A DNA stretch of 49,931 nucleotides from positions 1-49,931 of the forward strand of contig JAYUVP010000149.1 in assembly GCA_043753995.1 (NCBI GenBank), written 5' to 3'. The position numbers and the translations under genes are program-made. Under the pieces are notes generated by a model. The model was not told the origin of the DNA, did no database searches, and saw only the letters and a program-made list of their open reading frames with translations. Position 1 is the first letter of the stretch. Each line of letters starts with the position of its first letter. Positions 1 to 49,931 of the stretch are shown here, piece after piece. The DNA is from Fibrobacterota bacterium (lineage in GTDB: Bacteria > Fibrobacterota > Fibrobacteria > UBA11236).

Positions 1-582
1 ATAAGCCGGTGTAAAATCATATATCGGCGGGTAAAGAGTTTCACCGAAAAGGCATAAATCTTGTTTGAAGGTTTCGCTCCCCAGGGTCATCTTCAGGCCG
101 AATGTGCGATAGCGCGCATCATCCAACCATATCCATCCACCCGTATGGAGGACGGTGGGATACGCCTCGGAGCGGAACAGGTATTCGCCCAGATTACGGG
201 CATAGTCATTGTATTTGTAGGGCAGATAGCCGACACTCCAATTCATGTGGTGGGTCGGTGACCACTTCAGGAATGCCTGCGAAATGCTCGGACCGAACTG
301 GATGCCATTGGCGTTGGCAGCATCGTTTCGAAGTTCATTGGGTTTCCAAAAAATTCCACGCAAACCACCCGTGATCTGGAATTGTTGCGCCCATTGAAAG
401 CTTAGTTCGGCGTCCAGATAACTGCGGAATAGAATCGAACCCGAAGGATCGTACTGGTTAACGACATCGTATGCATTTTCCAGACGCCCGGCATCCGTTG
501 CGGCGAATAGATGAAACTCCATCCCCGCCTGGGTGGTCGCGATAGCAGCTAGGCAAAGTGCTGCGGCTCTAATAGTCTTCAT
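1..582 (-). CDS. Secreted/outer-membrane protein, Fibrobacterota-type family (partial, runs off window start)
   Basis: Not in ORF track. Read by hand from ATG at 582: MKTIRAAALCLAAIATTQA (signal peptide)...GYLPYKYNDYARNLGEYLFRSEAYP, open to position 1. Confidence 0.7.
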   Translation of the reverse strand, partial: MKTIRAAALCLAAIATTQAGMEFHLFAATDAGRLENAYDVVNQYDPSGSILFRSYLDAELSFQWAQQFQITGGLRGIFWKPNELRNDAANANGIQFGPSISQAFLKWSPTHHMNWSVGYLPYKYNDYARNLGEYLFRSEAYPTVLHTGGWIWLDDARYRTFGLKMTLGSETFKQDLCLFGETLYPPIYDFTPAY

Positions 583-710
583 TGTGATTGGAACCTTGAT
601 AAGGATGATTGGGAGATTCGATCCCAAACGGCGGAGATCTAATGGTATTAATATTTGATCAATCCCTTATCACAGCCATTCTCATCACATCTCTCTGCAC
701 CACCTGCCAG

Positions 711-753
711 CCAAGGCACGTCACAGAGGCATTACAGCAATTTCTGGCTTGCG
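711..753 (+). pseudogene. Short IS91-family transposase remnant (inverted relative to the other copies)
   Basis: ccaaggcacgtcacagaggcattacagcaatttctggcttgcg (HVTEALQQFLAC) aligns to the reverse complement of the remnants at 16973-17057 and 23164-23248. Confidence 0.45.
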
Positions 754-772
754 ACAATTGATGGATTATTGG

Positions 773-801
773 GTGCACAAGCAAATCATGTTTCCCATAA
801 A
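773..801 (-). repeat. Highly degenerate oriIS-like motif (copy A0)
   Basis: GTGCACAAGCAAATCA..TTTCCCAT matches 13/16 of GAGCATAGGCAAATCA and keeps TTTCCCAT after a deletion. Confidence 0.3.
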
Positions 802-811
802 TAACAGTCGC

Positions 812-912
812 TCCTAACTTTGAACTGAGCCAATAAAGGCCTTCAACAGGCTTGATTCAACGGCGGCCAAGAAGCTGGGCTGCGTTTCCGGTGCCCGCAT
901 TGCTGGTTAGAT
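812..912 (-). other. Possible degenerate integron attC-like site
   Basis: Minus strand ATCTAAC (912-906)...GTTAGGA (818-812), ~100 bp, downstream of the minus-strand gene pair. L boxes pair poorly. Confidence 0.25.
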
Positions 913-970
913 GCAACCCAACTGGCCTTTCTCTCCTGGCATAGAGATAAGGTTTGGAAATCAAATTAGA

Positions 971-1798
971 TCACGCCACAAACAGATCGCGCTGCTGCTC
1001 GTGGGGAATCGGAAAGACACCGATAATTACCCAAGGATTGGGTGCGCGGAAGTGGAATTCTTGCGTGGTCCCCAAGAAAAAATGAAGGTCGGTCTTGGCG
1101 AACGCATCCAAATATTTTTGCCGGACTTTCGCCAGGGCCTGACGCTCGTCGCCATCGCAGGACTTAATCGTGTTCCAGTACAACGCACCGGCTTCCCAAT
1201 CGAGAACCTGAAGCTCGCTGGTTTTCCCATCTGCGTCTTCGAATTTGTACGAAAAACTATACGGTAATTTGGGAATGACTTTGAATGTCTGACGCCAGGC
1301 GTCTTCTTCGAACAACTCCCGCTGACCGGTTTTGTCTCGCATCTCCCGAACTTTTTCGGGGTCCCAATCGCGTTCTTCTTCTTCACAACTGAATCCAAGG
1401 ATCCGCGTCGGCTTGAATACCGCTAAAGATACCTGGTTGCTTTTCGCGCCATCGATCAATTCCCCAAGGCGCGAATAAACCCGTGAAGTTTTAAGTAGAA
1501 GGCGACGGCGTTCACGCCAGTTATCAGTGGTGCCAACATGGGCCACTGAAGTGAGTTCAGCGAAATCTGCTGGCCGAAAAGTTTCTGGACGAGGATCGGA
1601 TTGATTACGATTGAGCCGGCATTCCACCCAATCAAACTTCGAATATTGCTGCGTCTCTTCCAGTCGCCGAAAGGGAACAGGATAAATTCTGATCCACGTT
1701 CCGTCTTCCCGAATGCCGGCAGTGCAAACCGTCTCCCCGTATCTTCTGGAGAGAGTCGGATATGTCTTCACGGTAATAAGAACGCGTTCCTTGGCCAC
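971..1798 (-). CDS. DUF488-associated conserved protein (dual OB-fold-like; ITVKTYP...YGETVCTAG...WIRIYPVPFR)
   Basis: ORF 971..1855. Likely GTG start at 1798 with GAGGA RBS, 7 bp after the DUF488 stop. Confidence 0.8.
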   Translation of the reverse strand: MAKERVLITVKTYPTLSRRYGETVCTAGIREDGTWIRIYPVPFRRLEETQQYSKFDWVECRLNRNQSDPRPETFRPADFAELTSVAHVGTTDNWRERRRLLLKTSRVYSRLGELIDGAKSNQVSLAVFKPTRILGFSCEEEERDWDPEKVREMRDKTGQRELFEEDAWRQTFKVIPKLPYSFSYKFEDADGKTSELQVLDWEAGALYWNTIKSCDGDERQALAKVRQKYLDAFAKTDLHFFLGTTQEFHFRAPNPWVIIGVFPIPHEQQRDLFVA

Positions 1799-1805
1799 TT
1801 CATCC

Positions 1806-2702
1806 TCATAGATGTGATGCAGTAAACTTTGATCCGAAATTCCGCTCCAACGCATCGGAAACGCAATGCCTGTGGCATTGATGCGGCATCCTTTCGAAGC
1901 ATGTCAAGGCGACTACCGAACCAGATGCTACCCAACCTTGGATTTTCTCCAGAGCTGGTGTTTGCTTCGGAAGGTCATCGCGTTCGTATTTCCGGAACAG
2001 GCGATCATAGTCCGCTTGCTGATCGAGGTCCTTGCGGCGTTCGGAAACGATTCCGAGTTCTGGCAAATGTTCGTAGTGGATGCCAAGGTTCTCGCAGCTC
2101 GAAGACAATGCCCCTTTGGAGAAACCGAATTTCCGGCTGATGGGATTGTTCCGTACATCGCAAAGCAGGTTGACGCCTGCTTGGAGGAGGATATTCAAGT
2201 ATCCCTCTAGGGTTCGCCCCTCATATCCCAAAGTCGCAACCGAAGGGATCTTTGGTTTAGGGCTTGCAGATTTTATTCTGCTTTGAGCCGACGCATCGCC
2301 TTTTAACACTCGATCTGAAATTTCCGATCGAACGGCATAGTAAGGGTAACGCCGATAGGTTTCTGCAACCAAATCATCCCCACGTACATTTCGATATTTT
2401 CGGACTAATTCAGAAATACGATCATTTATGTCACGATTATTGGCGATGGCTTTCTTTCCCGCCTCAGTTAGCTCCCAATGTTTTTCTGACCCGGTCAATA
2501 GTTCAAGTTGAGTCAGTTTGCGTCGGTCGGCGTAGGAGGTGAACGAAAACGCTCCAAACTTATAAGGCACGAATTCAAAAGGAGCCAGATCCCCTGCTTC
2601 TTGGCAGTACAGGAATAGCAACTTCTGAAAATCAAGGTTTAGAACTTTACCACCTAGGGAGTTCAGGAGAGCTAGTAACAATTTTTGTCTGGAAAATATC
2701 AT
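1806..2702 (-). CDS. DUF488 domain protein with N-terminal winged-helix (FQKLLFL...PYKFGAFS)
   Basis: TLGYEG, DVRNNPISRKFGFSK, YEHLPELG and CFERMPHQCHR motifs typical of DUF488. Confidence 0.85.
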   Translation of the reverse strand: MIFSRQKLLLALLNSLGGKVLNLDFQKLLFLYCQEAGDLAPFEFVPYKFGAFSFTSYADRRKLTQLELLTGSEKHWELTEAGKKAIANNRDINDRISELVRKYRNVRGDDLVAETYRRYPYYAVRSEISDRVLKGDASAQSRIKSASPKPKIPSVATLGYEGRTLEGYLNILLQAGVNLLCDVRNNPISRKFGFSKGALSSSCENLGIHYEHLPELGIVSERRKDLDQQADYDRLFRKYERDDLPKQTPALEKIQGWVASGSVVALTCFERMPHQCHRHCVSDALERNFGSKFTASHL

Positions 2703-2741
2703 ATTTATTTCTCAAAGATAGGCAAGGTCATTGACGAGCAT

Positions 2742-2828
2742 GAGCATAGGAATATCAAAACTCCTTTTCCATCAAAATCCGTTTTCTCACGCCTCATCCC
2801 ATTCAGCCCAAACCACCCCCACCCTTCC
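2742..2828 (-). repeat. oriIS-like end motif, copy A1 with ~50-bp extension
   Basis: GAGCATAGGAATATCAAAACTCCTTTTCCATCAAAA (minus strand ...GTTTTGATATTCCTATGCTC). Extension aligns with 7907-7958. Confidence 0.75.
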
Positions 2829-2849
2829 TCTTGCAGGGTTATTAGCGAA

Positions 2850-3881
2850 TTAGTCCGAAACACCGCCAGTTGTCGTGCGGGCCAGAAAGCCATCCCTTCC
2901 AGCCGCGAAAGCCAGGTTGCGGTCCACTGCCGAAACGATGAAGAGCGGTGAACCATAATCGGTCTTCTGGGTCCAATTCTCACCTCCATCCAAAGTTCTA
3001 AGCGAAACGCCGATACCCATGGCAAAGGCCGTTTCCGTGTTCACGGCTGAAACCGAAAAAAGTGAATGCGTAGTGCCACTGATTTGTCGAACCCATGTCA
3101 AACCCCCATCCGTGGTTTTAAGAATGGTCCCGTTCAATCCCACAGCCCAACCCACTCGCGCATCTACAAAGCTGACTGACTTTAGGCCTGGTAAGGAGTC
3201 TGCCGGACGGATAAACCGGGTCACATATCGGTTACCGTCCTTGCTTGTTTTGGTTATATAGCCTCCCTGATCGTCCTTCCAGTCCGAACCCACGGCAACC
3301 CAGGAGGATTCCGCGAGGAGCTGTACTCCCGTCAACCAGCCGTCCAAAGTGAAGGAAGCTGAAGTCCAAGTGGTTCCGCCGTCCAAGGTTAGGAATTGAC
3401 TGCCGTGAAGGCCAACCGTAATGGCGACCTGCGGGGATAGCATGTCAATAGCATTCAGGCCTCCAGACGATGCTGAATGGACCTGGGTCCATGACGCGCC
3501 CCCGTTGGACGTTTTGATGGTGACGCTTTTGTTGGCCTCGTTGTAGCCGGTTGCGATAGCGATATTCCCATCCCATGCTGACAAACCGCCAAGCGTCAAA
3601 ATGGTATTGGAAACCTGAATTTGCCAGGACTTCCCCCCGTTAACCGTTTTTGCAAGCAGGCCATCTTCGCCAGAGGCGAAAGCCGTATTGGCATCTACCG
3701 CGGATACGGCATAGAAGTACAGGGAGTCGACCAAGCTTTGACCTACCCAATCTTTGGAGATCGGATGAGTTAGAACCGGATTCCCGTCTTCTTTCCAACA
3801 CCCCACCCCATATAAAACTTGTAAGGGAAAGAGAAAGCCGATCCACCATGTCAGTTTTTTGCTACGGATGAAGCGCTTCAT
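2850..3881 (-). CDS. YCF48/BNR-repeat beta-propeller lipoprotein
   Basis: Repeated T-x-[DN]-G-G-x-[ST]-W motifs; hydrophobic N-terminus ending in VGC. Confidence 0.85.
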   Translation of the reverse strand: MKRFIRSKKLTWWIGFLFPLQVLYGVGCWKEDGNPVLTHPISKDWVGQSLVDSLYFYAVSAVDANTAFASGEDGLLAKTVNGGKSWQIQVSNTILTLGGLSAWDGNIAIATGYNEANKSVTIKTSNGGASWTQVHSASSGGLNAIDMLSPQVAITVGLHGSQFLTLDGGTTWTSASFTLDGWLTGVQLLAESSWVAVGSDWKDDQGGYITKTSKDGNRYVTRFIRPADSLPGLKSVSFVDARVGWAVGLNGTILKTTDGGLTWVRQISGTTHSLFSVSAVNTETAFAMGIGVSLRTLDGGENWTQKTDYGSPLFIVSAVDRNLAFAAGRDGFLARTTTGGVSD

Positions 3882-3883
3882 TT

Positions 3884-4147
3884 GCGCATAGGTAAATCAA
3901 AACCTCCTTCCAATCAAAATCCGGCTACTTCACCTTTGCAATCAAACGAATGCGTGCCGCCGCATTCCGGAAACAACACGCCCCCCACCAAAGACCCGCA
4001 GCATTAGCTCTTGCCCGGGGATGTATTAGCTCTAGCCATGCCCTGGGGGAAGGCGAGGCCGACAAGGGCGACGGGGTAAGGCGGGCCGAGCCTGGGGGGC
4101 GTTTGGGAAGCCCGGAACGAGCGGCTGAGCCCCCCGGAAATCCAGGG
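3884..4147 (-). mobile_element. Non-autonomous IS91-like mini-element (oriIS-like A2 at 3884-3923 plus C module at 4041-4147)
   Basis: GCGCATAGGTAAATCAAAACCTCCTTCCAATCAAAA at the left end. The C module is 100/107 identical to 23321-23427. Confidence 0.65.
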
Positions 4148-4157
4148 TACTTGCCCT

Positions 4158-5429
4158 TTACTTCCAGTTCTTCCGTTGGGGATTGGTCCAGGGTGATTTG
4201 CACATGATGCAATCGTCCCCGTAGAAGTAATTCTTCGCTCCCTGATCGTTATATATCCAATAGCGAATCCAGGCGATGATGGCGGGAGTCTCATTGCCCC
4301 CCTGCACCCCATTCACGATCCCTTGGATATACCCGTGATCGGCGCCGGTCATCATACCGAAAAAGGTTTGGGTCTTTGACGCCGCATAGCTCGGGGCCAG
4401 CCATGATTGGCCGCCATTCAGATCATTGGTACCGCCGATCATGAGCATGGGAACGCGGGTATCGCCCTCCGCCGAATGGCCGTGAATGGCCACAACCGTG
4501 GCGAGGGCTGCATGCCCTCCGATTTCGATGGACCCGGTGGCTCCCACGGAGTAACCCATGGCCACCCCTTTGTTGACGGCGATTTTGCCCTGATAGTCGC
4601 TACCGGCAACCGCATTCTGTGCGATGATCCACTCCAGTCCGGCAATCAAACGCTGACGCGTGACCGCGTCGCCCGGGCCGCCGGTGAGTGGCCGTGCGAT
4701 CACCACGAAACCGTGGCTGGCGATGCGCTGAATCAGATTGCTCAACTGCGAGACCTGCATACCCGTTCCCGGCCCGAAGGTGATGGGCGCGTGCAAGAAT
4801 CCATTGGCCCCCAGGGTCTTAGGCCGAATGATGGTGTAAGAGCCGTCGGGTCCTTTTCCGGTTTCGGTGACGACTTCATAGGGACCCATGGCCGAGTAAT
4901 TGGTCACCGGAGGCAGGGAGGAGCCGGCATTCAAAACTATGGCAAGGTTGGTTTGGCTATAGGAGTCGATGGGAGTTTTTACGGAGGTAAAGCCGGCCTT
5001 TTCGGTCAGCAAGGTGTCGACTGCCGCAGCCGTCGCCGACTTCCGGGCCAGCACCGCTGAAGCTTCGCTTTGCGCGGCTCTAAGTACCAAGGGGATATCG
5101 GCTATCCTTTTCCCATCCGCAGCGAACAGGGCGGTGGTGCTAGCCAAGTCGGAGGCCGCGAAGGCAAATCGAAATTGGCTACCGACAAGGGAGCCTCCTT
5201 TGATTTTTTGGGCCTGCGCACTCGAAAATCCCCGATCGAATACCGAAACCGATGGGTTAATCGTGAATGCCCCCGAGGCATTGGTATTGACGTGAACCGA
5301 GGTATCCGACACCAGGGAAACCTTGGCGCCCGCGATGGCGGCTCCTTGATTGTCTTTAACGGTTCCCGTGAGGGCGAAAACCTGCCCTCCCATCATGAGA
5401 AACGCCCACATTCCAACTGAAAAACGCAT
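4158..5429 (-). CDS. Secreted alpha/beta-hydrolase (cutinase/chlorophyllase-like) with N-terminal carboxypeptidase-regulatory-like domain
   Basis: Signal peptide; GTVKD..GAAIAGAKVSL; GPY, ASHGFVVIA, nucleophile G-Y-S-V-G, GGTND, GADH. Confidence 0.8.
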   Translation of the reverse strand: MRFSVGMWAFLMMGGQVFALTGTVKDNQGAAIAGAKVSLVSDTSVHVNTNASGAFTINPSVSVFDRGFSSAQAQKIKGGSLVGSQFRFAFAASDLASTTALFAADGKRIADIPLVLRAAQSEASAVLARKSATAAAVDTLLTEKAGFTSVKTPIDSYSQTNLAIVLNAGSSLPPVTNYSAMGPYEVVTETGKGPDGSYTIIRPKTLGANGFLHAPITFGPGTGMQVSQLSNLIQRIASHGFVVIARPLTGGPGDAVTRQRLIAGLEWIIAQNAVAGSDYQGKIAVNKGVAMGYSVGATGSIEIGGHAALATVVAIHGHSAEGDTRVPMLMIGGTNDLNGGQSWLAPSYAASKTQTFFGMMTGADHGYIQGIVNGVQGGNETPAIIAWIRYWIYNDQGAKNYFYGDDCIMCKSPWTNPQRKNWK

Positions 5430-5737
5430 ACCAACCCCTTATCTGATCGTCTTTTTCCGCAAAGTCATGATAAGCCCACGAAGGATAATTCGCTTGATGA
5501 TGGACGATAATTTCTTCCTTGGAACTTTCTAGCGGCCTGGGTTTCGCCATCTTTGGCGGACCTTTTGGCCTCCGTTGCCTATGCATTTCCATCCCCATTG
5601 ACATTTTCCTGCACCGAATTATCCACCCCATTCCATCAACTGCTTTATGTGACAAGAGAAGAAATTCATTTGGGCGAAACGTTTCGAAAGGCATTGCCCG
5701 AGTGGAGATACGAAGGGTTATGGATATCACATATTGG

Positions 5738-5872
5738 ATTGGAGGTCGCGTCATTGACCGGCCCAGTGAAATGCCACACACCTTGAAACCCGTTGGTTGT
5801 CTTGAAAACTGCCGCTCCATTGGACCTGTCAGGAACCGCGCCCTTGAGTGGGTGCCACACCATTTGAACGAT
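5738..5872 (-). pseudogene. Internal fragment of a DUF2341/LamG-type protein
   Basis: IVQMVWH..SNGAAVFKTTNGFQGVWHF..NDATSN resembles the DUF2341-LamG junction motif; no plausible full ORF around it. Confidence 0.5.
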
Positions 5873-5997
5873 GTTCGCGCCTGCAGGGGATGTATTGAGG
5901 TGAATACAATGGCCGCCATGCGTGAGATAAGAGCAAGTGGACCGGGATATTCGTTCTTGATTCCTATTTTTCGACTGCGCCGGAACCCCTTGGAGTA

Positions 5998-6819
5998 TTG
6001 ATGCGAAAATCCACGCTTGCTTACCTACTCTGCGGTTGCATACTCACCGCCGCCGCTGCGGTATGCGCCGGTGGCTGGTTCATGGTCTATAACTTCAAGG
6101 GAAGCGTCGGCAATTATCCTATCACCTTGAGCTTCCAGATGCTCAAAGTGGATTCAACTTGTAAAACCACTCACGGCGCGCCTTGCCACAATCTGACGGG
6201 CCTGTATAAATACGATAAAGTGAATGAGATGATTCCGTTGCGTGGCGACCTCATCTGGAAAACCGGACAGGTTGTTTTGGAAGAGATGAAACCGGGCAGC
6301 TCCCTCCGGTCGGCGGCATCGCCGAAGTCCCTCCAGGCTCGTTTCGAGTTCCAGTTCAGCAAAGGCTCCACCCAAGGGACCTGGAAATCCCTGAAAGGTC
6401 CCCGGGCCTATCCGCTCCGTCTTGATTTCGTTTCTTCCTTGATCGACACTTTCAATACCTTCCGTGACAGCACGGAAAAATCAGACGGCGTTGTGGATAT
6501 TCCGATGCATGTCACCGCAGCCAATCAATATTTCGTAGGCGTATACGATTACGATTATCTGAAGTACCAGGAGCGCGGCGCGGTGTTGACGTCCATCAAG
6601 GTGCTCGATAAAAAAACCAATCGTCTCATCCAAAGGATCGAAATGCCTCTGGAAGGACATGCCTCGATGGGGGCTAACGTGACCACTATTTACGAAAACG
6701 TTGGCCTGGAAAAGGGCGTTTTGTGGGTTTCCTTCGGCAGCGGGGGGAGGAGCGATGGCGCGCTAGAGTATCGGTGGAATAAGCGGAAATCCCGGTATGT
6801 CATGATGCCTGAGGAGTAA
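5998..6819 (+). CDS. Hypothetical secreted protein
   Basis: 273-aa ORF with N-terminal hydrophobic signal; FKGSVGNYPITL...GLYKYDK..IPLRG motif. Confidence 0.7.
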   Translation: MMRKSTLAYLLCGCILTAAAAVCAGGWFMVYNFKGSVGNYPITLSFQMLKVDSTCKTTHGAPCHNLTGLYKYDKVNEMIPLRGDLIWKTGQVVLEEMKPGSSLRSAASPKSLQARFEFQFSKGSTQGTWKSLKGPRAYPLRLDFVSSLIDTFNTFRDSTEKSDGVVDIPMHVTAANQYFVGVYDYDYLKYQERGAVLTSIKVLDKKTNRLIQRIEMPLEGHASMGANVTTIYENVGLEKGVLWVSFGSGGRSDGALEYRWNKRKSRYVMMPEE

Positions 6820-6960
6820 GGGGGTTGGAGCATCTCAAGAATCTTATCAATCGAGGCGACTCGATAACTGAATCCAAAAGATCGGTGCGATTTCGTGTGG
6901 GCCGCCAAAGCCGAGTCCTTGCTTCTTCCCTGAAGGGTCCCCTTGCTAGATTGATGACGC

Positions 6961-7863
6961 ATGGGAAACCCGTCCCTCGCTCCATGGTTTCGGATTTTGA
7001 TCGCGCTCCCCGCCGCGGCGTCCATGCTCTGCGCCTGCGCCGGCTCCTTCCTCTTCGAGGACATGCACGCCGAATACCAACCGACCGAAATCCCCGCCGT
7101 GTTCGCATCCGGGAAGCGCGGTTGGATCCTTTCGGGATTCATCACCGGCAACAACCAGGATCCCATCCATTTCCTGCGCGAGGATTCGGTGTGGTGGGAA
7201 TCCGCGGATAGCTCCAGATTCTTCCTCGACTCCGGCGCATCCTTCTCCCAACGTACTCCCGGGGTGCTGCACGGGGACTACCGCATCGAACGCAGCCGAA
7301 TCCAGGTAGGCGGCGCCCTCGCCTACCAGCGCCGGCATTGGTTCTGCGGGGTTTCGCTGGCCCAAGGCTCCTCCCTTGGTTTGGGTCAGGTGGGAGCCTT
7401 CGGGGGCTGGTCCCAGCCCATGGGCAATTGGGTCCCGCTCATCGCCGGAGGTGGGTACGCGAATCGGGTGCGGACCACGGGGAAGGTTTGGCATGAAATA
7501 GCAACCTTTCCCATTCCCATTGGGGAAAACGGCACGCCCGATGGCTATTTCCCGGATACCGCCCAGGGGCACAGAACCCATTTTTCCATGCCCGTGCGGA
7601 TAGGTGTCCTTTATAGGGTGGGTCGGGACTTCGCGCCTTATTTCACCCTCGCGGGCAACTCAGTGTCCGTGTGGCCGGGAGAGGAGGATGACCCCGGCCG
7701 ATACGAGGTATTGGATTCCGATATTGCCCTGGGTGCGAGATATTCTCCCTATCCGAACATGACATTGGGAGTGGAGCTGGCCTTGACGACGGTGGACGGA
7801 CCGAACTCCTATTCGGCAGATGCGGCCAAGGTGGCGCTTACGGTGGAACGGGCCTGGCGGTGA
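6961..7863 (+). CDS. Hypothetical lipoprotein / outer-membrane beta-barrel-like protein
   Basis: 300-aa ORF, signal ending in LCAC, alternating amphipathic strands, aromatic residue near the C-terminus. Confidence 0.65.
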   Translation: MGNPSLAPWFRILIALPAAASMLCACAGSFLFEDMHAEYQPTEIPAVFASGKRGWILSGFITGNNQDPIHFLREDSVWWESADSSRFFLDSGASFSQRTPGVLHGDYRIERSRIQVGGALAYQRRHWFCGVSLAQGSSLGLGQVGAFGGWSQPMGNWVPLIAGGGYANRVRTTGKVWHEIATFPIPIGENGTPDGYFPDTAQGHRTHFSMPVRIGVLYRVGRDFAPYFTLAGNSVSVWPGEEDDPGRYEVLDSDIALGARYSPYPNMTLGVELALTTVDGPNSYSADAAKVALTVERAWR

Positions 7864-7869
7864 ACCACC

Positions 7870-7958
7870 GAGCCTAGGTAAATCAAAACCCCTTTCCTAT
7901 CAAAAACCGCCTTCTCCCACCACAATCCATTCACCCCAAGGCACAACCCAAGCTTCCC
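7870..7958 (-). repeat. oriIS-like end motif, copy A3 with extension
   Basis: GAGCCTAGGTAAATCAAAACCCCTTTCCTATCAAAAACCGCCTTCTC, starting 6 bp after the 7863 stop. Confidence 0.8.
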
Positions 7959-7966
7959 ATGTTTTA

Positions 7967-7989
7967 GAAACGCTCCTGTGGAGCGTTTC
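7967..7989. repeat. REP-like perfect hairpin
   Basis: GAAACGCTCC-TGT-GGAGCGTTTC, 10-bp perfect stem, preceded by TTA (TTAG vs GTAG of REPs). Confidence 0.45.
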
Positions 7990-8174
7990 CGAGGTAGCGT
8001 CCCGGTTAACCCAATCAGTCCGGATACTCCGGCCGGGCGACCGCAAAAGGAGTTTTTAGACCGGCTCAAATAACCGCTTTGGGTTCCTTTGCAGCAATTC
8101 CGTCACCACCGGCTATTTGAAGCCAGCACACCCGAATGAAAAACTATGATATACTCAAACAGGAACAATCCTTT

Positions 8175-10745
8175 ATGAAATATCCGAAATTCCAAATAAC
8201 TCTAATTTTAATAATGCTCTCCGGAGTATTCTTTATTGTTAGCGCACAAATGGAGAACTACACTTTCAGTCTTACCCAATCAACACCGCAGTATACATTC
8301 TGGACCACAACTCCAAGCATCCGTGTCTTTAAGGATAGTCCGGTACCTAAAATGACTGGTTCGTCAATAAATGTGTTTTGTGCAAAAAATGAAACGGAAC
8401 CTTTTGTTGTAGTTGTTAAACCTGCTCAAAGCGGGACTGTGACTATTTCAGTCGGAAATTTCGGGTCGGGTATCGAGGCAGAACTCAATCAGGTTAAATA
8501 TGTACCGATCACGACTCCATCGGATAACCTAGGCAAAACGGGTTTTTATCCCGATCCGGTGATGCCGATTGCGAATAACGCTTCTGTAACAGTCACCGCT
8601 AATGAAAATACTGAATATTGGGTGACACTTTTCGTTTCCTCCACGGCTGTAGCTGGAGATTACACGAGTTCGATAACTCTTGGAGGCGTCACGATTCCAG
8701 TTAAGCTACACGTATTTAATTTTGTAATGCCGTCCGAGCTCCATGTAGAATCACAGATGAACTTATCCTATGAAACCATATTATCCAAATATGGCGTAAC
8801 TGGAACGTCAACGGATTACTGGAACTATGTCGAAAAAATCAAACTCTTTTTCATCCGTCGTCGCTTAACACCAACGAATCCAACATGGCCAGGTGGTCTG
8901 ACCAGCAGTGGCGGAGAGAGTTTTGTCAATTACGATTGCAATGGGACAATATCTGATCCGTATGGAATCTGGGGTTTTGAAGGACCCGCCGAAAAGTATA
9001 TAAAGGGAACAGGATTCAATAGCGGAACAGGTTTTCCTTCCTTCCAGGCAATTTCCTTCCGCAATAACGATGCGTCCGCTGATCAACGACCCGGCACTTT
9101 TTGTACAAATACCTTGAGCCAATCGGACTGGTATTCAGGAAATAATCCTCAGTCTGCTTATAATCTAAAATGGTTTTCATACTTGAAATCGTTACAGGAT
9201 TATTTAAACGGTCAAAGCCTTCTAGGTAAAGCATACTACTATCTGGCAAATGAACCCCAGGATCAAGCTGGCTATGATGCCGTTGCGTGGTACACACAAG
9301 AGATTAAAAAAAACGCACCGCTTTTAAAACTGATGGTCTCAGAGGAACCCCGTTCTGAAATTTATAGTCATCCAACCTATCGTGGCGCAAAGGTTGATAT
9401 CTGGTTGCCTGTTCTGCAAAATTATAACCCGTCAATTTCATGGGAACGGGAAAAAAGCAATGGAGAGAAAACATGGATATACTTTCTCCACAGTACACGT
9501 CCTCCTTATTTCAATCCGGTAACGGTGGATCACCCTGGAATTGAGAGTAAGCTTACCGGTTGGTTTCTATGGAAATATCGTATCAGAGGTATCGCCTATT
9601 ACGCCCTCAATGACTGGAGTCAAAATCCCTGGACCAACCCGCGTGCTAATAATCACAATGGTGATCTTTTTATGCTTTATCCACCGTCCGAGAGTAACAC
9701 TGCAATTGCGTTCGGTGCAACAGATCATCGCCTTGTATCATCGCAGCGATTAGAGTTGATGAGGGATGGGCTGGAGGATTTTGAATACCTTTATTTACTT
9801 AACAATGGCAAACTTCCAGAAGTTCTGCAAGAGAACGCTTCTGATTCGCAGGTTAACAAGATTATCTCTGGTCTTACAAGTTACTCCCGCGATGATGAAT
9901 TCATGTACAATATTCGCCGCCTGATGGGATTGAAACTCGGTGGTGAGCTTTTGACAATACCAAATATTACTCCGCAAGGAACTCATCCGCGGGCTGCAGG
10001 AGCTCCTGGAAATTATTTTATAAATTTTCAGGACCCTAACGGCGCGCCCCTCGTCAATCCGCTTGTTGTCGATGGGAATACGTATATGAAAATAGGTTGG
10101 AATAATTACAACGATTCACTGGGGCATGGATGGTTTGGCGATATGGCTAATGTTAAATACTCGTATTTGAGCACCGGACCCAATGAACTCCAGAAAAGCG
10201 TTATCTACGATGACTGGGGACGACTGAAAACTTTCGAATTTGCGTGTCCCAATGGTGAATACGATGTCACGATATCAGTAGGATGGGCTGGCAAGGGCTA
10301 TCAACACCAAAAAGTCGCGGTTGAGGGCGTAAATTTTGTCAATGATGAAGCAACAACAGTAGCTGCACCTTACCTTATCAGAAGCAAGCCAGTAACTATT
10401 TCTGATCAGAAACTCACCATGGAGATGGGCATTTTTGATGAGTATACAATGTTAAATTATATGACTATTATAGCGAGGGGTACACCGGTTCGGCATATAC
10501 AAAAAACAACTTACAGCAAAACAGTTACCGTGAGCAGTTCTCACAATGGCATCTCGCTTCTTTGTAACAATCCGGAGATCTTGTCTGCTTCAATATTTAA
10601 CAGTACTGGAAAGCTGTTGTATAATTTCCCTATCAAATATAAGATGGGGGTTATAGGTAGAGCACAGGTCCAAAGTGGTTTGTATTTTGTTAGAGTTGAC
10701 AATAAGTATGGTACGTTACATCTTGAAAAGGTGATTGTGAGATGA
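8175..10745 (+). CDS. Secreted DUF4091/GH123-like glycoside hydrolase with T9SS-like C-terminal domain
   Basis: AKNETEPF, YPDP, YLANEP, GIAYY, NGDLFMLYP, SQRLELMRDGLEDFEYL; C-terminal SGLYFVRV...KVIVR. ORF opens at 8136; ATG 8175 fits the signal peptide. Visibly AT-rich. Confidence 0.8.
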   Translation: MKYPKFQITLILIMLSGVFFIVSAQMENYTFSLTQSTPQYTFWTTTPSIRVFKDSPVPKMTGSSINVFCAKNETEPFVVVVKPAQSGTVTISVGNFGSGIEAELNQVKYVPITTPSDNLGKTGFYPDPVMPIANNASVTVTANENTEYWVTLFVSSTAVAGDYTSSITLGGVTIPVKLHVFNFVMPSELHVESQMNLSYETILSKYGVTGTSTDYWNYVEKIKLFFIRRRLTPTNPTWPGGLTSSGGESFVNYDCNGTISDPYGIWGFEGPAEKYIKGTGFNSGTGFPSFQAISFRNNDASADQRPGTFCTNTLSQSDWYSGNNPQSAYNLKWFSYLKSLQDYLNGQSLLGKAYYYLANEPQDQAGYDAVAWYTQEIKKNAPLLKLMVSEEPRSEIYSHPTYRGAKVDIWLPVLQNYNPSISWEREKSNGEKTWIYFLHSTRPPYFNPVTVDHPGIESKLTGWFLWKYRIRGIAYYALNDWSQNPWTNPRANNHNGDLFMLYPPSESNTAIAFGATDHRLVSSQRLELMRDGLEDFEYLYLLNNGKLPEVLQENASDSQVNKIISGLTSYSRDDEFMYNIRRLMGLKLGGELLTIPNITPQGTHPRAAGAPGNYFINFQDPNGAPLVNPLVVDGNTYMKIGWNNYNDSLGHGWFGDMANVKYSYLSTGPNELQKSVIYDDWGRLKTFEFACPNGEYDVTISVGWAGKGYQHQKVAVEGVNFVNDEATTVAAPYLIRSKPVTISDQKLTMEMGIFDEYTMLNYMTIIARGTPVRHIQKTTYSKTVTVSSSHNGISLLCNNPEILSASIFNSTGKLLYNFPIKYKMGVIGRAQVQSGLYFVRVDNKYGTLHLEKVIVR

Positions 10746-10749
10746 TGAT

Positions 10750-10875
10750 TTTTGAATGCTGTAGCTCCAAGTCTATCCACTTTTGCGTCAGCGCCTTGCA
10801 TTTCTTGAATGTCGCCGTTTCCTGACGGAACCGCTTTAACGCCTCTGGCCTTACGTATTCAGTTTTGCTTTTCAC
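10750..10875 (-). pseudogene. C-terminal fragment of DUF6788-like (IS-associated) protein
   Basis: KSKTEYVRPE...FKKCKALTQKWIDLELQHS resembles the DUF6788 C-terminal half; the CGK/HGPY N-terminal half is absent. Confidence 0.4.
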
Positions 10876-10913
10876 CCTAGGAGACTTCGCTTCGGTTTTC
10901 CGCTTCAGCGAGT

Positions 10914-11660
10914 TTCAGAATTCTCTGGAACTCACGGGTAGGATTCCATTGGAACTTGGCACGGTGGTGACGGGCTTTTTGGTTTGGAATGGCGACAAAA
11001 TCCTCAAAGGCAAACTTCAAAATAGGGTCAAGGGCAAGCGCAAATACGAGGAAATGATCAGCCGCAGTGGGGAGACCACCCAGCCTCCCCACGCCCCGCA
11101 TTTTTGGAGCAAGGCGCCAGCCAATTGTGTGACCCCAGCCTTTTTCCTGTCGTCCTGAATCCATTTCGCAAAATACGCCTGCGCTACATCATTCCCACGC
11201 GATTCATGGATGGCGAATATCGCTGCTCATTTCATCTTTCATCCCCCACAAGACATGCTCCGCCTTGCTGGAGACTTTACCGGGGCGAAACGATTGCTAA
11301 GCAGACAATCGAAAAACCAAAGACCATTGTCATGGAGGATGGGACGCAATTCGTTCGCACTTTCGGCAATACGCTGTTTTATCCAATGACCAAGACCATG
11401 CCCGTCGATCTTGGGGCCGCCTGGGGATTCGTCGATACTAAATACGCTCTACCTTCCCGACTATTCATCACCCCGCCTCCTTCTCTGAATGGCTTAAAAA
11501 GCCGCGCGTCGATTAACACCCTTACCGGCGACAAGATCCGGGAAGCCTGGCTCGGGAGCGGCCGCGAATTCGCAATCCCCATCGACAATCTGGCGCGCGG
11601 ACGGTATGTATTCGAGTTGAAGGGAGCGGGGTTTAGAAGAACGGAGCCATTCGATCTTCC
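10914..11660 (+). pseudogene. Truncated, internally deleted paralog of the VIT-like protein at 38182-40503
   Basis: NSLELTGRIPLELGTVVTGFLVWNGDKILKGKL vs NTLEINGDFTLPIEATVVGLLLWDGDKILEAKL; FPVVLNPFRKIRLRYIIP vs YPVKANATRRFRLRYHLP. Frameshifted; ends in T9SS-like LARGRYVFELK. Confidence 0.65.
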
Positions 11661-11763
11661 TCAACTTCGAGGATCCGTCGATCGCGCCCAAACGCAAAGC
11701 CCCGCTCACAATGAGGATGCTTTGGCTTTGAATGTCTCGGCTGGAACGCCGGGAGCCGAATCC

Positions 11764-11882
11764 GGAAAAACCACACTCTGCCATATACCCGGGGCGATCT
11801 CTCCAAGGCGGCCACGCTTTCAGTCAAGAATAACACGGTTGCCTTGCACTTGGCGCATGGGTACAGCCGTGGACCTTGCTAA
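11764..11882 (+). pseudogene. Frameshifted 3' fragment carrying a 'CHIPPG...HLAHG..GPC' small domain
   Basis: GKTTLCHIPG, then frameshifted GDLSKAATLSVKNNTVALHLAHGYSRGPC-stop. Confidence 0.55.
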
Positions 11883-12049
11883 ACGAAGTAACGTCGACAC
11901 TCCGGCCAATCCGTCCACTCCCCTGCATTTTCCTGTTCCGGATTTTCCGCCGTCTGCGGCTTGGGAATGATCGGCTTCACGCAGGAGGATCACGGGTGAT
12001 TGCTTTTGTGCGAGACCGGCGGGGGTGCGCCGGGGGAGTCATGTGCGGG

Positions 12050-13009
12050 TTACGGGGTGTACTGGGTATGTGTGAATTCGCCTGTACCGCCCGCCTCATT
12101 GTCGATGATGATGAATTGCGCGGGATTCGTCCTTAGGACCTCGTATGGATAGACCTTGGAGGATGTCGTCAAGGTGCTCGAATTTCCGTTCGACATGCCT
12201 GTCATGCCGCCGATCTTGAACACGTATACTCTCGGATCCCCCACGGCTGTCGTACGCGAAGCGCGGAAATCGTTGGCCCCTGCGCTCTTATAGATCATCC
12301 CGCCGAGGGTGCGGATCGAGGGGGTTATCACATAATCGCAATTCGGACAGGTCGCCTGGATCATATCCAGGGACAGGCTGGTAATCCGCGTGGAATTCGC
12401 GTTGGTCAAGGGGGCCACAATCCACATGAAATACCCGTTTTCGCCCGCCTTGAAGGTGTAGTTGATATAGGATGACAGGTTTCCCTGAACGGCATCGTCG
12501 TTCCAGGCGAGGATCTTCACCGGCACCTGCGCCGTCTTGGGAATTTCGCCATTAGCGATGAACCCGGCATGGGTGAATTGGATCAGAAAGGCGACGGGAT
12601 CGGAAATCCCCTTATTCACCTCGTTGATGGATCTGGCCCGGAAAAAGATTTGATCGCCTTCGCTGGCATGGAAAATCCCCTTGGAGAGCCGCAGGCATTG
12701 CCCGGAGACACTAAGGACGTTGGACGCAGCCGCTTTTTGCAAAGCGCCGACTTCATCTGAAACCGGGGAAGGTACGGTTTCCCGGATCGGAGCCGATGCC
12801 TCGAATCCGAATTTTGCATCCAGCGCAGCCAGACCGGCCTCGAGCGCTTCGTCGGGACCCGCTTTCAGCTTCTGAACTTCCAGAGCATACTCCTGTTCGG
12901 AAGCCGTCTCCGGGGGATGGGTTGATTCCTGTTGGCATCCCAATAGGGCTAGCGCCGCAGTGGCAATGGGAAGTAAACTGAATATGGGAAAACGGGATTG
13001 ACGGTTCAT
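12050..13009 (-). CDS. Hypothetical lipoprotein
   Basis: Lipobox LLGC; LQKAAA linker; 319 aa. Confidence 0.75.
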   Translation of the reverse strand: MNRQSRFPIFSLLPIATAALALLGCQQESTHPPETASEQEYALEVQKLKAGPDEALEAGLAALDAKFGFEASAPIRETVPSPVSDEVGALQKAAASNVLSVSGQCLRLSKGIFHASEGDQIFFRARSINEVNKGISDPVAFLIQFTHAGFIANGEIPKTAQVPVKILAWNDDAVQGNLSSYINYTFKAGENGYFMWIVAPLTNANSTRITSLSLDMIQATCPNCDYVITPSIRTLGGMIYKSAGANDFRASRTTAVGDPRVYVFKIGGMTGMSNGNSSTLTTSSKVYPYEVLRTNPAQFIIIDNEAGGTGEFTHTQYTP

Positions 13010-13113
13010 CGGGAAGCCTTTCGATTGAACTGGATGTATTTAGATGCGCGGCTATCCCGGATTGTTTCAAATCATTCGAACAGCTGCCTTTTGTGATAAG
13101 AATCGAAATTCAT

Positions 13114-13220
13114 CCGGGGGAAGGCGAGGCCGACAAGTGCGACGCGGAGGAAGTCGGGCCGAGCCTGGGGGGCGTTTGGGAAGCCCGGAACAAGTGGCTG
13201 AGCCCCCCGGAAAACCAGGG
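13114..13220. repeat. GC-rich C module (copy C2)
   Basis: ccgggggaaggcgaggccgacaag...cctggggggcgtttgggaagcccggaac...gccccccggaaaaccaggg, homologous to 23321-23427. Confidence 0.9.
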
Positions 13221-13490
13221 TTTTTGCCCTGGTGCTGACGGCCCCCGGGATGTTCCGGCGGGTCGCCAATTGGCTTGTCTAGGGGGTCCTATTCCTGTTT
13301 CTTAGCATCGGCTCCACGGTTTCATTCACGTCGTTGGAAGAGCGCATTTTGGCGCTGTGGAGCGCGATAACGCGTTCAAGCAGAGCATAGCACAGAAGCC
13401 CGAGGCCAAGACTTTTGCTTTTTTCGACGGCCCGCCTTTCGCCACCGGTTGGCCACATTATGGGCATTTGCTGGCTGGGACCATCCAGGA
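13221..13490 (+). pseudogene. ileS: Partial duplicate of ileS leader and first ~65 codons (includes HIGH motif)
   Basis: Aligns to ~23500-23772; ATG changed to CTG, 1-nt deletion; encodes FFDGPPFATGWPHYGHLLAGTI. Confidence 0.92.
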
Positions 13491-13522
13491 GCAACCGGAA
13501 CATCCAGGCCCGGCCGGGCCGG

Positions 13523-14026
13523 TCAGGCGACCGGGGCTTCCCAATCGTCCATGGCCATAATGCCGCCATCGACCCAGGTCCATTCGATCTTCTTGTAGGA
13601 GAAGTGGATTTCCTCCATGTCCTTTACCTGGGAGAGCGCCGGGTTTTTATTGTTGAGCATTAGGAAATTGATGGCCGCAATATTGGCATTGGTCAACTTG
13701 ACTGTATAGTGCTGCTTCTCGGCGCCCATGCCGGTGGCGGCGGCGAGCTGGGGGGTCCAGAACTGGACCGAAAGCTCGGGGATGTTCTCGTTGTTGCAGA
13801 GGGCGTTGTAAAGCAAGGGCGAGGACTTGTCCAGCTGCTTGGTGATGACGAAGGGCTTGTGCTGGCGCTTGCCGGTGGGCAGGCCGGAGGCCGTATCCCG
13901 GGGCGAGACGATGGTATGGTTGACGGCGATGACCTCGATCCAGCCTTCGCGGCCCTTCTGCGTCACAGAACCGAGGATCTGGCCCTGCTTCTGGCCTTTC
14001 AGTCTGAGATATGCATTCAATGCCAT
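13523..14026 (-). CDS. hcp: Type VI secretion tube protein Hcp (TssD), orphan
   Basis: MALNAYLRLKGQKQG...SPRDTASGLPTGKRQHKPFVITKQLDKSSPLLY...YKKIEWTW...DDW; GGAGG RBS before ATG 14026. Confidence 0.93.
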   Translation of the reverse strand: MALNAYLRLKGQKQGQILGSVTQKGREGWIEVIAVNHTIVSPRDTASGLPTGKRQHKPFVITKQLDKSSPLLYNALCNNENIPELSVQFWTPQLAAATGMGAEKQHYTVKLTNANIAAINFLMLNNKNPALSQVKDMEEIHFSYKKIEWTWVDGGIMAMDDWEAPVA

Positions 14027-14044
14027 GGCTTCCCCTCCACCTGG

Positions 14045-14060
14045 GAGCATAGGTAAATCA
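14045..14060 (-). repeat. Truncated oriIS-like end motif, copy A4
   Basis: GAGCATAGGTAAATCA is an exact 16-nt match to the motif end, 18 bp upstream of the hcp start. Confidence 0.65.
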
Positions 14061-14351
14061 TCTTTGCATTTTCATCACCCTGCAAAGCGGCAAGTTTATC
14101 CGCACCGATTCGAGAATCGACTTATTCTGCACTTAGTTGCCAAAATCACAATGACTATCCTCTCCTTCTCGATAGTCGATCCTGCACTTTGTCACACTTG
14201 GTAAAATCATCTTTGCAAATTTAAGGTTCTATGGAGTAAACGAGATACGTGGTTCAGAGCCAAAAAGATGTTTGATAGGGTGCTGTAATGACGGGGTAGG
14301 TGGCTTCGAATTACAATGGGTGGGCTGGTGGCCAGCGGGACCGCGAAGGGC

Positions 14352-14657
14352 TTAGAACAAGGGCTTGATGGCGCGGCGGAACTCATCGGCGACCCTTGCG
14401 CCGAGGCCTCTGGCGTCCATCAGATTCACGGTTTCACTACCTCCCGTATCGTCAAAGATCTTGCCGACCAGCTGTCCGTTCACCCTGAGTGTGATGGATT
14501 TGATCTGGATCGCCTTGGAGCTGGGCTCGCAGACCATGTGCAGATAGGTTTCGCTGGTCATGCTGGAAGGGAATATCCAGTCATCGCTTCCGAAGCTCCG
14601 TTTCCAACCAAGGTCCTCAAACTGCTTAATGCTGGAAATGTTGACGTTAAAGAACAT
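14352..14657 (-). CDS. Small hypothetical protein (101 aa)
   Basis: GGAGG RBS before ATG 14657 (MFFNVNISS...). Confidence 0.6.
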   Translation of the reverse strand: MFFNVNISSIKQFEDLGWKRSFGSDDWIFPSSMTSETYLHMVCEPSSKAIQIKSITLRVNGQLVGKIFDDTGGSETVNLMDARGLGARVADEFRRAIKPLF

Positions 14658-14715
14658 GAAAACCTCCCATGCACGTCCCCAGAGGCGGCCACCAAAGGGA
14701 AAGAATAATTTTTTA

Positions 14716-14763
14716 GAGAATAGGCAAATCAAAACACCTTACCCATCAAAAAACGCCTTCTCT
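14716..14763 (-). repeat. oriIS-like end motif, copy A5
   Basis: GAGAATAGGCAAATCAAAACACCTTACCCATCAAAAAACGCCTTCTCT. Confidence 0.8.
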
Positions 14764-14815
14764 CGACACAGCGCAGACACACCACATCCTCGCCAAAGGT
14801 CCGCCGCAAAAGTTC

Positions 14816-14863
14816 ATGCCAGGCGAAGGCACGGAGTTCCGTATCTACCTGCCCCTGGTCTGA
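14816..14863 (+). pseudogene. 3' scrap of a sensor histidine kinase (HATPase_c C-terminal motif)
   Basis: Encodes PGEGTEFRIYLPLV-stop, the typical kinase C-terminal G-x-G-T-x-F-x-I-x-L-P motif. Confidence 0.6.
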
Positions 14864-14934
14864 ACCCGGACCCCGAATAAACCTAATTTTCGGGTTACCG
14901 GGCTCTTCTCTTACCGGTCCAAAGGCAGGTACCC

Positions 14935-16491
14935 ATGGACAAGCCGCACCTCCCCTGCATCCGGACCCTTGCGTCAGCCTTCCTCCTCACTGGCCTGTTG
15001 GCCGCCTGCCAATCCGGAGGCGGCGCCGATGCCCCTCCCGACAAGGATTTCCCGGTCAACAAGAACTTGTCCGCGCTATTCACGGCCCAGGGCCTGCCCG
15101 CCGAGGTCGCGGACTTCTTCGCGGCGGCTAAGCTCGATACCGAACGCGTCGACGCGCGCACCTTCAAATACGTCCAGACCTGGCCCAACGGCGCCACCCG
15201 CACCCTCATTCTGAAGGTCACTCCCGATCAGCGGCATACCCCCACGGCCGCGGAGAGCGCCTCGGTGGCCAAGGGCGGCCCCGCTGTCTACGCCGTCCAC
15301 CATGAACGGAAGAAGGAAGGCGACGGCACGGTCAAGATCGACCTCACCTATATCGTCCCCACCGCCTCCCTGCCGGCGGAACTGAAAGTTGCTCTGGCCT
15401 CCGTCTCGCCGCCATCGAAAGCCCTGCTCCGACTCGCCGCGCCATTGGTCGGCGCCGCCGCCCCTTCCACCGCCGCCGAGGTCGACGGCGCGGGCATCGC
15501 CTGGGGCGAGGTGGCCCGCACCGGGGCCGACGTGGGCATCGGCTCCCTCATCGAAGCGGCTGGCAACCGCGGCATCCCCACCGGACCCCTTTCCGGCATC
15601 TACTCCATATCCTCGGCGGCATCGGCTATCGGCGGGGCCATGCAATTGTCCCAGCAGACGTCGAGTTGGTTCCTGGAATTGGACGCCTTGGAGAAATGCG
15701 CCAAGAATCCCACCAACCCTGTCGCGAAAAGCGATCCGAACTACATCTCCATGGCCTCAAGCAAGGTGGCCTCCGCGCGCGCCGAGCTACAGGAGGTCGG
15801 CTCCGCGCGCTTCCTCAACCAAATGAACGAGACCGCCGCGGGCATCACCCCCCAGACCTCCTACATGTCCATCCTGCTCAAGGCCGGCTTCGCCTCGAGC
15901 GACGCCGCCCTGTCGGACTTCAGCGAGAATACCGTGATGCGCGAGGCGCGCCTGGCCGTGGTCTCCTGCGACTCGACCGCGCCCAAGCTGGAGGGTAACG
16001 TGGAGGTGACCTGGACCTGCGACGAGTCCTACCCATCCGGCACCGTCAACACCGTGGTCACCATCAAGTCCTCGGTCGGGTGGGATTGGGATTCGGACTC
16101 CCGCCAATTCTGGGCCAAGGGCGAAACCACCTACAAGCGGGTCCGGACCTCGATAGGCGCCAAGACCTGCATCCTCAAGGAGGACTGGAAGGGCAGCCTG
16201 TACAGGCAGGGTGTCCTCACTATGTTCTTCGAACCGGCCGCCGTGCAGGTTCTGGGATACGACTACCTCGCCGCGGGCGAGATCAGAACCGACGTGGCCT
16301 TCACCGAATCCTGCGAGGGGACTTCGGGCACCATGCCGGAAGTCATCCAGTGGCTGCCGGACGTCCAAGGCCTAAGCGCCGGAGGGGTCATCGCCGGGGA
16401 GAAGACCAAGCCCACTTGCATCGGCATCAATGGGCCGGCCGGCAGCGAGATCACCAAGTACCGCTTCGCCGTGCCGGACGCGCCGAAGTAG
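14935..16491 (+). CDS. Hypothetical lipoprotein, GC-rich
   Basis: Lipobox LAAC; 518 aa; strong G/C third-position bias unlike neighbours. Confidence 0.8.
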   Translation: MDKPHLPCIRTLASAFLLTGLLAACQSGGGADAPPDKDFPVNKNLSALFTAQGLPAEVADFFAAAKLDTERVDARTFKYVQTWPNGATRTLILKVTPDQRHTPTAAESASVAKGGPAVYAVHHERKKEGDGTVKIDLTYIVPTASLPAELKVALASVSPPSKALLRLAAPLVGAAAPSTAAEVDGAGIAWGEVARTGADVGIGSLIEAAGNRGIPTGPLSGIYSISSAASAIGGAMQLSQQTSSWFLELDALEKCAKNPTNPVAKSDPNYISMASSKVASARAELQEVGSARFLNQMNETAAGITPQTSYMSILLKAGFASSDAALSDFSENTVMREARLAVVSCDSTAPKLEGNVEVTWTCDESYPSGTVNTVVTIKSSVGWDWDSDSRQFWAKGETTYKRVRTSIGAKTCILKEDWKGSLYRQGVLTMFFEPAAVQVLGYDYLAAGEIRTDVAFTESCEGTSGTMPEVIQWLPDVQGLSAGGVIAGEKTKPTCIGINGPAGSEITKYRFAVPDAPK

Positions 16492-16517
16492 GCGCTCCCT
16501 GGCGCCGTTCTCCGGCG

Positions 16518-17179
16518 GGGCATGGGTCAATCAAAAGCCACTTGCTATCAGATTAGAATGGAATGGGAAACCAAATGAATAGAACGGGGCGGACTATTGC
16601 TGTAACGGTTTTCTGTGCTCTTTCTCAAGTCAATGGATTCGTCCCCACTTACATAGACATTACATCCATTCAATATTCATTCTCGAATAGCCAGAATGCG
16701 CAAAATGTGGCTTTGAATGCATCGATTTATGAAATGAAAAATTTTGGCGCCGTAGGCTCACGCATGGGTCGGCCTGGGTATTGTGGGCATAGAATTTTCT
16801 CACTATGCACACCCTCATGGCCGTGAATAGGAGCTGTCGGCTTATCTGGCATTGGGTTCGATTTTATTCTTGCTTTCAAAACAATAAGAGTCAACTTTAC
16901 GGCCTTTGGGTACTCCTAAGACGCACCTCCCTGCTTCAGGGCATCGACTGTCACTTTAAATCGGTATTGCCCCGATTCCATGCGAGAGAATACCGCAAGT
17001 GAGGAATTGCAGTAACTCCTGTGTGACGTGCTTGGGAAGACAATTGCCGGTTTCGGAGTCGTCCCATATTCGCTCGAAGAGGGTCAAGCGTCAACAAGGG
17101 CGACAGGGGAAGACGGGCCGAGCCTTGGGGGCGTTTGGGAAGCCCGGAACCAGTGGCTGAGCCCACCGTAAAACCAGGG
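16518..17179 (-). mobile_element. Degenerate IS91-like mini-element: oriIS-like A6 (16518-16552), transposase remnant (16973-17057), C module (17085-17179)
   Basis: A6 matches copy consensus at 27/35; same module order as 23115-23427; ~400 bp of unrelated gene scraps between A6 and the remnant. Confidence 0.6.
16973..17057 (-). pseudogene. IS91-family transposase N-terminal remnant
   Basis: SETGNCLPKHVTQELLQFLTCGILSHGI; 74/85 nt identical to 23164-23248. Confidence 0.7.
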
Positions 17180-17332
17180 CAAGCGGCCTCCGCTACCCAC
17201 CTGTTCAAGCGCCTGCGAATGCAGGGAATCAACCTGGTTATTCGTGATGCCAAAAAAATAGTGTGCGACATTTTTAGTAGAGAAGCTCTCTAATCCTAGA
17301 CGGAAATAAATCCGCAACTCGAAAGATGAAGC

Positions 17333-18112
17333 ATGTTAAGGAAATTCTTAATCGCCTCCATACCGACCATCGCCTTGATTGGTTGCCTGAATGAATCCGT
17401 TGAAGCCCCGGTTCAGCATCATTCCCAAGCTGGACAACCTGAATCAGCCATCGAACTGAGGACCTTGGAAACACCTGTAAAAATCAAGGTGGGCGCGAAA
17501 TCGGTGACGGTCTATCGATCGCCGGATGGCTTTGATGTGATTGAATCCACCCAACCGAAAGGGGAAGCGTCTTTGCTTACCCCTCAAATGAGCGGAAAAA
17601 CTTGGAAGGAAATCGCGGAAACCATTGCACCCGGAAGCGAGGTGGCACCGAGCCATGCAAATGAAATCTATCTGGGAGAAACGGGTATTCCCTCCCCTGT
17701 CGAAATGGCGCCCATGGAGGGACAGTTCAATCCATCCCTGACAACGGATATTCTAGGGAAGAAAGCCGCAGATGCGGCCTGGTTCCAACAAAACTTTTGC
17801 ACCGTAGGCTTAGCCTTCAGTTGGTGTCTTCTGAATCGATGGGGAGGCAATGATTGGGGACAGACGAATGCCAAATATTCGAAAGCACATATCATTATGA
17901 ATTCGGGTTCTCAGGTCGTATTCTCCATCAAATCCGGAGGGAAGCGCACATTGACGACCACCATTTTGAACGACAATATCGTCCATTGGTTTCAAACCTT
18001 CAGCAGTCGGGTGGATGGTATTTACAGATTGGAATCACACCGTTATGACATCACCAACTCCGATGTCGCGAATAACAACTGGCATTGGTCCTGTTACGCG
18101 ACCACTTGGTGA
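17333..18112 (+). CDS. Hypothetical lipoprotein
   Basis: Lipobox LIGC; LGKKAA linker before a Cys/Trp-containing C-terminal domain. Confidence 0.75.
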   Translation: MLRKFLIASIPTIALIGCLNESVEAPVQHHSQAGQPESAIELRTLETPVKIKVGAKSVTVYRSPDGFDVIESTQPKGEASLLTPQMSGKTWKEIAETIAPGSEVAPSHANEIYLGETGIPSPVEMAPMEGQFNPSLTTDILGKKAADAAWFQQNFCTVGLAFSWCLLNRWGGNDWGQTNAKYSKAHIIMNSGSQVVFSIKSGGKRTLTTTILNDNIVHWFQTFSSRVDGIYRLESHRYDITNSDVANNNWHWSCYATTW

Positions 18113-18319
18113 AATCATAGGAGGACCCCTATGAATCAAAAGCAATAGTGGTCCGAAAAAGCTGTCCCTCCGGCGGGTCGCAGATTGCATACTCTAAAAT
18201 AGGCCATGGCCTTGGCTCCGAACCCCTCAAAAACTCCTGAGGGATCTCCTCTTTAGGCTCCCTCTTTGTTTACTATCACGCGGGGTTGTGCTTGGATTGT
18301 AGATGGGGAGCCAAAGAAA

Positions 18320-18778
18320 ATGGACATAGCAGATCGAATAGCAATCATTCAAACCTTGCTTTCCACGCAACGGAATAAGCAATCCGAATACGAACGCGAA
18401 TCCGCCGCTCTGGATCAAGCGGCGGCCCTGGAAACCAAAAGCAGCGCTGGGGACAAATATGAAACCGGCCGCGAGATGATCGCGCAAAGCCGCAACATCA
18501 TCCAGCGCAATTTGTCGGAGGCCGTTGCCAACGGCGATGCCTTGCAGCGCATGGCAGTGGCGGCTTTACAAGACCGAATCAGTTTCGGTACCCTGGTGGA
18601 GACGAGCCTGGGATGGTATCTCCTGGGCGTCGGCCTTGGCGAGTTGGAATACCATGGAATCCGCATCGGCACGGCATCGCTGGCCAGTCCACTGGGTGCG
18701 GCCTTGAAAGGCAAGCGCGCAGGCGACAAAATTCCCTGGAAAGGTGGGACCTTGGAGATTTTTGCCTTAAGGCATTAG
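18320..18778 (+). CDS. GreA/GreB-related protein (ETKSSAGDKYETGR subfamily)
   Basis: ETKSSAGDKYETGREM, ISFGTLVET, SLASPLGAALKGKRAGD; GGGGAG RBS before ATG 18320. Confidence 0.8.
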   Translation: MDIADRIAIIQTLLSTQRNKQSEYERESAALDQAAALETKSSAGDKYETGREMIAQSRNIIQRNLSEAVANGDALQRMAVAALQDRISFGTLVETSLGWYLLGVGLGELEYHGIRIGTASLASPLGAALKGKRAGDKIPWKGGTLEIFALRH

Positions 18779-18900
18779 CTCCCGGCCTTTGTTCCACTTT
18801 GCAAAGCATATCCCTGCCTTGTTTATCGTTCGGCGCGACGCGGCGGGCATAGGCCTGACCGGGAATCCATGGTTGATGTTACGGTGATCACTTATTCAGT

Positions 18901-19131
18901 CAGATAACCTATTCCCTCCTCTGACTCCAGGGTTTTTGCCCTGGTGGTGACTGGCCCCCGGGATGTTGCGTTGGGTCGCCGATTGGCTTGTCTAGGTGGT
19001 CTTATCCATGTTTCGTAGCATCGACTCCTCGGTTACTTTCACGGCTCTCGAAGAGCGCATTTTGGCCATCACCATTGCAAGGAGCGCGACGATGCGTTCA
19101 AGCAGAGCATAGCCCGGAAGCCCAAGGCCAA
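18901..19131 (+). pseudogene. ileS: Second partial duplicate of ileS promoter/leader and first ~38 codons
   Basis: Aligns to 23465-23691; ATG intact at 19008 (MFRSIDSSVTFTALEERILA), then a 14-for-6-nt replacement frameshifts it. Confidence 0.92.
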
Positions 19132-19141
19132 AGGAAACCGT

Positions 19142-20440
19142 TCATTCCAAGAACAGGGCTTGGGTATAGGTGCTGATATTGGATTTCTCGCCCTCGGGAG
19201 TGTTCTCGGGGAGGGGCGACTCAAATTCGATGCGGGCGTAGCGCATACCTTTATAATCGGACACGGGAGTTTTTCCGTCAAACGCGCGTGCGAGGTCCTG
19301 GGTCGGCAGCCACAGCAAGAGCTGATACTCCTCGGTGCCCTGGGACATCGACTTCTTGCCCACGAGGTAGATTTCACGCGGCAGCATGTCTCCGTTGAAC
19401 GGATCTGCCGGAGGCTGCAAAGCACCGAAGGGATAGCGAGCTGGGTCGAAGCGGTAGATGAGCGGCTTGTGCAAAACCACCTCCCCACTAGTCCTGTCTA
19501 CCGTGAAGAGCTTGACGCAGATTTTTTCCGTGAACTTTACATAGGGCCCCATGTAAAGGGTGGCCGCGACCAGGATGCCCTGCTTCCCACCGCGCAGCGA
19601 AGGCTTGTAACGGTAGGACCAACCGGAATCGGGATGGTAATGCATGAATAATGGGTAATAACTCGCGATATCGGTCGAGTCTCCGTTCGGCCAGAAATAG
19701 TGAAGGAGCGGGTTCATGAGGGAATGGGATAAGTTGACGCCTACCGCTAGGTGGAAAACCTGGGCGGGTGTCGCCGTCTGGTGAACTGACACAACCTGGT
19801 TGGCGACCAGGCTCGAGTTGTATCCGAAATATTCCAACTCGGAAAAATCGTCCACGTAGCCGTTTTTATCTTCGTCGACGCCATTCCCCACGCTCGTCAT
19901 CGGGACGCGGAAAAACGTTTCAGAGCCGGATGGGAAAAAGTCCCGTCCTCGCCTCAAGGTATAGTCGGCGCCCCTGCCATCATGGTATTCTGCCACCAAG
20001 GAATCCTCATTGGAAAAATTCTGTGCAAGGATGAATTCCAGGGCGATGATTGGACCCGACTCCACGGTGAAGTGGCGGCCCCACTCCTTGGAATCATTTT
20101 CCACCATCAAGGTTTCCTGGAAGGGATGAAAAACCTCCAGCGAGTCGTAAGCCCCCCAGTCCCCCATCAGGTCAATGAACTCCTTCGTGTTCAAGGCGCG
20201 ATGATCGGAAAGGGAAAACTCGCGCACGGGGGAACGGTACTGGCGGCAGCCCCTGAATCCAATGCTGTCCCCGTAACCGAAGGCATACTCTACGCAACGA
20301 TTACGGATGATGCGGAGCATCTTCACGTCGGGTGCGGCTGTGGGATTTCCGGTCCCAGAGGAGTTTTCACATCCGCAAAACGGCACGGACACGGTTGCTA
20401 GGAGGAAAAGCAGATTGCGGAGGCGCGGCATGACTGACAT
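19142..20440 (-). CDS. Hypothetical lipoprotein
   Basis: ORF 19142..20647; likely start 20440 giving a signal peptide ending in FCGC. Confidence 0.7.
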   Translation of the reverse strand: MSVMPRLRNLLFLLATVSVPFCGCENSSGTGNPTAAPDVKMLRIIRNRCVEYAFGYGDSIGFRGCRQYRSPVREFSLSDHRALNTKEFIDLMGDWGAYDSLEVFHPFQETLMVENDSKEWGRHFTVESGPIIALEFILAQNFSNEDSLVAEYHDGRGADYTLRRGRDFFPSGSETFFRVPMTSVGNGVDEDKNGYVDDFSELEYFGYNSSLVANQVVSVHQTATPAQVFHLAVGVNLSHSLMNPLLHYFWPNGDSTDIASYYPLFMHYHPDSGWSYRYKPSLRGGKQGILVAATLYMGPYVKFTEKICVKLFTVDRTSGEVVLHKPLIYRFDPARYPFGALQPPADPFNGDMLPREIYLVGKKSMSQGTEEYQLLLWLPTQDLARAFDGKTPVSDYKGMRYARIEFESPLPENTPEGEKSNISTYTQALFLE

Positions 20441-20789
20441 GAAAATACCAAGCTTATTTTGAGAGATACCCCGCTCCGATACTAAAGTCGACGCGGTAAA
20501 AAATACGCGGCAATCAGCAGCCGACGGTATCTCGCATTGACCCAAAAAAAATCTCCTTAGGCTCAATTCCAATTCGAAAAACCAGGCGCCCGAGGCGGTG
20601 TTCAAGGAGAAGTAGAGGCCTCCCGAAGCGCGATTTTGGCGGCTCAAGAATGCGACGGCGTCGATTATAGCGCCGAAGTCCCCGACAGCGCAATTTAACC
20701 TCCACTTCGGGGGGGAAGCTTTGGTGCCGAAAGCGTGACGGAACAGACTATTTTAGGCTCGCGCATTTCATTTTTATTGGAGGGTTCAA

Positions 20790-23102
20790 GTGAAAAACCG
20801 AGTCGCTTTTCCGGCTCTGCTATCGGCATTGCTGATAGCTAATCTCTACGGTGCCGTAGATACCGTCTTCACGCCTATCCAGGAACGGATTCTCGCAGGC
20901 ACCGATGGCAGTCGAATCGCCTACTCGCGCGATGGCGCGACACGCCTCGAATGCGAGTCGGATACAGTTCGGTTATACGACATGGGCTCACCGACCCCGA
21001 TTCAGAGTTTCAAAGTCCCCTTTATTATCCACAGCCTGCTGACGCCGCAATACGCTCGGGGGTCCGATGGTTTCATTGCGGTGGAGGGATGGGCAAACAA
21101 TAGCTATGCCGTTTACAAAATCTCCCTTCCATCCGGGGCGGTGGTCAAAGCCTTCTCGCTCCCTTCGTATGACGCCGTGGGACAAATGTTTTTTTCCGAG
21201 GATTTTTCGCTGGCCATCACCAGGCAAGCGGACACCACCTACTCGTTATTCGCTAACTCGTTCTCGGAAGTCGGCAAGGATTCGACCCGAAAATGCTTGG
21301 TCACTCCCAAGAAAAAGAAATTCGATTTCGCCACGTTCTCTCCCGACAAGAAAAAAATCGTCGCCGTTTCGCGGGCCGACACTTCGATTCAGATCTGGGA
21401 CGCCGCCAAAGACACCCTCCTGCAAGTCGTGAAATTCCCCCGGGAAATATTCGAAAAGGCTCACTTCAACCGGAGTGGCTCCCGGATATTCGTCCCCACC
21501 CTATCGAACCTTTCCGGCACCCAAGACGGGTATGCGATGGTCGATGCAGAAACCGGCGCATTACTCGGCGTCGACACCACCAATGCCTGCAAAATCCGCT
21601 ATTGGTTCATCAGCGAACTCCATTTCGACATTTCCGCCAACGACTCCTTGCTGGCCATCGGCGACGGATCCAATACCGGAGTCATCGATCTTTCCACGCG
21701 AACCTGCAAAGCCTCATTCCGAGGCCCGGTTCCCAATGACGATTGGGTGATAGGTCGCCCGGCTTTTTTACCCGGAGACACCTCCATCCAAATTCCGGCA
21801 TATCACAATGGAAGCTCGACATACCGCTGTTACCGGCAAAACGTCAATACCCGCAAGTTGCAAACGGTTTTCTCCAGGCAAGACCGGCCTTCTCCCGACT
21901 ATATCGGCTTCAACCAAAAAGGAGAGCCGCTTCTGGGCGGCTCCTACCGCTATTCAGGCATGGACAGCTATTCTGGCTTATACAAATTCGACACCCTGAT
22001 TTATTGGAATGCTGTGACGGGGAAGGAATTCTTGAAGCGCCTGCCGATAAGCCAACCGAGATCGGGCTCTACCGCCCTCTTCCATTCTTTTTCGCCCGAT
22101 GGAATGCGGTTGATTCGGGAATACTGGTATCTCGACTACGGCAATTATGCCCTTACGAAAATCGACATTTCCGACATCTCCGATACGGGACGCGTGGTGG
22201 CCTCCATCGGGTATGCCAACGGCACCCTGGTGCTTGCCCAGAATCATCGGTCGGTACTGAGTTTCGAAAGCAATACGGTGGCCATCACAGACACATACAC
22301 CGGAGACTCCTCGCGCATACCTTTCAAGTTGCCGCAGGGCTGGAAAGCCTGGGGCGCAGTGCCGGAGCGCAATATCGTTTTTGCCTGCAGCTCCTACCAG
22401 AAAGACAATCTCGCGAACCTGAGTTATTGGTTGACCGTGTGGAATCTCCGCACCAATGAAAAAATCAGCGACTTTGCCTTGACTAGTTTGGGCTGGTCCG
22501 ATGCCCATTACCAGAGTTCTCAGCCCAAGGTGCTGCTCACCCCAGACGGCCAGGAAATCATCGTGGCCTCGGCCAGCGGCGTCAAGAAAATGGACTTGGT
22601 GACAGGTAAGGAAAACCGATGGTTTTCCTGGAAAGAAGTGCGCTTGGTGCAATTTTCCCCCGGCGGCAAGCACCTTCTCATCGGCGACAGTTGCTATTCG
22701 ACCGACACCTGGGAAATGGAGCGCGTCTACTCCAAGGCTGGCTTGGCGAGTGTGGCCTTCAATCCCTTGAAGCCCAACGAATTTGTTTCCGGCACCAAGA
22801 CTTGGGAGCTTCCCGGCCCAAGCGAATCCCTGGCGCCCGGTGCGGCACCTAGGCGGCAACTCGGCTCCATCCGGCCTATCGGTGCGAGAAGCCTTCTCAT
22901 CGAGGTGCCGTCGGCGCAAGGAGAAAAGGCGAGCTTCGAATTATTCCAATCGGAAGGTCGCTGTGTCCTGAAAGCGCAAACCATTCTCGGCCGCGCGCGC
23001 CAGGTGGTCGCGATTCCCGAATTGGCGGCAGGCAGCTACTCCTATCGCCTGGAAGTGCCCGCCCTATCCGTGCGAGCGCAGGGAACCCTGGTCGCTCGCT
23101 AG
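20790..23102 (+). CDS. Secreted WD40-like beta-propeller protein with T9SS-like C-terminal domain
   Basis: Signal peptide; FSPDKKK, IQIWD, FSPDG, LTPDG, FSPGG repeats; C-terminal LAAGSYSYRL. Confidence 0.85.
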   Translation: MKNRVAFPALLSALLIANLYGAVDTVFTPIQERILAGTDGSRIAYSRDGATRLECESDTVRLYDMGSPTPIQSFKVPFIIHSLLTPQYARGSDGFIAVEGWANNSYAVYKISLPSGAVVKAFSLPSYDAVGQMFFSEDFSLAITRQADTTYSLFANSFSEVGKDSTRKCLVTPKKKKFDFATFSPDKKKIVAVSRADTSIQIWDAAKDTLLQVVKFPREIFEKAHFNRSGSRIFVPTLSNLSGTQDGYAMVDAETGALLGVDTTNACKIRYWFISELHFDISANDSLLAIGDGSNTGVIDLSTRTCKASFRGPVPNDDWVIGRPAFLPGDTSIQIPAYHNGSSTYRCYRQNVNTRKLQTVFSRQDRPSPDYIGFNQKGEPLLGGSYRYSGMDSYSGLYKFDTLIYWNAVTGKEFLKRLPISQPRSGSTALFHSFSPDGMRLIREYWYLDYGNYALTKIDISDISDTGRVVASIGYANGTLVLAQNHRSVLSFESNTVAITDTYTGDSSRIPFKLPQGWKAWGAVPERNIVFACSSYQKDNLANLSYWLTVWNLRTNEKISDFALTSLGWSDAHYQSSQPKVLLTPDGQEIIVASASGVKKMDLVTGKENRWFSWKEVRLVQFSPGGKHLLIGDSCYSTDTWEMERVYSKAGLASVAFNPLKPNEFVSGTKTWELPGPSESLAPGAAPRRQLGSIRPIGARSLLIEVPSAQGEKASFELFQSEGRCVLKAQTILGRARQVVAIPELAAGSYSYRLEVPALSVRAQGTLVAR

Positions 23103-23114
23103 TGCCAATGACAG

Positions 23115-23427
23115 GAGCGTAGGCAAATCAAAACCCCTTTCCCATCAAAACAATGCATTTGCGCGATGCCATGGGCGAGTATGCCGCAGGTCAGGAATTT
23201 CAGTAACGCCTGTGTGACGTACTTGGGAAGGCAATTGCCGGTTTCGGAAGAATGGTGGATAAAATCACGATTCAAAGGAACAGGTTGCTGTGTCTTACCG
23301 TGCACCACTTCGCAGCAATACCCTGGGGGAAGGCGAGGCCGACAAGAGCCAGTGAGTAAGGCGGGCCGAGCCTGGGGGGCGTTTGGGAAGCCCGGAACGA
23401 GTGGCTGAGCCCCCCGGAAAACCAGGG
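23115..23427 (-). mobile_element. ileS-proximal internally deleted IS91-like element (oriIS-like A7 23115-23150, transposase remnant, C module 23321-23427)
   Basis: GAGCGTAGGCAAATCAAAACCCCTTTCCCATCAAAA joined directly to the transposase remnant; C module bounded by CCCTGG...CCAGGG. Confidence 0.7.
23151..23250 (-). pseudogene. IS91-family transposase zinc-binding-domain remnant
   Basis: LPKYVTQALLKFLTCGILAHGIAQMHC resembles the IS91/IS801/IS1294 motif LP.FV..EF..YL.CG.L.HGF.R..C; truncated at the oriIS-like motif. Confidence 0.7.
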
Positions 23428-23473
23428 TAAACCCGCATTTTCAGGGCAATGGCACCTCTAAACCCAGATAACC

Positions 23474-23575
23474 TATTTTTCCCGCCTCTGATCCCAGGGT
23501 TTTTGCCCTGGTGTTGACTGGCCCCCGGGATGTTCCGTTGGGGCGGCTGATATGCTTGTCTAGGTGGTCCTATCC
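23474..23575 (+). promoter_or_regulatory. ileS candidate -10 box and structured leader with RBS
   Basis: TATTTT at 23474; hairpins CCAGGGT-TTTT-GCCCTGG and GCCCC...GGGGC; AGGTGG RBS 8 nt before the ATG. Confidence 0.4.
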
Positions 23576-26500
23576 ATGTTTCGTAGCATCGACTCCTCGG
23601 TTTCTTTCACGGCTCTCGAAGAGCGCATTTTGGCTTTGTGGGAGCGCGACGACGCGTTCAAGCAGAGCATAGCCCGGAAGCCCGAGGCCAAGACTTTCGC
23701 TTTCTTCGACGGGCCGCCTTTCGCCACGGGTTTGCCGCATTATGGACATTTGCTGGCCGGCACCATCAAGGACATTGTGCCGCGCTATTGGACTATGCGC
23801 GGCTATCGCGTGGAGCGCCGCTTCGGTTGGGATTGCCATGGCTTGCCCATTGAGAATTTGATTCAAGACGAGCTCAAGCTGCATTCCGTGCGCGATATTC
23901 AAAGCTTTGGCGTCGACAAATTCAATGAGGCTTGCCGCGCGGGCGTGCTGAAGTATACCGCCGAGTGGCGCAAGACCGTAACGCGTATGGGACGGTGGGT
24001 CGATTTCGACAATGATTATAAGACCATGGACCTCTCCTTCATGGAGTCGGTGTGGTGGGTCTTCAAGCAATGCTTCGATCAGGGCCTCATCGATCAAGGC
24101 TGGCGCATACAGCCTTATAGCCCGGCCCTGGCGACGCCGCTTTCCAATTTCGAAGTCAATCAGGGTTATAAGGATCGCCAAGACCCCAGCATCACCGTGA
24201 TTTTCCCGCTCGAAAGCCATGACAATCAGGGCGGCGACGAGAATTTCCTGGTATGGACCACCACGCCTTGGACCTTGCCCAGCAATCTCGCGGTGGCGGT
24301 GAAGGCCGATCTCGACTATGTGCTCGTCGATTATAAAGGCGATGCCAAGGGCGAAAGAGCAGGAAAATATTGGGTGGCCGAATCGCGGCGCTTGCACTTT
24401 TTCGGCGAAGGCGATGCCGTGATCAAGCGAGCGAAAGGCTCGGAACTCGCGGGACGTCGTTACAAGCCTCTCTTTCAGTACGCCCCATACTTGAGCGAAA
24501 AGCAATACTCGCTTTTGCTCGCCGAGTTCGTGAGCGATAGCGATGGCACCGGCGCGGTGCATATTGCCCCGTCTTTCGGCGAAGAAGATTTTCAGCTGGG
24601 CATGCAAGAGGGTTTGGGGCTTTGGGATCCGCTGGATGCCGAAGGCCGCTTCACGCATTTGGTTCCCGAATGGAAAGACATCGGTGCCAAGGATGCCGAC
24701 AAGAGCATCATTCATCGCCTCAAAAGCGAAGGTCGCATTTTCAAGCATGAGACTCTGGTGCACAGCTATCCGCATTGCTGGCGCACCGACGTGCCCTTGC
24801 TGTATCGCGCCTTGAAGGCTTGGTATTTGCGCCTCGATCGCGAATTGACGGGTCCGGACGGAACGCGCAAAACACTGAAGCAATGGATGATTGACAGCAA
24901 TCAACAAATCAATTGGGTCCCGGATCACATCAAGGACGGGCGTTTCGGCAAATGGCTCGATGGCGCCCGCGATTGGAATCTCTCGCGCAATCGCTTCTGG
25001 GGCACATGCATTCCCGTGTGGATTGGCGAAGACGGCGAAGGCATGATTTGCATCGGCAGCCGCGAAGAATTAGAGCGCCTATCGGGCGTCAAGGTCGACG
25101 ATTTGCACAAGCATATCATCGATCCCATTGTCATCCGCACCAAGGACGGCAAGACTTTCGACCCGCAGGGCAAGGCTTATCGCCGCACTTCCGAAGTGCT
25201 CGATTGCTGGTTCGAGTCGGGATCCATGCCCTATGCGCAAAATCATTATCCCTTCGAGAATCGCCGCGAGCTGGAAGAGCATTTCCCCGCCGACTTCATC
25301 GCCGAAGGGCTCGATCAAACGCGCGGTTGGTTTTACACCCTGACCGTTCTCTCGGCGGCTTTGTTTCAAAAACCGGCCATGAAGAATGTGATTGTGAACG
25401 GCATCATTCTGGCCGAAGATGGCCAGAAAATGAGCAAGCGTTTGCGCAATTATCCCGATCCGAATGAGCTCATCAATCGCACGGGCGCCGACGCCATTCG
25501 CCTCTTCATGATTGATTCGGCGGCGGTGAAGGCCGAAGATTTGAAGTTCTCTGAAATCGGTGTGAAAAACATCATTCGCTCGGTTTTGCTACCGCTATGG
25601 AATTCAGCTTGCCTCTTCGTGACCTATGCCAATGCCGACGCGGCCAAGGGCCAGCTCTCTTGGCGCCCAGGGCAGAAGCTGCGCAGCCCGCATGAACTCG
25701 ATCGCTGGATACTCTCCGATTTGCAGGGCCTGCTTTTGCAGGTGCGTCGTGAAATGGACGGCTATCGCTTATACAATGTGGTGCCCGCCGTGGTGGCCTT
25801 TGTCGACGATCTGACCAACTGGTATATTCGCCGCTCGCGTCGCCGCTTTTGGAAAAGCGAAGACGACAGCGACAAGAATTTCGCCTATGCCACGCTTTAC
25901 GAAGTACTCACCACTTTCGCGCGCGTGATGGCGCCTTTCTTGCCTTTCCTGGCGGAAGAATTGTGGCAAGTACTAGTGCGCGAGCCCTTGGCGGCGAATG
26001 CAGTGGGTAAAACGTCGGGTGCGGCGGACCTTCCCCTTTCCGTGCATTGGGCCGACTTTCCCGAATTTGAAGCGGCGCTTTATGACGAAGGCCTCAATGG
26101 CCGCATGCTTCGCGTGCGCCAGGCCGTCACTCTCGGGCGCGGCTTGCGCTCGGCTCATAATTTGAAGAATCGCCAGCCGTTGCGTCGTCTCATCGTGGTT
26201 TTGCGCAATGAAGCCCAACGCGAAGAGATGCTGCAAAACGAAGAGTTGGTGCGCGAAGAATTGAATGTCAAGCACCTCGAAGTGACGCTCGATGAGTCGA
26301 CTTTGGTGACCTATCGCGCCAAGGCCAATTTCAAAGCCCTCGGGGCTAGGCTCGGCAAGGGCATGAAGGCTTTCGCAGACAAAATTGCCGCCTTGCCGCA
26401 TGCCGAAGTAGCGCGCTTGGTGGCTGGACAAAGCTTGGAAATGGACGGCATCACCGTGACGGCTGCCGACATTTTGGTGCAGCGCGATGTGATGGAAGGC

Positions 26501-26839
26501 TTGGTTGTGGATGCCGCCGCCGACGTCACCGTGGCTCTGGACACTTATGTCGACGAAGCCCTGATGCATGAAATGCTGGCCCGCGAAATCGTGAATCGCA
26601 TTCAGAACATGCGCAAGGATCGCGACTTCGCGGTCACGGATCGAATCGTCCTGACGCTGAAAACCGAAGCTCCCGAATTATTGGCTGCGGCGGAAAAGCA
26701 TAAGGACTATATCGCCAGCGAAGTGCTCGCTCATAGCCTCAGCATGGGGGCTGACTTAGGCCCGGAACTAATGCCCGAGGCCCAAGAAGTCGAAATCGTG
26801 GAAATGACGCTTCAGATTTCGATTCGCAAGGCTGGCTGA
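23576..26839 (+). CDS. ileS: Isoleucine--tRNA ligase, type 2
   Basis: DGPPFATGLPHYGH, GWDCHGLP, WTTTPWTLP, DWNLSRNRFWG, EGLDQTRGWFY, KMSKR; long type-2 C-terminal domain. Confidence 0.98.
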   Translation: MFRSIDSSVSFTALEERILALWERDDAFKQSIARKPEAKTFAFFDGPPFATGLPHYGHLLAGTIKDIVPRYWTMRGYRVERRFGWDCHGLPIENLIQDELKLHSVRDIQSFGVDKFNEACRAGVLKYTAEWRKTVTRMGRWVDFDNDYKTMDLSFMESVWWVFKQCFDQGLIDQGWRIQPYSPALATPLSNFEVNQGYKDRQDPSITVIFPLESHDNQGGDENFLVWTTTPWTLPSNLAVAVKADLDYVLVDYKGDAKGERAGKYWVAESRRLHFFGEGDAVIKRAKGSELAGRRYKPLFQYAPYLSEKQYSLLLAEFVSDSDGTGAVHIAPSFGEEDFQLGMQEGLGLWDPLDAEGRFTHLVPEWKDIGAKDADKSIIHRLKSEGRIFKHETLVHSYPHCWRTDVPLLYRALKAWYLRLDRELTGPDGTRKTLKQWMIDSNQQINWVPDHIKDGRFGKWLDGARDWNLSRNRFWGTCIPVWIGEDGEGMICIGSREELERLSGVKVDDLHKHIIDPIVIRTKDGKTFDPQGKAYRRTSEVLDCWFESGSMPYAQNHYPFENRRELEEHFPADFIAEGLDQTRGWFYTLTVLSAALFQKPAMKNVIVNGIILAEDGQKMSKRLRNYPDPNELINRTGADAIRLFMIDSAAVKAEDLKFSEIGVKNIIRSVLLPLWNSACLFVTYANADAAKGQLSWRPGQKLRSPHELDRWILSDLQGLLLQVRREMDGYRLYNVVPAVVAFVDDLTNWYIRRSRRRFWKSEDDSDKNFAYATLYEVLTTFARVMAPFLPFLAEELWQVLVREPLAANAVGKTSGAADLPLSVHWADFPEFEAALYDEGLNGRMLRVRQAVTLGRGLRSAHNLKNRQPLRRLIVVLRNEAQREEMLQNEELVREELNVKHLEVTLDESTLVTYRAKANFKALGARLGKGMKAFADKIAALPHAEVARLVAGQSLEMDGITVTAADILVQRDVMEGLVVDAAADVTVALDTYVDEALMHEMLAREIVNRIQNMRKDRDFAVTDRIVLTLKTEAPELLAAAEKHKDYIASEVLAHSLSMGADLGPELMPEAQEVEIVEMTLQISIRKAG

Positions 26840-26842
26840 TAG

Positions 26843-27259
26843 ATGAAGAGCCTGCTGGCAGTTTGCGCCGTCCTCTCCTTTATCGCATGCGAAAAATCCA
26901 CGGAAACCCCGGCGAATTCCCCCGGATTGCGAGTGACTCTCGGTTCGTGTGATGGAAAGGCAGCCCTAAAAAGTGCGGTGGATTCTGCCTTGACCGGGAC
27001 GGTTCATTTCCAATCCCGCGACAGCCTAAGCGTCACCTTACCCGTCATACTGAATTGTCAAGCCAGCTATGCTTTCGATGCCCTTTATCGCGCTCCCGAC
27101 ACCTTGGCCTTTGAAGCCAGGGATGTCGGAGATTCACGTTCTAAATGTGTTTGCGACAAAGACGTGACCTTTGAGTACAAGGCTACAGGTGGAGAGAATT
27201 TGGCAACGGTCACGATTGCCAAATTCGATGCGCAGGTATTCCATCTCGTTTCAGAATAG
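26843..27259 (+). CDS. Small lipoprotein
   Basis: Lipobox FIAC; NC...KCVC; 3 bp after the ileS stop. Confidence 0.75.
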   Translation: MKSLLAVCAVLSFIACEKSTETPANSPGLRVTLGSCDGKAALKSAVDSALTGTVHFQSRDSLSVTLPVILNCQASYAFDALYRAPDTLAFEARDVGDSRSKCVCDKDVTFEYKATGGENLATVTIAKFDAQVFHLVSE

Positions 27260-27298
27260 ACCCGGCTAGGCAGGAAAAAAACGGAGGCTCACCAAAGC

Positions 27299-27592
27299 TC
27301 AGGCCTCAACACCCTCGATGATGGTTAAATCGAAGGTGGAGGCCGTTTCTCTCAAGTTCCTGGCGCTTTGGTATTCTGGCGAACGCCAGCAATCCAGTGC
27401 GGCCTGATAGCTGGGAAATTCAATGACGGTATTGCGTGAGCGGCTAGACCCTTCTGGATTCTCAAAGTGACCGCCTCGAACCAAAAACCGCGCGCCGAAT
27501 TTATTTAAAGGCTCAGGAGTGGCGGCCATATAGGCTTTGAATTGCTCCTTGTCATGAACGTCAATATGAATAATCCAGTATCCCTTGGGCAT
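27299..27592 (-). CDS. DUF1330 domain protein
   Basis: MPKGYWI...FGARFLVRGG...EG..RSRNTVIEFPSYQAALDCWRSPEYQ. Confidence 0.92.
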   Translation of the reverse strand: MPKGYWIIHIDVHDKEQFKAYMAATPEPLNKFGARFLVRGGHFENPEGSSRSRNTVIEFPSYQAALDCWRSPEYQSARNLRETASTFDLTIIEGVEA

Positions 27593-27948
27593 GCGCCGCC
27601 GCCTTTTGCTTTTGTTTCCAATGTTAATTCCACCCTTGATCCTAACCGTCAATGGCGCGCTTTCGACATCCCAACCCATCACCAAAACCCTACGACGGAA
27701 AATTCTTTCCTGTGCAGCTCCTCGGAAAGCTTGTCGCTTTCGAACCAAAATTTGGATTCACTTGCACCCCTGCTCTGGGGTTTTGACCCCATTGCACCAA
27801 GTCAAGCACCTTCGAAAAACCGTTTTGTAACGAAAGGCTACGGATTTTCTCGGCACCAAAATCAGGCATTGCCTATATTTCCGCGACGTCCTGGCAGTTT
27901 AGATGAGCGCATCATCGAAAGCCCGGAAAGCGCAAAAAGGGGATGGTC

Positions 27949-28860
27949 ATGAGTAAAGCCTCCGCGAAACCCTCCAAAGCGGCAGCGGCCAAAAAGCCAG
28001 CAGCCCCGGCTCCGGCTAAAAAGGCGGCTTCCCCCGCCAAAGCCAAGCCGGCCAAGGCGGGTGCTCCGGCAGCCAAGACGGTCAAGCCCATGGCGAAGCC
28101 TGCGGCAAAATCTGCTGCGAAGGCGACGGCGAAGCCCGTAGCCAAGGCGCCAGCCGCTAAACCGGAGGCCAAAGCCTCCGTAGCCAAGCCGGACGCGATC
28201 AAGCCTGTGCCAGCCAAAGCCAGCCCAGCGCCAGCTAAGGCAGCCCCTGCCCTTGCAGCAAAGCCTGCCACCGAGAAAGCCAATCCGACATCCAAGGCGC
28301 CCGCCGCCAAGGCTGTACCGGAAAAAATTGTGGCGAAGACGACTGCCGCAGTGACCAAACCACAAACCGAAATTGGCGGGAAAACGGCCCAGGCCGTAAC
28401 ATCGAAGCCAAGCGCCGCGGGCAAATCCGCCGCGGAACCCAAGGAAACGACCAAGGTGACCAGCAAACCCGAACGCAACCGCATGAATACGGATGAGTTG
28501 AAATATTTCGAAACTCTACTCAATGAGAAGAAGGAAACCCTGCTGCAAGAGCTGGGCTATCTCGAAGACAATACCATGCGCCTTTCTTCCAAAGAGGGTG
28601 CTGGCGATTTGTCCAGCCATGCTTATCACTTGGCGGATCATGCCACCGAGACCATGGACCGCGAACAGGCCTTTCAATTGGCTAGCCGCGAGGGCAAATA
28701 CCTGTATTACATCGAAGATGCCCTCGATCGCGTGCGGGCCGGTACCTTCGGCGTCTGCAAAAGCTGTGGAAAAGTGATCCCTAAGGCTCGCTTGGAAGCG
28801 GTTCCCACCGCCAAGATGTGCATCAATTGCAAGAGCAAACAGGAAACGCGCGTCGAATAA
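27949..28860 (+). CDS. dksA: DksA/TraR C4 zinc-finger protein with Lys/Ala/Pro-rich N-terminal tail
   Basis: HLADHATETMDRE coiled-coil tip; GTFGVCKSCG..IPKARLEAVP...CINCK. Confidence 0.88.
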   Translation: MSKASAKPSKAAAAKKPAAPAPAKKAASPAKAKPAKAGAPAAKTVKPMAKPAAKSAAKATAKPVAKAPAAKPEAKASVAKPDAIKPVPAKASPAPAKAAPALAAKPATEKANPTSKAPAAKAVPEKIVAKTTAAVTKPQTEIGGKTAQAVTSKPSAAGKSAAEPKETTKVTSKPERNRMNTDELKYFETLLNEKKETLLQELGYLEDNTMRLSSKEGAGDLSSHAYHLADHATETMDREQAFQLASREGKYLYYIEDALDRVRAGTFGVCKSCGKVIPKARLEAVPTAKMCINCKSKQETRVE

Positions 28861-28918
28861 AGGCACCCAAGCCCTAAGACCCCACCCTCCCAGGGCGAAT
28901 TGGGCCTGAATCCACCGT

Positions 28919-29326
28919 TTGCAGCCAAAATCACGGGATTTTTTGCGTGATTTTGGCTTTCGGGCATCCTACAATAAGGATGTGAATCAACCTGATAATG
29001 AACGACGTCAAGAGCCTCGCTGGCCATCCGAGGCTGTGGTGCATATCACTTTTCAGAATGGCGCTCAGGCCGACGCCAGGCTTCTCAATGTCAATTTGGG
29101 CGGTTGTTTTTTAGAGGGCTTTTATGGCTTGCAAGGCGGTGAAACCGTTTATTTGCAGGGTTATAATCCTCTCCTCAATGGAATTTATGCCCAGGTTGTT
29201 TGGGTCGTGAATGATGCGAACTTGCAAGGCTTTGGCGTGCAATTCCAACCCATGGACGACGATCAAAAGTTCGAACTCATCAAGTGGTTCAATCGCTTGG
29301 TGCCTGATCCCCGCGCTCGTCGCTGA
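28919..29326 (+). CDS. PilZ domain protein
   Basis: ERRQEPR (RxxxR) and NVNLGG motifs; GFGVQF. Start uncertain. Confidence 0.85.
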   Translation: MQPKSRDFLRDFGFRASYNKDVNQPDNERRQEPRWPSEAVVHITFQNGAQADARLLNVNLGGCFLEGFYGLQGGETVYLQGYNPLLNGIYAQVVWVVNDANLQGFGVQFQPMDDDQKFELIKWFNRLVPDPRARR

Positions 29327-29562
29327 GGTTTTACCCACTTCATTTTACCCTTCCTTTCCCCAGGGAAGGGGCTATGGGATCGGTCCGATTGCCTTCTAAG
29401 CAAATCCGGCCATACCCGATAAAACCCTACTTTTGATTTGCAACTCATTTAACCGAATACCCTTCCTGAGTCGTTTTTAGCACTCGACCTATTGACGGTA
29501 GCCAGGACCACCCCTACGCTCAGCTCCGTCGCTAGCCATAATGGCAAGTATGAGGTGGGTGC

Positions 29563-32184
29563 ATGGATAGGGCCAAAGCTCAAGAACACGTCGAAAAACT
29601 GGCTGAAGACTTGGTGCTTTTGGATGCGTCCCAGCCCCAGGCTATGGTCCCGATTTCCCACGATATCTCGGCCTTGCTTGATTTTATCGCAACTACCGAA
29701 GAGAAAGAATTAATCGCTAAAAGCGGCTCTATTCGCAGCTTGCTAGAGGAAAGCAAAAAAGGCCTCGTCCCCTTGGAAATGGCCTTGGATTCGCTTTTCC
29801 CCTGGATCAGCGAAGTGCAGCATGTGTTTTGCCATGGACTCGACGCCGCCAAAATCATCATTCAATCTCAAGTCGCCGAAGATGAAAATGGCCCATTGCC
29901 GCTTTCGCCTATTGTCGACGATCGCATACTCGGGGAGTTTTTAACCCGTCAAGAATATGTCATCGATGATTTTGAAGCCTTGCTGCTGGCCTTGGAGCAC
30001 GATCGCGACTCAGAAGCCATGCACCGCGCTAAGCGCATACTGCATACGCTAAAAGGCGAATCATCCTTGCTCGGCATGAGCCAGGTCGAGCATTTATGCC
30101 ATGCTATGGAAGATGCCTTGGCCTTGTTTCGCTTCGATATTTTATTCGAAGCCAAGGACTGGCTAAGCAAGGCCTTTTTGCATTATGCGGGCAAGGGCGA
30201 TCGCCCCAGCCACCTTGCCTCCTTACTGAAAAGACTTGCCAATGGCGGCGCTCCCGAAGTGGAGTCCGAAGCGACACAATCCCAGCTCGGTGGAGAAATT
30301 CCCGAATGGGTGACGGTTCTTATGTTACCCGAAGGCACCGATGCGAGCCTGGTGAGCGATTTCCTGAATGAATCCAATGAGCATTTAGAAGCCGCCGATT
30401 TGCATTTGATGAAGCTCGAAACCGACCCCACGCAAATGGAATCGGTGAATGCGGTGTTTCGCGCTTTTCATACCATCAAAGGTATCGCCGGGTTTTTGGA
30501 ATTGATTCCGATCCGAATTCTTGCGCATGAGAGCGAAAGTTTATTGGATCTCCTGCGATCCGGAGCCTTACCCTTATCGCCGCATATCTCGGATGTGCTT
30601 TTTCAGGCCGTAGATCATTTGCGCAAATTGATTAGCCTGCTAGACGCTTCTGCCTCGGGCCAATTGCAAATTCCTCTGCGCAAATTGGTGATCAGCGTGC
30701 AAGCGGCGGCACGCGGTGAAACCAAGCCGGTGGAAAAAGAGGTCGAGAAAAAGCACTCCCCATCCTCTCCCGCTCCCGCACAGGTGAAAGCCGCTCCAAG
30801 CGTAAAAAAAGCAGACCCTGGGATACGCCAGGAAGCGGCAAGGCCCGATATCGTGACCGACTCCATCGCAGCGGATTTCCACCCGGGTAGTGAGGAACTC
30901 ACAGGCGAAGCCTCCACGAATATCCGATCGCAGACCCAGGGAGCGGTGACGGTGCGAGAGACGGTGAAGGTGGAAGCGGATAGGCTGGACCGATTGCTTG
31001 ACACCATAGGCGAAATGGTCATCGCAGAAGCCATGGTGGTGCAGTCGCCCGAATTGCATGGCAAAATCTCTCCCCTATTGCGGCAGCGATTGGTTCAGCT
31101 CGATAAAATCACGCGCCATTTGCAAGAGCTGGGGACGTCTCTGCGCATGGTGCCGATACGGCCGGTCTTCCAAAAAATGGCGCGCCTGGCACGCGACTTG
31201 TCGCGCAAATGCGACAAGCCTCTCGACTTCATTGCCGTCGGCGAAGCGGTCGAAATTGACAAGACCGTGGTGGACAAAATCGCTGATCCACTGGTCCATA
31301 TGGTTCGCAATGCCGTCGATCACGGCATAGAAGCGAGCGCTGAAGATCGAGTTCGGGCAGGTAAGGATGCCACCGCGCGCATCAAACTTTCCGCTTTTCA
31401 AAAAGGCGGCAGCATTTGCATTGAACTCGAAGAGGATGGGCGAGGCCTCAATCGCCAGGCCATTTTGAAAAAGGCCCAAGCCGCGGGCCTCATCCAGGGC
31501 GATGGCTCCAACCTAGAAGACCGCGAAGTATGGCCTTTCATTTTCGCGCCGGGTTTTTCGACCGCGGCACAAGTGACCGAAGTGTCGGGACGTGGCGTAG
31601 GCATGGACGTCGTCAAGCGAACCATCGAGGATTTGCGAGGACGCATTGAAATTCAGACCCAGCCCGGCAAGGGCACGCGATTCAGCATTTGGTTGCCACT
31701 CACCATGGCCATCATCGACGGCATGGTGGTGCGCGTCGGGCGGGAGCGCTGCATATTCCCAACTTTATCGGTCGTCACTATTCTCTCTGTTAAGGATAGC
31801 GAAACCGTGGAAGTCATGGAGCATGGCCGATTGATTTCCCATCAAGGCCGCCAAATCCCGGTCTTTCCGCTGGAAATGTTTTTCGGTGACGCGAATCGAG
31901 ACGACGATCAGCGCCGCATTGCCGTCTTGGTCGAGGCCGAGGGCAAGATTTTCGGCTTCGCCGTCGATGAATTGCTGGGCAAGCAGCAAATCGTGATCAA
32001 AAGCTTGGGCGACACCTTCAAATCCATTCCCGGCCTCGCCGGCGGTTGCATTCTTTCCGACGGCAATGTGGGACTCATTCTCGATGTTGACGGCTTGGCG
32101 AAAGCCGTGACCTCTCCCCAACCCTTTCCATCTATCCAGGTCAACGAAAAATTAGCGGTAGTCCGCAGCAAGGCGGCCGCTTGA
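29563..32184 (+). CDS. cheA: Chemotaxis histidine kinase CheA with two Hpt domains
   Basis: LHTLKG and FHTIKG; DPLVHMVRNAVDHG; GFSTA..VSGRGVGMDVV; C-terminal CheW-like domain. Confidence 0.96.
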   Translation: MDRAKAQEHVEKLAEDLVLLDASQPQAMVPISHDISALLDFIATTEEKELIAKSGSIRSLLEESKKGLVPLEMALDSLFPWISEVQHVFCHGLDAAKIIIQSQVAEDENGPLPLSPIVDDRILGEFLTRQEYVIDDFEALLLALEHDRDSEAMHRAKRILHTLKGESSLLGMSQVEHLCHAMEDALALFRFDILFEAKDWLSKAFLHYAGKGDRPSHLASLLKRLANGGAPEVESEATQSQLGGEIPEWVTVLMLPEGTDASLVSDFLNESNEHLEAADLHLMKLETDPTQMESVNAVFRAFHTIKGIAGFLELIPIRILAHESESLLDLLRSGALPLSPHISDVLFQAVDHLRKLISLLDASASGQLQIPLRKLVISVQAAARGETKPVEKEVEKKHSPSSPAPAQVKAAPSVKKADPGIRQEAARPDIVTDSIAADFHPGSEELTGEASTNIRSQTQGAVTVRETVKVEADRLDRLLDTIGEMVIAEAMVVQSPELHGKISPLLRQRLVQLDKITRHLQELGTSLRMVPIRPVFQKMARLARDLSRKCDKPLDFIAVGEAVEIDKTVVDKIADPLVHMVRNAVDHGIEASAEDRVRAGKDATARIKLSAFQKGGSICIELEEDGRGLNRQAILKKAQAAGLIQGDGSNLEDREVWPFIFAPGFSTAAQVTEVSGRGVGMDVVKRTIEDLRGRIEIQTQPGKGTRFSIWLPLTMAIIDGMVVRVGRERCIFPTLSVVTILSVKDSETVEVMEHGRLISHQGRQIPVFPLEMFFGDANRDDDQRRIAVLVEAEGKIFGFAVDELLGKQQIVIKSLGDTFKSIPGLAGGCILSDGNVGLILDVDGLAKAVTSPQPFPSIQVNEKLAVVRSKAAA

Positions 32185-32224
32185 AAACCTTTAGCACTAC
32201 CCTTCGGAAAGGAAGCAACGCTTT

Positions 32225-32749
32225 ATGAGCGCAACCTTGGCAGCCGCCGTGGCGGGCAATCCCGCCGCCAGCAAGGCCGGCAAATATCTGACCTTCCAGC
32301 TCGGCCGCGAAGTCTTTGGACTGGCCATTCTGAAAGTGCAGGAAATCATCGGTATCATGCCCGTGACTCGCGTGCCACGCACCCCCGATTTCGTACGCGG
32401 CGTCATCAATTTGCGCGGCAAGGTCATACCGGTTATCGATTTGCGCCGCAAGTTCGACTTGAAGGATCGAGAAGACACCGATCGCACCTGCATCATCGTG
32501 GTCCAACTCGAAGGCATTGCCGGGCGCATCATCATGGGCCTTCTGGTCGACGAAGTTTCCGAGGTTCTGGACATCGGCGCCGATAAAATCGAAAACACAC
32601 CGGAATTCGGATCGCAAGTGCAAACCGATTTCATCATGGGCATGGGCAAGGTGGGCACCAAAGTCATTATGCTGCTCGACGTGGACAAGGTCTTGTCAAC
32701 GGGAGAATTGCTCAAAGTCGAAAACCTCAACCCAACGGCCAGTGCTTAG
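32225..32749 (+). CDS. cheW: Chemotaxis protein CheW
   Basis: KYLTFQLG...VQEII...GVINLRGKVIPVIDLR. Confidence 0.96.
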   Translation: MSATLAAAVAGNPAASKAGKYLTFQLGREVFGLAILKVQEIIGIMPVTRVPRTPDFVRGVINLRGKVIPVIDLRRKFDLKDREDTDRTCIIVVQLEGIAGRIIMGLLVDEVSEVLDIGADKIENTPEFGSQVQTDFIMGMGKVGTKVIMLLDVDKVLSTGELLKVENLNPTASA

Positions 32750-32779
32750 CTGCACCCACGAATTCCAGGAGAATAACTC

Positions 32780-34453
32780 ATGTTTAACAATACCAGCTTA
32801 AGCCAGAAACTCTACTATGGGTTCGGCGCCGTGCTTCTCATCGTCGCCGCGCTAGGCGGTTTCGCCTACTTCAAAATCAAAACCCTGCAAGCCAATAGCG
32901 AACGCATCACAACCGACTGCATGCCGGGTATTTATTCCATTGGAAAGCTCGACGCGGGATTGCGTAAAAATCTGATTTTACTCGCCAATCACATTTATAC
33001 CTCGGATGCAAATGCGAAAGAAAGGTATGAGGAAAGCCTGAAACTGAATCAAGCGGACGTCGCCAAGACCCTTGAAATCTATGAAGGCTCAATCACTCTC
33101 CCCGAAGATCGCCGAATGTTCAATGCATTGCAAGAACCCAGGAAAAAATTCCTCTCCATTATTAACGAAAAGGTTTTGCCGCTTAGCCGAAGCAATAAAT
33201 CTGCCGAAGCCCAGATGTTGTTTTCCGGGGACTTGGACAAGGCCTACCAGGAATATTCAACGGCGGTTATTGCCCTAGTGGATTGGAATAAAGCCCAAGG
33301 TGATATCATGGCCGCGGCTATCGAAAAAAATGTGAGTTCCTCCGTCACCGGAATCGCCCTGGGGCTACTCCTCGCCATCGTAGTGGGGGCCAGCATTGGC
33401 ATTTTCCTAAGTCGCTCGATTTCAGCTTCGCTCACTCGCGTGATTGATAACCTCTCCGAAGGCAGCGATCAGGTTTCAGCGGCCTCCAGCCAGGTTTCCA
33501 GCTCCAGCCAAATGATGGCCGAAGGTGCCAATGACCAGGCCTCGGCTTTGGAGGAAACGTCCGCATCTTTGGAAGAGATGTCGTCGATGACCAAGCAGAA
33601 CAGCGAAAATGCGCGGCAGGCAAATCAAACCGCCAACTCCACTGGCCAGGCCGTCGAACGCAGTCGCGAAGCCATGCGTCGCATGAGCGAGGCCATAGGC
33701 CAAATCAAATCGTCTTCGGATCAAACCGCAAAAATCATCAAGACTATTGATGAAATCGCTTTTCAAACCAATTTGCTGGCGCTCAATGCCGCCGTCGAGG
33801 CCGCTCGCGCAGGCGATGCCGGCAAGGGTTTCGCCGTGGTCGCCGAAGAAGTTCGCAATCTGGCGCAACGCAGTGCCGAAGCCGCCAAAAACACCGCAAC
33901 CCTCATCGAAGAATCGCAGAAAAACGCCGATAATGGCGTATCGGTGTCGACTGAAGTTGCCACCATACTGGGCCAAATCGTCGAGAGTGTGCAAACTCTT
34001 TCACGTCTCATCGGAGAAGTCTCGTCGGCTAGCGACGAGCAAAGCAAGGGCATTGAACAAATCACCACAGCCGTGAGCCAAATGGACAAGGTCACGCAGA
34101 GTAATGCTTCGAATGCCGAAGAGTCTGCCTCTTCGAGTGAGGAGTTATTTGCCCAGGCCAAAGAACTGAATGAAATGGTGAATGTGCTGGTGGGCATAGT
34201 CAACGGAGAGAAAGCCATGCAAGCACGCGCGCGCCAATTGACTCGCGGGGGACGAGAAAATTCCAATGAGCGCAAAGCCATGGTCAACAAGCCGAAAAGC
34301 TCTCTGAAATCGGCAGCGTCGACCAAATCTTCCGGCCACGATTGGAGCCCCGTGGCGAAGTCTAAATCGACCCATGCCGCAGCCTCGGATAGACCCAAGC
34401 GCGCACCCGAAGAGGCCGTCGCCCTGAATGACAGCGACCTCAGCGACTTTTGA
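32780..34453 (+). CDS. Methyl-accepting chemotaxis protein (4HB sensor, 2 TM)
   Basis: [38 protein letters not shown]. Confidence 0.96.
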
Positions 34454-35286
34454 TACGGGCCGGCGGCATGGAATTGGATCAGCGAACGTTTCACGCCTTT
34501 TGCGATCTGGTTTATGATCGCAGCGGCATACGCATGGGCGAGGGGAAAATCCCCCTCGTCAGTTCCAGGCTATCCAAGCGATTGCATGAACTCGAAATGC
34601 CAAGTTACCGCGACTATTTGCAATATCTTGAATCGGACACGACGGGGCGGGAGATGGTATTCATGCTGGATGCCATATCCACCAATGTCACCAGCTTTTT
34701 CCGCGAGTCCGACCACTTCAATTTGGTATGCAAGGCGGTGGCAAAGTGGGAAAAGCAAGGCCAGCAGCGCTTTCGCTTCTGGTCGGCGGCGAGCTCAACG
34801 GGAGAGGAGCCCTATACGCTCGCCATGGTGCTGGATGAAGCGTTCGGCGCGAGCGGAACCACCGACTGGAAAATTCTGGCCAGTGACATATCCACACGTG
34901 TCCTGGACGCTGCTCAACGCGGCGAGTACAACGCGGATCGCATGCAAGGGGTGCCTCCCAATTTGCGTGCGGCGTATTTCGACAAGGAAGGGCGAGGCGA
35001 CGAGTCCATGTATCGTGTTCGCGAGTCCTTGCGCCAGCGCATCAAATTCCACCGCATCAACTTGTCCAAGCCTCCTTTTCCCATGCAAGGACCGCTCGAC
35101 ATCATCTTGTGCCGTAATGTAATGATTTACTTTGATAATGTCGTACGCACGCGACTGCTTCAGGAATTTCATCGCCTATTGAAACCCGGGGGGCTTTTGC
35201 TGGTGGGTCATTCGGAAAGCTTGACCGGCCTCCTGAGCTCTTTCATTCCCGTCTCCCCCGCGGTGTACCGAAAGGATAAGGCGTGA
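34450..35286 (+). CDS. cheR: Chemotaxis methyltransferase CheR
   Basis: [40 protein letters not shown]. Confidence 0.96.
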
Positions 35287-35759
35287 TTCAGATAGTCGGA
35301 GTGGCCGATATGAAAATCTCCACCAGTCCCGAAGACACCCTGATAACCTATTCCCTCGGTTCGTGCCTGGGCATTACCATGCATGATGAAAAGGCAGGAG
35401 TCGGAGGATTGGTCCACTGCATGCTTCCGCTCTCCAAACTCGACGTTCATAAAGCGCAAATCAATCCCAGCATGTTCATCGACACCGGGGTGACCGTCAT
35501 GCTGCAAAAGCTTTTCGACCTAGGTGCGATGCGCAAACGCCTGCGCACGGTGGTGGCCGGTGGTTCCCAAATGCTCGATGGCCAAGGCCTCTTTAATATC
35601 GGCGAACGCAATTTCACCGTGCTGCGCAAAGTGCTGTGGAAAAACGATTTGCTGATCGCCGCCCAAGACGTGGGTGGCAGCATTCCTCGCACTCTATCGC
35701 TTGATGTCGGCAGCGGGCGCACCTGCCTGCGCACCCATGGACAGGATCGCGACTTTTGA
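35283..35759 (+). CDS. cheD: Chemoreceptor glutamine deamidase CheD
   Basis: LGSCLG, GGLVHCMLP, IGERN, DVGG. Confidence 0.95.
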   Translation: MIQIVGVADMKISTSPEDTLITYSLGSCLGITMHDEKAGVGGLVHCMLPLSKLDVHKAQINPSMFIDTGVTVMLQKLFDLGAMRKRLRTVVAGGSQMLDGQGLFNIGERNFTVLRKVLWKNDLLIAAQDVGGSIPRTLSLDVGSGRTCLRTHGQDRDF

Positions 35760-35779
35760 AGTCGGCGCGGAGACACGAT

Positions 35780-36160
35780 ATGGCCTATAACATTCTCATC
35801 GTGGACGATTCGGAAACGGTGCGCGCAGTATTGATCAAAACCTTGCGGCTTGCCGATACCGGCGCCGGTGAGATTCACGAAGCTCCCAACGGGGCGGTCG
35901 CCCTGGAAACCCTGGGCCAGCGATGGATCGATCTCGTGCTTGCCGATATCAATATGCCCGTGATGAATGGCCTGGAATTGGTGGCCCGCATGAAAGCCGA
36001 CGATGCCTTTCGCGACATACCCGTCATTATCATATCCACCGAAGGCAGCCAGACGCGCATCGATACGTTGCGGGCCCAAGGCATTGCCGGATTCGTGCGC
36101 AAGCCCTTCACACCTGAAATCATCAAGTCGGCCATTCAATCTGCCATGGTAGCCCACTGA
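35780..36160 (+). CDS. cheY: CheY-like response regulator
   Basis: ILIVDDS, DINMPVMNG, ST, KPF; GGAG RBS before ATG 35780. Confidence 0.9.
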   Translation: MAYNILIVDDSETVRAVLIKTLRLADTGAGEIHEAPNGAVALETLGQRWIDLVLADINMPVMNGLELVARMKADDAFRDIPVIIISTEGSQTRIDTLRAQGIAGFVRKPFTPEIIKSAIQSAMVAH

Positions 36161-36169
36161 GGAGAAATC

Positions 36170-36628
36170 ATGATTGCCGCTGATCCCACCCGATTGTCCG
36201 CAGCCTTCATTGATGTCGTGCAGCGCCAAGCTTTTCTTTTCGCCGAGCCCACAGCTGTCAAATCCTTGGCGGAACCCGATTCCGGTTGGGTGCATGCTCG
36301 CATTGCCTTCTCAGGTCCGGTTTCCGGAAGGCTCGAACTCGATCTTGCCGGAGAATTACGGCGAGAAATCGCCGCCAATGTCCTTGGCTTGGAAAGCGAT
36401 GACGATGCGGCAGAGCGAGGCGGTGACGATGCCCTCAGGGAATTGCTTAATGTGATTTGTGGTCATTTATTGACGCAAATGGCGGGGGAGGCCGCGGTTT
36501 TCGACCTGGGACTTCCCGAGGTCGACCCGCCATCGGAAAACCCACCCGATTTTTCTCCACGAGCCTTGGCATTCGATGTCGAGGGGCACCCCATGGTGCT
36601 TCATCTCGCCATTGCCTCAGGTACATAA
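36170..36628 (+). CDS. cheX: CheX-family phosphatase
   Basis: FSGPVSG...IAANVLG...DALRELLNVICG (ExxN) in che operon. Confidence 0.8.
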   Translation: MIAADPTRLSAAFIDVVQRQAFLFAEPTAVKSLAEPDSGWVHARIAFSGPVSGRLELDLAGELRREIAANVLGLESDDDAAERGGDDALRELLNVICGHLLTQMAGEAAVFDLGLPEVDPPSENPPDFSPRALAFDVEGHPMVLHLAIASGT

Positions 36629-37684
<1,056 letters not shown>

Positions 37685-37691
37685 AACAGGG

Positions 37692-37726
37692 GCTCGGGGA
37701 GAAAGTGATTTTCTCCCCGAGCTTTT
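37692..37726 (+). terminator. Rho-independent terminator of che operon
   Basis: 13-bp perfect stem GCTCGGGGAGAAA/TTTCTCCCCGAGC followed by TTTT. Confidence 0.8.
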
Positions 37727-37777
37727 CTCGTAGCGCCGAATCAATAAATATATTGGCCTCGCCAATTACCCGTTTGG

Positions 37778-37897
37778 TTGACTGATTTATCCCTGCTGTT
37801 GGTGGCTATTGTCTGGGGTACCAGTTATGGATTGACCAAGCAGAGCATAGCTCTCTATCCGGTGTTTGGATTTCTGGCTATTCGATTCTGCCTAACT
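37778..37897 (+). pseudogene. N-terminal fragment of an EamA/DMT transporter
   Basis: DLSLLLVAIVWGTSYGLTK...FLAIRF, after which similarity is lost. Confidence 0.7.
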
Positions 37898-38181
37898 TCC
37901 GACTTTTGTTCTGTACTATTTTCGCCTTCTTCGCTCAAAACTGGGGTGTTCGGCGCAGCAACCCTACACGGGTTTCACTTTTGACCTAGTCCTACTTTAG
38001 GGACATCCCAGTCCCAAACTCGACACGCTCCCTACACATTACTGGCAAAGGTTGAAATCGGCATCATGCTGATTTCCCTCATTTCCAAACCTGAATAGAC
38101 CGCACATGCATCGCCACAACTCTGGCATGACCTTCGCATTAGGTGGGATGCCTAGTCATTCACCCCTCGCTGAGGTCAAGC

Positions 38182-40503
38182 ATGAACCGGATCCAAGTTG
38201 GGCTTCGCGCCCTCGGTATTTATTTAGCCTCAGCTTGCATGGCTCCGGCTTGGGCACAATTCACTTGGCAAACCACGCATACGACCAATGGCGGCTTCAA
38301 TTCAGGAACAGCCGAATTATTGCGCACCGACTTGTTTGTCACCGTTCATCCCGGCTATGCCGATGTCGAAGAAGAGGTTGAAATCGCCGCCACGGGTATG
38401 GTCAGTGCTGGCAATGATGCCAATACCCTGGAGATCAATGGCGATTTTACTCTCCCCATCGAAGCCACCGTGGTGGGGCTTTTACTCTGGGATGGCGATA
38501 AAATTCTTGAAGCCAAATTATTGTCCAAAGCCAAGGCCGATAGCCTTTATCAGGTCCAGGTCGATCGCAATTCCATCCCGCCGGCGCGTCCACGTGATCC
38601 GATATTGCTTTCACTCGCATCTCCGGGAGAATATCATTTCAGCATCTATCCGGTGAAAGCCAATGCGACGCGTCGATTTCGATTGCGGTATCACTTGCCT
38701 CCGAAAATCGGCGTCGAGGGTTTGAAAATACCCTTCCTACCCGCCTTTGCCCCCTGGATGGGTGCGGGCAAGGTGCAGATTCACCTCTCCGGCGCGGACA
38801 ATGTGGACACCATCACTTGGATACAACAAGGACTACCCAAACGCATCGGTCTACCGCGCAATCTTTTTGTTTCCAGCGAGGAGCTCATCACCCGACCCGA
38901 ATGGATCGAATACCAGTGCTGTGACTCCTATGGTACCTTTCGAGAAATTTTGCATCCCACTACAACAGGCATAGAAATACGTCCCAAAGACCCGCTGTAT
39001 CAGGCCCTATTCACGACAACCTTGCCCGCGGGTCAGATGCAAGGGAATTATATGCATCTCTATTCCCAGATTCCCGACAGCGCCTTGACCTTGGCGGGCA
39101 TGCGCGTCGAAATCGCTGTGTATTGGAAGTGGCATAATCCTCATGTCTGGGTAGAGTCCAATTTCAATGGTTACTCAGATTACAATGCTATTTGGCAAGC
39201 CGAAAGCCAGGCGAATCAACTTCAAGATCTTTTTGACTTAGTGCAACCGCAAGGCGCCGCCATTGGCCTCATTCACAATGATGGCCGGAATCCCGCGCGC
39301 ACCTTCCCCATGGCCGCCAAAAACCAAATCGCATTCACCCAAGCGCGCGATTATCTCGCCCAATGGAATAGCCCCTCCATCCAAGCTTTCGCCACTAAGG
39401 CGGCCTACGACTTCAAGGAAAAACCCTCCACGGCAAAGCAACGATCCGAGGCATCGGCGAATGCTTTTCAGAGCGATATTCGCCTGGTGGCTTCCTTGTT
39501 TTCCAAAACCGAAAAAGTGGTGCGCCACGTGATTTTGCTCAGCGCGGGAACCTCGGGTGATTTGCAAGACAGCAAGGATTTAAATGCCATACTGAAAGAA
39601 GCCTTCAAGGATATTTCGCCTTCCATCGGACAAGCGATGGGACAAAGTTTTCAATATCCGGGTTTCGACATGTATGCGGCTAAAGCAGCTTTTCCCCTGC
39701 CCGAAAGGCGCCTATTCAACTATGTCGCCGAATTGCCGACCTTGCCCAACTTCACCACGACCGCGGTATTGCGCAATGGAGCCAATGCCTATGACCTCGA
39801 CTTGAAATGCATGGGAGGCCTTGGCTTGACCTGCGACGCGGCCCTATGGCATGGCAAAAGCACCACACCCTGGAGCAAGGACATTGAATGGGAAGTGCAT
39901 GACGTGAATGGCGTAGCGGCCAAAACTTATGTGCAAACCCTGTCACCCACCACCCGGGACAATGACACGGCATTGGCCGTACTTTGGGCGGGTTCAGCAT
40001 CTCCCTTCTCTGAAAATCGGGAGCCACCCCTCGGTGCCGTTTACGGATTCGTGGATCGCTCTGCCAGCCTTTTGGCTCTGGAAAAGGACAGCCTGAAAAT
40101 CAGTGATGGAAAAATTCTTCCGAATGGCAGCGTACCCCGCATCGCCAATGCCGACATACTGGACGTGATCCCCAATTACAAAGGCGAGAGCGGCCCGAAT
40201 AATCCTAATCCGGATTGGACTACCGACGTACTCAGTAAAACCCTTGCGAATCCGCAAGGCTGGCAAGTGCGCCTGGGCGCTGCCAACCGGCTGGAATTGC
40301 ATTTGCCCGGTCTCCATGGCTGGCAGGGCTTGGTGACCTTGCAAATCGTCGGTTTAGATGGACGCATGCGATGGAGCGGCAAAGTACATGTGGACGCTCA
40401 AGGTTGGGCTTCAGCCAGCATTCCAACCCTGCCTTCAGGAATGCATTGGCTGAGAATATCGGCCCAAGGTCAGCTTGGCACCAAGGCTTGGATGGCACCC
40501 TAG
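38182..40503 (+). CDS. Secreted protein with VIT-like N-terminal domain and T9SS-like tail
   Basis: Signal peptide; LEINGDFTLP..ATVVGLLLW...A..LY.....R....RDP; C-terminal LPSGMHWLRI; GAGG RBS. Confidence 0.75.
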   Translation: MNRIQVGLRALGIYLASACMAPAWAQFTWQTTHTTNGGFNSGTAELLRTDLFVTVHPGYADVEEEVEIAATGMVSAGNDANTLEINGDFTLPIEATVVGLLLWDGDKILEAKLLSKAKADSLYQVQVDRNSIPPARPRDPILLSLASPGEYHFSIYPVKANATRRFRLRYHLPPKIGVEGLKIPFLPAFAPWMGAGKVQIHLSGADNVDTITWIQQGLPKRIGLPRNLFVSSEELITRPEWIEYQCCDSYGTFREILHPTTTGIEIRPKDPLYQALFTTTLPAGQMQGNYMHLYSQIPDSALTLAGMRVEIAVYWKWHNPHVWVESNFNGYSDYNAIWQAESQANQLQDLFDLVQPQGAAIGLIHNDGRNPARTFPMAAKNQIAFTQARDYLAQWNSPSIQAFATKAAYDFKEKPSTAKQRSEASANAFQSDIRLVASLFSKTEKVVRHVILLSAGTSGDLQDSKDLNAILKEAFKDISPSIGQAMGQSFQYPGFDMYAAKAAFPLPERRLFNYVAELPTLPNFTTTAVLRNGANAYDLDLKCMGGLGLTCDAALWHGKSTTPWSKDIEWEVHDVNGVAAKTYVQTLSPTTRDNDTALAVLWAGSASPFSENREPPLGAVYGFVDRSASLLALEKDSLKISDGKILPNGSVPRIANADILDVIPNYKGESGPNNPNPDWTTDVLSKTLANPQGWQVRLGAANRLELHLPGLHGWQGLVTLQIVGLDGRMRWSGKVHVDAQGWASASIPTLPSGMHWLRISAQGQLGTKAWMAP

Positions 40504-40660
40504 GGCGCATTAGCCCTTTTTCTTGAAGCTTCAATTGGCTTTCTTGGGCTGACTCAGTCTTAATTCTTGCATCCATTCCATTTGGATGTTTTGAATTTCG
40601 ACAAGCCTTGCCCCTTGCTGCGCCCTCAATTCTTCTGCCGATGGCTAGGTTTTCGATTCC

Positions 40661-42793
40661 ATGAAAGCCCGTCCACTCGCGGCCAATTTGGCCCTCGCCT
40701 TTGGCGCACCCCTCCTTTTTTTCGCCGCGGCGGAACTTGTACTGAAGGTCGCGGGCGTGCAGCCCTTGTCCCTCACCGAAGACGCCTTTGTCGGCTATAG
40801 CGCCGCCCAGCCATTATTCGTCGACTCCACCGGATCCAGTGGCGAGGCTTTCAAGGTCACCAATCCCGTCAAATACAGTCATTTCAATCCGCAGGCTTTT
40901 CCAGCGATGAAGGCGCCGGGAACCTATCGCATTTTCACTCTGGGTGGCTCGACTACCTACGGGCATCCCTTTCATGATCCGACTTCCTATACCGGATGGT
41001 TGCGGGCCTTTTTGGCCAAGGCTCATCCCGCTCGGCGCTATGAGGTGATCAATTGCGGCGGCATTAGCTATGCGAGCTATCGCGAGGCTCAGCTCATGGC
41101 CGAATTGATTCGCTATGAACCCGATCTCTTCGTGATTTATACCGGCCAAAACGAATTTCTCGAAGAGCGTACCTATCGCGGCGTGGCGGCCATCCCGGGT
41201 TGGGCCCGAACCACCAGCGGCCTCATGGAGCGAACGCGGGTTTATAGCAGCCTGAAGCGGTTATTGCGACGATCCTCGACGTCCTCGAAAAACTCGCCGA
41301 ATGCCACAGCCTCCGGTAAGGATGCGACATCTGCATCTGGGATAATCTCCTCCGCCAAGCCCTCCACCATGGCCTCCGAAGTCGACGATGTGCTCGCCAA
41401 AACCATCGGGCCGACCTCTTATACTCGCGACGACAGCCTCAAGGCTGGCATCACCGAACACTTTCGCTTCTCTCTCGATCGCATGGGACGCTTGGCCGAA
41501 GCCGCTGGGGCACGTATCGTGTATGTGACGACCCCCGTGAATGAAAAAGATTGCGCTCCTTTCAAAAGCGAACCGACTCCGGGCCTCTCGCCAGAAACCC
41601 TGCAAGCCCTCTTCGGCATGCGCGAAAAAGCCCGGGCACAGCGTGCCGCAGGACATGACGACTCCGCTTATGCCTTGCTAAGCGAAGCGGCGCGGCGCAA
41701 TCCGCGCGATGCGGGCCTGCGCTATGAGGCCGGACAAGCTGCCTTGGCCTTGCGCCTTTTCTCCGAAGCCAAAGGGCATTTGCGCGCGGCCATCGAAGAG
41801 GATGTCTGTCCCCTGCGGGCCTTGCGCTCTTTCGACAGCGCCGTGCGCCTGGCCGCGACACGCCATGGGGCCCGCTTGCTCGACTTCGTCGACACCTTGG
41901 AGCGCATGGTTCCGGTTCGCGACTCCACCGGCGGCATCGCTTTGCTGGGCGCTCCGGATTTTCTCGATCATGTGCATCTCGATCTCGACGGCTATCGCCG
42001 TTTGGCCCTCGGCCTCATGGATGAACTCGTGCGCCTCGGGGTTTTGCCCGCTTCCTCGCGTGGCGACAGCGCGGCCTTGCAGCAAGTCACCGATAGCCTT
42101 CAGGCCCTCATGACTCCAGCCGAGCGTGGTTTGGCTCTCACCAATTTGGCCAAGGTGATCAATTGGGCGGGCAAGCACGATGAAGCCGCCCATTTGGCCG
42201 AACAGGCCTTGCTTCTCGATTCTACCAGTCTAGAAGCCATTTGGAGTTCGCTTTTCGTCGGGGCCTTGCGCGAGCGCACGGGCCAGGGCTTAGAGTCTCT
42301 GCCGCATTATTATCGCGCCACCCGCCTTGATCCTAATAATCCCGATTCACGCATGCATTTGGGTGCGGCACTCTTGCGCCTCGATAGCCTCGACGCCGCC
42401 CAGCGCGAACTCATGGCCGCCATGGAATTAGCGCCTGAAGATCCCGACATACGCGCGCAATGGGAAAATCTCCGGCAGCGGCTTAGCCAAACCGTAACAC
42501 CCACGGTACCTTCGGTGCCCGCTGAATTAGAAGGGCGATTGGCCAGCGCCGAAGCCTTGCTCGCGGCCCGGCAATGGGAAAAGGCCGAAGCGGCTTTCGT
42601 CGCCGTCCTGCAAAGCGATGCCCGCCAAGCCCGAGCCTATGAAGGCTTGGGGCATATCGCCGCGGCCCAGGGCAATGCCCCGCAAGCCATTCAATACTTC
42701 GCGCGCGCCATGCAAATCGATCCGAGCCGGGCATCGGCCAAGGAAGCCTTGAGTCGCCTCTTGCAAGGCGCCCCCTTGGGGCCGATGAAATGA
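40661..42793 (+). CDS. SGNH/GDSL-like hydrolase with TPR repeats, membrane anchored
   Basis: RIFTLGGSTTYG, EVINCGGISYAS, YTGQNE, DHVH; TPR-like helices. Confidence 0.85.
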   Translation: MKARPLAANLALAFGAPLLFFAAAELVLKVAGVQPLSLTEDAFVGYSAAQPLFVDSTGSSGEAFKVTNPVKYSHFNPQAFPAMKAPGTYRIFTLGGSTTYGHPFHDPTSYTGWLRAFLAKAHPARRYEVINCGGISYASYREAQLMAELIRYEPDLFVIYTGQNEFLEERTYRGVAAIPGWARTTSGLMERTRVYSSLKRLLRRSSTSSKNSPNATASGKDATSASGIISSAKPSTMASEVDDVLAKTIGPTSYTRDDSLKAGITEHFRFSLDRMGRLAEAAGARIVYVTTPVNEKDCAPFKSEPTPGLSPETLQALFGMREKARAQRAAGHDDSAYALLSEAARRNPRDAGLRYEAGQAALALRLFSEAKGHLRAAIEEDVCPLRALRSFDSAVRLAATRHGARLLDFVDTLERMVPVRDSTGGIALLGAPDFLDHVHLDLDGYRRLALGLMDELVRLGVLPASSRGDSAALQQVTDSLQALMTPAERGLALTNLAKVINWAGKHDEAAHLAEQALLLDSTSLEAIWSSLFVGALRERTGQGLESLPHYYRATRLDPNNPDSRMHLGAALLRLDSLDAAQRELMAAMELAPEDPDIRAQWENLRQRLSQTVTPTVPSVPAELEGRLASAEALLAARQWEKAEAAFVAVLQSDARQARAYEGLGHIAAAQGNAPQAIQYFARAMQIDPSRASAKEALSRLLQGAPLGPMK

Positions 42794-44598
42794 AGGACGA
42801 GGCCAAGGGAGTTAGCCCGGCAAGGTCACCTGCGCGCTACGTGCTGGGCCTTTCGGCTTTCTACCACGACAGCGCCGCCTGCCTAGTCGCCGACGGGCAT
42901 ATTGCCGCCGCCGCCGAAGAGGAGCGCTTCACGCGCCGCAAGCATGACCCGACCTTTCCCCTGCAAGCCATACGTTATTGCCTGAGCGCCGCTGGCATTG
43001 CCCCAGGGGATTTGGCCGCCGTGGCTTTTTATGAAAAGCCCTTCATCAAATTCGACCGCCTGCTCGCCAGCCATCTCGCAGAGGCACCACGCGGCTGGCG
43101 ATCCTTCCTAAGCGCCATGCCACGCTGGCTGCGACGCAACTTGCAAGTGAAACAGATTCTCAAGCGAGAACTGGGCTTCGATGGCCCGGTTTATTTTCCC
43201 GAGCATCATGAAGCCCATGCGGCTTCGGCTTTTTTCGCCTCCCCTTTCGAGGAAGCGGCGGTATTAACTCTGGACGGCGTGGGTGAATGGGCCACCACCA
43301 GCCTGGGCGTCGGCAAAGGCCCGCGCGTCGACTTGCTCGCGGAATTGCACTTTCCTCATTCCCTGGGACTATTGTATTCGGCCTTTACCGCCTATTGCGG
43401 CTTCAAGGTGAATTCCGGCGAATACAAATTGATGGGACTCGCGCCCTACGGAAAACCGCTATACAAACAAATCATTTATGATCGGCTGCTCGATGCGAGA
43501 CCCGACGGTTCCTTCCGACTGCACTCCGGATTTTTGCAGCTAACCGAAGGAAGCCGCATCACGGGCCCCCGCTTCGATGCCTTATTCGGCGGACCTGCGC
43601 GGCTACCCGAGAGCCCCCTCGACGCACGCTTCATGGATGTGGCGAGATCCATACAAGAAGTGCTGGAAGAAAGGGTTTTAGCCCTCGCCCACCAAGCCCA
43701 TCGCGAAACGGGATTGAATCAATTGTGCATGGCCGGCGGCGTGGCCCTCAACTGCGTGGCCAATGGCCGCCTCTTGCGCGAAGGGCCTTTTAAGCAAATC
43801 TGGATACAGCCCGCTTCGGGCGATTCCGGTGGCGCTTTGGGCGCAGCGCTTTTCGCCTGGCATCAAATTCTCGGAATGGATCGTAACCCACAGGCTAACC
43901 AGGACGCCATGCAAGGCGCTTGCCTCGGGCCGGAATATTCTCCCGCCGAAATACAAGCCTTTCTTGACACCGAGGCCATACCCTATCGCCACCTCGATGC
44001 TACAGCCTTGATCGAACAAGCCGCCCAAGCCATGGCCGCACAGCGCATTATCGGTTGGTTTCAAGGCCGCATGGAATTCGGTCCGCGCGCCTTAGGCCAT
44101 CGCTCCATACTCGCCGATCCGCGCCAGGCCGTCATGAAGGATCGCATCAATGCCACCATCAAGCAGCGCGAAGGCTTTCGCCCTTTCGGATGTTCGGTTT
44201 TGCGCGATCATTTAAGCGAGGCCTATGGCATCGACTGTGATAGCCCTTATATGCTAATGGTAGCGCCCGCGCTACGCCCTTCGCCTGAGGCCCCCTATCC
44301 TTATCCCGCCGTCACCCATGTCGACGGCTCGGCCCGCCTGCAAACCGTAAGCGCCGAGGCCGGTCACTTTCATGATTTGATGCAACGCTTTCATGCCCTC
44401 ACCGGCTGCCCGGTTTTGCTGAATACCTCGTTCAATCTGCGCAGCGAACCCTTGGTGTGCTCGCCGCAAGAGGCCTATGCCTGCTTTCGCCGATCGGGCT
44501 GCGACGATTTATTTCTCGGCACATTTCATTTGCGCCAAGAAGACATGCCCGCCTGGCACGAGACTTCCGCCCCTCTCTCCGAAGCGGAATGGGATTGA
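42790..44598 (+). CDS. Carbamoyltransferase (NodU/CmcH family)
   Basis: LGLSAFYHDSAA, EERFTR.KH, HHEAHAASAF, GEYKLMGLAPYG, AGGVALNCVANG, EFGPRALGHRSILADP, LNTSFN. Confidence 0.95.
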   Translation: MKDEAKGVSPARSPARYVLGLSAFYHDSAACLVADGHIAAAAEEERFTRRKHDPTFPLQAIRYCLSAAGIAPGDLAAVAFYEKPFIKFDRLLASHLAEAPRGWRSFLSAMPRWLRRNLQVKQILKRELGFDGPVYFPEHHEAHAASAFFASPFEEAAVLTLDGVGEWATTSLGVGKGPRVDLLAELHFPHSLGLLYSAFTAYCGFKVNSGEYKLMGLAPYGKPLYKQIIYDRLLDARPDGSFRLHSGFLQLTEGSRITGPRFDALFGGPARLPESPLDARFMDVARSIQEVLEERVLALAHQAHRETGLNQLCMAGGVALNCVANGRLLREGPFKQIWIQPASGDSGGALGAALFAWHQILGMDRNPQANQDAMQGACLGPEYSPAEIQAFLDTEAIPYRHLDATALIEQAAQAMAAQRIIGWFQGRMEFGPRALGHRSILADPRQAVMKDRINATIKQREGFRPFGCSVLRDHLSEAYGIDCDSPYMLMVAPALRPSPEAPYPYPAVTHVDGSARLQTVSAEAGHFHDLMQRFHALTGCPVLLNTSFNLRSEPLVCSPQEAYACFRRSGCDDLFLGTFHLRQEDMPAWHETSAPLSEAEWD

Positions 44599-44599
44599 C

Positions 44600-44989
44600 A
44601 TGAAGTCGTCCACTCCTACCCGCGCCATCGCCTTTCGCCTGCTGATTTTTTTCTCGGCTAGTACCTGGCTTTTAAGTCGGTCTTTTCCGCGCTTTGCTAT
44701 GGTATGGGCCGCTTTGGGTTTCACCTTGATAACCATCGCCTTGGTGATTCCCCGATGGCTGGCCCCTTTGCATCAGGCCATGTCGAGTTTTGAGGCCGGC
44801 GTAAGAAAAGCCATTACCGTGACACTTTTGATCTTGCTTTATGCTCTGGTACTGACGCCGGTGGCCCTGGGGGGTCGCCTATTCCGCAAGCGTTTCCTGC
44901 CCGACGGACCCAACCCTCAATTGACCAGCTATTTCATCCGGCGGGCGAGCGGCAAAAAAACCGAAGCCGACTATGCTAAGGGATATTGA
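44600..44989 (+). CDS. SxtJ-family membrane protein
   Basis: Hydrophobic helices, PRWLAPL..., LYALVLTPVAL; immediately after the carbamoyltransferase. Confidence 0.7.
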   Translation: MKSSTPTRAIAFRLLIFFSASTWLLSRSFPRFAMVWAALGFTLITIALVIPRWLAPLHQAMSSFEAGVRKAITVTLLILLYALVLTPVALGGRLFRKRFLPDGPNPQLTSYFIRRASGKKTEADYAKGY

Positions 44990-45007
44990 AGCGAAAAAGA
45001 ACCGAAC

Positions 45008-45385
45008 CTAAATCCCCACGGTCGCGACCGTCGTATCACGCAAAATTTTAGTGGTTACGAAAACGGATTGCTTGTCGAATCCTTCCAACTGAATATGGCC
45101 CTCGACGACTTTGTGATTGCACTCGGGGATGGAACTCATGATCGGTAGGTACATCCGACCCCCCGTTTCACGGATGGAAAAAATCGGAGTGCCTTGCTTG
45201 GTCGAGATATTCACGGCTTCGAAATAGTTGCGATCCGAAGTGTCGGATACCGAGGGCGATCGGGACCGAATCACAAAGGCGCTTGAATTTTCCGTACTTA
45301 CCGGCGCCACATCCTCCTCGGATTCTGTACAGGCCATGGCTATGAGGGGCAATGCGAGCGCGAAGCAGGTTGGAATCGCTTTCAT
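45008..45385 (-). CDS. Small hypothetical lipoprotein
   Basis: GGAGG RBS; lipobox AMAC. Confidence 0.65.
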   Translation of the reverse strand: MKAIPTCFALALPLIAMACTESEEDVAPVSTENSSAFVIRSRSPSVSDTSDRNYFEAVNISTKQGTPIFSIRETGGRMYLPIMSSIPECNHKVVEGHIQLEGFDKQSVFVTTKILRDTTVATVGI

Positions 45386-45645
45386 AAAACCTCCATTAAA
45401 ACAGGGCATAGATAAAAGGCGCCACCACGGCGCTTTCGGTGAAAATCACGAGTCCGGTCAATAAAATTAGACCGATCACGATTGGCCAAAGCCACCACTT
45501 CTTGCGCGCGGAGAGAAAACCGCTGAAATCTTTGACGAGGGTCCACATGAGAGTCCGGTCAAAATACCTTTACTCCCGTCTTTGCGCCATGGTTTTCCGA
45601 TAGGTCTGACAGTAAATCCGAATGCCCTCCATGGAAGGAGCCGAT

Positions 45646-46749
45646 ATGTTCAATTTACCCATACTCGACATCGCCATCAGTTTGAGCTTCTTGTATTGCC
45701 TGCTCAGCCTATTCGCTACGGTGACCCAGGAGCTTTTCGCCTCCATGCTACGCCTGCGCGGACGCATGCTTTTCACGGGCCTCAAACGCATGCTGGATGA
45801 CGGCGATGCCGCTGTACTGGTGAAAGAATTCTATGCCCACCCTTTGGTGGCCTATATGGCCCAGGATAGTGGCAAGAAGGGGGATGCACCGCGCCCTTCC
45901 TATCTCAGCAAGGCCACCTTTCTTAGCGCCTTTCGCGATTTATTGCGCGACAAGGCCAAGGCGGCGGGAGCCGATGGTGACGACTCGCTCAAGGCAACTT
46001 TGAATCATTTGCTCACCGAAGGCAAAGCGTATTTGCCCGCGAGCACCCTGGCCGTTTTGCAAGCTTTTTGGCGCGAGGCTGAAGGCGATGTGAAGGCCTT
46101 TGAGTTGCGATTAGGGGATTGGTTCGATGATTCCATGGAACGCGTCTCGGGTTGGTATAAAAGGCAGGCGCAGCGTATCGGCATGGGATTGGGATTGGCC
46201 ATGGCCTTGCTCATGAATGTCGACACCTTGGCTATTTCCAAAAAGCTGGCGGGCGATAGCCAAGCCCGGCAGGCCTTGACCGCCCAGGCCACAGCCTTCG
46301 TGCAAAGCGATGCGACACGTTCTGAAATCGAGGGACTAAGGCGTCACGTGCAAGATACGGTAGCGGCGGAAAAAGACTCGGCCGACACCACTGCCCTGCA
46401 TGCCATCGACAGCCTTTCGCGAGAGGCGGGCACCTTACTTGCCGGACCCATCACTTCGGTTCGCTCAGCCACCGGCTTCGGTTGGTTTCGCGATCCTGCT
46501 TGTGATGACCAAGGTCTGTTCTATCCGCTTTGCCTCGTCTATCGCACCTTAAGCGCTGAATTTTGCGCTGGCCGATCAGGATCTTGTGATGAGCCGCCCT
46601 TGGGAGCCTTTCTTTTTTTCCTGGTTTTCAAAACCCTGGGCTACGCCGCAACGGCTTTCGCCATCGCCCTGGGCGCCCCATTTTGGTTTGACTTGCTATC
46701 CAGATTGGTGAAGATTCGTGGCACGGGTAAAAAACCCGAGGCAGCCTAA
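45646..46749 (+). CDS. Conserved hypothetical membrane protein
   Basis: ILDIAISLSFLY..LS, PSY, WFDDSMERVSGWYKR, NVDT, ALGAPFWFDLL motifs; AAGGAG RBS. Confidence 0.85.
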   Translation: MFNLPILDIAISLSFLYCLLSLFATVTQELFASMLRLRGRMLFTGLKRMLDDGDAAVLVKEFYAHPLVAYMAQDSGKKGDAPRPSYLSKATFLSAFRDLLRDKAKAAGADGDDSLKATLNHLLTEGKAYLPASTLAVLQAFWREAEGDVKAFELRLGDWFDDSMERVSGWYKRQAQRIGMGLGLAMALLMNVDTLAISKKLAGDSQARQALTAQATAFVQSDATRSEIEGLRRHVQDTVAAEKDSADTTALHAIDSLSREAGTLLAGPITSVRSATGFGWFRDPACDDQGLFYPLCLVYRTLSAEFCAGRSGSCDEPPLGAFLFFLVFKTLGYAATAFAIALGAPFWFDLLSRLVKIRGTGKKPEAA

Positions 46750-46801
46750 AGGCATCGGAGCCCTAGGCGCCCGGAGCCAATTCACAGAATCGTCATCCCT
46801 T

Positions 46802-48727
46802 TCACAGGTAACCCTTTTCCTGTAGCCAGGTATCCACACGCAGAATCAGCTGCCTCTGGTCTTCCGGGGGAGGAATGTTGCGGAAGGGTTCGGTCGAAAG
46901 CTTGATGACGGTACCCCGGCGGTCGCTGAATAGAAAGCGCGTGGAATCCAAATCACGACCAATAATGAACCGTTCCATATATTGCCTTTCCCAATTCAGT
47001 GGAATGGGGGTAGGCAGGAGCGAGAGCATATTGCCAAGCTCGGTCAGCTCGCTTGCGCCGAGTTGAAAAGAACGCCTTTCCCCATCGGAACCGGCAAGGC
47101 CTTTGCCCGAAGAGTCGATATAAATATGGGTCGCCTGGGCTGGGACAGTATCCCCCGAGATACCTTCTAGAAAGTTTCGGTAGTGAAGTAATAAGGTGGC
47201 GGAATTAAATCCGGTTGGGACGGCCACCTTTTCGGTAAGGGCTCCCGTACTATCCAGCCAATACTCCCGTTCTATAGAAACACAGTGATCAATTTCGGTA
47301 TCCACGGTATACCCAAGGTTCAGGACTTCGCGAAAGGACACGCCATGAGGGTGCAAGGTGGGAGCCAATCCATAAGATCTCTCCGCGCCAGGTATTTGGT
47401 TCGCTAATGGCCACCGGGCTCGCGCAAACCAACCCAGCTTAGCCATATCTTCATAACGCTCGTCCTTGCGCATTCTATAAGACATGGCATGGTAATTGGA
47501 ATCGGGGAAAAGGAAAAAAGTGACGGTATCGCCCGGCAAGTTGGCCGTGCTGGGTTGCTTATTGAGATGGATGTCGACACCGCATTGGACACGGACCGGC
47601 ATATCCCCTTGATACCCAATAGGAATTTCAATTTCGGTGGGGAGGGCGGAATCCGCTGGAAAGGGTTGGCTTCGACCCCAGAAAACCAGCTCATCCTGCG
47701 AAAGCGTTCGGTGCTGCAAAATTTTGAATCGACCGATATCCATATATTCCCGGGCCGGTCGTGGGCTCGGCTTCATGGAGAGGAAAACGGCCCGTACCGC
47801 TTGGTAAGGCCATAGCACCTGTTTTTTGTCGTCGACAAAAACATGCCATTGCCGCTTCACCGCCGTGTCAGCAAGGAGAATGCACAATTCGAGAAGGTTG
47901 GACCCCGAGTCGTGTAACATGTCACGTTTGATATCAAGGTAGGGCTTCATTTTATCTTCAGGCGAAAGACTATAAGAAATGCCATTCAAGATCCAATAGA
48001 CGCTGTCGACGCCCTCACCAAAGATTTGATCATAGACGGTGTATGGGATTTGGTTTGCTCCCAGTGTCAGGGTATCGCTTCGACTGACTCCAAAGCTGAA
48101 ATGGTTACTTAGCTGCACAGTGTCCGGAATAACGGTTTTGCGCCCGGATTCAATAAGTAAGGGCAACTCCACCGAGGCTGCGCCAGGATAATAGAATTGC
48201 AGCCAATATCGGCCTGCAGGAATGCCTTGCCATTCGAAGCTCGCATTGGGGCTGGTAGGATGAGTGAAGGGAGATCCAAGCAAGCGTAATTCCACCTGGC
48301 CGCCGCGCGAACCGGCAACACGGACATAGCCCTTAACACCACCCAAGGGAAGGAGGATGCGCCGTGCCAAATCCACCTTGGCGTCGGCTAGGGTTTGAAT
48401 GGAATCGATACTGACCCCATTGCCGTGGCCATCTAAGGAAAGCAGCCGGTAAGAGCCCGGAGCGGCCACGAATCCGAATGTCCCGTGTACATCGGTTTTC
48501 GCGGTATAGATTTTTGCTGTGTCACCGTTTAATGGATAAAGCGTGACGGTGATGCCTACAGCAGCCACATTGTCACCGGTCATCAAGGTACCGACGACAT
48601 TGCCGAGCTCAGTACCACTACCCACCACATCTTTTTTTTCTTCGTCGGAAAGACAAGCCTGCAAAACCAAGATCGCAAAGGCCAGCCCAAGGCGCCCTAA
48701 GCGCTTCGAATTCAGTAATCTCGACAT
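46802..48727 (-). CDS. Lipoprotein with carboxypeptidase-regulatory-like repeats
   Basis: Lipobox LQAC, GSGTELGN, TDVHGTFGF, IPAGRY; directly downstream of the TIGR02147 gene. Confidence 0.8.
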   Translation of the reverse strand: MSRLLNSKRLGRLGLAFAILVLQACLSDEEKKDVVGSGTELGNVVGTLMTGDNVAAVGITVTLYPLNGDTAKIYTAKTDVHGTFGFVAAPGSYRLLSLDGHGNGVSIDSIQTLADAKVDLARRILLPLGGVKGYVRVAGSRGGQVELRLLGSPFTHPTSPNASFEWQGIPAGRYWLQFYYPGAASVELPLLIESGRKTVIPDTVQLSNHFSFGVSRSDTLTLGANQIPYTVYDQIFGEGVDSVYWILNGISYSLSPEDKMKPYLDIKRDMLHDSGSNLLELCILLADTAVKRQWHVFVDDKKQVLWPYQAVRAVFLSMKPSPRPAREYMDIGRFKILQHRTLSQDELVFWGRSQPFPADSALPTEIEIPIGYQGDMPVRVQCGVDIHLNKQPSTANLPGDTVTFFLFPDSNYHAMSYRMRKDERYEDMAKLGWFARARWPLANQIPGAERSYGLAPTLHPHGVSFREVLNLGYTVDTEIDHCVSIEREYWLDSTGALTEKVAVPTGFNSATLLLHYRNFLEGISGDTVPAQATHIYIDSSGKGLAGSDGERRSFQLGASELTELGNMLSLLPTPIPLNWERQYMERFIIGRDLDSTRFLFSDRRGTVIKLSTEPFRNIPPPEDQRQLILRVDTWLQEKGYL

Positions 48728-48746
48728 GAATACCCTCCGGGGTCGG

Positions 48747-49571
48747 TCATTTCTTGCTAATGGGAAAGAATTGCAAATTGAGTTGAAAAACCCGATCGGG
48801 CTGGGGTTCGTCTATGGCCATTTTGAGCAAGCGCTTGCGCAGTTGACGAATCTCTTCCACCGCGGATTTAAAGCTGGCAGGGGACAAAGTCATGGTCAGA
48901 GTGGAAATATCACGCTCACTGGGAGGAATGCGATCGAGAGCGTCTTTGGCAATATCCATGGTGGCGCGCTGATAGTCCGCCGCATGAAGGGAGCGAACCT
49001 CGTCACCACTGGTTAGCGCAGCTTGCTTCTGCCGCAGAAAACCACGCTTATCCCTCTCCAATAATCCCAAGTCTAGAAGATCTTCAATCGCGGTCTTAGC
49101 CTCATTGGGACGAATACTCGGAATGAGTTTTTTCGCCAGGGTTTCATATTGATCTCGCAGCGGGAAGAAAAAGACAAGTTCGCGTATGGCGACATAATAC
49201 CAGGTCGAAAACAGCCGAAGCTCCCGACCATCCAAAACCTTTAGGTCGGTCGGCTTTTGGGAAATCAACTCCTGAAAAAGGCGGGCCTTGTCGGATTGCT
49301 TTCTCGCTTGAGTGAAAAGAACCAAGGTTTCGAAGTATCGTCCGGCTTTGCGTCCAAGCCCGAGCGCCTCGGCAAGCTTGCTTACATATTGGTGCGGCAA
49401 TTTTCGCTTTCCGGACAAAATATTGGCGAGAAATCCCGACGAGGTGACGCCCATGCGTCCAAGAAGGAAGCGATGCGAGAAGGCAGGCTTGCTCGCCTTC
49501 ATTTCTTCCAAATAGTCCTTTAGAAAAAGGCGAAAGTCATGGTAGGCGTAAATATTTGTTGGGGTAGGCAC
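48747..49571 (-). CDS. TIGR02147 / DUF4423 family protein (HTH-containing, Fibrobacterota-expanded)
   Basis: IYAYHDFRLFLKDY...FSHR...SSGFL..ILSGKR...WYYVAIREL...ERDISTLT...VFQLNLQFFP. Confidence 0.92.
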   Translation of the reverse strand: MPTPTNIYAYHDFRLFLKDYLEEMKASKPAFSHRFLLGRMGVTSSGFLANILSGKRKLPHQYVSKLAEALGLGRKAGRYFETLVLFTQARKQSDKARLFQELISQKPTDLKVLDGRELRLFSTWYYVAIRELVFFFPLRDQYETLAKKLIPSIRPNEAKTAIEDLLDLGLLERDKRGFLRQKQAALTSGDEVRSLHAADYQRATMDIAKDALDRIPPSERDISTLTMTLSPASFKSAVEEIRQLRKRLLKMAIDEPQPDRVFQLNLQFFPISKK

Positions 49572-49616
49572 GACGCTTAATATAGAGGCAAGTGACGGAG
49601 CAGGCGAGACAATTGC

Positions 49617-49653
49617 GTCATTTATCGCTTACATTTTGTAAGCGATAAATGAC
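49617..49653. repeat. Perfect 17-bp inverted repeat
   Basis: GTCATTTATCGCTTACA-TTT-TGTAAGCGATAAATGAC. Confidence 0.85.
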
Positions 49654-49745
49654 CGTAGTATTACGCTTTGCAGCAATTAGGCTTGAATTCGCTTTCGTCC
49701 TGGGCAAGCGCGGATAGCAGGAATTTCGCTTCTTGGGTGGAGGCA

Positions 49746-49872
49746 GGTAATAGCAACGGGATTTGCCCTCTTCATAATACTTGACGACACCTTCATGTCG
49801 TAACAAGGTCAAATGCTGGAATATATTGGGCTGCGAAATTTCGCACAAATCGCAGAAATCCGCAACGCGTAA
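49746..49872 (-). pseudogene. ArsR/SmtB-family HTH fragment
   Basis: LRVADFCDLCEISQPNIFQHLTLLRHEGVV....EGKSRCYYL; no N-terminal helix or start visible. Confidence 0.6.
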
Positions 49873-49931
49873 GGATAGGGCTCCGAATCGTCTAATATTT
49901 AACCCCCCCCCACCCCCGTGGCCCCCCCCCC

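Follow-up and report, generated by a model that had tools for sequence, protein, structure and literature searches.

A decayed, probably ISCR-like array of IS91-family ends, cargo genes and ileS fragments immediately upstream of ileS in an uncultured Fibrobacterota bacterium

How do unrelated genes, co-oriented repeats and truncated copies of the start of an essential gene come to lie together directly upstream of ileS? We addressed this question in a 49,931-nt contig of a Fibrobacterota bacterium (the window), working from one metagenome-assembled genome of 356 contigs that has no close relative. Element ends of one type (A), an intergenic repeat (C), transposase remnants (tnp) and two partial copies of ileS (ileS′) alternate there with cargo genes (Table 1), in the order that a preliminary description of the locus had given, item by item. 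As it had also stated, all A, C and ileS′ copies share a single orientation, and self-comparison indicates that the repeats are genuine, direct and 75-92% identical. The intact ileS forms the right-hand limit of the array; to its right, no match to A, C or tnp was found on the contig.

Table 1. Features of the array and of ileS, in window coordinates.
Feature	Position	Strand	Evidence or remark
DUF488 pair	971..2702	-	PADLOC candidate defence pair PDC-M19B/A, E 2e-110 and 1e-100
A1, oriIS-type end	2738..2796	+	nhmmer E 4e-13; outer edge GCATAGG, 2744; 42 nt from start codon of leftward PDC-M19A/DUF488 gene
BNR/Ycf48-like lipoprotein	2850..3881	-	domain match and N-terminus
A2, oriIS-type end	3879..3936	+	nhmmer E 5e-13; 4 nt from leftward BNR lipoprotein ATG
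C copy 1, on terIS side	4038..4150	+	nhmmer 104 bits
PETase-like esterase (minus) and three ORFs without family, two with lipoprotein-like N-termini	4158..7863		
A3, oriIS-type end	7869..7919	+	nhmmer E 1e-13
A3-to-C block: GH123-like protein with T9SS tail (43% GC) and two ORFs without family	8136..13009		
C copy 2, running straight into ileS′	13108..13223	+	nhmmer 105 bits
ileS′ (leader and codons 1-66)	13215..13490	+	86.4% to 23494-23772
hcp (T6SS tube protein TssD)	13523..14050	-	Pfam E 1e-32, NCBIfam E 4e-45
A4, terminal 17-19 nt of A only	14042..14060	+	nhmmer E 0.0017 in 27 kb, 0.33 genome-wide; 20 nt from hcp ATG
A5, oriIS-type end	14709..14770	+	nhmmer E 8e-13
tnp remnant	14747..14857	-	residues 446-482 of P0001; tblastn E 3e-5 in 27 kb, 0.006 genome-wide
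518-aa lipoprotein, 67% GC, between two transposase remnants	14935..16491	+	
A6, degenerate	16517..16550	+	nhmmer E 0.0013 in 27 kb, 0.25 genome-wide
tnp remnant	16965..17087	-	residues 37-77, zinc-ribbon region; tblastn E 8.5e-9 genome-wide
C copy 3	17067..17181	+	nhmmer 86 bits
Two ORFs without family, one lipoprotein-like	17333..18778	+	
tnp remnant	18783..18848	-	residues 318-339 (ARRVAPNDKQGRDMLC, right before catalytic Tyr motif); tblastn E 0.006 genome-wide, 3e-5 in 27 kb
ileS′ (leader and codons 1-39)	18901..19131	+	87.7% to 23465-23691
501-aa ORF (minus) and 770-aa beta-propeller protein with signal peptide	19142..23102		
A7, oriIS-type end	23109..23167	+	nhmmer E 9e-13
tnp remnant	23150..23240	-	residues about 46-79; tblastn E about 8e-9 genome-wide
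C copy 4, 146 nt upstream of ileS ATG	23318..23430	+	nhmmer 104.5 bits
ileS, intact isoleucyl-tRNA synthetase	ORF 23564-26839, likely ATG 23576	+	Pfam tRNA-synt_1 E 2.5e-135

The IS91/ISCR type proposed for these elements is borne out by an intact relative. A 532-aa ORF (P0001) in genome G011, from a sister genus, matches Zn_Tnp_IS91 (E 1.9e-17) and Y2_Tnp (E 1.3e-18) and shares about 33% identity with plasmid-borne ISCR1-family transposases across 95% of its length. In the genome under study only fragments match these two models. An intact IS91-family transposase, for which the preliminary description had proposed a search, is lacking from the assembly, and every copy is decayed. By tblastn, P0001 matches four minus-strand remnants in the array, each with different internal deletions and too short on its own for Pfam. 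Two of them (18783-18848 and 14747-14857) are additional to those described before; the first recurs as the same fragment on contig C65, and the remnant at 23150-23240 is joined directly to A7 by an internal deletion. Strand and order are those predicted: A, minus-strand tnp, C, ileS. Both ends are retained in three A-to-C units (272 bp, 322 bp and about 1.03 kb) whose deletions differ, as is usual for non-autonomous derivatives.

The same relative establishes what A is. The right end of the G011 element reads ...TTTACCTATGC, a boundary defined by 16 matches within G011, one at the place of the query itself and 15 elsewhere; reverse-complementing this right-end bound, ...GATTTACCTATGC, gives the outer edge of A. 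On contig C242, a 293-aa transposase remnant is flanked by A and C, arranged as in the array; A lies downstream of its 3′ end, i.e. in the position of an oriIS end. A represents the right, oriIS-type end of an element of the IS91 family; it had been taken for an element end, and an intact family member bears the same one. Five copies are strong by nhmmer genome-wide (E 1e-13 to 1e-12), with A4 and A6 weak. The flank past CCTATGC is mostly TCN (7 of 10 ends), which makes CTCN when the last C of the end is included. Target or cleavage tetranucleotides of the IS91 family include CTTG, GTTC and CTCG, and the CTCN at these 10 junctions appears to resemble them. A search of A for an outward promoter of the sigma-70 type gave none.

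Enrichment near ileS, suggested for both repeats, holds for A, five of whose eight strong matches in the 5.2-Mb genome fall within these 21 kb, but not for C, which is dispersed. Searching with nhmmer gave 44 matches to C on 27 contigs; 24 are full-length (on 13 contigs), four of these lie in the array, and only 4/24 have a tnp remnant on their left flank. The fold of C comprises two separate helices and shows compensatory changes. Across the whole window Rfam gave no match at gathering score, and two matches in 23250-23600 were at chance level (E 8.5 and 9.2). C is an intergenic repeat of some 110 nt, structured and confined to this lineage, without an Rfam family.

C had previously been read as a proper end of the IS family; instead, it replaces one. 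The canonical left end is present upstream of two other N-terminal remnants in the genome (C224 and C355), and the left ends of C224, C355 and G011 resemble one another (z 5.7, 3.6 and 2.4 relative to shuffled sequences). Compared with these three left ends, the reverse complement of C gives no match (z below 1). Because the window copies do not carry this canonical left end, and C is unrelated to it, they lack a terIS, as ISCR1 does. C is not the ancestral left end of the family and occupies the place of terIS in the window, where it may have served as a substitute or leaky terminator.

C runs directly into the ileS leader at the resident locus and in three more places (13108, C65:5057 and C65:36162). 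On contig C65, five C copies in one orientation are scattered among ordinary genes, a chemotaxis operon included, and there is no A. Since C is co-oriented there without A, its co-orientation alone requires no IS process. The ileS-leader pieces that follow C on C65 lie far from any known ileS, and may be explained if C65 continues the array past the window's left end.

Both ileS′ copies are pseudogenes, with ATG changed to CTG and a 1-nt deletion in the older copy (13215-13490), and an 8-nt insertion and a stop in the nearer one (18901-19131). The 3′ limits of the ileS fragments differ (23511, 23578, 23691, 23772 and 23794), as one-ended transposition yields; the C-ileS′ junctions with these variable limits point to read-through as the likely origin of ileS′. 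Compared with ileS, the older copy has 15 synonymous and 10 non-synonymous differences (pS 0.34, pN 0.068, pN/pS 0.20), where about 25 non-synonymous differences would be expected of a pseudogene since the split (binomial P 0.02). Past its frameshift the counts are 10 and 4 (P 0.009); the codon signal is based on 64 codons. Because the divergence is rich in synonymous changes, this copy appears to have worked as the 5′ end of ileS during most of that divergence. Such a signature of purifying selection is consistent with an incoming allele having taken over the 5′ end of ileS, and ordinary allelic recombination at ileS would produce it equally. The coding part of the nearer copy is far closer to ileS than that of the older one, and these distances fit the expectation that nearer is younger.

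The layout of the array recalls a known route of gene capture. PMC6834847 states a model in which ISCR1 read-through circles are rescued by homologous recombination, in the 3′-CS of class 1 integrons. The rightmost unit here (ileS′, two genes, A7, remnant, C, ileS) has exactly the geometry of this ISCR1/3′-CS model, as does the unit C - ileS′ - hcp - A5; partial direct duplications of ileS flank IS-plus-cargo units, with both ileS′ and ileS on the plus strand. These best-fitting units span 18901-23576 and 13108-14770. The remaining units are incomplete: the 18901 copy lacks a C on its left, no remnant lies between A3 and the C at 13108, and A4 and A6 are weak. A capture model therefore needs additional deletions. 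Together with the codon-position signal, the geometry suggests ileS as the homology anchor.

We therefore favor, with a probability of roughly 0.55, a fossil IS91-family, ISCR-like rolling-circle array in one orientation immediately upstream of ileS, built by read-through and homologous rescue; the earlier label of a new system was overstated for such an ISCR-like fossil array. In each module, replication would have started at A and proceeded through the minus-strand tnp, now reduced to scraps, to C. With the proper terminator lost, replication from the copy abutting ileS would have continued into the ileS leader and the first 40-70 codons, yielding transposition units of the form A-tnp-C-ileS′(-X). 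The circular read-through products would then have undergone homologous recombination, either with the 5′ end of the resident ileS or with an IS copy already in place, and it was probably by such rescue that units were added next to ileS. Every event would leave a truncated ileS′ behind on the left and push older units away from ileS. The array is now inactive in this genome. In a bolder version, which we consider distinctly unlikely, an ISCR-like element without terIS, closed off by a structured repeat of the host, would use the 5′ end of an essential gene as a homology landing pad: circles of the form C - ileS leader/5′ end - cargo, some from other lineages, would integrate at ileS without a recombinase, each replacing the working ileS 5′ end and stacking exported, T6SS and defence-candidate genes upstream.

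Related genomes bear on the role of ileS. No array or module was found upstream of ileS in the 15 relatives with a readable region (of 31 family genomes). Contig C122 of G002, a genome of another genus, carries a co-oriented array of this IS family with three A-type ends, each with a transposase remnant, and no ileS; an ileS anchor is thus not required for building such arrays.

This last observation also fits a rather doubtful account, in which an older accessory-gene island was peppered by independent insertions of the IS or its mini-derivatives, their shared orientation reflecting an HUH single-strand bias and ileS′ being re-inserted read-through, with ileS no anchor at all. The 272-bp A-to-C unit, A2 plus the C at 4038-4150, sits like a simple insertion in a ~12-nt gap separating two genes that run in the same direction. 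Every A or C edge is found close to a gene, at 4-42 nt from its start or 8-33 nt from its stop, which is what insertion into intergenic gaps would produce, and C is co-oriented without any IS on C65 (5/5) and C68 (3/3). Against peppering, GC skew does not track the orientation of C, and the 21 kb that hold most of the strong A matches end exactly at ileS. Purifying selection in the older ileS′ ill befits a local copy dead from birth, and two units keep the exact order anchor - cargo - oriIS.

Direct partial repeats of the end of a housekeeping gene around foreign blocks are also typical of tandem integrative islands, which could have entered at an attachment site in the ileS 5′ end through a site-specific recombinase, bringing replacement 5′ ends and later losing their integrases. 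The synonymous-rich divergence of the older copy would suit a foreign replacement end. We nevertheless regard this origin as very improbable: Phage_integrase and Resolvase have no match on the 49.9-kb contig (7 and 1 elsewhere in the genome), the repeats are 230-280 bp long at 86-88% identity with ragged 3′ limits and no short exact core, and an IS91-type end unit lies exactly between cargo and ileS. With no tyrosine or serine recombinase gene on the contig, the array is integrase-free, as had been claimed.

Logan contigs from two runs bridge 9075-12379, 12384-13184, 14164-19032 and 19109-23387 with 0 differences. These runs probably represent the source sample, so that their contigs amount to the output of a second assembler and are not independent data. 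The Logan contigs examined showed no circle junction. The same runs contain extra C-leader junction variants (joint 23477 to 23605). Such variants, the fragmented metagenome assembly and a Logan contig word depth of about 7-8 are what one might expect if repeats had joined contigs of different strains or places, an assembly or binning artefact that we find scarcely credible: repeats only 75-92% alike are too diverged for collapse, and the second assembler's contigs span 14164-19032 and 19109-23387 without a difference.

The cargo was said to be unrelated, mostly exported and of differing composition, and so it proves: GC per kb ranges from 43% to 67% across the array, and at least 10 of about 19 ORFs have signal-peptide or lipoprotein-like N-termini, judged by eye. 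None of 21 window ORFs has a homologue within 2.7-12.5 kb upstream of ileS in 14 relatives. Among the 31 family genomes, the 518-aa lipoprotein occurs in six, with a homologue in G002 beside IS remnants; the GH123-like protein has weak partial matches only, in three, and the 501-aa ORF has no homologue. From this GC spread and the patchy homologues, the cargo looks accessory.

Compared with ISCR1, whose general features are outlined in portions of PMC13393415 and PMC3575428, the array shares the Zn_Tnp_IS91 and Y2_Tnp domains of the transposase family (at about 33% identity), an oriIS-type end beside cargo, a missing proper terIS, co-oriented repeats of the form partial anchor - cargo - oriIS - tnp - anchor, and no need of an integrase. 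It differs in that its repeated anchor comes from an essential gene of the chromosome (leader and 5′ end) rather than from an integron (3′-CS), the place of terIS is held by the structured genome-wide repeat, and its cargo comprises exported, defence-candidate and T6SS genes instead of resistance genes. Moreover, its copies are all decayed, its host is an uncultured sediment bacterium and its A ends have no detected sigma-70-type outward promoter. With IS91, IS801 and IS1294 it shares functionally distinct, dissimilar ends, no terminal inverted repeats and no target duplication. According to PMC13181058, which treats the functions of the IS91 ends, termination failure (1-14%) co-mobilises flanks with variable end points. 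Identity to these elements is low, however, and the left end differs; the terIS that IS91 proper has upstream of its transposase gene is absent from the window copies. Integron cassette arrays and CALINs likewise place co-oriented structured repeats between tightly packed, unrelated, often exported or defence genes. In contrast to these, the array's contig has no IntI or any tyrosine recombinase (PF00589, no match), its repeats are spaced 0.15-6 kb apart and both strands carry genes, and C forms two helices, not a single attC-like bulged hairpin. No R′′/R′ core sites were seen in C by eye.

This route of gathering genes is already known; new here are the host and the repeated 5′ end of an essential gene. 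To our knowledge, nearly all known cases of ISCR-type gene capture come from the resistance plasmids of clinical Proteobacteria, and we know of no case in which homology rescue of read-through circles has been directly seen. The C repeat is a separate, small finding. The array suggests that ISCR-type capture shaped the chromosome of an uncultured sediment bacterium, with the start of an essential gene as the repeated segment. The displaced ileS 5′ ends may form a datable series, and given related strains the rescue model could be tested naturally at this locus, as could the question whether such arrays collect surface, secretion and defence genes.

Self-comparison of the first 27 kb of the window returned direct repeats only, at 75–92% identity. 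We built profiles of its two main repeats, A (at the right end of the insertion-sequence copies) and C (~110 nt, at their other side), and ran them against the whole 5.2-Mb, 356-contig genome, of which the window forms one complete contig, C149. The A profile found eight strong copies, five of them in the window. The C profile gave 44 matches on 27 contigs, including 24 full-length copies on 13 contigs, four of which are in the window. On the compiled map, every item in the left-to-right order of elements proposed in the preliminary description was borne out, and no array elements lie to the right of ileS on this contig.

Coordinates of array features and related elements (positions lacking a contig or stretch name refer to the window)
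Feature	Position	Strand	Basis or remark
A, strong copies (A1, A2, A3, A5, A7)	2738, 3879, 7869, 14709, 23109	+	Profile search
A4, weak	14042-14060	+	Profile search; terminal 17-19 nt only
A6, weak	16517-16550	+	Profile search; degenerate
C, full copies	4038-4150, 13108-13223, 17067-17181, 23318-23430		Profile search
ileS	23564-26839		ORF; ATG likely 23576
ileS leader and first codons, repeated (ileS′)	13215-13490, 18901-19131
Transposase remnant, residues 446-482	14747-14857	-	tblastn with intact G011 protein; adjoins A5
Transposase remnant, residues 37-77	16965-17087	-	tblastn with intact G011 protein
Transposase remnant, residues 318-339	18783-18848	-	tblastn with intact G011 protein
Transposase remnant, residues ~46-79	23150-23240	-	tblastn with intact G011 protein; fused directly to A7
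DUF488 pair	971-2702	-
hcp	13523-14050
ORF518	14935-16491
C copies on contig C65 (stretches L055-L057)	2596, 5057, 15609, 24543, 36162		Co-oriented
ileS pieces on contig C65	5195-5241, 35882-35945, 36251-36308
Intact element of relative G011	L015:3260-5279		Repeat boundaries within G011
A-type ends on contig C122 of relative G002	26990, 30619, 34360		Spacing ~3.7 kb; minus-strand transposase remnant after each

The main junctions are spanned with no differences by Logan contigs of two runs. These probably derive from the source sample, so that they amount to the output of another assembler and are not an independent data set. A further run, X3, contained almost none of the window. A search of these contigs (not reads) for circle or deletion joints returned joints with short sides of 20–44 nt at repeat copies, and we rejected those listed as circle or deletion products, since other repeat copies account for them. 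Both source runs also contain 794-nt contigs, ~93% like C, in which a C-tail variant is joined to ileS position 23605 (window 23477/23605). This points to at least one further C–ileS′ junction that is absent from the assembled genome. Assembly error is an improbable origin for the array, as are integrase islands; no tyrosine or serine recombinase was matched on the contig, and no tRNA or tmRNA gene in the window.

Pfam models of IS91 transposases matched only fragments in this genome, on contigs C242 and C224, and its assembly holds no intact transposase of this family. With the C242 fragment as query, matches occur in 12 of 32 family genomes, more than 20 in some (a tally that counts this genome and the unpublished G008). 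In one relative, G011, an ORF of 532 aa is unbroken; its product has both the Zn_Tnp_IS91 and the Y2_Tnp domain and is ~33% identical to ISCR1-family transposases of enterobacterial plasmids over 95% of the length. The right end of its element reads ...GATTTACCTATGC, and because the outer edge of A, GCATAGG(T/C)AAATC, is the reverse complement of that end, A is an oriIS-type end. Replication from the window elements would therefore run rightwards, toward ileS. On contig C232 of G011 (L015 5250-5310) the right end is tandemly duplicated, with two ~29-nt copies each terminating GATTTACCTATGC. The order A, remnant, C is seen again on C242. A sigma-70-type outward promoter, the counterpart of ISCR1 POUT, was not found in A within 2500-4300 or 22900-23700, a search whose consensus may not hold for this phylum.

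C is always intergenic: none of the 24 full copies overlaps an ORF of at least 120 aa, and 11 of them have the end of a convergent gene no more than 70 nt from the right edge. Structure was counted in 21 full copies, omitting C68:20003 (split, two loci), C94:385 (partial) and C98:7612 (30-nt insertion). Pairing in two helices is preserved in 96.5% of cells, compared with 29–64% when partners are slid. Covariation comprises eight compensatory cells in three pairs, a score reached by none of 500 shuffles, with the changes coming mostly from one subfamily, so that the events may be few; tail sequence distinguishes at least three subfamilies. Rfam has no family for C or the ileS leader, and C is absent from 31 other family genomes. 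Neither an exact 24-mer nor a degenerate two-block pattern had a match in GTDB species genome contigs, and the degenerate pattern had none in JGI metagenome contigs, collections from which this genome's own records may be excluded. Structured, intergenic and unclassified, the C repeat was seen in this genome alone among the collections searched.

Copies of C within one contig nearly always agree in orientation. A replication-strand cause was rejected, as GC skew around 26 copies has no consistent sign. Contig C65 carries five co-oriented copies and no A, among ordinary genes that include an Old Yellow Enzyme-type oxidoreductase, a chemotaxis operon and an arginine deiminase-like protein. Two of the five are followed by ileS-leader pieces, and a stray piece of ileS codons 52–73 is also present. 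This contig may continue the array past the left end of the window, or C plus leader may move on its own.

Only four full C copies of the 24 have an adjoining transposase remnant, whose side and strand do not vary. C was rejected as the ancestral terIS: its reverse complement is unlike the G011 left end and also unlike the sequences that lie upstream of this genome's two other N-terminal remnants (z < 1); those three are similar to one another. C is thus a host repeat at the terIS position, not the family's own end, which leaves the window copies without a terIS, as in ISCR1. Both ends are retained in three A-to-C units (272 bp, 322 bp and ~1.03 kb) that differ in their internal deletions, suggesting that C acquired a function in cis, possibly that of an inefficient terminator.

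Both ileS′ copies are dead, that at 13215 through a change of ATG to CTG and a 1-nt deletion, and that at 18901 through an 8-nt insertion and a stop. C leads straight into the ileS leader at three further places (13108, C65:5057 and C65:36162). The ileS pieces end variously, at 23511, 23578, 23691, 23772 and 23794. Such variable 3′ limits are the pattern expected of one-ended transposition; PMC13181058 gives termination failure of 1–14% for IS91 and IS1294. Inspection of these limits by eye found no consistent motif that could be a conserved termination tetranucleotide.

Between ileS and the copy at 13215 there are 15 synonymous and 10 non-synonymous differences (pS 0.34, pN 0.068), against ~25 non-synonymous changes expected of a pseudogene since the split (binomial P 0.02). 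The 42 codons past the frameshift hold 10 synonymous and four non-synonymous changes (P 0.009), and the two leaders are 84% identical. Because the changes are so rich in synonymous ones, this copy is, judged by its codons, a former functional ileS 5′ end that remained in use during most of the time over which it diverged from the present one. Allelic recombination of the ordinary kind at ileS is another possible source of this codon signal. The coding part of the 18901 copy is much closer to ileS (one synonymous and six non-synonymous changes, several in the indel region), which fits a younger age for the copy that is closer to ileS in position.

The circle-rescue model for ISCR1 is reportedly that of Toleman et al. 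in 2006. As PMC6834847 describes it, aberrant rolling-circle replication yields circles of cargo, partial anchor and ISCR. Homologous recombination at the anchor then rescues these circles, and the array lengthens with each event. Here, a circle A-tnp-C-ileS′-X recombining with ileS would give ileS′-X-A-tnp-C-ileS in the direction of the window. The rightmost unit (18901-23576) and the run C(13108)-ileS′-hcp-A5 have exactly this predicted order. The remaining units are incomplete, with no C left of 18901 and no remnant between A3 and the C at 13108, so the rescue model needs extra deletions. We put the probability that read-through and homologous rescue built the array at roughly 0.55.

Independent insertions into an existing island are a distinctly less likely origin, to be set against the two units in rescue order. 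Counted against an ileS anchor are the A2–C unit, which sits like a plain insertion in a ~12-nt gap between two co-directional genes; the occurrence of C arrays without an IS; and an array without ileS in G002, of a sister genus. The last (contig C122, 26990-37650; stretches L018 and L074) is co-oriented, with three GCATAGGTAAA A-type ends and possibly a fourth at ~37567. Such arrays thus form without a housekeeping anchor, perhaps via recombination within the IS itself. An ORF518 homologue (47% identity) lies at the end of this array. The modules were looked for upstream of ileS in relatives and were absent from all 15 readable regions: neither A, transposase remnants nor a second ileS 5′ piece occurs in 14 relatives (2.7–12.5 kb each) or on G011 contig C447, all from distant genomes (IleS identity 73–81%). 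An apparent second ileS fragment in G011 was rejected as a 127-nt contig overlap.

The cargo looks accessory by its composition and distribution. Its GC content ranges from 43% to 67%, and homologues of 21 window ORFs are absent upstream of ileS in 14 relatives. Among 31 family genomes, ORF501 occurs in none, GH123 has weak partial matches in only three, and ORF518 has homologues in six. The starts of three leftward genes lie 4, 20 and 42 nt from an A edge, and the stops of three rightward genes precede one by 8, 14 and 28 nt. The 42-nt start, from the A1 outer edge, is that of the first gene of the DUF488 pair, whose two members match PDC-M19B (E 2e-110) and PDC-M19A (E 1e-100), a candidate defence pair in PADLOC, over nearly their full length. 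ORF518, a 518-aa lipoprotein of 67% GC and no family, lies between C-terminal and N-terminal transposase remnants; its homologue is beside IS remnants once among the six genomes having one, and ORF518 may travel with this IS family repeatedly. The array hcp looks like an orphan, lying away from any T6SS cluster; a 71%-identical paralogue lies on contig C278 (11885-12382).

The sequence pattern behind the claim of a new system is real and well described; neither activity nor categorical novelty is established, and the array is an ISCR-like fossil array. Two points are new: an essential gene whose leader and 5′ end are repeated and bear a signature of allele replacement, and a structured host repeat in the place of terIS.

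Follow-up and report, generated by a model that had tools for sequence, protein, structure and literature searches.

A dead front end of ileS, probably cut off from a once-working allele by recombination, lies upstream of the intact gene in a Fibrobacterota bacterium

Upstream of ileS, the essential isoleucyl-tRNA synthetase gene, of an uncultured sediment bacterium (Fibrobacterota) lies a second, truncated copy of the 5′ end of the same gene (ileS′ copy 1, the coding part of what we call stump 1). This copy is probably a dead ileS front end, which once belonged to a working allele and was cut off by recombination. Its divergence from ileS appears to have built up under purifying selection, and comparison of the sequences moderately disfavours a local duplication followed by decay (P about 0.01–0.03). 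Copy 1 is one of a series. At least three stumps are present in the genome: the window has two, and the third is divided into two pieces on another contig (C65). The window is the whole of contig C149, 49,931 nt in length, which belongs to a metagenome-assembled genome of 5.2 Mb in 356 contigs.

To account for the series, we put forward a tentative explanation that may well fall short of the truth: the stumps would be ileS front ends displaced by integrase-free recombination, possibly with circles produced by rolling-circle replication, and copy 1 would have been a working sequence before its displacement.

The intact gene and its upstream blocks

Intact ileS encodes a protein of 1087 aa and, in a tblastn search with that protein, is the sole full copy in the genome (Table 1). 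Read towards the gene, the region upstream of it consists of a short repeat (D3), a block termed D7, a structured repeat (D1), and a leader in which a first CCAGGGT, a 72-bp spacer and a second CCAGGGT precede a tail (D6) that runs to the start codon. Partial copies of this series of blocks recur further upstream, always on the + strand. D3 itself has eight copies in the genome, five of them in the window, all on the + strand. One unit, consisting of D3 and D1 alone, is an orphan that is cut directly after CCAGGGTA, 9 nt before the stop codon of a convergent gene. No Rfam family accounts for these blocks: 4227 covariance models gave no match in the whole window at gathering score and, at E up to 10 on 23100–23600, a single 15-nt chance match (E 5.6), while a scan for tRNA and tmRNA returned no genes.

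Table 1. Features of the window, with positions counted from its first letter
Feature	Position	Strand	Basis or remark
Orphan upstream unit: D3 (3886–3929) and D1 (4044–4137)	3886..4149	+	Repeat search, model R1
D1 before stump 1	13115..13210	+	Model R1, 99.1 bits
Leader tail (D6) of stump 1	13215..13294	+	Joined to D1 at a single CCAGGGT (13215–13221)
ileS′ copy 1, codons 1–65	13295..13490	+	Compared with ileS 23576–23772; homology stops at 13490 (= 23772)
Hcp gene (type VI secretion tube protein)	13523..14050	-	Pfam T6SS_HCP, E 9.7e-33
D7 remnant, stump-2 unit	16966..17057	-	blastx, residues 42–74, 82% identity, E 1e-18
D1 of stump-2 unit, 5′ part degenerate	17074..17169	+	Model R1, 69.9 bits, and alignment
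1.72-kb stretch with ORFs 17333–18112 and 18266–18778	17182..18900	+	ORF map, alignment
Stump 2: spacer tail, D6, ileS′ codons 1–39 (19008–19131)	18901..19131	+	Ends at equivalent of 23691
D3, 31–44-nt repeat opening the ileS upstream region	23117..23160	+	Repeat search
D7 remnant before ileS	23151..23248	-	blastx, residues 48–80, 73% identity, E 4e-16
D1 before working ileS	23324..23417	+	Model R1, 108.6 bits
CCAGGGT (23422), 72-bp spacer, CCAGGGT (23494), D6 tail to start codon	23422..23575	+	Alignment
Intact ileS, 1087 aa	23576..26839	+	Pfam tRNA-synt_1, Anticodon_1, DUF5915

Anatomy and lesions of stump 1

The whole truncated 5′ end that forms stump 1 (13215–13490) comprises the leader tail and codons 1–65. 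Two lesions described in a sequence-only reading of this DNA are both present. The start codon reads CTG in place of ATG (13295–13297), and the GGG run of codon 22 has lost one G (about 13359), a deletion that leads to a premature TAG at 13388–13390. Among the 65 codons compared with ileS, 14 differ silently, nine by replacement and one through the 1-nt deletion; counted as nucleotides, 25 substitutions divide into 16 silent and 9 replacing. Across codons 40–64 (TFAFFDGPPFATG(L/W)PHYGHLLAGTI), eight of the nine differing codons carry silent third-position changes, exactly as that reading had counted them across TFAFFDGPPFATG(L/W)PHYGHLLAGTI, and the ninth is L53W. It had also mentioned more silent changes upstream. 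Codons 1–39 do contain six further silent codons, but also seven replacements that the reading left out.

The leader of stump 1 is shorter than that of ileS. Its D6 has 10 mismatches over 80 aligned positions with 23494–23575, and two gaps besides. The ileS leader contains CCAGGGT at 23422 and again, 72 bp further on, at 23494; copy 1 has it only at 13215 and lacks exactly the 72 bp that separate the two direct 7-mers of ileS. The fusion at CCAGGGT had been read correctly, down to the length of the missing piece, but the -10 box said to lie within it did not appear: a sigma-70 consensus scan of 23050–23620 found 0 promoter-like sites, with the proviso that promoters in this phylum may be of a different type. 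On contigs C322 and C65, D1 is followed by part of the 72-bp spacer, so the long form of the leader is not peculiar to ileS. From these alignments, the short leader of copy 1 is best read as the product of a deletion between the two CCAGGGT 7-mers.

Beyond stump 1, the first gene of the DNA that separates it from the next leader copy encodes Hcp, and the Hcp stop codon lies 33 nt from the end of the stump. On the stump itself, a 96-aa antisense ORF (13279–13569) was considered as the cause of the silent pattern and rejected, because, downstream of the frameshift, its first codon positions coincide with the silent sites of ileS (frame arithmetic done by hand). A long antisense ORF is also found on ileS itself.

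Divergence of copy 1 at silent sites

All selection tests on copy 1 draw on 25 substitutions in total. The pairwise dN/dS between copy 1 and ileS, a check that the sequence-only reading had proposed, is 0.13 and bears out the excess of silent change: replacement sites differ by 6% and silent sites by 36%. When the same 25 changes were placed at random on bases of the same kind, a procedure that preserves the mutation spectrum and third-position GC, a mean of 6.3 were silent compared with 15–16 observed, and none of 20000 trials reached 15 (single-step counting). This randomisation rejects only the idea that all of the changes were neutral. A second null describes duplication followed by decay, in which a copy dead from birth and a working gene that accepts only silent changes diverge for equal times. 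It expects 60% replacements, against the 9 of 25 seen (P=0.014), and in codons 40–64 there is one replacement among nine changes (P=0.004).

To place the changes on branches, an outgroup is needed. The species genomes searched included no genome of the same genus, and the nearest ileS genes among them have 70–80% DNA identity. The nearest outgroup, L021, came from a metagenome scan, with a protein identity of 87% and a DNA identity of 80% to ileS and 75% to copy 1. These identities indicate that copy 1 comes from the ileS lineage of the organism's close kin, and not from the lineage of L021. Polarised in this way, 16 of the 25 changes fall on the copy 1 branch (8 replacing, 8 silent) and 5 on the ileS branch (1 replacing, 4 silent), with 4 more silent changes ambiguous. 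The silent changes are therefore spread over both branches; a mapping of all of them to the working gene's lineage, named beforehand as the outcome contrary to the idea of a once-functional allele, was not what we found.

The copy 1 branch is the faster one (16 vs 5, chi-square P=0.016), and replacements drive the difference (8 vs 1), a pattern that is, to judge from these counts, decay. On the same branch, 8 of 16 changes are silent where 26% would be expected (P=0.03). Single-step counting gives 7 of 16 (P=0.076), and inclusion of the ambiguous sites gives P<0.002. L021 differs from ileS at 37% of third positions, which makes the polarisation of silent sites noisy; changes backed by at least five of six outgroups number 4–5 on the copy 1 branch and 1 on the ileS branch. 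By a rough hand estimate, with wide error, the lineage of copy 1 may have been working for about two thirds of its separation from ileS and a pseudogene for about one third.

The main rival to a once-working copy 1 is local copying combined with ordinary allele replacement, which explains the same silent excess. It holds that there was local copying only, so that the stumps were dead from birth, having been made by one-ended transposition or segmental duplication beside D1. The silent excess of copy 1 would then reflect either chance or the later replacement of ileS, or of its 5′ part, by the allele of a relative. Several observations agree with this account. Segments beside other D1 copies have likewise been duplicated from one locus to another, stump 2 is consistent with decay alone, the branch test for copy 1 is weak on its own (P 0.03–0.08), and the best-polarised silent changes hit third positions that are conserved in all outgroups, as would be seen under relaxed constraint. 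It is nevertheless opposed by the equal-branch null of duplication and decay, both over all changes and within codons 40–64, and by the gap between replacement and silent differences. Nor does ileS show the sign of an imported tract when set against L021. Its third-position difference from L021 is 0.37 in codons 1–65 and 0.34–0.62 in other 65-codon windows, and a sliding comparison with both L021 and L057 has no outlier at codons 1–65, although the test is one of low power. By the same comparison, which has little power, the recombination breakpoint that had been anticipated before ~23772 is not visible. We consider local copying a somewhat less likely account of the stumps than the displacement of front ends. 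The earlier claim that copy 1 is not the simple decay of a local duplicate is upheld moderately, by the null of duplication and decay (P=0.014) and the branch test (P=0.03).

Further stumps

The second unit in the window begins with a block of D7 and D1 (16966–17181). The 1.72-kb stretch that follows occupies the place held at ileS by 36 nt of leader spacer, and leads into stump 2. This stump carries an 8-nt insertion near 19067 and differs from ileS at 7 of 116 coding positions and 10 of 107 leader positions. Comparison of leader and coding divergence in stump 2 yields no selection signal (P=0.45 with the contiguous leader). The test gives P=0.03 only with the more diverged D7 and D1 blocks added, and we draw no claim from it.

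The third stump lies in two pieces on contig C65, with ileS codons 52–73 at 35882–35945 and, about 200 nt beyond, a D1 fused to a D6 tail that continues up to a CTG start codon. The C65 pieces and copy 1 have several derived states in common: the CTG start, CCGGCGG in D6, GGG at codons 57 and 62, and AAGT in the loop of D1. These common states point to one diverged allele lineage, copied more than once. Further, since the C65 piece extends to codon 73, copy 1 may have come to end at codon 65 only secondarily. Hand counts, in tiny numbers, give 4 replacements and 3 silent changes in the overlap after the split of C65 from copy 1, and 2 silent changes plus the loss of the start codon in their lineage before it. 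Tiny as the numbers are, the two sets of counts point in the expected direction. No overlap joining C65 to C149 was found.

The stump ends correspond to positions 23691, 23772 and 23794 of the window, that is, to codons 39, 65 and 73 of ileS. By blastn and tblastn, all ileS remnants stem from the first 73 codons and adjoin D1 and D6, in keeping with a process linked to the gene's upstream end. The same confinement speaks against the idea that the stumps are relics of a second complete ileS, either a paralogue or an acquired gene, which worked for a time and then decayed. A second gene would account for divergence under purifying selection, but from a 3.3-kb gene decaying at random one would expect remnants of any part, whereas every piece here is tied to D1 and D6. 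The tblastn search with the 1087-aa protein yields only pieces of residues 1–66, ileS itself and distant class I synthetase paralogues, and blastn adds only codons 52–73 on C65. A second ileS is, in our judgement, quite improbable.

Neighbourhood of ileS and the question of an integrase

Gene order is colinear with L021 from the start of ileS to 35.9 kb. Upstream of ileS, there is no match to L021 of at least 60 bits except stump 1 itself, and GC per kb varies from 0.43 to 0.67. The best matches to the 10 kb upstream of ileS in the nearest relative are scattered over many contigs of this genome and point to no ancestral neighbour. A Pfam search of the 15 ORFs upstream of ileS (971–23102) identified Hcp, a GH123-type glycosidase and a PETase-like hydrolase, with many ORFs having no family match; a recombinase or transposase domain was found in none of the 15.

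This inventory bears on a further alternative, in which an integrative element like those at prfC (SXT/R391) or dusA inserted at ileS, its integrase since lost or located off the contig. Tandem truncated 5′ ends upstream of an intact gene are what such an element would leave. Against it, besides the 15 ORFs without a recombinase domain, the seven matches to tyrosine recombinase in the genome (PF00589, Phage_integrase) all lie on contigs other than C149, C65 and C68. The junctions within ileS are three different ones and do not define a single att core, and the shared stretch is 230–380 nt and not a short core. We conclude that the joining was not by a site-specific integrase, and we hold an integrative element of this kind to be very improbable.

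A transposase remnant upstream of D1

The present analysis adds a new element to the picture. By its similarity at the protein level, D7, the block just upstream of D1, is the remnant of an IS91-family rolling-circle transposase gene in antisense orientation. Window segments 23050–23330 and 16900–17075 were used as blastx queries against the 337-aa transposase of a relative (G019), and both matched (Table 1). Sequences resembling D7 are also present elsewhere in the family, in different genera and at sites that have nothing to do with ileS. The one in G019 sits inside an opposite-strand gene whose product has the domains Zn_Tnp_IS91 (E 9.8e-19) and Y2_Tnp (E 4.1e-5). Weak similarity continues to about the start codon of tnpA, where D1 begins. 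The tnpA of D7 lies on the minus strand, with its upstream (terIS) side towards D1 and ileS and the gene pointing away.

Elsewhere in the genome, IS91-family transposase sequence occurs as fragments only, on C224 and C242, and no intact gene was found in the assembly. The fragment on C242 (residues 157–292) stands antisense just 5′ of a D1, in the same geometry as at ileS. Both D7 copies in the window are short, are without element ends and have the same left break (23155 and 16964), which means that they were copied after the transposase gene had already been broken. In relatives, a GTCACATC/GATGTGAC palindrome upstream of tnpA forms the end of the element; the window holds no counterpart of this terIS palindrome, and no oriIS or terIS end is recognisable in it. 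Two candidates for parts of the insertion sequence were rejected: D1 as the terIS of the relatives' element, as the sequences are not alike, and D3 as the coding end of the transposase, as the similarity on C242 stops at residue 292, about 310 nt before D3.

The biology of this family offers a way in which parts of a neighbouring gene may be copied. As one account describes it, replication in the IS91 family runs from oriIS, downstream of tnpA, to terIS, upstream of it; the stop at terIS fails in 1–14% of events, so that adjacent DNA is carried along, and both single- and double-stranded circles are formed (PMC13181058). A study on IS801 records three events in which 290, 1017 and 1431 nt of one adjacent gene were moved, each piece ending in a tetranucleotide from the set GAAC, GGAC, CAAG and CGAC (PMC3189936). 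All three stump ends fall at members of this set (GGAC, CAAG and GGAC), with 3 of the 4 letters kept in two of the stumps. Within the first 255 nt of ileS, a member of the set is met at 11.8% of positions, so that agreement at all three ends has a post hoc P=0.0016. The match was made without regard to strand, the two papers writing the IS801 word on opposite strands (GAAC, GTTC). Being post hoc and strand-blind, the agreement may be taken as a hint.

The geometry of D7, the variable lengths of the pieces and the words at their ends fit one-ended transposition. Further, the sequence-only reading had offered, as one of two options, that an incoming circle delivered the 5′ end of a relative's ileS, and this idea gains indirectly from the presence of an IS91-family transposase remnant in the leader. 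Several features go against one-ended transposition: the left break common to both D7 copies, the lack of element ends, the strand-blind match of the end words, and the 1.2–4 kb of other genes that intervene where a simple one-ended circle predicts a stump end abutting the oriIS side.

The D1 repeat family

D1 has a structured core of 94 nt that occurs on many contigs (blastn; 41 nhmmer matches). Two hairpins are supported when 23 copies are aligned. In the first, two 4-bp stems flank a tandem G-A internal loop and the tip varies; the second has a G6/C6 stem and an inner 4-bp stem. In this alignment 92.5% of cells are paired, compared with 30–54% in slid controls, and the covariation score is 0.110 compared with 0.054 in shuffles, none of 500 of which reach the observed value. 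The covariance model built for D1 (R1) has 54 matches in the genome at E up to 0.01. Of these, 24 score at least 69.9 bits, and the rest represent a shorter variant.

Outside this genome, D1 has not been encountered. Among 60 further genomes from its family, order and class R1 matches none, nhmmer detects no D1 in 80 metagenome ileS loci, and R1 on 18 loci returns nothing convincing (four weak matches, E 0.036–0.3, at most 22.1 bits). Viral contigs gave 0 matches. A D1 pattern run over 185,579 species genomes had 13 scattered single matches in unrelated high-GC bacteria, as chance would produce. Three of the 13 were picked up by R1 at E up to 1, with 17–22 bits (E 0.036–0.26) compared with at least 69.9 for full-length copies. 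D1 is, then, a structured repeat of 45–54 copies that matched no described RNA family and was absent from the 60 related genomes searched.

On a crude ORF map, 38 of 46 D1 copies are intergenic. The neighbour on the 3′ side of these 38 is a convergent gene in 24 cases and a co-oriented gene in 13, and the stop codon of the convergent gene is often just 4–60 nt from D1. Orientation within a contig is mostly uniform (5 of 5 copies on C65, 4 of 4 on C149, 3 of 3 on C68). This placement is like that of a REP- or MITE-type repeat, and not like that of a dedicated 5′ leader. With 54 matches across the genome, and 24 of the 38 intergenic copies beside the end of a convergent gene, the earlier description of this block as the leader of ileS has to be given up. 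The flanks of D1 are duplicated between loci in three pairs of contigs (C242/C98, C65/C322 and C94/C129), which implies that segmental copying around D1 is common.

Like REP/REPIN sequences and MITEs, D1 is lineage-specific, present in dozens of copies, intergenic and often placed just after a convergent stop, with stems kept by compensating changes. It differs from them in its two hairpins with a tandem G-A internal loop and its long conserved single-stranded parts, and neither terminal inverted repeats nor target duplications were seen. No Y1 (RAYT-type) transposase was detected in the genome (PF01797, 0 matches; completeness 97%).

Assembly and sampling

That the contig is an artefact, jumping between organisms or loci at D1, is scarcely credible: the assembly does have 356 contigs and many repeats, and D1 is a point at which the public contigs from the probable source runs stop, but stump 1, with its lost start codon and frameshift, is not the working gene of another organism, and contigs of two runs (X1 and X2, probably the source samples and so not independent) match 14164–19032 and 19109–23387 without difference. 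The interval 13185–14163 is covered by read depth, the bridging contig not being among the listed pieces. A joint from 13448 to 23828 was not used, since the single contig that shows it has a short side of just 20 letters.

Two sequencing runs contain the stretch and are probably its source, and three others contain 4–7% of the sampled words. No second strain appeared in the 80 metagenome loci or in the sequencing runs, four of which were compared with 5000–24900. None of the claims made here draws on the unpublished genome G021. Contigs from the runs break at repeats, and the soil runs with a small share supplied short pieces of Hcp and ileS that are 90–95% alike.

How the stumps may have arisen

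We return to the displacement of ileS front ends by integrase-free recombination, and to the steps that it would involve. In each event, DNA would have separated the body of ileS from its upstream part, leaving a stump behind, and the fresh upstream region and first codons brought with it would have kept the essential gene whole. The lineage of copy 1 would for long have been part of a working gene, and would then have lost its start codon and reading frame and decayed. The joining itself may have been homologous recombination, in which a D1-D6-ileS 5′ stretch on circular or linear DNA crossed with the same stretch of the resident copy. The donor DNA, in turn, may have been generated by one-ended rolling-circle transposition of an IS91-family element that lay head-on before ileS and overran into the gene over different distances. 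How the recombination ran and what part the insertion sequence played are what we infer, and an origin of the diverged allele in another strain is a possibility only.

A more far-reaching version seems to us improbable, though it is worth stating. It would make the region upstream of ileS an integrase-free site of gene capture, at which circles bearing the D1-D6-ileS 5′ stretch add accessory genes (Hcp, secreted proteins) and swap the promoter region and first codons between strains. D1 would then be a working end or a recombination handle, and not a leader RNA.

If the displacement of front ends is true, an essential gene can have its front end exchanged time and again with no dedicated integrase. 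The indispensability of ileS would ensure that only those events survive that restore the gene, and accessory DNA would be anchored cheaply beside a gene that cannot be lost. Capture of the IS91/ISCR kind, known from clinical Proteobacteria, would then also occur in an uncultured lineage from the environment and act on a housekeeping gene. Stumps would then be dated molecular fossils of capture events.

Comparison with known systems

A search of the literature on ileS as an integration site, or on such repeats in Fibrobacter, found nothing relevant. SXT/R391 elements (at prfC) and the islands at dusA target the 5′ end of a gene, which their insertion restores, by means of a tyrosine recombinase and a fixed short att core. 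Such an element also brings a new promoter and N-terminal coding end; here the working gene and stump 1 differ by replacement at 9 of 65 codons, and the scan identified no promoter. The ileS series is unlike these in having no integrase on the contig, variable junctions, and shared stretches of hundreds of bases.

The closest mechanism is the one-ended capture of the IS91/ISCR elements with partial duplication of a neighbouring segment, the features of which are partly present here. The ISCR capture model is said to be that of Toleman and colleagues, and a partial duplication of the integron 3′ conserved segment has reportedly been described. The likeness to these elements (IS91, IS801, IS1294, and the ISCR found beside class 1 integrons) lies first in the terIS side of the transposase remnant, which faces the copied DNA. 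It lies also in the copying of pieces of variable length from one adjacent gene and, as a hint, in ends that may be those of the family tetranucleotides; circular intermediates are known in IS91/ISCR. The proximity of ISCR1 to the 3′ conserved segment of class 1 integrons, which it adjoins, is documented (PMC6218425). The ileS locus departs from these systems in that neither an intact transposase nor a recognisable oriIS or terIS was detected, and other genes lie between the end of a stump and the next remnant. Here, too, the copied gene is an essential housekeeping gene that remains intact, and the host is uncultured.

A third comparison is with single crossovers of the Campbell type, which yield a 3′-truncated copy followed by the inserted DNA and a full copy, and which are familiar from plasmid integration in the laboratory. 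Each unit of the ileS series matches that expected product. What would set ileS apart from the laboratory case is that such crossovers would have recurred in nature, as a series, at a single essential gene. The row of truncated units upstream of ileS favours this reading, being the expected leftover of repeated single-crossover insertion-duplication at the D1-D6-ileS stretch.

Structured and short repeats upstream of ileS

Intergenic repeat families are abundant in this genome. D1, a block of the region upstream of the isoleucyl-tRNA synthetase gene ileS, is a 94-nt repeat that comprises two hairpins with a tandem G-A internal loop, and its stems have been maintained by compensating changes. 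The covariance model matches 54 sites in the whole genome, 50 of them outside the contig studied here, and roughly half of the 54 belong to a variant with a length of only about 72 nt. The same model returned no matches in 60 related genomes, and comparisons of D1 with Rfam and with viral contigs were likewise without a match. D1 might work in the form of RNA or of single-stranded DNA.

D3, a second and shorter block of the same region, carries two ATCAAAA words at a spacing of 17 nt. Several of its copies lie 200-460 nt upstream of a start codon on the forward strand, or directly past the end of a gene. All eight copies, on three contigs, share their contig with IS91-family transposase fragments. 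A single 36-nt look-alike occurs in the relative G019.

Another small repeat is present in the window, and at least 11 other contigs carry its first 38 nt with 90-100% identity. The contig itself ends in long C runs, one of about 10 nt and one of about 9 nt, and these are a likely reason for the assembly break.

Features of the window and their further copies
Feature	Position	Strand	Remark
D1 copies	4044-4137; 13115-13210; 17074-17169; 23324-23417		covariance-model matches
D3 copies, about 44 nt each	2744; 3886; 7872; 14718; 23117	+	outside the window: two on contig C242, one on C224
Further small repeat	8032-8118		other contigs: C94, C77, C78, C58, C284, C226, C310, C95, C161, C64, C261
Hcp gene (type VI secretion tube protein)	13523-14050	-	lone
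Stretch inside leader of stump 2	17182-18900		1.72 kb
Partial D6-like stretch	18169-18196		upstream of 170-aa ORF
C runs	49880-49931		contig end

Genes upstream of ileS

Hcp is the only secretion gene in the 23 kb upstream of ileS, and its closest paralogue in the genome, on contig C278, has 71% DNA identity. Further along, the leader of stump 2, a dead ileS 5′ end, contains a 1.72-kb stretch at the point where intact ileS has a spacer of 36 nt. It contains an ORF for a predicted lipoprotein and a 170-aa ORF whose product weakly resembles the C-terminal part of GreA/GreB. The latter ORF comes after its own partial stretch resembling D6, the leader tail that runs up to the start codon.

IS91-family fragments in related genera

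In related genera, the repeated unit consists of the N-terminal part of an IS91-family transposase gene together with about 80 nt upstream (loci L152 and L153 of G019; L146 and L147 of G012). It is closed by a GTCACATC/GATGTGAC palindrome, and the stretch common to two G019 copies is only 514 nt. The multi-copy part of the IS91-family element in related genera consists of fragments of its terIS side, the end upstream of the transposase gene.
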